DNA of 49,073 bases from Squalus acanthias (GCA_030390025.1 JASTWF010001162.1:62001-111073); one strand, 5' to 3'. Positions 1 to 49,073 are shown, counted from the stretch's first letter. Program-made: numbers and translations. Notes: generated by a model not told the origin, from the letters alone.

Positions 1-1203
1 CTCTCTACCCCACATCCCCGCTCTCTACTCCCCATCACCGCTCTCTACTCCCCATTCCCGCTCTCTACTCCCCATCCCCGCTCTCTACTCCCCATCCCCG
101 CTCTCTACACCCCATCCCCGCTCTCTACTCCCCATCCCCGCTCTGTACACCCCCATCCCCGCTCTCTACACCCCATCCCCGCTCTCTCCTCCCCCATCCC
201 CGCTCTCTACTCTCCATCCCCGCTCTCTGCTCCCCATCCCCGCTCTCTACATCCCATCACCGCTCTCTGCTCCCCATCTCCGCTCTCTACTCCCTATCAC
301 CGCTCCTCTACTCCCCATCCCCGCTCTCTACTCCCCATCCCCGCTCTCTACTCTCCATCCCCGCTCTCTACTCCCCATCCCCGCTCTCCACTCCCCATTC
401 CCGCCCTTACTCCCCATTCTCGCTCTCCACTCCCCATCCCCACGCTCTACTCCCCATCCCCGCTCTCTACTCCCCATCCTCGCTCTCTAAACCCCCATTC
501 CCGCTCTCAACTCCACATCCCCACTCTCTACTCCCCATCCCCGCTCTCTACTCCCCATCCCCGCTCTCTACTCCCCATCCCCGCTCTCTACTCCCCATCC
601 CTGCTCTCTATTCCCCATCCCCGCTCTCCACTCCCCATCCCCGCTCTCTACTCCCCATCCCCGCTCGCTACACCCCATCCCCGCTCTCTACTCCCCATCC
701 CCACTCTCTACTCCCCATCCCCACTCTCTGCTCCCCATCCCCGCTCTCTACACCCCATCCCCGCTCTCTATTCCCCCATCCCCGCTCTCTACTCCCCAAT
801 ACCCGCTCTCTACTCCCCATCCCTGCTCTCTACACCACATCCCCGCTCTCTACTCCCCATCCCCGCTCTCTACACCACAGCCCCGCTCTCTGCTCCCCAT
901 CCCGCTCTCTACTCCCCATCCCGCTCTCTACTCCCCATCCCCGCTCTCTACACCCCATCACCGCTCTCTACTCACCCATACCCGCTCTCTACTCCCCATC
1001 CCGCTCTCTAATCCCCATCCCCTCTTTGCTCCCCACCCCGCTCTCTACTCCCCCATCCCCGCTCTCTACTCCCCATTCCCGGTCTCTACTCCCCATCCCC
1101 GCTCTCTACTCCCCAACCCCGCTCTCTACTCCCCCATCCTCGCTCTCTACACCGCATCCCCGCTCTCTAATCCCCATCCCGCTCTCTGCTCCCCATCCCC
1201 GCA
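1..1203. repeat. C/T-rich minisatellite, about 20-bp unit (CTCTCTACTCCCCATCCCCG), about 60 copies, open at the window start
   Basis: Directly visible tandem unit with scattered substitutions and 1-bp indels. Confidence 0.95.
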
Positions 1204-1507
1204 CACATCTTCCTCTCCCTCTCAATGTCTGTGTTTTGTCCTGCAGCGATGGACACCTTACCGGTAGACCGTGCCAGAGTCTGGGATTGTTAGTGTTGTC
1301 TCAGTGATCAGCCTTTTTAATTGTGGAGAGTCGGCCCGAGTGCGAGAATAAGCGAGATCGGGAGAAGTTTCAGGGAGTCCTTCCCCCGCCTTCCAACCGG
1401 TTGAAGCAGCTGCTGGAATCAGTGGCTTTTATAGTTCCCGAGCAGCATTTGGTGCAATTACTCTGCCCGCCCATGACATGGGATCCTCAGTCTCCACCTC
1501 CACCCCT

Positions 1508-2104
1508 ATTGGATGAGATTCCTGATGTGAATTTCAATGTATTTCCTTTATTGGTGGGGTGGGTGGTATATTGTCCAGTCACCCTGTGGCCCGGAGTCAA
1601 ATACTGCCGCTGACAGAGGGGGATGACGGTCTCCTCTGTCTGTTGGGGAACCGCGTGGGGCAGTGGGTCAGATACTGACCTTTCACCCTTTGGGCCTGGG
1701 AACAAATCCAGCCTCTGACTGAGGGGCAGGAGTTTTCTTCTCGCTGATGGGGAACTTGGTTAGCGAATGGGTCACAGTCCGTAATCACAGCCTGGCAAGT
1801 TTACATAGCTCAGGTGTTAGTGCAAACTGAGATTCGCATCTCCAGACCATCCCAGTAATATAATTACAGACCCCGGTTCCCAGTCCCACCCTGCAATAGG
1901 TCGGGTGTCAATACAAACTGGGATTCGCATCTCCAGACCCCCTCCCCGTTATATTATTACAGAGCCTGGTCTCCAGTCCCACCCTGCAATAGGTCGGGTG
2001 TCAGTGCGCACTGAGATTTTCATAACCTGATGATGACACTGAGAATTTTCCACGTTCTCATCACGAAGTGCAAACAGCGAATGGTTTCTATTCAAAGTCA
2101 CTCA
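1508..2104. repeat. Copy 1 of a diverged direct duplication (partner about 2427-2831), with an internal tandem duplication of about 93 bp (about 1812-2003)
   Basis: TTGGATGAGATTCCTGATGTGAATTTCAATGTA...TTCAAAGTCACTCA is matched by TTGGATGTGATTTCTGATGTGACTCTCAATGTA...TTCAAAGTCACTCA. CCCACCCTGCAATAGGTCGGGTGTCA occurs twice, at about 1885 and 1978. Confidence 0.8.
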
Positions 2105-2113
2105 GTGTCCTTC

Positions 2114-2421
2114 NNNNNNNNNNNNNNNNNNNNNNNNNNNNNNNNNNNNNNNNNNNNNNNNNNNNNNNNNNNNNNNNNNNNNNNNNNNNNNNNNNNNNNN
2201 NNNNNNNNNNNNNNNNNNNNNNNNNNNNNNNNNNNNNNNNNNNNNNNNNNNNNNNNNNNNNNNNNNNNNNNNNNNNNNNNNNNNNNNNNNNNNNNNNNNN
2301 NNNNNNNNNNNNNNNNNNNNNNNNNNNNNNNNNNNNNNNNNNNNNNNNNNNNNNNNNNNNNNNNNNNNNNNNNNNNNNNNNNNNNNNNNNNNNNNNNNNN
2401 NNNNNNNNNNNNNNNNNNNNN
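2114..2421. other. Assembly gap (N run)
   Basis: Run of Ns. Confidence 1.
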
Positions 2422-2426
2422 ATTGA

Positions 2427-2831
2427 TATTGGATGTGATTTCTGATGTGACTCTCAATGTACTTCCAGGATTATAAGGATGGGTGGTTTACTGTCCACTG
2501 GACCCTGGTACCTTGGGTCGAATCCAGCAATAGGCAGAGGAGATGAAGGTCTCTCACTGATGGGGGACTGGATGGGGCTGTGGTGAACACTCTGTAATTA
2601 CAGTGTGGCAAATTTACATAGATCAGGTGTCAGTACTGACTGAGATTTCCATCTCCTGACCTCCGGCACCCTCCATTATGTTATGACAGACCCTGGTCTC
2701 CAGTTCCACCCTGCAATACATCAGCTGTCAGTACAGAATGAGATTTCCATAACTTGATGTTGAAACTGAGCCTTTTACACATTGACAACACGAACTGCAA
2801 ACACAGATGTGTTTCGCTTCAAAGTCACTCA
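2427..2831. repeat. Copy 2 of the diverged direct duplication
   Basis: Colinear similarity to 1508-2104, without the internal tandem duplication. Confidence 0.8.
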
Positions 2832-2979
2832 TGTTATTGCTATTTGGTATTCAACATGATATTTGCCTATGAAACGAGCAGTCTGTTTATCCAATCAATA
2901 TCTATCTCAAAATTGTAAATAATTCTCGCTCTATCTCTTTATATACATCCTTCGGTCTATCCGCTTGTCTGTCTGTCTA

Positions 2980-5215
2980 TTAGAGAGTCATAGAGTCATA
3001 GAGTTATACAGAACAGAAAGAGGCCCTTCGGCCCATCGTGTCCGCGCCGGCTATCGAGCACTATCTATTCTAATCCCATTTTCCAGCACTTGGTCCATAG
3101 CGTTGTATGCTATGACGCTTCAAGTGCTCATCTAAATGCTTCTTGAATGTTGTGAGGGTTCCTGCCTCTACCACCCTTTCAGGCAGTGAGTTCCAGATTC
3201 CAACCACCCTCTGGGTGAAAAAGTTTTTCCTCAAATACCCTCTAAACCGCCTGCCCCTTACCTTGAAACTATGCCCCCTCGTTATTGACCACTCTACTAA
3301 GGGGAAAAGTTCATTTCTATCTGCACTATCTATGCCCCTCATAATTTTGTACACCTCAATCAGGTCCCACCTCAGCCTTCTCTGCTCCAAGGGAAACAAC
3401 CCCAGCCTGTCCAGTCTCTCTTCATAGCTGAAGCGCTTCAGCCCAGGTAACACCCTGGTGAATCTCCTCTGCACCCTCTCCAATGCAATCACATCCTTCC
3501 TATAGTGTGGCGACCAGAACTGCACACAGTATTCCAGCTGTGGCCTAACTAGCGTTTTGTACAGCTCCAGCATAACCTCCCTGCTCTTATATTCTATGCC
3601 TCGGCTAATGAAGGCAAGTATCCGATATGCATTTTTAACCAACTTATCTACCTGTCCTGCTGCCTTCAGGGATCTATGTACATGCACACCAAGGTCCCTC
3701 TGATTCTCTGTCCTTCCTAGGGTCCTACCATTCATTGTGTATTCCCTTGCCTTGCTAGTCCTCCGAAAATACATCACCTCACACTTTTCAGGGTTAAATT
3801 CCATTTGCCACTGTTCTGCCCATCTAACCAACCCGTCTATATCGTCCTGTAGCCTGAGGCTTCCCTCCTCGCTATTTACCACTCCACCAATTTTCGTGTC
3901 ATCTGCGAACTTACTGATCATACCTCCTACATTCATATCTAAATCATTAATGTACACTACAAACAGCAAAGGACCCAGCACCGATCCCTGCGGTACACCA
4001 CTGGACACAGGCTTCCAGTCACAAAAACAACCTTCGACCATCACCCTCTGCCTCCTGCCACTAAGCCAATTTTGGATCCAATGTGCCAAATTGCCCTGGA
4101 TCCCATGGGCTCTTACCTTCTTGACCAGTCTCCCATGTGGGACTTTGTCAAAAGCCTTACTGAAGTCCATGTAGACTACATCAACTGCACTACCCTCATG
4201 CACACACCTCGTCACCCCCTCGAATAATTCAATCAAATTGGTTAGACATGATCTCCCTCTGACAAAGCCATGCTGACTATCCTTGATTAATCCTTGCCTC
4301 TCCAAGTGGAGACTAATTCTGTCCCTCAGAATTTTTTCCAATAATTTCCCTACCACTGATGTTAGGCTCACTGGCCTGTAATTCCCTGGTTTATCCCTAC
4401 TACCCTTCTTGAATAATGGTACTACGTTAGCTGTTCTCCAGTCCTCTGGCACCTCCCCTGTGGCCAGAGAGGTTCTGAAAATTTGTGTCAGAGCCGCTGC
4501 AATCTCCTCACTTGCCTCACACAGCAGCCTGGGATACATCTCGTCAGGGCCTGGGAATTTATCCACTTTTAAGCCCACTAAAACCGCTAGTACCTCCTCC
4601 CTCTGAATACTAATTTGTTCAGGTATATCACAATCCCCCTGCCTGATTTCTATGCCTACATCGTCCTTCTCCATAGTGAACACAGATGTAAAAATATTCA
4701 TTTAGAACCTCACCTACATCTTCCGGCTCTACACACAGATTGCCACTTTGCTCCCTAATGGGCCCTACTCTTTCCCTGGTTATCTTCTGCCCCTTAATAT
4801 ACTTATAAAACACCTTGGGATTTTCCTTTATTTTGCCCGCCAGTGTTTTTTCATGCCCCCTCTTCGCTCTCCTAATTTCTTTTTTAAGTACCCCCCTGCA
4901 CTTTCTATACTCCTCTCGGGCTTCCACTGTTTTAGTCCTTTGTATCTGCCAAAAGCCTTCCTATTTTTCCTAATCCATTCTTGTATATCCCTTGACATCC
5001 AGGGTTCCCTGGGCTTGTTGGTCCCACCCTTGACCTTTACGGGAACATGTTGGCGTTGTACTCTCTCTATTTCCTTTCTGAAAGACTCCCACTGCTCTGA
5101 TGTGGATTTTCCTACAAGTAGCTGATCCAGTCCACTTTGGCCAGATCCTGCCTTATCCTATTAAAATCGGTCTTCCCCCAATTTAGAATCTTTATTTCCG
5201 GTCCATCTTTGTCCT
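2980..5215 (-). mobile_element. CR1-clade LINE, 3' part, cut by an assembly gap at its 5' side
   Basis: ORF2 reverse transcriptase, a short 3' UTR and a CR1-type (TGACTCTA)n tail at about 2980-3005. Confidence 0.95.
3070..4701 (-). pseudogene. CR1 ORF2 reverse transcriptase domain; frameshifted near 4690 from the upstream ORF2 part (4628-4927 frame)
   Basis: Motifs PGPDEMYPRLL, WRTANVVPLFKKG, YRPVSLTS, QHGF, DFSKAFDKV, GVPQGSVLGPLLF, FADD and a C-terminal FFTQRVV..WNSLP typical of CR1 ORF2. Confidence 0.92.
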
Positions 5216-5355
5216 NNNNNNNNNNNNNNNNNNNNNNNNNNNNNNNNNNNNNNNNNNNNNNNNNNNNNNNNNNNNNNNNNNNNNNNNNNNNNNNNNNNNN
5301 NNNNNNNNNNNNNNNNNNNNNNNNNNNNNNNNNNNNNNNNNNNNNNNNNNNNNNN
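5216..5355. other. Assembly gap (N run)
   Basis: Run of Ns. Confidence 1.
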
Positions 5356-6104
5356 TTCTCTAGCTGTCCATATATAAATGGATATATAATATATATATTA
5401 CATCTCTGTATGAGTGTATGTCAAATGTTTGTACATATCGGTCTCTCCATTTCTCCCTTTATCTATATCGCTACCTATCCACCCACCATTCCTACTTACA
5501 GATGACTGTGAGGAGAAAGCTCAGTATAAAACCCACTCCACCACCCAATCCTCTATTTTTTTTACCTGTAATAAGTGTTCATGTTAAAAGGAAAGACGCC
5601 ATTGGTTTGGTGCACGGCCCGATCTTTATTCACTCAAAATGCTAAACTTTGACTTTCTTGTGGATCAATCTTCAGATAAACAGTTACAAAAACAGAAAAG
5701 ATGGCGACACGTCCCATTTGAAACTGAACAGTAATTGCTTGTGGTGAAACTTTTATTCCAGTCTCGTTTCATTCTGTCTCTGACTATAAGCTACTTTATC
5801 CCCTAACCACTCTAGCCCAGTATTGGGAAGGCCCGCGATATGACCTCTTCTATCATGTTGTTAGACTGTAAGTAGAATTGCAATGATCAACTCTCTGTAA
5901 AACCCTCACCCATTTAATGGTTTAAAAACTTCGCCCATATCAAGCGAGAGTCTCCTAGTAACTCCTTCATCACCTTACACGGGATACACTAAAGTAGCTT
6001 GTTTGATATATAATCCTTCTCTCAACTCTAGTTTCCAACCTCTATTTTCCGCTCTTGCTTACTTGCCTCTTTTTCACGTGTGGTTTGGTGCCAGTTTGTC
6101 TTGG

Positions 6105-6370
6105 TTGCTTTGATTCTCCACTCTGAGTCAGGAGCTCATGGATTCGAGCCCAACTCCAGAGACCTGAGCACAGAATCTAGGCCGATTTCCCAGCGGCAGT
6201 ACAGCGGGAGTGCTGCACTGTCAGAGGTGCCGTCTTTCTGATGAGGCATGAAACCGAGGCCGCGTCTGCCTGTTCAGGTGAAGGTTAAAGGTCTCACGGT
6301 CATTACTGGAGAAGAGCAGAGGAGTTCTCTCCGGTGTCCTGGGACCAACCTTCCTCCTTCAACTAATCAC
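6105..6370 (+). mobile_element. DeuSINE (SacSINE1/AmnSINE1-like) fragment abutting the V pseudogene
   Basis: B-box-like GGATTCGAGCCC followed by the Deu core GTGCTGCACTGTCAGAGGTGCCGTCTTT...AAACCGAGGCC...GAAGAGCAG..GAGTTCTC.CCGGTGTCCTGG, recognised from memory of the family. Confidence 0.75.
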
Positions 6371-6586
6371 CTGCCCTTTCTCTGGTGGCTTTTGGGATTA
6401 TAATTTCCAAAATGGGTATTTCTTCAGACAAACCCAGACCGGGACAGAGTGGGTGGATCTCGAGCGGACGGCCATTTGTTGAGTCGATGAACTTCGCAGA
6501 AACGAGGTTTTTCCGGGAAATTCGGGATGTGCGAGTTGAAGGCAGCGCCACCTATTACTGTAACGCTGAGTGCCGGTACTGCACCA
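6363..6586 (+). pseudogene. NAR-TCR (IgNAR-like) V segment pseudogene; FR1 and leader missing, frameshift near 6450
   Basis: Frame A from the Cys at 6372 reads CPFSGGFWDYNFQNGYFFRQTQTGTEW. Frame B reads ISSGRPFVESMNFAETRFFREIRDVRVEGSATYYCNAECRYCT. The short FR2/CDR2 region and ISSG..FVES.N....F..EIRDVRVE.SATYYC match the NAR V pattern. An RSS follows directly. Confidence 0.8.
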
Positions 6587-6624
6587 CACAGTGATGGGCC
6601 CCGGCTTCCCGCCATACAAAAACT
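6587..6624 (+). promoter_or_regulatory. Recombination signal sequence, 22-bp spacer (23-class), of the NAR-TCR V
   Basis: CACAGTG (6587-6593) + 22 bp + ACAAAAACT (6616-6624). Confidence 0.93.
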
Positions 6625-6808
6625 CTCACTGCGGATTGTAACAGAAACAAGTGAAAAAGTGGAGTCAATCTGCCGTTAAACCCAAAGTTCCGCCTCGCAC
6701 CGTCTGCCCCACAGTCTAGTTTATAACCAGATTGGATTATTGCAGTTAACACCTTGAGTTTTGTAAATGTCGAGTGTGTGCGGATGGTGTCGTCTTTCCT
6801 GGGATTCT

Positions 6809-7099
6809 TAGAATCATAGAAATTTACGGCACAGAAGGAGGCCATTCGGCCCATCGTGACTGTGCCGGCCGAAATGAGCTCTCCAGCCTAATCCCACTTT
6901 CCAGCTCTTGTCCCGTAGCCCTGTAGGTTACCGCACTTCAAATGCATATCCAAGTACATTTTAAATGTGATGGGGGTTTCTGCCTCTACCACACTTTCAG
7001 GCAATGAGTTCCAGACCCCCATCACCCTCTGGGTGAAAACAGTTCTGCTCAACTCCCCTGTAATCCTTCTACCAATTACTTTAAATCTATGGCCCCTGG
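6809..7099 (-). mobile_element. CR1 3'-end fragment
   Basis: Colinear with 2990-3280 (GGCCATTCGGCCCATCG...TAATCCCACTTTCCAGC...ACCCTCTGGGTGAAA). Confidence 0.88.
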
Positions 7100-7634
7100 T
7101 GTTGTTTTAAACAATCTTCTGTTGTTCAGGTGAGTAGTAAAGAATTCAGTCTTATGGTTACAATCACTTTATTTTTTCTACTTTAACATAAAAGACAATC
7201 TAAAAGCGGAGTGTAATTCCTTCAGAGGATAAGGCAGTTTACAAGTGGAGTTCTGTCAGCAGTTCCGAGTGTAGCCCTGCACGCCAGGAGGTTTCTCTCT
7301 TTTCTCTCTCTCTAATGATGCCAATCACCTTTTTCCGCTCTATATTGAATGAACTAAACATGAACACCTTTCAGAAGCTGAATTAGCCGAGTTTCATCTG
7401 CCAAAAAGCCCTACTTTTTTCCGATAGGTTACCTCTGAGGAAAGTGTTTTATACCCCTCTTTGTCTCCTAGCTTCATCTTCGGGCCCTTGCTATCTCCTT
7501 ACCTTTCCTTATATGTTCTATGTCCCTTATCAATTCCCTCACACGACGTAATGGTTTGGTGTCAATGAATGGCGATTGGGAATGACTGATCCCAGTTACA
7601 AGTCCCCAACACCTGATGGGATCCTGTTCTAACA
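7100..7634 (-). mobile_element. Putative solo LTR, about 535 bp
   Basis: TGTT...AACA termini. On the minus strand, TATAAAA (7453-7447) precedes AATAAA (7173-7168). Flanks CCTGG/GCTGG would be an imperfect 5-bp target-site duplication. Confidence 0.45.
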
Positions 7635-7699
7635 GCTGGAACCGGGAGCCGCGGTCCCCGCCGTGTAACTAATGTCCCCCCATCTCACCGAGTCCCGGG

Positions 7700-7727
7700 G
7701 GATTTGATGCTGACTTGAAACACTGTG
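7700..7727 (-). promoter_or_regulatory. 12-bp-spacer RSS of the J segment
   Basis: GGATTTGAT (7700-7708, 6/9 match to GGTTTTTGT) + 12 bp + CACTGTG (7721-7727). Confidence 0.75.
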
Positions 7728-7787
7728 TTTACTGGGGTTATTGTGATTCTGTGGATGGATCCGGGACGGTAGTGACTGTCACAGCAG
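7728..7787 (+). CDS. NAR-TCR J segment (YWGYCDSVDGSGTVVTVTA)
   Basis: Follows an RSS heptamer, carries a G-S-G-T-V-V-T-V J motif like NAR J, and ends in a phase-1 donor G|GTAAGT at 7788. Confidence 0.85.
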
Positions 7788-8289
7788 GTAAGTGACTCCA
7801 AACCCCGTCGTGTCACAGACTGTCCCGGTTAATGTTCATCGTCAGTTTATTGTTGTGATCAGTATCACCTCAATCCCTTCAAATTAAAACAGAGCGGTTT
7901 TCTTAGGGGGGTTTCATTGCAGTTTTAGATTGGGGAGCAGAATAACAACCGGGGTCGAGTCCGGAGAGAGGTAGTGTGAGACCCCACACGGAGCAGGCAG
8001 TCTGGGGGGTTTGACCCCATCTGGAGCATCATTGGTTTAACGGGGACCTCGGGGGATCCAATGAATATCCCGGAGTCTCACTCTGATCCCCAGTTGGTTT
8101 AAATGAGCGCAGATTGTCGACACTCCGGCCTCCGCTCTCGGTGTTAACCATGACTGAGGGAGCTCTGCCTGTCCCTGTGAGCAGGACAGGGGGTCACAGA
8201 GCTCCGTCCTTGGCAGGAGATTCCAGTCCGAGCTGGGCAGTAGCAATGAGGTACCGGGAGATTGAACCCAACACTACAGCCGACCTTAT

Positions 8290-8597
8290 ACAACAGCAAA
8301 ATACTGCGGATGCTGGAAATCTGAAATAAAAACAGAAACTGCTGGAAATACTCAGCAGGCCAGGCAGCATCTGTGGAGAGAGAAACAGAGTTAACGTTTC
8401 AGGTCAATGACCCTTCGTCAGAACTGGGAAAAGCTGGAGATGGAACAGGCAGGGAAAGGGGGGAGGGGAGGAAAGAACAAAAGGGAAGGTCTGTGATAGG
8501 ATGGAAGGCGGAGAGAGTCAGAGACGAAAGGGATGATGGGAATGGGACAAGTTCACTGCCTGACCTGCTGAGTATTTCCAGCATTTTCTGTTTTTAC
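8290..8597. mobile_element. Penelope-like element remnant with an inverted repeat of about 40 bp
   Basis: AAAACAGAAACTGCTGGAAATACTCAGCAGGCCAGGCAG (about 8329-8368) is mirrored by CTGCCTGACCTGCTGAGTATTTCCAGCATTTTCTGTTTTT (about 8556-8595). The family assignment is from recall of a common shark repeat. Confidence 0.6.
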
Positions 8598-9112
8598 TAC
8601 AGCGGCTCGTCCGATACCCACAGCGCCCCGTCCGATACCTGCAGGGGCCCGTCCGATACCTGCAGCGGCCCGTCCGATACCCACAGCGCCCCGTCCGATA
8701 CCCACAGCGCCCCGTCCAATACCTGCAGCGGCCCGTCCGATACCCACAGCGCCCCGTCCGATACCCACAGCGCCCCGTCCAATACCTGCAGCGGCCCGTC
8801 CGATACCTGCAGCGCCCCGTCCGTTACCCACAGCGCCCCGTCCGATACCCACAGCGCCCCGTCCAATACCTGCAGCGGCCCGTCCGTCACAGCGGTCTGC
8901 CCGAGACCCGATACCCACAGCGCCCCGTCCAATACCTGCAGCGGCCCGTCCGATACCCTGCAGCGGCCCGTCCGATACCCACAGCGCCCCGTCCGATACC
9001 ACAGCGCCCCGTCCAATACCTGCAAGCGGCCCGTCCGATACTGCAGCGGCCCGTCCGATACCTGCAGCGGCCCGTCCGATACCTGCAGCGGCCCGTCCGA
9101 TACCTGCAGCGG
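8598..9112. repeat. GC-rich 21-bp minisatellite with two interleaved variants (CAGCGGCCCGTCCGATACCTG / CAGCGCCCCGTCCGATACCCA)
   Basis: About 24 visible tandem copies. Confidence 0.95.
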
Positions 9113-9354
9113 CAGAAAAATTGGAGCACAACACAGCGGGGCTTCTGATACAGAAATCCGCCTGTAGGTCTAGATGACATTTCATTATTGGGCACTCAGT
9201 GACTGAAATTAGTTGTATTTTAACTGACATTTATTCCAATTGCTTTTAAATAAATAATCATTTTGCCTCCATGTCTCTCGTTTAAGTCGAAATGTCAAAG
9301 CTCCGAACTAAAAACACTTCTCTATTTTTATATTGTTCGATATTTTCTAATCAA

Positions 9355-9625
9355 TCCAATAGGGAATTCAGGAGGATCTTCTTTACCCAGAGAGTGGTCA
9401 GAATGTGGAACTCGCTGCCACAAGGAGCAGTTGAGCCGAATAACATCGATACATTGAAGGGGAATCTAGATAAGTAGGTGAGGGAGAAAGGAATCGAAGG
9501 ATCTGTTGATGGGGTGAGATGGAGTAGGGGTGGGAGGAGGCTCGTGTGGAGCAGTAACACCGGCATGGACCGATTGGGCCCAATGGCCTGTTTCTGTGCT
9601 CTACATTCTGTGTAATTCTCTGTAA
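9355..9625 (+). mobile_element. CR1 3'-end fragment
   Basis: Encodes FRRIFFTQRVVRMWNSLPQGAVE and ends in GGCCTGTTTCTGTGCT plus a tail. Confidence 0.85.
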
Positions 9626-10024
9626 TATTTAATGTTCATGTTTGAGAGATCGGATTGCAGTAATTTATCTGTATCCATGGTTACTGTTAACTGAAACAAC
9701 ACTGGGCAGTGAGCGAGTGAGGGCGAGGTTCTAATGTTCCTATAAAGGAGAGCAGGAACACCCGAGGGAACAAGTACAGACTGGAGGGAAGCCCATTTAG
9801 AACCAGCAAGAAATCATTCACCGAAAGGGAGAGAAATATCGGACTTCACCGGCCGGGCGGGGGTGTGGAGACACCGGTCTCTGGGCCGTTCAAAGCACAA
9901 TCCGACACCGGGGCAGTGAGATTTACTGGAGGGACGGGCTGCGATTGGACTCCGGCCCTTTTCTCAGCTTTGGATTTCTTGCACTCCTGAGAAAAGACAT
10001 CAGCAGCAATCCACACATTTCTGG

Positions 10025-10460
10025 AAAGATTGAACAGGCGGGGGGTCTATTCTCTGGAAAAGAGAAGAAAACGAGGAGACCTGATGGAGGTGATTAAAAT
10101 GATGAAGGGGTTCGATAGGGTGCACGTGGGGAAACTGTTTCCATTGAGGGTGAGTCCAGAACAAGGGGCCACAAATATAAGATAGTCACTAACAGAACAA
10201 ATAAAGACATTGGGAAGAATTTATTCACACAGAGAGGAGTCAGAATGTGGAACTCGCTGCCACACGGAGCAGTTGGAGCAGATAGCGTTGATGCATTTAA
10301 GGGGAGGCTTGAAAAATACAGGAGGGAGAAAGGAATCGAGGGACACAGGGGTCAGGGTGGGAAGAGGTAATTAGAGTGGGGAGAGGCTCGTGTGGAGTAT
10401 AAACACCGCACAGACCAGTTGGGCCGAATGGCCTGTTCCTGTTCTGCAGATTCTGTATAA
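10025..10460 (+). mobile_element. CR1 3'-end fragment
   Basis: Degraded ORF2 C-terminus (CAGAATGTGGAACTCGCTGCCAC) and 3' UTR (GGGCCGAATGGCCTGTTCCTGT). Confidence 0.85.
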
Positions 10461-11046
10461 TATAAATCTCAGAGAAAACTCCGCCCGGAGAACACAGGAG
10501 AGAATCAGCCAATGGGCTGAAGGAATTGAAGTTGTCAGAGAGCCGGAAGAGGCAGTTTCCAGTGAGTAACAGTAAAACCACTGCGGAAACTTCACAGACT
10601 GAACCCGACTGACAACTGAGGGACTTTGGGACAAGTTCTCAGGCTGGCAAAAAACCACAAACAGCACAAAGTGAGCGACCCAGATGTAGAAATAACATGA
10701 AACTAACTGTAAATAATTCAAAGTAGAGTGTAATGAAGCAAAAGGGGCCCCACTGATGGAAGAAAAGAGACAAATAGAGCGAGAGGCAGACAGGAGCTCC
10801 CGTGAACTGTTAAACTGCAGCAAAAGATTGACCTTTGACCCACAGATTTTCAGTGTCAGTTTGGCTCAATCGGTGCTGATGAATCTCACGGCTTTCTGTT
10901 GGATCTTGCTGTGCGCAGTGACATAACACAGCCGGGTCACTCTCGGTCAAACATCATTGGAATGTGGTTGTCTCAGAGAGGAGGAGAATGGACTATTGTT
11001 TTTTTCGGGTTTATTTTTCACGAAGAAAAATAAAACCAGAAATGAA

Positions 11047-11292
11047 ATAGAAATCATAGAATCATTCAGCAGAGAAGGAGGTCATTCGCCCCACCTTGCC
11101 TGTGCGGCTCTTTAAAGGAGCTAATCAATTACTCCCACTCGCCCCGCTCTTTCCCCATAGCCCTGACAATTATTCCTTTTCCAGTATTGATCCAATTTCC
11201 TGTTGCAAGTTACTATTGAATCTGCACCCACCACCCTTTCAGGCAGTGCATTCCAGATCATAACGGCTTACTGCGTAAATATAATTCTCCTC
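11047..11292 (-). mobile_element. CR1 3'-end fragment
   Basis: ATCATAGA tail repeats and ACCACCCTTTCAGGCAGTG..TTCCAGAT, shared with the long CR1 copy. Confidence 0.8.
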
Positions 11293-11478
11293 AGTGCCCC
11301 CCCCCCCCCCCCCCGCCTCCCCACGCCGGTTCTTTTGCCAATGACAGTGAATAAAGTTGGAATAGGCTTCAAATGAAGCACAGCATTAGCGCGAGAGGCA
11401 GAACTATTCCTGTGATTGACAAGTGTCCCCGGTAAACAACAGGCAAATAAATAACATTTCCCCATTTTAATCCTGCAG

Positions 11479-11784
11479 ATTCCAGTTTCTCGGTGTCACA
11501 GGGTCCGCCTCTACAATCCTCTGCTGCCGGTGACACCGTTTCTTTAAGCTGCGAATATTCAGGGTTCTGTCAGCACACAGTACACTGGTACCGTCAGTCC
11601 CCAGGACAGGCTCCGAAATACTTGCTTCAGAGACACACTTCAGGAGAGGGGAATAAAGAAAACGCTGCCGAGGGCCGAATTTCTGCTTCTGTCGATGGTG
11701 CGCAGAAAATCAGCCGCTTAAACATCGCGAAACTGCAACTGAGTGACTCCGCTGTGTATTACTGTGCACTGAGTCCGCGCACAG
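11479..11784 (+). CDS. TRDV: TCR-delta V segment of the NAR-TCR supporting type: intact V exon, no leader found, extra Cys in CDR1
   Basis: Acceptor TTTTAATCCTGCAG| ends at 11478. The exon reads (D)SSFSVSQGPPLQSSAAGDTVSLSCEYSGFCQHTVHWYRQSPGQAPKYLL...LQLSDSAVYYCALSPRT, with canonical Cys, WYRQ and YYC. It is in frame with the upstream J donor and followed by an RSS. Confidence 0.88.
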
Positions 11785-11823
11785 CACAGTGAAACAGAGC
11801 ACGGAGAGAGCCGTCCAAAAACC
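11785..11823 (+). promoter_or_regulatory. 23-bp-spacer RSS of the supporting V-delta; also the first unit of the array
   Basis: CACAGTG (11785-11791) + AAACAGAGCACGGAGAGAGCCGT (23 bp) + CCAAAAACC (11815-11823, 8/9). Confidence 0.95.
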
Positions 11824-14800
11824 TGAACATGGTGGGGATTACACACACACAGTGATACAGAGCACGGAGAGAGTTCACAAACCTGAACATGGTGGGGATT
11901 AGACACACAGTGATACAGAGCACGGAGAGAGTTCACAAACCTGAACATGATGGGGATTACAGACACACAGTGATACAGAGCACGGACAGAGTTCACAAAC
12001 CTGAACATGGTGGGGATTACAGACCCACAGCGATAGAGAGCACGGAGAGAGTTCACAAACCTGAACTTGGTGGGGATTACAGACACACAGTGATACAGAG
12101 CACGGAGAGAGTTCACAAACCTGAACATGGTGGGGATTACACACACACAGTGATAGAGAGCACGGAGAGAGTTCACAAACCTGTACATGGTGGGGATTAC
12201 AGACACACAGTGATAGAGAGCACGGGGAGAGTTCACAAACCTGAACATGATGGGGATTACAGACACACAGTGATACAGAGCACGGAGAGAGTTCACACAC
12301 CTTAACATGGTGAGGATTACAGACAGACAGTGATACAGAGCACAGAGAGAGTTCACAAACCTGAACATGGTGGGGATTACAGACACACAGTGACACAGAG
12401 CACGGACAGAGTTCACAAACCTGAACATGGTGGGGATTACACACACACAGTGATACAGAGCACGGAGAGAGTTCACAAACCTGAACATGGTGGGTATTAC
12501 AGACACACAGCGATAGAGAGCACGGAGAGAGTTCACAAACCTGAACATGGTGGGGATTACAGACACACAGTGATACAGAGCACGGAGAGAGTTCACAAAC
12601 CTGAACATGGTGGGGATTACAGACACACAGTGATAGAGAGCACGGAGAGAGTTCACAAACCTGTACATGGTGGGGATTACAGACACACAGTGATAGAGAG
12701 CACGGAGAGAGTTCACAAACCTGAACAGGATGGGGATTACAGACACACAGTGATACACAGCACGGAGAGAGTTCACACACCTTAACATGGTGAGGATTAC
12801 AGACAGACAGTGATACAGAGCACAGAGAGAGTTCACAAACCTGAACATGGTGGGGATTACAGACACACAGTGACACAGAGCACGGACAGAGTTCACAAAC
12901 CTGAACATGGTGGGGATTACAGACACACAGTGATACAGAGCACGGAGAGAGTTCACAAACCTGAACATGGTGAGGATTACAGACACACAGTGATACAGAG
13001 CACGGGGAGAGTTCACAAACCTGAACATGGTGGGGATTACAGACAAACAGTGACACAGAGCACGGAGAGAGTTCACAATCCTGAACATGGTGGGGATAAC
13101 AGACACACAGTGATACAGAGCACGGAGAGACTTCACAAACCTGAAAATGGTGGGGATTACAGACACACAGTGATACAGAGCACGGGGAGAGTTCACAAAC
13201 CTGAACATGGTGGGGATTACAGACACACAGCGATAGCGAGCACGGAGATAATTCACAAACCTGAACATTGTGGGGATTACAGACACAAAGTGACAGAGAG
13301 CACGGAGAGAGTTCACAAACCTGAACATTGTGGGGATTACAGACACAAAGTGATAGAGAGCACGGAGAGAGTTCACAAACCTCAACATTGTGGGGATTAC
13401 AGATACAGAGCGATAGAGAGCACGGAGAGAGTTCACAAACCTGAACATGGTGAGGATTACAGACACACAGTGATAGAGAGCACGGAGAGAGTTCACAAAC
13501 CTGAACATGGTGGGGATTACAGACACACAGTGATAGAGAGCACGGAGAGAGTTCACAAACCTGAACATGGTGGGGATTACAGACACACAGTGATAGAGAG
13601 CACGGAGAGAGTTCACAAACCTGAACATGGTGGGGATTACAGACACACAGTGATACAGAGCACGGTTAGAGTTCACAAACCTGAACATGGTGGGGATTAC
13701 AGACACACAGTGATACAGAGCACGGAGAGAGTTCCCAAACCTGAACATGGTGGGGATTACAGACACACAGCGATAGAGAGCACGGAGAGAGTTCACAAAC
13801 CTGAACATTGTGGGGATTACAGACACACAGTGATAGAGAGCACGGAGAGAGTTCACAAACCTGAACATGGTGGGGATTACAGACACACAGTGATAGAGAG
13901 CACGGAGAGAGTTCACAAACCTGAACATGGTGAGGATTACAGACACACAGTGATACAGAGCACGGAGAGAGTTCACAAACCTGAACATGGTGGGGATTAC
14001 AGACACACAGTGATAGAGAGCACGGAGAGAGTTCACAAACCTGAACATGGTGGGGATTACAGACACACAGTGATAGAGAGCACGGAGAGAGTTCACAAAC
14101 CTGAACATGGTGGGGATTACAGACACACAGTGATACAGAGCACGGAGAGAGTTCACAAACATGAACATGGTGAGGATTACAGACACACAGTGATACAGAG
14201 CACGGAGAGAGTTCACAAACCTGAACATGGTGAGGATTACAGACACACAGTGATAGAGAGCACGGAGAGAGTTCACAAACCTGAACATGGTGGGGATTAC
14301 AGACACACAGTGATAGAGAGCACGGAGAGAGTTCACAAACCTGAACATGGTGAGGATTACAGACACACAGTGATAGAGAGCACGGAGAGAGTTCACAAAC
14401 CTGAACATGGTGGGGATTACAGACACACAGTGATACAGAGCACGGAGAGAGTTCACAAACCTGAACATGGTGGGGATTACAGACACACAGTGATACAGAG
14501 CACGGAGAGAGTTCACAAACCTGAACATGGTGGGGATTACAGACACACAGTGATACAGAGCACGGAGAGAGTTCACAAACCTGAACATGGTGAGGATTAC
14601 AGACACACAGTGATACAGAGCACGGAGAGAGTTCACAAACCTGAACATGGTGGGGATTACAGACACACAGTGATACAGAGCACGGAGAGAGTTCACAAAC
14701 CTGAACATGGTGGGGATTACAGACACACAGTGATACAGAGCACGGAGAGAGTTCACAAACCTGAACATGGTGAGGATTACAGACACACAGTGATACAGAG

Positions 14801-17800
14801 CACGGAGAGAGTTCACAATCCTGAACATGGTGAGGATTACAGACGCACAGTGATACAGAGCACAGAGAGAGTTCACAAACCTGAACATGGTGGGGATTAC
14901 AGACACACAGTGATAGAGAGCACGGAGAGAGTTCACAAACCTGAACATGGTGGGGATTACAGACACACAGTGATACAGAGCACGGATAGAGTTCACAAAC
15001 CTGAACATGGTGGGGATTACAGACACACAGTGATAGAGAGCCCGGAGAGAGTTCACAAACCTGAACATGGTGAGGATTACCGACAGGCAGTGATACAGAG
15101 CACGGAGAGAGTTCACAAACCTGAGCATGATGTGGATTGCAGACTCACAGTGATAGAGAGCACGGAGAGCGTTCACAAACCTGAACATGGTGGGGATTAC
15201 AGACACACAGCGATACAGAGCACGGAGAGAGTTCACAAACCTGAACATGGTGGGGATTACAGACACACAGTGATAGAGAGCACGGAGAGAGTTCACAAAC
15301 CTGAACATTGTGGGGATTACAGACACAAAGTGATAGAGAGCACGGAGAGAGTTCACAAACCTGAACATGGTGGGGATTACAGACACAAAGTGATAGAGAG
15401 CACGGAGAGAGTTCACAAACCTGAACATTGTGGGGATTACAGACACACAGCGATAGAGAGCACGGAGAGAGTTCACAAACCTGAACATGGTGGGGATTAC
15501 AGACAAACAGTGATACAGAGCACAGAGAGAGTTCACAAACCTGAACATGGTGAGGATTACAGACTCACCGTGATACAGAGCACGGAGAGAGTTCACAAAC
15601 CTGAACATGGTGAGGATTACAGACACACAGTGATAGAGAGCACGCAGAGAGTTCACAAACCTGAAGATGAGCTGGATTACAGACTCACAGTGATACAGAG
15701 CACGGAGAGAGTTCACAAACCTGAACATTGTGTGGATTACAGACTCACGGTGATACAGAGCACGGAGAGAGTTCACAAACCTGAACATGGTCTGGATTAC
15801 AGACTCACAGTGATACAGAGCACGGAGAGAGTTCACAAACCTGAACATGGTGAGGATTACAGACACTCAGTGATACAGAGCACGGAGAGAGTTCACAAAC
15901 CTGAACATGGTGGGGATTACAGACACACAGTGATACAGAGCACAGAGAGAGTTCACAAACCTGAACATGCTGGGGATTACAGACACACAGTGATACAGAG
16001 CACGGAGAGAGTTCACAAACCTGAACATGGTGAGGATTACAGACACACAGTGATACAGAGCATGGAGAGAGTTCACAAACATGAACATGGTGGGGATTAC
16101 AGACACACAGTGATACAGAGCACAGAGAGAGTTCACAAACCTGAACATGGTGGGGATTACAGACACACAGTGATACAGAGCACGGAGAGAGTTCACAAAC
16201 CTGAACATGGTGAGGATTACAGACACACAGTAATACAGAGCACGGAGAGAGTTCACAATCCTGAACATGGTGAGGATTACGGACGCACAGTGATACAGAG
16301 CACGGAGAGAGTTCACAAACCTGAACATGGTGGGGATTACAGACACACAGTGATAGAGAGCACGGAGAGAGTTCACAAACCTGAACATGGTGGGGATTAC
16401 AGACACGCAGTGATAGAGAGCACGGAGAGAGTTCACAAACCTGAACATGATGGGGATTACAGACGCACAGTGATGCAGAGCACGGAGAGAGTTCACAAAC
16501 CTGAACATGATGGGGATTACAGACACACAGTGATACAGAGCACGGAGAGTGTTCGCAATCCTAAACATGGTGGGGATTACAGACTCACAGTGAAACAGAG
16601 CACGGAGAGAGTTCACAAACCTGTACATGGTGAGGATTACAGTCACAGTGATACAGAGCACGGAGAGAGTTCACAAACCTGAACATGGTGAGGATTACAG
16701 ACACACAGTGATACAGAGCACGGAGAGAGTTCACAAACCTGAACATGGTGGGGATTACAGACACACAGTGATACAGAGCACGGAGAGAGTTCACAAACCT
16801 GAACATGGTGGGGATTACAGAGACACAGTGATACAGAGCACGGAGAGAGTTCACAAACCTGAACATGGTGAGGATTACAGACACACAGTGATAGAGAGCA
16901 CGGAGAGAGTTCAGAAACCTGAACATGGTGGGGATTACAGACACACAGTGATAGAGAGCACGGAGAGAGTTCACAAACCTGAACATGGTGGGGATTACAG
17001 ACACACAGTGATAGAGAGCACGGAGAGAGTTCACAAACCTGAACATGGTCGGGATTACAGACACACAGTGATACAGAGCACGGAGAGAGTTCACAAACCT
17101 GAACATGGTGGGGATTACAGACACACAGTGATACAGAGCACGGAGAGAGTTCACAAACCTGAACATGGTGGGGATTACAGACACACAGTGATACAGAGCA
17201 CGGAGAGAGTTCACAAACCTGAACATGGGGGGATTACAGACACACAGTGACAGACAGCACGGAGAGAGTTCACAAACCTGAACATGGTGGGGATTACAGA
17301 CACACAGTGATAGAGAGCACGGTGAGAGTTCACAAACCTAAACATGGTGGGGATTACAGACACACAGTGTTACAGAGCCACGGAGAGAGTTCACAAACCT
17401 GAACATTGTGGGGATTACAGAGACACAGTGATACAGAGCACGGAGAGAGTTCACAAACCTGAACATGGTGGGGATTACAGACACACAGTGATGCAGAGCA
17501 CGGAGAGATTTCACAAACCTGAACATGGTGGGATTACAGACACACAGTGACAGAGCACAGGAGAGAGTTCACAAACCTGAACATGGTGGGGATTACAGAC
17601 ACAGTGATACAGAGCACGGAGAGAGTTCACAGACCTGAACATGGTGGGGATTACAGACACAGTGATACAGAGCACGGAGAGAGTTCACAAATCTTAACAT
17701 GGTGGGGAATACAGAGACACAGTGATACAGAGCACGGAGAGAGTTCACAAACCTGAACATGGTGGGGATTACAGAGACACAGTGATACAGAGCACGGAGA

Positions 17801-20800
17801 GAGTTCACAAACCTGAACATGCTGAGGATTACAGACCACGGAGGGATTTCACAAACCTGAACATGATGGGGATTACAGACACAGAGTGATACAGAGCACG
17901 GAGAGAGTTCACAAATCTAAACATGTTGAGGATTACAGACACAGTGATACAGAGCACGGAGAGAGTTCACAAACCTGAACATGGTGGGGATTACAGACAC
18001 ACAGTGATACAGAGCACGGAGAGAGTTCACAAACCTGAACATGGTGGGGATTACAGACACACAGTGATACAGAGCACGGAGAGAGTTCACAAACCTGAAC
18101 ATGGTGGGGATTACAGACACTCAGTGATACAGAGCACGGAGAGAGTTCAAAAACCTGAACATGGTGAGGATTACAGACACAGTGATACAGAGCACGCAGA
18201 GAGTTTACAAACCTGAACATGGTGAGGATTATAGACACACAGTGAAACAGTGCACGGAGAGAGTTCACAAACCTGAACATGGTGGGAATTACAGACACAC
18301 AGTGATACAGGGCACGGAGAGAGTTCACAAACCTGAACATGGTGGGGATTACAGACACACAGTGATACAGAGCACGGAGAGAGTTCACAAACCTGAACAT
18401 GGTGAGGATTACAGACACACAGTGATAGAGAGCACGGAGAGAGTTCACAAACCTGAACATGGTGGGGATTACAGACACACAGTGATACAGAGCACGGAGA
18501 GAGTTCACAAACCTGAACATGGTGGGGATTACAGACACACAGTGATACAGAGCACGGAGAGAGTTCACAAACCTGAACATGGTGGGGATTACAGACACAC
18601 AGTGATACAGAGCACGGAGAGAGTTCACAAACCTGAACATGGTGGGGATTACAGACACACAGTGATACAGAGCACGGAGAGAGTTCACAAACCTGAACAT
18701 GGTGGGGATTACAGACACACAGTGATAGAGAGCACGGAGAGAGTTCACAAACCTGAACATGGTGGGGATTACAGACACACAGTGATAGAGAGCACGGAGA
18801 GAGTTCACAAACCTGAACATGGTGGGGATTGCAGGCACACAGTGATAGAGAGCACGGAAGAGTTCACAAACCTGTACATGGTGAGGATTACAGTCACAGT
18901 GATACAGAGCACGGAGAGAGTTCACAAACCTGAACATGGTGAGGATTACAGACACACAGTGATACAGAGCACGGAGAGAGTTCACAAACCGGAACATGGT
19001 GGGGTTAATGACACACAGTGATAGAGAGCACGAGAGAGTTCACAAACCTGAACATGGTGGGGATTACAGACACACAGTGATACAGAGCACGGAGAGAGTT
19101 CACAAACCTGAACTTGGTGGGGATTACAGACACAGTGATACAGAGCCCGGAGAGAGTTCACAAACCTGAACATGGTGAGGATTACAGACACACAGTGATA
19201 CAGAGCACGGAGAGAGTTCACAAACCTGAACATGGCCTGGATTACGGACTCACAGTGATACAGAGCACGGAGAGAGTTCACAAACCTGAACATGGTGGGG
19301 ATTACAGACACAGTGATACAGAGCACGGAGAGAGTTCACAAACCTGAACATGGTGAGGATTACAGACACACAGTGATACAGAGCACGGAGAGAGTTCACA
19401 AACCTGAACATGGTGGAGATTACAGACGCACAGTGATACAGAGCACGGAGAGAGTTCACAAACCTGAACATGGTGGGGATTACAGACACACAGTGATACA
19501 GAGCACGGAGAGAGATCACAAACCTGAACATGGTGGGGATTACAGACACACAGCGATAGAGAGCACGGAGAGAGATCACAAACCTGAACATGGTGGGGAT
19601 TAAAGACACACAGTGATAGAGAACACAGAGAGTGTTCACAAACCTGAACATGGTGGGGATTACAGACACACAGTGACACTGAGCACGGAGAGAGTTCACA
19701 AACCTTTACATGGTGGGGATTACAGACACACAGTGATACAGAGCACGGAGAGAGTTCACAAACCTGAACATGGTGAGGATTACAGACACACAGTGATACA
19801 GAGCACGGAGAGAGTTCACAAACCTGAACATGATGGGGATTACAGACACACACAGTGATACAGAGCACGGAGAGAGTTCACAAACTGAACATGGTGAGGA
19901 TTACAGACACACAGTGATTGAGAGCACGGAGAGAGTTCACAAACCTGAACATGGTGGGGATTACAGACACACAGTGATACAGAGCACGGAGAGAGTTCAC
20001 AAACCTGAACATGGTGGGGATTACAGACACAGTGATACAGAGCACGGAGAGAGTTCACAAACCTGAGCATGGTGGGCATTACAGACACAGTGATACAGAG
20101 CACGGAGAGAGTTCACAAACCTGAACATGGTGAGGATTACAGACACACAGTGATACAGAGCACGGAGAGAGTTCACAAACCTGAACATGGTGGAGATTAC
20201 AGACGCACAGTGATACAGAGCACGGAGAGAGTTCACAAACCTGAACATGGTGGGCATTACAGACACAGTGATACAGAGCACGGAGTGAGTTCACAAACCT
20301 GAACATGGTGGGGATTACAGACACACAGTGATACAGAGCAGGGAGAGAGTTCACAAACCTGGACATGGTGGGGATTACAGACAGTGAGACAGAGCACGGA
20401 GAGAGTTCACAAACCTGAACATGGTGAGGATTACAGACTCACAGTGATAGAGAGCACAGAGAGAGTTCACAAACCTGAACATGGTGAGGATTACAGACAC
20501 ACAGTGATACAGAGCACGGAGAGAGTTCACAAACCTGAACATGGCCTGGATTACAGGACTCACAGTGATACAGAGCACGGAGAGAGTTCACAAACCTGAA
20601 CCTGGCCTGGACTACAGCCTCACAGTGATACAGAGCACGGAGAGAGTTCACAAACCTGAACATGGTGAGGATTACAGACACACAGTGATACAGAGCACGG
20701 AGAGAGTTCACAAACCTGAACATGATGGGGATTACAGACACACAGTGATACAGAGCACGGAGAGAGTTCACAAACCTGATCATGGTGAGGATTACAGACA

Positions 20801-23800
20801 CACAGTGATATAGAGCACGGAGAGAGTTCACAAACCTGAACATGGTGGGGATTACAGACACACAGTGATACAGAGCACGGAGAGAGTTCACAAACCTGAA
20901 CATGGGGGGGATTACAGACACACAGTGACAGACAGCACGGAGAGAGTTCACAAACCGGAACATGGTGGGGTTAATGATACACAGTGATAGAGAGCACGAG
21001 AGAGTTCACAAACCTGAACATGGTGGGGATTACAGACACACAGTGATACAGAGCACGGAGAGAGTTCACAAACCTGAATTTGGTGGGGATTACAGACACA
21101 CAGTGATACAGAGCAGGGAGAGAGTTCACAAATCTGGACATGGTGGGGATTACAGACAGTGAGACAGAGCACGGAGAGAGTTCACAAACCTGAACATGGT
21201 GAGGATTACAGACACACAGTGATAGAGAGCACGGAGAGAGTTCACAAACCTGAACATGGTGAGGATTACAGACACACAGTGATACAGAGCACGGAGAGAG
21301 ATCACAAACCTGAACATGGTGGGGATTACAGACACACAGTGATAGAGAGCACGGAGAGAGATCACAAACCTGAACATGGTGGGGATTACAGACACACAGT
21401 GATGCAGAGCACGGAGAGAGTTCACAAACCTGAACATGGTGGGGATTACAGACACACAGTGATACAGAGCACGGAGAGAGTTCACAAACTGAACATGGTG
21501 AGGATTACAGACACACAGTGATACAGAGCACGGAGAGAGTTCACAAACCTGAACATGATGGGGATTACAGACACACACAGTGATACAGAGCACGGAGAGA
21601 GTTCACAAACTGAACATGGTGAGGATTACAGACACACAGTGATTGAGAGCACGGAGAGAGTTCACAAACCTGAACATGGTGGGGATTACAGACACACAGT
21701 GATACAGAGCACGGAGAGAGTTCACAAACCTGAACATGGTGGGGATTACAGACACAGTGATACAGAGCACGGAGAGAGTTCACAAACCTGAACATGGTGA
21801 GGATTACAGACACACAGTGATACAGAGCACGGAGAGAGTTCACAAACCTGAACATGGTGAGGATTACAGACACACAGTGATAGAGAGCACGGAGAGAGTT
21901 CACAAACCTGAACATGGTGGGGATTACAGACACACAGTGATACAGAGCACGGAGAGAGTTCACAAACCTGAACATGGTGGGGATTACAGACACAGTGATA
22001 CAGAGCACGGAGAGAGTTCACAAACCTGAACATGGTGGGGATTACAGACACAGTGATACAGAGCACGGAGAGAGTTCACAAACCTGAACATGGTGAGGAT
22101 TACAGACACACAGTGATAGAGAGCACGGAGAGAGTTCACAAACCTGAACATGGTGAGGATTACAGACACACAGTGATACAGAGCACGGAGAGAGTTCACA
22201 AACCTGAACATGGCCTGGATTACAGACTCACAGTGATACAGAGCACGGAGAGAGTTCACAAACCTGAACCTGGCCTGGACTACAGCCTCACAGTGATACA
22301 GAGCACGGAGAGAGTTCACAAACCTGAACATGGTGAGGATTACAGACACACAGTGATACAGAGCACGGAGAGAGTTCACAAACCTGAACATGGTGGGGAT
22401 TACAGACACACAGTGATACAGAGCACGGAGAGAGTTCACAAACCTGAACATGGTGAGGATTACAGACACACAGTGATATAGAGCACGGAGAGAGTTCACA
22501 AACCTGAACATGGTGGGGATTACAGACACACAGTGATACAGAGCACGGAGAGAGTTCACAAACCTGAACATGGTGGGGTTACAGACACACAGTGATAGAG
22601 AGCACGAGAGAGTTCACAAACCTGAACATGGTGGGGATTACAGACACACAGTGATACAGAGCACGGAGAGAGTTCACAAACCTGAATTTGGTGGGGATTA
22701 CAGACACACAGTGATACAGAGCAGGGAGAGAGTTCACAAATCTGGACATGGTGGGGATTACAGACAGTGAGACAGAGCACGGAGAGAGTTCACAAACCTG
22801 AACATGGTGAGGATTACAGACACACAGTGATAGAGAGCACGGAGAGAGTTCACAAACCTGAACATGGTGAGGATTACAGACACACAGTGATACAGAGCAC
22901 GGAGAGAGATCAGAAACCTGAACATGGTGGGGATTACAGACACACAGCGATAGAGAGCACGGAGAGAGATCACAAACCTGAACATGGTGGGGATTACAGA
23001 CACACAGTGATAGCAGAGCACGGAGAGAGTTCACAAACCTGAACATGGTGGGGATTACAGACACACAGTGACACTGAGCACGGAGAGAGTTCACAAACAT
23101 TTACATGGTGGGGATTACAGACACACAGTGATACAGAGCACGGAGAGAGTTCACAAACCTGAACATGGTGAGGATTACAGACACACAGTGATAGAGAGCA
23201 CGGAGAGAGTTCACAAACCTGAACATGGTGGGGATTACAGACACGCAGTGATACAGAGCACGGAGAGAGTTCACAAACCTGAACATGGTGGGGATTACAG
23301 ACACAGTGATACAGAGCACGGAGAGAGTTCACAAACCTGAACATGGTGAGGATTACAGACACACAGTGATACAGAGCACGGAGAGAGTTCACAAACCTGA
23401 ACATGGTGGAGATTACAGACGCACAGTGATACAGAGCACGGATAGAGTTCACAAACCTGAACATGGTGGGGTTTACAGACACACAGCGATAGAGAGCACG
23501 GAGAGATATCACAAACCTGAACATGGTGGGGATTACAGACACACAGCGATAGAGAGCACGGAGAGAGATCACGAACCTGAACATGGTGGGGATTAAAGAC
23601 ACACAGTGATAGAGAACACAGAGAGTGTTCACAAACCTGAACATGGTGGGGATTACAGACACACAGTGATACAGAGCACGGAGAGAGTTCACAAACCTGA
23701 ACATGATGGGGATTACAGACACACAGTGATACAGAGCACGGAGAGAGTTCACAAACTGAACATGGTGAGGATTACAGACACACAGTGATAGAGAGCACGG

Positions 23801-26800
23801 AGAGAGTTCACAAACCTGAACATGGTGGGGATTACAGACACACAGTGATACAGAGCACGGAGAGAGTTCACAAACCTGAACATGGTGGGGATTACAGACA
23901 CAGTGATACAGAGCACGGAGAGAGTTCACAAACCTGAACATGGTGGGGATTACAGACACAGTGATACAGAGCACGGAGAGAGTTCACAAACCTGAACATG
24001 GTGAGGATTACAGACACACAGTGATACAGAGCACGGAGAGAGTTCACAAACCTGAACATGGTGGAGATTACAGACGCACAGTGATACAGAGCACGGAGAG
24101 AGTTCACAAACCTGAACATGGTGGGGATTACAGACACACAGTGATAGAGAGCACGGAGAGAGTTCACAAACCTGAACATGGTGGGGATTACAGACACACA
24201 GTGATACAGAGCACGGAGAGAGTTCACAAACCTGAACATGGTGGGGATTACAGACACACAGTGATACAGAGCACGGAGAGAGTTCACAAACCTGAACATG
24301 GTGGGGATTACAGACACACAGTGATACAGAGCACGGAGAGAGTTCACAAACCTGAACATGATGGGGATTACAGACACACAGTGATACAGAGCACGGAGAG
24401 AGTTCACAAACCTGACATGGTGGGGATTACAGACACAGTGATACAGAGCACGGAGAGAGTTCACAAACCTGAACATGGTGAGGATTACAGACACACAGTG
24501 ATACAGAGCACGGAGAGAGTTCACAAACCTGAACATGGTGAGGATTACAGACTCACAGTGATACAGAGCACGGAGAGAGTTCACAAACCTGAACATGGTG
24601 GGGATTACAGACACACAGTGATACAGAGCACGGAGAGAGTTCACAAACCTGAACATGGTGAGGATTACAGACACACAGTGATACAGAGCACGGAGAGAGT
24701 TCACAAACCTGAACATGGCCTGGATTACAGACTCACAGTGATACAGAGCACGGAGAGAGTTCACAAACCTGAACATGGTGGGGATTACAGACACAGTGAT
24801 ACAGAGCACGGAGAGAGTTCACAAACCTGAACATGGTGAGGATTACAGACACACAGTGACAGACAGCACGGAGAGAGTTCACAAACCTGAACATGGTGGG
24901 GTTAATGATACACAGTGATAGAGAGCACGAGAGAGTTCACAAACCTGAACATGGTGGGGATTACAGACACACAGTGATACAGAGCACGGAGAGAGTTCAC
25001 AAACCTGAATTTGGTGGGGATTACAGACACACAGTGATACAGAGCAGGGAGAGAGTTCACAAATCTGGACATGGTGGGGATTACAGACAGTGAGACAGAG
25101 CACGGAGAGAGTTCACAAACCTGAACATGGTGAGGATTACAGACTCACAGTGATAGAGAGCACGGAGAGAGTTCACAAACCTGAACATGGTGAGGATTAC
25201 AGACACACAGTGATACAGAGCACGGAGAGAGTTCACAAACCTGAACATGGTGGGGATTACAGACACACAGTGATAGAGAGCACGGAGAGAGTTCACAAAC
25301 CTGAACATGGTGGGGATTACAGACACACAGTGATACAGAGCACGGAGAGAGTTCACAAACCTGAACATGGTGGGGATTACAGACACAGTGATACAGAGCA
25401 CGGAGAGAGTTCACAAACCTGAACATGGTGGGATTACAGACACACAGTGATACAGAGCACGGAGAGAGTTCACAAACCTGAACATGGCCTGGATTACAGA
25501 CACACAGTGATACAGAGCACGGAGAGAGTTCACAAACCTGAACATGGTGAGGATTACAGACACACAGTGATACAGAGCACGGAGAGAGTTCACAAACCTG
25601 AACATGGTGGGATTACAGACACACAGTGATAGAGAGCACGGAGAGAGTTCACAAACCTGAACATGGTGGGGATTACAGACACACAGTGATACAGAGCACG
25701 GAGAGAGTTCACAAACCTGAACATGGTGGGGATTACAGACACACAGTGATACAGAGCACGGAGAGAGTTCACAAACCTGAACATGGTGGGATTACAGACA
25801 CACAGTGATACAGAGCACGGAGAGAGTTCACAAACCTGAACATGGTGAGGATTACAGACACACAGTGATACAGAGCACGGAGAGAGTTCACAAACCTGAA
25901 CATGGTGGGGATTACAGACACACAGTGATACAGAGCACGGAGAGAGTTCACAAACCTGAACATGGTGAGGATTACAGACACACAGTGATACAGAGCACGG
26001 AGAGAGTTCACAAACCTGAACATGGTGAGGATTACAGACACACAGTGATACAGAGCACGGAGAGAGTTCACAAACCTGAACATGGCCGGGATTACAGACA
26101 CACAGTGATACAGAGCACGGAGAGAGTTCACAAACCTGAACATGGTGGGGATTACAGACACAGTGATACAGAGCACGGAGAGAGTTCACAAACCTGAACA
26201 TGGTGAGGATTACAGACACACAGTGATAGAGAGCACGGAGAGAGTTCACAAACCTGAACATGGTGGGGATTACAGACACACAGTGATACAGAGCACGGAG
26301 AGAGTTCACAAACCTGAACATGGTGGGGATTACAGACACACAGTGATACTGAGCACGGAGAGAGTTCACAAACCTGAACATGGTGAGGATTACAGACACA
26401 CAGTGATACAGAGCACGGAGAGAGTTCACAAACCTGAACATGGTGGGGATTACAGACACACAGTGATACAGAGCACGGAGAGAGTTCACAAACCTGAACA
26501 TGGTGAGGATTACAGACACACAGTGATAGAGAGCACGGAGAGAGTTCACAAACCTGAACATGGTGGGGATTACAGACACACAGTGATACAGAGCACGGAG
26601 AGAGTTCACAAACCTGAACATGGTGGGGATTACAGACACACAGTGATGCAGAGCACGGAGAGAGTTCACAAACCTGAACATGGTGGGGATTACAGACACA
26701 CAGTGATACAGAGCACGGAGAGAGTTCACAAACCTGAACATGGTGGGGATTACAGACACACAGTGATACAGAGCACGGAGAGAGTTCACAAACCTGAACA

Positions 26801-29800
26801 TGGTGGGGATTACAGACAGTGATACAGAGCACGGAGAGAGTTCACAAACCTGAACATGGTGAGGATTACAGACTCACAGTGATAGAGAGCACGGAGAGAG
26901 TTCACAAACCTGAACATGGTGAGGATTACAGACACACAGTGATACAGAGCACGGAGAGAGTTCACAAACCTGAACATGGCCTGGATTACAGACTCACAGT
27001 GATACAGAGCACGGAGAGAGTTCACAAACCTGAACATGGTGGGGATTACAGACACACAGTGATACAGAGCACGGAGAGAGTTCACAAACCTGAACATGGT
27101 GGGATTACAGACACACAGTGATACAGAGCACGGAGAGAGTTCACAAACCTGAACATGGTGAGGATTACAGACACACAGTGATACAGAGCACGGAGAGAGT
27201 TCACAAACCTGAACATGGTGGAGATTACAGACACACAGTGATACAGAGCACGGAGAGAGTTCACAAACCTGAACATGGTGGGATTACAGACACAGTGATA
27301 CAGAGCACGGAGAGAGTTCACAAACCTGAACATGGTGGGGATTACAGACACAGTGATACAGAGCACGGAGAGAGTTCACAAACCTGAACATGGTGAGGAT
27401 TACAGACACACAGTGATACAGAGCACGGAGAGAGTTCACAAACCTGAACATGGTGAGGATTACAGACACACAGTGATACAGAGCACGGAGAGAGTTCACA
27501 AACCTGAACATGGTGGGATTACAGACACACAGTGATACAGAGCACGGAGAGAGTTCACAAACCTGAACATGGCCTGGATTACAGACTCACAGTGATACAG
27601 AGCACGGAGAGAGTTCACAAACCTGAACATGGTGAGGATTACAGACACACAGTGATACAGAGCACGGAGAGAGTTCACAAACCTGAACATGGTGGGGATT
27701 ACAGACACACAGTGATACAGAGCACGGAGAGAGTTCACAAACCTGAACATGGTGAGGATTACAGACACACAGTGATACAGAGCACGGAGAGAGTTCACAA
27801 ACCTGAACATGGTGGGGATTACAGACACACAGTGATACAGAGCACGGAGAGAGTTCACAAACCTGAACATGGTGGGGATTACAGACACACAGTGACAGAC
27901 AGCACGGAGAGAGTTCACAAACCTGAACATGGTGGGGATTACAGACACACAGTGATAGAGAGCACGAGAGAGTTCACAAACCTGAACATGGTGGGGATTA
28001 CAGACACACAGTGATACAGAGCACGGAGAGAGTTCACAAACCTGAACTTGGTGGGGATTACAGACACACAGTGATACAGAGCAGGGAGAGAGTTCACAAA
28101 CCTGGACATGGTGGGGATTACAGACAGTGAGACAGAGCCCGGAGAGAGTTCACAAACCTGAACATGGTGAGGATTACAGACACACAGTGATAGAGAGCAC
28201 GGAGAGAGTTCACAAACCTGAACATGGTGAGGATTACAGACACACAGTGATACAGAGCACGGAGAGAGATCACAAACCTGAACATGGTGGGGATTACAGA
28301 CACACAGCGATAGAGAGCACGGAGAGAGTTCACAAACCTGAACATGGTGGGGATTACAGACACACAGTGATACAGAGCACGGAGAGAGTTCACAAACCTG
28401 AACATGGTGGGGATTACAGACACACAGTGATACAGAGCACGGAGAGAGTTCACAAACCTGAACATGGTGGGGATTACAGACACACAGTGATACAGAGCAC
28501 GGAGAGAGTTCACAAACCTGAACATGGTGAGGATTACAGACACACAGTGATACAGAGCACGGAGAGAGTTCACAAACCTGAACATGGTGGGGATTACAGA
28601 CACACAGTGATACAGAGCACGGAGAGAGTTCACAAACCTGAACATGGTGAGGATTACAGACACACAGTGATAGAGAGCACGGAGAGAGTTCACAAACCTG
28701 AACATGGTGGGGATTACAGACACACAGTGATACAGAGCACGGAGAGAGTTCACAAACCTGAACATGGTGGGGATTACAGACACACAGTGATACAGAGCAC
28801 GGAGAGAGTTCACAAACCTGAACATGGTGAGGATTACAGACACACAGTGATACAGAGCACGGAGAGAGTTCACAAACCTGAACATGGTGGAGATTACAGA
28901 CGCACAGTGATACAGAGCACGGAGAGAGTTCACAAACCTGAACATGGTGGGGTTTACAGACACACAGCGATAGAGAGCACGGAGAGATATCACAAACCTG
29001 AACATGGTGGGGATTACAGACACACAGCGATAGAGAGCACGGAGAGAGATCACGAACCTGAACATGGTGGGGATTAAAGACACACAGTGATAGAGAACAC
29101 AGAGAGTGTTCACAAACCTGAACATGGTGGGGATTACAGACACACAGTGACACTGAGCACGGAGAGAGTGCACAAACCTTTACATGGTGGGGATTACAGA
29201 CACACAGTGATACAGAGCACGGAGAGAGTTCACAAACTGAACATGGTGAGGATTACAGACACACAGTGATACAGAGCACGGAGAGAGTTCACAAACCTGA
29301 ACATGATGGGGATTACAGACACACACAGTGATACAGAGCACGGAGAGAGTTCACAAACTGAACATGGTGAGGATTACAGACACACAGTGATAGAGAGCAC
29401 GGAGAGAGTTCACAAACCTGAACATGGTGGGGATTACAGACACACAGTGATACAGAGCACGGAGAGAGTTCACAAACCTGAACATGGTGGGGATTACAGA
29501 CACAGTGATACAGAGCACGGAGAGAGTTCACAAACCTGAACATGGTGGGGATTACAGACACAGTGATACAGAGCACGGAGAGAGTTCACAAACCTGAACA
29601 TGGTGAGGATTACAGACACACAGTGATACAGAGCACGGAGAGAGTTCACAAACCTGAACATGGTGGGGATTACAGACACAGTGATACAGAGCACGGAGAG
29701 AGTTCACAAACCTGAACATGGTGGGGATTACAGACACACAGTGATACAGAGCACGGAGAGAGTTCACAAACCTGAACATGGTGAGGATTACAGACACACA

Positions 29801-32800
29801 GTGATACAGAGCACGGAGAGAGTTCACAAACCTGAACATGGTGGGGATTACAGACACACAGTGATACAGAGCACGGAGAGAGTTCACAAACCTGAACATG
29901 GTGGGGATTACAGACACACAGTGATACAGAGCACGGAGAGAGTTCACAAACCTGAACATGGTGGGGATTACAGACACACAGTGATACAGAGCACGGAGAG
30001 AGTTCACAAACCTGAACATGGTGGGGATTACAGACACACAGTGATACAGAGCACGGAGAGAGTTCACAAACCTGACATGGTGGGGATTACAGACACAGTG
30101 ATACAGAGCACGGAGAGAGTTCACAAACCTGAACATGGTGAGGATTACAGACACACAGTGATACAGAGCACGGAGAGAGTTCACAAACCTGAACATGGCT
30201 GGGATTACAGACACACAGTGATACAGAGCACGGAGAGAGTTCACAAACCTGAACATGGCTGGGATTACAGACTCACAGTGATACAGAGCACGGAGAGAGT
30301 TCACAAACCTGAACATGGTGGGGATTACAGACACACAGTGATAGAGAGCACGGAGAGAGTTCACAAACCTGAACATGGTGGGATTACAGACACACAGTGA
30401 TACAGAGCACGGAGAGAGTTCACAAACCTGAACATGGTGGGGATTACAGACACACAGTGATACAGAGCACGGAGAGAGTTCACAAACCTGAACATGGTGG
30501 GGATTACAGACACAGTGATACAGAGCACGGAGAGAGTTCACAAACCTGAACATGGTGAGGATTACAGACACAGTGATACAGAGCACGGAGAGAGTTCACA
30601 AACCTGAACATGGTGAGGATTACAGACACACAGTGATACAGAGCACGGAGAGAGTTCACAAACCTGAACATGGTGGGGATTACAGACACACAGTGATAGA
30701 GAGCACGGAGAGAGTTCACAAACCTGAACATGGTGGGGATTACAGACACACAGTGATACAGAGCACGGAGAGAGTTCACAAACCTGAACATGGTGGGGAT
30801 TACAGACACACAGTGATACAGAGCACGGAGAGAGTTCACAAACCTGAACATGGTGGGGATTACAGACACACAGTGATACAGAGCACGGAGAGAGTTCACA
30901 AACCTGAACATGGTGAGGATTACAGACACACAGTGATAGAGAGCACGGAGAGAGTTCACAAACCTGAACATGGTGAGGATTACAGACACACAGTGATACA
31001 GAGCACGGAGAGAGTTCACAAACCTGAACATGGTGGGGATTACAGACACACAGTGATAGAGAGCACGGAGAGAGATCACAAACCTGAACATGGTGGGGAT
31101 TACAGACACACAGTGATAGAGAGCACGGAGAGAGTTCACAAACCTGAACATGGTGGGGATTACAGACACACAGTGATACAGAGCACGGAGAGAGTTCACA
31201 AACCTGAACATGGTGGGGATTACAGACACACAGTGATACAGAGCACGGAGAGAGTTCACAAACCTGAACATGGTGAGGATTACAGACACACAGTGATACA
31301 GAGCACGGAGAGAGTTCACAAACCTGAACATGGTGGGGATTACAGACACACAGTGATACAGAGCACGGAGAGAGTTCACAAACCTGAACATGGTGAGGAT
31401 TACAGACACACAGTGATAGAGAGCACGGAGAGAGTTCACAAACCTGAACATGGTGGGGATTACAGACACACAGTGATACAGAGCACGGAGAGAGTTCACA
31501 AACCTGAACATGGTGGGGATTACAGACACAGTGATACAGAGCACGGAGAGAGTTCACAAACCTGAACATGGTGGGATTTGAGACACACAGTGATACAGAG
31601 CACGGAGAGAGTTCACAAACCTGAACATGGTGGGATTACAGACACACAGTGATACAGAGCACGGAGAGAGTTCACAAACCTGAACATGGTGAGGATTACA
31701 GACACACAGTGATACAGAGCACGGAGAGAGTTCACAAACCTGAACATGGTGGGATTACAGACACACAGTGATAGAGAGCACGGAGAGAGTTCACAAACCT
31801 GAACATGGTGGGGATTACAGACACACAGTGATACAGAGCACGGAGAGAGTTCACAAACCTGAACATGGTGGGGATTACAGACACACAGTGATACAGAGCA
31901 CGGAGAGAGTTCACAAACCTGAACATGGTGGGATTACAGACACACAGTGATACAGAGCACGGAGAGAGTTCACAAACCTGAACATGGTGAGGATTACAGA
32001 CACACAGTGATACAGAGCACGGAGAGAGTTCACAAACCTGAACATGGTGGGGATTACAGACACACAGTGATACAGAGCACGGAGAGAGTTCACAAACCTG
32101 AACATGGTGAGGATTACAGACACACAGTGATACAGAGCACGGAGAGAGTTCACAAACCTGAACATGGTGAGGATTACAGACACACAGTGATACAGAGCAC
32201 GGAGAGAGTTCACAAACCTGAACATGGCCTGGATTACAGACACACAGTGATACAGAGCACGGAGAGAGTTCACAAACCTGAACATGGTGGGGATTACAGA
32301 CACAGTGATACAGAGCACGGAGAGAGTTCACAAACCTGAACATGGTGAGGATTACAGACACACAGTGATAGAGAGCACGGAGAGAGTTCACAAACCTGAA
32401 CATGGTGGGGATTACAGACACACAGTGATAGAGAGCACGAGAGAGTTCACAAACCTGAACATGGTGGGGATTACAGACACACAGTGATACAGAGCACGGA
32501 GAGAGTTCACAAACCTGAACATGGTGGGGATTACAGACACACAGTGATACAGAGCACGGAGAGAGTTCACAAACCTGAACATGGTGAGGATTACAGACAC
32601 ACAGTGATACAGAGCACGGAGAGAGTTCACAAACCTGAACATGGTGGGGATTACAGACACACAGTGATACAGAGCACGGAGAGAGTTCACAAACCTGAAC
32701 ATGGTGAGGATTACAGACACACAGTGATAGAGAGCACGGAGAGAGTTCACAAACCTGAACATGGTGGGGATTACAGACACACAGTGATACAGAGCACGGA

Positions 32801-35800
32801 GAGAGTTCACAAACCTGAACATGGTGGGGATTACAGACACACAGTGATACAGAGCACGGAGAGAGTTCACAAACCTGAACATGGCGGGGATTACAGACAC
32901 ACAGTGATACAGAGCACGGAGAGAGTTCACAAACCTGAACATGGTGGGGATTACAGACACACAGTGATACAGAGCACGGAGAGAGTTCACAAACCTGACA
33001 TGGTGGGGATTACAGACACAGTGATACAGAGCACGGAGAGAGTTCACAAACCTGAACATGGTGAGGATTACAGACACACAGTGATAGAGAGCACGGAGAG
33101 AGTTCACAAACCTGAACATGGTGAGGATTACAGACACACAGTGATACAGAGCACGGAGAGAGTTCACAAACCTGAACATGGCCTGGATTACAGACTCACA
33201 GTGATACAGAGCACGGAGAGAGTTCACAAACCTGAACATGGTGGGGATTACAGACACAGTGATACAGAGCACGGAGAGAGTTCACAAACCTGAACATGGT
33301 GGGGATTACAGACACACAGTGATACAGAGCACGGAGAGAGTTCACAAACCTGAACATGGTGAGGATTACAGACACACAGTGATACAGAGCACGGAGAGAG
33401 TTCACAAACCTGAACATGGTGGGGATTACAGACACACAGTGATAGAGAGCACGGAGAGAGTTCACAAACCTGAACATGGTGGGGATTACAGACACACAGT
33501 GATACAGAGCACGGAGAGAGTTCACAAACCTGAACATGGTGGGGATTACAGACACACAGTGATACAGAGCACGGAGAGAGTTCACAAACCTGAACATGGT
33601 GGGGATTACAGACACAGTGATACAGAGCACGGAGAGAGTTCACAAACCTGAACATGGTGAGGATTACAGACACACAGTGATAGAGAGCACGGAGAGAGTT
33701 CACAAACCTGAACATGGTGAGGATTACAGACACACAGTGATACAGAGCACGGAGAGAGTTCACAAACCTGAACATGGTGGGGATTACAGACACACAGTGA
33801 TAGAGAGCACGGAGAGAGTTCACAAACCTGAACATGGTGGGGATTACAGACACACAGTGATACAGAGCACGGAGAGAGTTCACAAACCTGAACATGGTGG
33901 GGATTACAGACACACAGTGATACAGAGCACGGAGAGAGTTCACAAACCTGAACATGGTGAGGATTACAGACACACAGTGATACAGAGCACGGAGAGAGTT
34001 CACAAACCTGAACATGGTGGGGATTACAGACACACAGTGATACAGAGCACGGAGAGAGTTCACAAACCTGAACATGGTGAGGATTACAGACACACAGTGA
34101 TAGAGAGCACGGAGAGAGTTCACAAACCTGAACATGGTGGGGATTACAGACACACAGTGATACAGAGCACGGAGAGAGTTCACAAACCTGAACATGGTGG
34201 GGATTACAGACACAGTGATACAGAGCACGGAGAGAGTTCACAAACCTGAACATGGTGGGGATTACAGACACACAGTGATACAGAGCACGGAGAGAGTTCA
34301 CAAACCTGAACATGGTGAGGATTACAGACACACAGTGATACAGAGCACGGAGAGAGTTCACAAACCTGAACATGGTCTGGATTACAGACTCACAGTGATA
34401 CAGAGCACGGAGAGAGTTCACAAACCTGAACATGGCCTGGATTACAGACTCACAGTGATACAGAGCACGGAGAGAGTTCACAAACCTGAACATGGTGAGG
34501 ATTACAGACACACAGTGATACAGAGCACGGAGAGAGTTCACAAACCTGAACATGGTGAGGATTACAGACACACAGTGATACAGAGCACGGAGAGAGTTCA
34601 CAAACCTGAACATGGCCTGGATTACAGACACACAGTGATACAGAGCACGGAGAGAGTTCACAAACCTGAACATGGTGGGGATTACAGACACAGTGATACA
34701 GAGCACGGAGAGAGTTCACAAACCTGAACATGGTGGGGATTACAGACACACAGTGATACAGAGCACGGAGAGAGTTCACAAACCTGGACATGGTGGGGAT
34801 TACAGACAGTGAGACAGAGCACGGAGAGAGTTCACAAACCTGAACATGGTGAGGATTACAGACACACAGTGATAGAGAGCACGGAGAGAGTTCACAAACC
34901 TGAACATGGTGAGGATTACAGACACACAGTGATACAGAGCACGGAGAGAGTTCACAAACCTGAACATGGTGGGATTACAGACACACAGTGATACAGAGCA
35001 CGGAGAGAGTTCACAAACCTGAACATGGTGGGATTACAGACACACAGTGATACAGAGCACGGAGAGAGTTCACAAACCTGAACATGGTGGGGATTACAGA
35101 CACACAGTGATACAGAGCACGGAGAGAGTTCACAAACCTGAACATGGTGGGGATTACAGACACACAGTGATACAGAGCACGGAGAGAGTTCACAAACCTG
35201 AACATGGTGGGGATTACAGACACACAGTGATAGAGAGCACGGAGAGAGTTCACAAACCTGAACATGGTGGGGATTACAGACACACAGTGATACAGAGCAC
35301 GGAGAGAGTTCACAAACCTGAACATGGTGGGGATTACAGACACACAGTGATACAGAGCACGGAGAGAGTTCACAAACCTGACATGGTGGGGATTACAGAC
35401 ACAGTGATACAGAGCACGGAGAGAGTTCACAAACCTGAACATGGTGAGGATTACAGACACACAGTGATAGAGAGCACGGAGAGAGTTCACAAACCTGAAC
35501 ATGGTGAGGATTACAGACACACAGTGATACAGAGCACGGAGAGAGTTCACAAACCTGAACATGGTGGGGATTACAGACACACAGCGATAGAGAGCACGGA
35601 GAGAGTTCACAAACCTGAACATGGTGGGGATTACAGACACACAGTGATAGAGAGCACAGAGAGAGTTCACAAACCTGAACATGGTGGGGATTACAGACAC
35701 ACAGTGACACAGAGCACGGAGAGAGTTCACAAACCTTTACATGGTGGGGATTACAGACACACAGTGATACAGAGCACGGAGAGAGTTCACAAACTGAACA

Positions 35801-38800
35801 TGGTGAGGATTACAGACACACAGTGATACAGAGCACGGAGAGAGTTCACAAACCTGAACATGGTGGGGATTACAGACACACAGTGATACAGAGCACGGAG
35901 AGAGTTCACAAACCTGAACATGGTGAGGATTACAGACACACAGTGATAGAGAGCACGGAGAGAGTTCACAAACCTGAACATGGTGGGGATTACAGACACA
36001 CAGTGATACAGAGCACGGAGAGAGTTCACAAACCTGAACATGGTGGGGATTACAGACACACAGTGATACAGAGCACGGAGAGAGTTCACAAACCTGAACA
36101 TGGTGAGGATTACAGACACACAGTGATACAGAGCACGGAGAGAGTTCACAAACCTGAACATGGTGGGGATTACAGACACACAGTGATACAGAGCACGGAG
36201 AGAGTTCACAAACCTGAACATGGTGGGGATTACAGACCACAGTGATACAGAGCACGGAGAGAGTTCACAAACCTGAACATGGTGGGGATTACAGACACAC
36301 AGTGATACAGAGCACGGAGAGAGTTCACAAACCTGAACATGGTGGGGATTACAGACACACAGTGATACAGAGCACGGAGAGAGTTCACAAACCTGAACAT
36401 GGTGGGGATTACAGACACACAGTGATACAGAGCACGGAGAGAGTTCACAAACCTGAACATGGTGGGGATTACAGACACACAGTGATACAGAGCACGGAGA
36501 GAGTTCACAAACCTGAACATGGTGAGGATTACAGACACACAGTGATAGAGAGCACGGAGAGAGTTCACAAACCTGAACATGGTGGGGATTACAGACACAC
36601 AGTGATACAGAGCACGGAGAGAGTTCACAAACCTGAACATGGTGGGGATTACAGACACACAGTGATACAGAGCACGGAGAGAGTTCACAAACCTGAACAT
36701 GGTGGGGATTACAGACACACAGTGATACAGAGCACGGAGAGAGTTCACAAACCTGAACATGGTGAGGATTACAGACACACAGTGATACAGAGCACGGAGA
36801 GAGTTCACAAACCTGAACATGGTGGGATTACAGACACACAGTGATACAGAGCACGGAGAGAGTTCACAAACCTGAACATGGTGGGATTACAGACACACAG
36901 TGATACAGAGCACGGAGAGAGTTCACAAACCTGAACATGGTGAGGATTACAGACACACAGTGATACAGAGCACGGAGAGAGTTCACAAACCTGAACATGG
37001 TGAGGATTACAGACACACAGTGATACAGAGCACGGAGAGAGTTCACAAACCTGAACATGGTGGGATTACAGACACACAGTGATACAGAGCACGGAGAGAG
37101 TTCACAAACCTGAACATGGTGGGGATTACAGACACACAGTGATACAGAGCACGGAGAGAGTTCACAAACCTGAACATGGTGGGGATTACAGACACACAGT
37201 GATACAGAGCACGGAGAGAGTTCACAAACCTGAACATGGTGGGGATTACAGACACACAGTGATACAGAGCACGGAGAGAGTTCACAAACCTGAACATGGT
37301 GGGGATTACAGACACACAGTGATACAGAGCACGGAGAGAGTTCACAAACCTGAACATGGTGGGGATTACAGACACACAGTGATACAGAGCACGGAGAGAG
37401 TTCACAAACCTGAACATGGTGAGGATTACAGACACACAGTGATACAGAGCACGGAGAGAGTTCACAAACCTGAACATGGTGGGGATTACAGACACACAGT
37501 GATACAGAGCACGGAGAGAGTTCACAAACCTGAACATGGTGGGATTACAGACACACAGTGATACAGAGCACGGAGAGAGTTCACAAACCTGAACATGGTG
37601 GGATTACAGACACACAGTGATACAGAGCACGGAGAGAGTTCACAAACCTGAACATGGTGGGGATTACAGACACACAGTGATACAGAGCACGGAGAGAGTT
37701 CACAAACCTGAACATGGTGGGATTACAGACACACAGTGATACAGAGCACGGAGAGAGTTCACAAACCTGAACATGGTGGGGATTACAGACACACAGTGAT
37801 ACAGAGCACGGAGAGAGTTCACAAACCTGAACATGGTGGGGATTACAGACACACAGTGATACAGAGCACGGAGAGAGTTCACAAACCTGAACATGGTGGG
37901 GATTACAGACACACAGTGATAGAGAGCACGAGAGAGTTCACAAACCTGAACATGGTGGGGATTACAGACACACAGTGATACAGAGCACGGAGAGAGTTCA
38001 CAAACCTGAACATGGTGGGGATTACAGACACACAGTGATACAGAGCACGGAGAGAGTTCACAAACCTGAACATGGTGGGGATTACAGACACACAGTGATA
38101 CAGAGCACGGAGAGAGTTCACAAACCTGAACATGGTGAGGATTACAGACACACAGTGATACAGAGCACGGAGAGAGTTCACAAACCTGAACATGGTGAGG
38201 ATTACAGACACACAGTGATACAGAGCACGGAGAGAGTTCACAAACCTGAACATGGTGGGGATTACAGACACACAGTGATAGACAGCACGGAGAGAGTTCA
38301 CAAACCTGAACATGGTGGGGTTACAGACACACAGTGATAGAGAGCACGGAGAGAGTTCACAAACCTGAACATGGTGGGGATTACAGACACACAGTGATAC
38401 AGAGCACGGAGAGAGTTCACAAACCTGAACATGGTGGGGATTACAGACACACAGTGATACAGAGCACGGAGAGAGTTCACAAACCTGAACATGGTGGGAT
38501 TACAGACACACAGTGATACAGAGCACGGAGAGAGTTCACAAACCTGAACATGGTGGGGATTACAGACACACAGTGATACAGAGCACGGAGAGAGTTCACA
38601 AACCTGAACATGGTGAGGATTACAGACACACAGTGATAGAGAGCACGGAGAGAGTTCACAAACCTGAACATGGTGGGGATTACAGACACACAGTGATACA
38701 GAGCACGGAGAGAGTTCACAAACCTGAACATGGTGGGGATTACAGACACACAGTGATACAGAGCACGGAGAGAGTTCACAAACCTGAACATGGTGAGGAT

Positions 38801-41800
38801 TACAGACACACAGTGATACAGAGCACGGAGAGAGTTCACAAACCTGAACATGGTGGGATTACAGACACACAGTGATACAGAGCACGGAGAGAGTTCACAA
38901 ACCTGAACATGGTGGGATTACAGACACACAGTGATACAGAGCACGGAGAGAGTTCACAAACCTGAACATGGTGGGGATTACAGACACACAGTGATACAGA
39001 GCACGGAGAGAGTTCACAAACCTGAACATGGTGAGGATTACAGACACACAGTGATACAGAGCACGGAGAGAGTTCACAAACCTGAACATGGTGGGGATTA
39101 CAGACACACAGTGATACAGAGCACGGAGAGAGTTCACAAACCTGAACATGGTGGGATTACAGACACACAGTGATACAGAGCACGGAGAGAGTTCACAAAC
39201 CTGAACATGGTGGGGATTACAGACACACAGTGATAGAGAGCACGGAGAGAGTTCACAAACCTGAACATGGTGGGGATTACAGACACACAGTGATAGAGAG
39301 CACGGAGAGAGTTCACAAACCTGAACATGGTGGGGATTACAGACACACAGTGATACAGAGCACGGAGAGAGTTCACAAACCTGAACATGGTGGGGATTAC
39401 AGACACACAGTGATACAGAGCACGGAGAGAGTTCACAAACCTGAACATGGTGGGATTACAGACACACAGTGATACAGAGCACGGAGAGAGTTCACAAACC
39501 TGAACATGGTGGGGATTACAGACACAGTGATACAGAGCACGGAGAGAGTTCACAAACCTGAACATGGTGGGGATTACAGACACAGTGATACAGAGCACGG
39601 AGAGAGTTCACAAACCTGAACATGGTGAGGATTACAGACACACAGTGATACAGAGCACGGAGAGAGTTCACAAACCTGAACATGGTGGGATTACAGACAC
39701 ACAGTGATACAGAGCACGGAGAGAGTTCACAAACCTGAACATGGTGGGGATTACAGACACACAGTGATACAGAGCACGGAGAGAGTTCACAAACCTGAAC
39801 ATGGTGGGGATTACAGACACACAGTGATACAGAGCACGGAGAGAGTTCACAAACCTGAACATGGTGGGGATTACAGACACACAGTGATACAGAGCACGGA
39901 GAGAGTTCACAAACCTGAACATGGTGGGGATTACAGACACACAGTGATACAGAGCACGGAGAGAGTTCACAAACCTGAACATGGTGGGGATTACAGACAC
40001 ACAGTGATACAGAGCACGGAGAGAGTTCACAAACCTGAACATGGTGAGGATTACAGACACACAGTGATACAGAGCACGGAGAGAGTTCACAAACCTGAAC
40101 ATGGTGGGGATTACAGACACACAGTGATACAGAGCACGGAGAGAGTTCACAAACCTGAACATGGTGGGGATTACAGACACACAGTGATACAGAGCACGGA
40201 GAGAGTTCACAAACCTGAACATGGTGGGGATTACAGACACACAGTGATACAGAGCACGGAGAGAGTTCACAAACCTGAACATGGTGAGGATTACAGACAC
40301 ACAGTGATAGAGAGCACGGAGAGAGTTCACAAACCTGAACATGGTGAGGATTACAGACACACAGTGATACAGAGCACGGAGAGAGTTCACAAACCTGAAC
40401 ATGGTGGGATTACAGACACACAGTGATACAGAGCACGGAGAGAGTTCACAAACCTGAACATGGTGGGGATTACAGACACACAGTGATACAGAGCACGGAG
40501 AGAGTTCACAAACCTGAACATGGTGGGGATTACAGACACACAGTGATACAGAGCACGGAGAGAGTTCACAAACCTGAACATGGTGGGGATTACAGACACA
40601 CAGTGATACAGAGCACGGAGAGAGTTCACAAACCTGAACATGGTGGGATTACAGACACACAGTGATACAGAGCACGGAGAGAGTTCACAAACCTGAACAT
40701 GGTGGGGATTACAGACACACAGTGATACAGAGCACGGAGAGAGTTCACAAACCTGAACATGGTGGGGATTACAGACACACAGTGATACAGAGCACGGAGA
40801 GAGTTCACAAACCTGAACATGGTGGGGATTACAGACACACAGTGATACAGAGCACGGAGAGAGTTCACAAACCTGAACATGGTGGGGATTACAGACACAC
40901 AGTGATACAGAGCACGGAGAGAGTTCACAAACCTGAACATGGTGAGGATTACAGACACACAGTGATACAGAGCACGGAGAGAGTTCACAAACCTGAACAT
41001 GGTGAGGATTACAGACACACAGTGATACAGAGCACGGAGAGAGTTCACAAACCTGAACATGGTGGGGATTACAGACACACAGTGATACAGAGCACGGAGA
41101 GAGTTCACAAACCTGAACATGGTGGGGATTACAGACACACAGTGATACAGAGCACGGAGAGAGTTCACAAACCTGAACATGGTGGGATTACAGACACACA
41201 GTGATACAGAGCACGGAGAGAGTTCACAAACCTGAACATGGTGGGGATTACAGACACACAGTGATACAGAGCACGGAGAGAGTTCACAAACCTGAACATG
41301 GTGAGGATTACAGACACACAGTGATACAGAGCACGGAGAGAGTTCACAAACCTGAACATGGTGGGGATTACAGACACACAGTGATACAGAGCACGGAGAG
41401 AGTTCACAAACCTGAACATGGTGGGGATTACAGACACACAGTGATACAGAGCACGGAGAGAGTTCACAAACCTGAACATGGTGGGATTACAGACACACAG
41501 TGATACAGAGCACGGAGAGAGTTCACAAACCTGAACATGGTGGGGATTACAGACACACAGTGATACAGAGCACGGAGAGAGTTCACAAACCTGAACATGG
41601 TGGGGATTACAGACACACAGTGATAGAGAGCACGGAGAGAGTTCACAAACCTGAACATGGTGGGGATTACAGACACACAGTGATACAGAGCACGGAGAGA
41701 GTTCACAAACCTGAACATGGTGGGATTACAGACACACAGTGATACAGAGCACGGAGAGAGTTCACAAACCTGAACATGGTGGGGATTACAGACACACAGT

Positions 41801-44800
41801 GATACAGAGCACGGAGAGAGTTCACAAACCTGAACATGGTGGGGATTACAGACACACAGTGATACAGAGCACGGAGAGAGTTCACAAACCTGAACATGGT
41901 GAGGATTACAGACACACAGTGATACAGAGCACGGAGAGAGTTCACAAACCTGAACATGGTGGGATTACAGACACACAGTGATACAGAGCACGGAGAGAGT
42001 TCACAAACCTGAACATGGTGGGGATTACAGACACACAGTGATACAGAGCACGGAGAGAGTTCACAAACCTGAACATGGTGGGGATTACAGACACACAGTG
42101 ATACAGAGCACGGAGAGAGTTCACAAACCTGAACATGGTGGGGATTACAGACACACAGTGATACAGAGCACGGAGAGAGTTCACAAACCTGAACATGGTG
42201 GGGATTACAGACACACAGTGATACAGAGCACGGAGAGAGTTCACAAACCTGAACATGGTGGGGATTACAGACACACAGTGATACAGAGCACGGAGAGAGT
42301 TCACAAACCTGAACATGGTGGGGATTACAGACACACAGTGATACAGAGCACGGAGAGAGTTCACAAACCTGAACATGGTGGGGATTACAGACACACAGTG
42401 ATACAGAGCACGGAGAGAGTTCACAAACCTGAACATGGTGAGGATTACAGACACACAGTGATACAGAGCACGGAGAGAGTTCACAAACCTGAACATGGTG
42501 GGGATTACAGACACACAGTGATACAGAGCACGGAGAGAGTTCACAAACCTGAACATGGTGAGGATTACAGACACACAGTGATAGAGAGCACGGAGAGAGT
42601 TCACAAACCTGAACATGGTGAGGATTACAGACACACAGTGATACAGAGCACGGAGAGAGTTCACAAACCTGAACATGGTGGGATTACAGACACACAGTGA
42701 TACAGAGCACGGAGAGAGTTCACAAACCTGAACATGGTGGGGATTACAGACACACAGTGATACAGAGCACGGAGAGAGTTCACAAACCTGAACATGGTGG
42801 GGATTACAGACACACAGTGATACAGAGCACGGAGAGAGTTCACAAACCTGAACATGGTGGGGATTACAGACACAGTGATACAGAGCACGGAGAGAGTTCA
42901 CAAACCTGAACATGGTGGGGATTACAGACACACAGTGATACAGAGCACGGAGAGAGTTCACAAACCTGAACATGGTGGGGATTACAGACACACAGTGATA
43001 GAGAGCACGGAGAGAGTTCACAAACCTGAACATGGTGGGGATTACAGACACACAGTGATACAGAGCACGGAGAGAGTTCACAAACCTGAACATGGTGGGG
43101 ATTACAGACACACAGTGATACAGAGCACGGAGAGAGTTCACAAACCTGAACATGGTGGGGATTACAGACACACAGTGATACAGAGCACGGAGAGAGTTCA
43201 CAAACCTGAACATGGTGAGGATTACAGACACACAGTGATACAGAGCACGGAGAGAGTTCACAAACCTGAACATGGTGGGATTACAGACACACAGTGATAC
43301 AGAGCACGGAGAGAGTTCACAAACCTGAACATGGTGGGGATTACAGACACACAGTGATACAGAGCACGGAGAGAGTTCACAAACCTGAACATGGTGGGGA
43401 TTACAGACACACAGTGATACAGAGCACGGAGAGAGTTCACAAACCTGAACATGGTGAGGATTACAGACACACAGTGATACAGAGCACGGAGAGAGTTCAC
43501 AAACCTGAACATGGTGGGGATTACAGACACACAGTGATACAGAGCACGGAGAGAGTTCACAAACCTGAACATGGTGAGGATTACAGACACACAGTGATAC
43601 AGAGCACGGAGAGAGTTCACAAACCTGAACATGGTGGGGATTACAGACACACAGTGATACAGAGCACGGAGAGAGTTCACAAACCTGAACATGGTGGGGA
43701 TTACAGACACAGTGATACAGAGCACGGAGAGAGTTCACAAACCTGAACATGGTGGGGATTACAGACACAGTGATACAGAGCACGGAGAGAGTTCACAAAC
43801 CTGAACATGGTGGGGATTACAGACACAGTGATACAGAGCACGGAGAGAGTTCACAAACCTGAACATGGTGGGGATTACAGACACACAGTGATACAGAGCA
43901 CGGAGAGAGTTCACAAACCTGAACATGGTGGGATTACAGACACACAGTGATACAGAGCACGGAGAGAGTTCACAAACCTGAACATGGTGGGGATTACAGA
44001 CACACAGTGATACAGAGCACGGAGAGAGTTCACAAACCTGAACATGGTGGGGATTACAGACACACAGTGATACAGAGCACGGAGAGAGTTCACAAACCTG
44101 AACATGGTGGGGATTACAGACACACAGTGATACAGAGCACGGAGAGAGTTCACAAACCTGAACATGGTGGGGATTACAGACACACAGTGATACAGAGCAC
44201 GGAGAGAGTTCACAAACCTGAACATGGTGGGGATTACAGACACACAGTGATACAGAGCACGGAGAGAGTTCACAAACCTGAACATGGTGGGGATTACAGA
44301 CACACAGTGATACAGAGCACGGAGAGAGTTCACAAACCTGAACATGGTGGGGATTACAGACACACAGTGATACAGAGCACGGAGAGAGTTCACAAACCTG
44401 AACATGGTGGGGATTACAGACACACAGTGATACAGAGCACGGAGAGAGTTCACAAACCTGAACATGGTGGGGATTACAGACACACAGTGATACAGAGCAC
44501 GGAGAGAGTTCACAAACCTGAACATGGTGGGGATTACAGACACACAGTGATACAGAGCACGGAGAGAGTTCACAAACCTGAACATGGTGGGGATTACAGA
44601 CACACAGTGATACAGAGCACGGAGAGAGTTCACAAACCTGAACATGGTGGGGATTACAGACACACAGTGATACAGAGCACGGAGAGAGTTCACAAACCTG
44701 AACATGGTGAGGATTACAGACACACAGTGATACAGAGCACGGAGAGAGTTCACAAACCTGAACATGGTGGGGATTACAGACACACAGTGATACAGAGCAC

Positions 44801-47800
44801 GGAGAGAGTTCACAAACCTGAACATGGTGAGGATTACAGACACACAGTGATAGAGAGCACGGAGAGAGTTCACAAACCTGAACATGGTGAGGATTACAGA
44901 CACACAGTGATACAGAGCACGGAGAGAGTTCACAAACCTGAACATGGTGGGATTACAGACACACAGTGATACAGAGCACGGAGAGAGTTCACAAACCTGA
45001 ACATGGTGGGGATTACAGACACACAGTGATACAGAGCACGGAGAGAGTTCACAAACCTGAACATGGTGGGGATTACAGACACACAGTGATACAGAGCACG
45101 GAGAGAGTTCACAAACCTGAACATGGTGGGATTACAGACACACAGTGATACAGAGCACGGAGAGAGTTCACAAACCTGAACATGGTGAGGATTACAGACA
45201 CACAGTGATACAGAGCACGGAGAGAGTTCACAAACCTGAACATGGTGGGGATTACAGACACACAGTGATACAGAGCACGGAGAGAGTTCACAAACCTGAA
45301 CATGGTGGGATTACAGACACACAGTGATACAGAGCACGGAGAGAGTTCACAAACCTGAACATGGTGGGGATTACAGACACACAGTGATACAGAGCACGGA
45401 GAGAGTTCACAAACCTGAACATGGTGGGGATTACAGACACACAGTGATACAGAGCACGGAGAGAGTTCACAAACCTGAACATGGTGAGGATTACAGACAC
45501 ACAGTGATACAGAGCACGGAGAGAGTTCACAAACCTGAACATGGTGAGGATTACAGACACACAGTGATACAGAGCACGGAGAGAGTTCACAAACCTGAAC
45601 ATGGTGGGGATTACAGACACACAGTGATACAGAGCACGGAGAGAGTTCACAAACCTGAACATGGTGGGGATTACAGACACACAGTGATACAGAGCACGGA
45701 GAGAGTTCACAAACCTGAACATGGTGAGGATTACAGACACACAGTGATACAGAGCACGGAGAGAGTTCACAAACCTGAACATGGTGGGGATTACAGACAC
45801 ACAGTGATACAGAGCACGGAGAGAGTTCACAAACCTGAACATGGTGAGGATTACAGACACACAGTGATACAGAGCACGGAGAGAGTTCACAAACCTGAAC
45901 ATGGTGGGGATTACAGACACACAGTGATACAGAGCACGGAGAGAGTTCACAAACCTGAACATGGTGGGGATTACAGACACACAGTGATACAGAGCACGGA
46001 GAGAGTTCACAAACCTGAACATGGTGGGGATTACAGACACACAGTGATACAGAGCACGGAGAGAGTTCACAAACCTGAACATGGTGGGGATTACAGACAC
46101 AGTGATACAGAGCACGGAGAGAGTTCACAAACCTGAACATGGTGGGGATTACAGACACACAGTGATACAGAGCACGGAGAGAGTTCACAAACCTGAACAT
46201 GGTGGGGATTACAGACACACAGTGATACAGAGCACGGAGAGAGTTCACAAACCTGAACATGGTGGGGATTACAGACACACAGTGATACAGAGCACGGAGA
46301 GAGTTCACAAACCTGAACATGGTGGGGATTACAGACACACAGTGATACAGAGCACGGAGAGAGTTCACAAACCTGAACATGGTGGGGATTACAGACACAC
46401 AGTGATACAGAGCACGGAGAGAGTTCACAAACCTGAACATGGTGGGGATTACAGACACACAGTGATACAGAGCACGGAGAGAGTTCACAAACCTGAACAT
46501 GGTGGGATTACAGACACACAGTGATACAGAGCACGGAGAGAGTTCACAAACCTGAACATGGTGGGGATTACAGACACACAGTGATACAGAGCACGGAGAG
46601 AGTTCACAAACCTGAACATGGTGGGGATTACAGACACACAGTGATACAGAGCACGGAGAGAGTTCACAAACCTGAACATGGTGGGATTACAGACACACAG
46701 TGATACAGAGCACGGAGAGAGTTCACAAACCTGAACATGGTGGGGATTACAGACACACAGTGATACAGAGCACGGAGAGAGTTCACAAACCTGAACATGG
46801 TGGGGATTACAGACACACAGTGATACAGAGCACGGAGAGAGTTCACAAACCTGAACATGGTGGGGATTACAGACACACAGTGATACAGAGCACGGAGAGA
46901 GTTCACAAACCTGAACATGGTGGGGATTACAGACACACAGTGATACAGAGCACGGAGAGAGTTCACAAACCTGAACATGGTGGGGATTACAGACACACAG
47001 TGATACAGAGCACGGAGAGAGTTCACAAACCTGAACATGGTGGGGATTACAGACACACAGTGATACAGAGCACGGAGAGAGTTCACAAACCTGAACATGG
47101 TGGGGATTACAGACACACAGTGATACAGAGCACGGAGAGAGTTCACAAACCTGAACATGGTGGGGATTACAGACACACAGTGATACAGAGCACGGAGAGA
47201 GTTCACAAACCTGAACATGGTGGGATTACAGACACACAGTGATACAGAGCACGGAGAGAGTTCACAAACCTGAACATGGTGGGATTACAGACACACAGTG
47301 ATACAGAGCACGGAGAGAGTTCACAAACCTGAACATGGTGGGATTACAGACACACAGTGATACAGAGCACGGAGAGAGTTCACAAACCTGAACATGGTGG
47401 GGATTACAGACACACAGTGATACAGAGCACGGAGAGAGTTCACAAACCTGAACATGGTGGGGATTACAGACACACAGTGATACAGAGCACGGAGAGAGTT
47501 CACAAACCTGAACATGGTGGGGATTACAGACACACAGTGATACAGAGCACGGAGAGAGTTCACAAACCTGAACATGGTGGGATTACAGACACACAGTGAT
47601 ACAGAGCACGGAGAGAGTTCACAAACCTGAACATGGTGGGATTACAGACACACAGTGATACAGAGCACGGAGAGAGTTCACAAACCTGAACATGGTGGGG
47701 ATTACAGACACACAGTGATACAGAGCACGGAGAGAGTTCACAAACCTGAACATGGTGGGGATTACAGACACACAGTGATACAGAGCACGGAGAGAGTTCA

Positions 47801-49073
47801 CAAACCTGAACATGGTGGGGATTACAGACACACAGTGATACAGAGCACGGAGAGAGTTCACAAACCTGAACATGGTGGGGATTACAGACACACAGTGATA
47901 CAGAGCACGGAGAGAGTTCACAAACCTGAACATGGTGGGGATTACAGACACACAGTGATACAGAGCACGGAGAGAGTTCACAAACCTGAACATGGTGGGG
48001 ATTACAGACACACAGTGATACAGAGCACGGAGAGAGTTCACAAACCTGAACATGGTGGGGATTACAGACACACAGTGATACAGAGCACGGAGAGAGTTCA
48101 CAAACCTGAACATGGTGGGGATTACAGACACACAGTGATACAGAGCACGGAGAGAGTTCACAAACCTGAACATGGTGGGGATTACAGACACACAGTGATA
48201 CAGAGCACGGAGAGAGTTCACAAACCTGAACATGGTGGGGATTACAGACACACAGTGATACAGAGCACGGAGAGAGTTCACAAACCTGAACATGGTGAGG
48301 ATTACAGACACACAGTGATACAGAGCACGGAGAGAGTTCACAAACCTGAACATGGTGGGGATTACAGACACACAGTGATACAGAGCACGGAGAGAGTTCA
48401 CAAACCTGAACATGGTGGGGATTACAGACACACAGTGATACAGAGCACGGAGAGAGTTCACAAACCTGAACATGGTGGGATTACAGACACACAGTGATAC
48501 AGAGCACGGAGAGAGTTCACAAACCTGAACATGGTGGGGATTACAGACACACAGTGATACAGAGCACGGAGAGAGTTCACAAACCTGAACATGGTGAGGA
48601 TTACAGACACACAGTGATACAGAGCACGGAGAGAGTTCACAAACCTGAACATGGTGGGATTACAGACACACAGTGATAGAGAGCACGGAGAGAGTTCACA
48701 AACCTGAACATGGTGGGGATTACAGACACACAGTGATACAGAGCACGGAGAGAGTTCACAAACCTGAACATGGTGGGGATTACAGACACACAGTGATACA
48801 GAGCACGGAGAGAGTTCACAAACCTGAACATGGTGGGGATTACAGACACACAGTGATACAGAGCACGGAGAGAGTTCACAAACCTGAACATGGTGGGATT
48901 ACAGACACACAGTGATACAGAGCACGGAGAGAGTTCACAAACCTGAACATGGTGGGGATTACAGACACACAGTGATACAGAGCACGGAGAGAGTTCACAA
49001 ACCTGAACATGGTGGGGATTACAGACACACAGTGATACAGAGCACGGAGAGAGTTCACAAACCTGAACATGGT
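11785..49073 (+). repeat. RSS-derived 60-bp tandem satellite, about 620 head-to-tail copies, continuing past the window end
   Basis: Consensus CACAGTG-ATACAGAGCACGGAGAGAGT-TCACAAACC-TGAACATGGTGGGGATTACAGACA, colinear with the V RSS and its 3' flank. Copy number is estimated as length divided by about 60. Confidence 0.97.

What the first reader, a model, noticed from the sequence alone, without database searches (positions are those of the whole stretch)
11848..49073. Amplified unit is a detuned RSS: spacer 20 bp instead of 23, with an alternative 22-bp register
Seen in sequence: the founder has ...GAGAGAG-CCGT-CCAAAAACC (63-bp first unit), whereas copies have ...GAGAGAG-T-TCACAAACC. This puts a 7/9 nonamer only 20 bp from CACAGTG. 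The CA run before the heptamer gives a second CAC two bases upstream (CACACAG), 22 bp from the nonamer, the same spacing as the RSS at 6587. Units that lost one CA lose this register. Established: spacer length is tolerated only within about 1 bp. Inference: the variant that expanded may bind RAG but cut poorly, which could be why such an array is tolerated.
Basis: partly seen in the sequence, partly recalled or inferred. Interest (0 to 1): 0.75.

Follow-up and report, generated by a model that had tools for sequence, protein, structure and literature searches.

The report
Recombination-signal minisatellite behind shark V genes
Behind every copy of one shark T-cell-receptor V gene, its DNA-cutting signal is repeated head to tail, from 3 to more than 600 times, mostly in a form 3 bases too short; the short copies are likely inert passengers of an ordinary repeat expansion rather than a tuned regulatory device.

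Summary
Observation confirmed. Unit 1 is a 23-bp RSS. Of 624 copies, 606 have a 20-bp spacer and 517 carry the upstream CACACAG. The V is the supporting TCR-delta V of a NAR-TCR cassette. All 19 paralogues carry the same array (3 to at least 625 units), always led by a 23-bp RSS. This array probably exceeds 74 kb. Read-through gene models show the RSS repeat in other sharks too, so it is old.

The short unit is probably a poor signal: 0 of 100 V-adjacent RSSs here have a 20-bp spacer. The 22-bp register is weakly supported: CACACAG scores at least 34-fold below CACAGTG in published assays, and RSS motifs in the copies are not conserved.

'Tolerated because detuned' is unproven. Six paralogues hold extra intact 23-RSSs, another shark has at least five, this cassette is a pseudogene, and neutral models fit or fail depending on the starting array.

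Also found: at least six germline-joined NAR-TCR junctions, and a repeat border at the RAG cut site. These keep a RAG-driven expansion open (about 10%).

The parts
6366..6586 (+). 3' remnant of an IgNAR-like (NAR-TCR) V exon. Leader and 5' part of the exon are missing, a dispersed repeat lies in their place, and there is a 2-bp deletion: a pseudogene
   Evidence: leader found in 18 of 19 cassettes, not here; an intact paralogue matches VNAR structures, best E 1.4e-18
6587..6624 (+). 22-bp-spacer RSS of the NAR V; 22 is the family norm (11 of 12 listed, one 21)
7699..7727 (-). 5' RSS of the NAR-TCR D segment (12/13-bp spacer, weak nonamer)
7728..7787 (+). Germline-fused D-J: the D 3' RSS, the roughly 0.4-kb D-J interval and the J 23-RSS seen in paralogues are gone; splice donor at 7788
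11479..11784 (+). Supporting TCR-delta-type V exon, open frame, extra Cys in CDR1, no leader candidate found between J and V
11785..11847 (+). Unit 1 (63 bp): bona fide 23-RSS (11785-11823) plus a 24-bp tail; homology with the V end stops at the heptamer border
11846..11883 (+). First copy showing both registers: CACACAG at 11846 (22 bp to nonamer) and CACAGTG at 11848 (20 bp)
11848..49073 (+). 624 tandem copies of about 60 bp, none of 23-bp type; runs off the contig end; probably continues as G000:C29:6051815-6089055 (minus, 587 units)

Best explanation
This is a minisatellite built from the V gene's own recombination signal, and its 20-bp-spacer copies are likely near-inert, so the array likely grows and shrinks by ordinary slippage and unequal exchange while only the first signal stays usable. 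Shown: all 19 supporting-V paralogues carry one 23-bp RSS unit followed by mostly 20-bp units and, where closed, a partial unit. Shown: copy number runs from 3 to at least 625, the copies show no motif conservation, and this cassette has lost its NAR V leader. Inferred: the tandem RSS duplication is older than this species, and the 3-bp deletion arose in the second unit before any expansion. Inferred: interior units out-duplicate the edge unit, so the short form came to dominate. Inferred: each copy is at most a weak cryptic RSS. Inferred: this giant expansion costs little because the cassette is already dead.
For: 19 of 19 first units have 23 bp. 0 of 100 V-adjacent RSSs have a 20-bp spacer: 93 have 23, 4 have 22, 2 have 21, 1 has 24 (counted by hand from match lengths). 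No register of the modal unit passes a 4-mismatch rule at exactly 12 or 23 bp; two reach 4 at 22 bp (rule from a PMC11153149 passage). Variant load per column: heptamer 4.3, nonamer 4.6, spacer 4.6, tail 6.3, p=0.61. All 1,386 exact 30-mer matches lie in the V-adjacent arrays or in one orphan 3' half. Sister paralogues differ widely in size (97 against 570+; 17 against 625+). The array has diverged edges and a homogeneous core. The repeat shows in read-through models of Hemiscyllium, Rhincodon and Pristiophorus; in Hemiscyllium the second unit fits the 20-type slightly better (scores 27-44 against 18-39). A neutral model starting from 1+15 units gave a median of 11 internal intact units (observed 11) and 4.3 arrays with one (observed 6). 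The cassette is a pseudogene.
Against: Neutral models starting from 1+1 units over-predict intact copies about tenfold (median 94-162 against 11). Only a few of the 24 parameter sets fit both statistics. The second giant array (C3620) sits behind an upstream NAR module that reads in frame, so a dead cassette is not required for a giant array. The repeat's left border coincides with the RAG cut site. All activity data come from mammalian RAG, and the heptamer data from a 12-RSS. Cross-species evidence is back-inferred from protein, without DNA.
Confidence: 0.62

Rival explanations
1. One reading: long arrays persist only because the amplified unit is a poor RSS. Arrays that amplify the intact 23-bp unit would divert RAG into non-productive joins and be purged.
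For: Only 11 of 1,549 non-first units are 23-type. There are none among the 624, 569 and 587 units of the three giant stretches. Intact extras never exceed 3 per array. Simple neutral models give P(no intact unit in a giant array) of 0.0-0.2 when the first unit is kept.
Against: 6 of 19 paralogues, in at least 3 clades, carry extra intact 23-RSSs, 9 of 11 with a consensus nonamer. P0052 reads as five consecutive 23-type units. Models with a longer ancestor or a heterology penalty give P(none) of 0.15-0.66. The largest array lies on a dead cassette, where such selection is weak. Paralogues are not independent samples.
Confidence: 0.2
2. RAG-driven minisatellite: germline RAG would nick the copies' perfect heptamers without completing cleavage, and nick-initiated homologous repair between misaligned units would drive expansion. 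The first duplication would itself come from a RAG break at the V/heptamer border.
For: Homology between the unit tail and the V end is 0 of the last 11 bases in 18 of 19 paralogues, so the repeat starts at the cut site (3-4 bases further if an indel is allowed). At least six distinct germline V-D, D-J or V-D-J junctions lie within 10 kb of these arrays. RAG nicks initiate homologous recombination and accumulate at some cryptic RSSs (PMC2875030 passages). Germ-cell RAG activity is reported in sharks (PMC2193156 abstract). 584 of 624 heptamers are perfect.
Against: None of 18 closed 3' ends, nor the SINE insertion site in the orphan half, lies at a heptamer border. Intermediate units place exchanges inside the nonamer region. 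The window holds unrelated minisatellites, and earlier notes report arrays of tens of kb from non-RSS seeds in this genome (unchecked). The border argument is post hoc (about 1 in 25 if exact, about 1 in 5 with the ambiguity).
Confidence: 0.1
3. The copies work as usable RSSs through a 22-bp register (CACACAG with TCACAAACC, or CACAGTG with ACAAACCTG). They would act as decoys that tune or delay use of the supporting V.
For: 22-bp spacers are the norm for the neighbouring NAR V (11 of 12). The register exists in 517 of 624 copies. Both 22-bp registers sit at the 4-mismatch limit of a published strong-RSS filter, which is defined for 12 or 23 bp. RAG joins even bare CAC at very low level.
Against: CACACAG has a purine at position 6, disfavoured more than tenfold; at best 0.034% against 1.14%, and CACACAGTG is not listed. 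TCACAAACC, ACAAACCTG, CACAAACCT, CAAACCTGA and AAACCTGAA are absent from a predicted top-1000 nonamer table that lists the genome's real nonamers. The CA is lost or mutated before 84 of 624 heptamers. A join in the array would follow the in-frame stop that overlaps the founder heptamer, so it is non-productive. Copy number varies more than 200-fold.
Confidence: 0.06
4. The giant size is an assembly artefact of a short array.
For: The contig ends inside the array. Homopolymer-type 59-bp units rise distally, and the C3620 array is noisy near its end.
Against: 141 distinct units with recurring rare variants. A separate 37-kb half with 2-3 substitutions per unit, internal SINE copies and the family's 3' flank shares diagnostic variants with this one.
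Confidence: 0.02

Closest known systems
23-bp recombination signal sequence (V(D)J recombination, RAG1/2)
   Same: Unit 1 is a standard 23-RSS; the copies keep a consensus heptamer, a favoured AT spacer start and a 7/9 nonamer.
   Different: The copies have a 20-bp spacer, flank no coding segment and number in the hundreds.
Cryptic or alternative RSSs beside gene segments (murine TRBJ alternative RSSs, PMC6857471; CAC sites in RAG scanning, PMC11153149)
   Same: RSS-like sites next to a true RSS, in the same orientation, possibly cut at low frequency.
   Different: Those are single chance sites; these are tandem duplicates of the gene's own RSS. Use in vivo is untested here.
NAR-TCR cassettes of cartilaginous fish (Criscitiello 2006; seen only as cited in PMC12227049, PMC3457774 and PMC6795676)
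   Same: An IgNAR-like V-D-J lies upstream of a second, TCR-delta-type V; other sharks' gene models fuse the same two domains.
   Different: No RSS repeat and no germline-joined NAR-TCR segments appear in the passages read; the primary papers were not available.
Locus-specific minisatellites (VNTRs) and satellites seeded from functional or mobile DNA (general knowledge, recalled)
   Same: 60-bp unit, variable copy number, interspersed variants, block duplications, diverged edges and a homogeneous core.
   Different: The seed is a recombinase target, and the repeat border falls at the cleavage site.
Germline-joined shark Ig genes (PMC2193156) and the germline-joined supporting V of marsupial TCR-mu (PMC3457774)
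   Same: Precise loss of RSSs and intervening DNA in the inherited genome.
   Different: Here it affects the NAR V-D-J of a TCR locus, in partial (V-D, D-J) and full forms.

Membership tests
Functional 23-RSS (array copies) | Heptamer beginning CAC, near CACAGTG | tested here: met
   584 of 624 copies exact
Functional 23-RSS (array copies) | Spacer 23 +/- 1 bp from that heptamer to a consensus-like nonamer | tested here: not met
   20 bp in 606 of 624; at 22/23/24 bp the nonamer has 4/7/7 mismatches
Functional 23-RSS (array copies) | Flanks a coding segment | tested here: not met
   Upstream of each copy is repeat tail, beyond the V's in-frame stop
Functional 23-RSS (array copies) | Passes RIC scoring | not testable with these tools
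   No RIC model on hand; published assay tables used instead
Functional 23-RSS (array copies) | Bound, nicked, cleaved and joined by RAG | not testable with these tools
   Needs biochemistry or lymphoid junction reads
Functional RSS through the CACACAG 22-bp register | Heptamer with purine-pyrimidine-purine at positions 5-7 | tested here: not met
   CACACAG has C5 and A6; at least 34-fold below CACAGTGAT
Functional RSS through the CACACAG 22-bp register | Register conserved against mutation | tested here: not met
   Upstream CA absent before 84 of 624 heptamers; motif columns not conserved
Functional 23-RSS (unit 1) | CACAGTG, 23 bp, functional nonamer, abutting a V exon | tested here: met
   CCAAAAACC is in the predicted top-1000 nonamer table
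NAR-TCR cassette | IgNAR-like V with its own D and J upstream of a second V | tested here: met
NAR-TCR cassette | Supporting V lacks its own leader and splices from the upstream J (feature recalled) | tested here: inconclusive
   No leader candidate between J and V, and splice phases are compatible; no transcript seen
NAR-TCR cassette | Rearranges to D-delta/J-delta and splices to C-delta | not tested
   D-delta, J-delta and C-delta were not located
Minisatellite / VNTR | Head-to-tail units of 10-100 bp with interspersed variants | tested here: met
Minisatellite / VNTR | Copy number varies between alleles | not testable with these tools
   One assembly only; it varies from 3 to 625+ between paralogues

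The most novel reading that the evidence does not exclude
A RAG-born, RAG-driven satellite. Germline RAG, which has demonstrably joined segments in these very cassettes, seeded the repeat at its own cut site. It keeps nicking the mis-spaced copies without finishing the cut, and nick-triggered homologous repair inflates the array to more than 70 kb inside the TCR-alpha/delta locus.
Probability: 0.1. Interest if true: 0.85.

Novelty: new variant of a known kind. Interest (0 to 1): 0.5.

Why it matters
Even as a neutral repeat it is a natural titration series: 19 near-identical V genes in one genome with 2 to probably more than 1,200 RSS-like copies right behind the true signal, six of them with extra intact signals. 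That makes decoy effects, spacer tolerance and RAG scanning directly testable in a cartilaginous fish by junction sequencing alone. It also explains assembly breaks in this locus and would flood RSS annotation with false sites. If RAG drives the expansion, it would be a case of the recombinase reshaping the germline through repeat instability.

Tried and rejected
Expression and junction reads: no RNA holder listed. Three low-share runs were laid, and one 194-bp contig covered only the V interior; uninformative. Signal-joint pattern in the assembly: 0 matches, with no positive control; uninformative. A pattern to locate D-delta found nothing. Metagenome scan for the unit: 0. No relative genomes are held. 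RIC scoring could not be run. I collected 41 local RSSs for a weight matrix but did not build one: the set is redundant and the lazy pattern mis-registers some. The 'F' flags at C210 unit 189 and at 31 distal C3620 units are parsing or indel noise and were dropped; one search recounts by the CCGT motif. In the flank tree, c10.232 is a long, poorly aligned row and was not used for clade claims. 'Giant arrays sit only on dead cassettes' was rejected: true for the window, but C3620 and C29:8.205 have an in-frame upstream NAR module although their proximal leader donor is lost, and broken cassettes C559 and C29:8.443 have short arrays. 'Dispersed satellite that landed here' was rejected. The long open frames in the array are a by-product of a 60-bp unit; not followed. 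Literature searches for RSS tandem arrays or NAR-TCR RSS detail listed nothing describing this. The library lacks most subscription papers, including Criscitiello 2006 and Ott 2021, so absence from print is not established.

Full report
OBSERVATION. A 60-bp tandem array runs from 11785 to the window end, which is also the contig end. Unit 1 is 63 bp with CACAGTG-23-CCAAAAACC. The copy at 11848 has CACAGTG-20-TCACAAACC. Of 624 copies, 606 have a 20-bp spacer, 584 a perfect heptamer and 549 the exact motif. CACACAG is present in 517, and 36 of 38 units of 58 bp remove it from the next unit. The founder's CC-nonamer and AA spacer start are private to this copy; paralogues have ACAAAAACC (15 of 18) and AT.

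CONTEXT. The V at 11479-11784 is a V-set domain, 60-83% identical to shark and ray gene models; the full-length models I read place it behind an IgNAR-like V. Upstream lie a NAR-type V with a 22-bp RSS, a D and a J. An intact paralogue of that V hits VNAR structures. This matches NAR-TCR as described in passages of PMC12227049, PMC3457774 and PMC6795676; the label 'supporting V without leader' is recalled. The window's cassette is dead: it alone of 19 has no NAR leader (contig searched from base 2001, the first 2 kb), the V's 5' part is missing and it has a 2-bp deletion. Its D and J are already fused.

FAMILY. A protein search found 18 close paralogues and an RSS pattern a nineteenth. All 19 carry the array: 3, 3, 5, 5, 6, 7, 11, 15, 17, 20, 21, 24, 28, 33, 35, 43, 97, 570+ and 625+ units, and unit 1 always has 23 bp. 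Eleven of 1,549 non-first units are 23-type, in 6 paralogues and at least three clades. The 1,386 exact 30-mer matches are all accounted for: 647 forward and 542 reverse in these arrays, and 197 in an orphan 37-kb 3' half at C29:6.05-6.09 Mb, which abuts a 200-N gap and ends in the family's 3' flank. That half shares diagnostic variants with the window (one motif 11 against 5, none elsewhere; 12 shared variant units against at most 4 for any other array), and both flanks hold zinc-finger motifs. The whole array is therefore probably over 74 kb and 1,200 units (inferred). Divergence is 1.8-2.0 substitutions per unit near the V, 0.13 at the contig end, 1.2 beside the gap and 1.9-3.0 beyond.

AGE. 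Gene models that read through the RSS preserve it as peptide. Hemiscyllium models show unit 1, a second unit fitting the 20-type slightly better, and part of a third. Rhincodon and Pristiophorus show the start of a second unit. Unnamed P0052 shows five units of 23-type length. Most of the 65 models stop at the heptamer and say nothing. In three Hemiscyllium models and in Rhincodon the residue over the second heptamer is Gln, which cannot encode CAC, so that copy looks decayed. All of this is back-inference from protein, without DNA.

IS THE UNIT A SIGNAL? Among 100 V-adjacent RSSs found with a pattern allowing 16-25 bp, 93 have 23 bp, 4 have 22, 2 have 21, 1 has 24 and none 20 (hand count; the pattern favours near-consensus signals). 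Tolerance of 23 +/- 1 is stated in PMC212687 (passage). Severe loss at 23-2 and 23-3 comes second-hand from PMC7753069 (passage, loosely worded). Scoring every CAC on both strands, no register has 4 or fewer mismatches at exactly 12 or 23 bp; two have 4 at 22 bp. That assay uses a 12-RSS and mammalian core RAG. In PMC12711392 (abstract, first part of Results, Table S2 rows) the predicted top 1,000 nonamers include six nonamers found at real V genes here, and ACACAAACC, but none of the five offered by the copies. Absence from the top 0.4% is modest evidence. Motif columns are no better conserved than the rest. The 22-bp spacing at 6587 is simply the NAR V norm, and several real V ends also carry CA before the heptamer.

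WAS THE DETUNED FORM SELECTED? For: intact units are rare and absent from 1,780 units in the giant stretches. Neutral models starting from one intact plus one short unit predict a median of 94-162 intact extras against 11, and three of five also predict losses of the first RSS that are not seen. Against: starting from 1+15 units gives a median of 11; extra intact RSSs exist in six paralogues; P0052 reads as an all-23 array; and the largest array is on a pseudogene. The result depends on an unknown ancestral length and on paralogues that are not independent, so the question stays open. The second giant array lies behind an in-frame upstream module, so pseudogene status does not explain every expansion.

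RAG IN THE GERM LINE. Six cassettes have fused V-D-J (five share one junction), five modules have fused V-D (three junction types) and the window has fused D-J. Sharing among paralogues argues for inheritance, as in shark Ig (PMC2193156 abstract). Homology between repeat tail and V end stops at the heptamer. RAG nicks can start homologous recombination (PMC2875030 passages). These points keep a RAG-driven expansion possible. But none of 18 closed array ends is at a heptamer border, and the genome makes large arrays from other seeds (earlier notes, unchecked).

OTHER PAPERS SEEN. PMC10536018, passages; PMC6857471, abstract and passages; PMC11153149, passages. The supplements of the NAR-TCR primary papers were not seen and may show these repeats.

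VERDICT. Real and apparently undescribed within the searches named: an RSS-derived minisatellite of NAR-TCR supporting V genes. The copies are probably near-inert (0.62). Selection for detuning 0.2, RAG-driven growth 0.1, functional 22-bp register 0.06, artefact 0.02. Interest 0.5.

Noticed in passing
window 7728-7787; G000:C29 cassettes at 6.814, 7.901, 8.205, 8.592, 9.029 Mb and C3620 (V-D-J); 7.494, 8.443, 8.829, 9.552 Mb and the C3620 upstream module (V-D): Germline-joined NAR-TCR segments with at least six distinct junctions; four fused V-D-J genes read in frame from an intact leader. Not seen in the NAR-TCR passages read; possibly the more interesting lead.
   Followed up: partly
upstream of 10 cassettes, e.g. 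L091:2850, L107:1580: A V family whose RSS is CACACTG with a 24-bp spacer in every copy seen.
   Followed up: no
G000:C29:7477336 and 8845907; L097:5295: Three V RSSs with 21-bp spacers.
   Followed up: no
G000:C29:6051815-6089055: Orphan 3' half of the array with one SINE insertion duplicated inside a block of about 2.4 kb; contig C210 probably belongs in the adjacent 200-N gap.
   Followed up: partly
G000:C3620:1-34130: Second, separate giant array (570+ units) running off its contig.
   Followed up: partly
terminal partial unit of 15 paralogues, e.g. L064: Ends in a heptamer, about 22 bp and an A/T-rich run that may be an old decayed nonamer.
   Followed up: no
window 1-1202, 1805-2018, 8600-9113: Unrelated 20-bp, 93-bp and 21-bp tandem repeats; the 21-bp one lies in the J-V intron and varies in length among paralogues.
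   Followed up: no
L098/L099 (G000:C559:134500-134950): A deletion fuses the D-J interval to the 3' end of the supporting V, removing J and most of the V but leaving the RSS and a 5-unit array.
   Followed up: no
C3620 and C29:8.205 proximal NAR modules: A shared 2-bp deletion destroys the leader splice donor.
   Followed up: yes
G000:C210:2001-62000: Zinc-finger (HTGEKP) motifs lie upstream of the cassette, with no other V hit.
   Followed up: no
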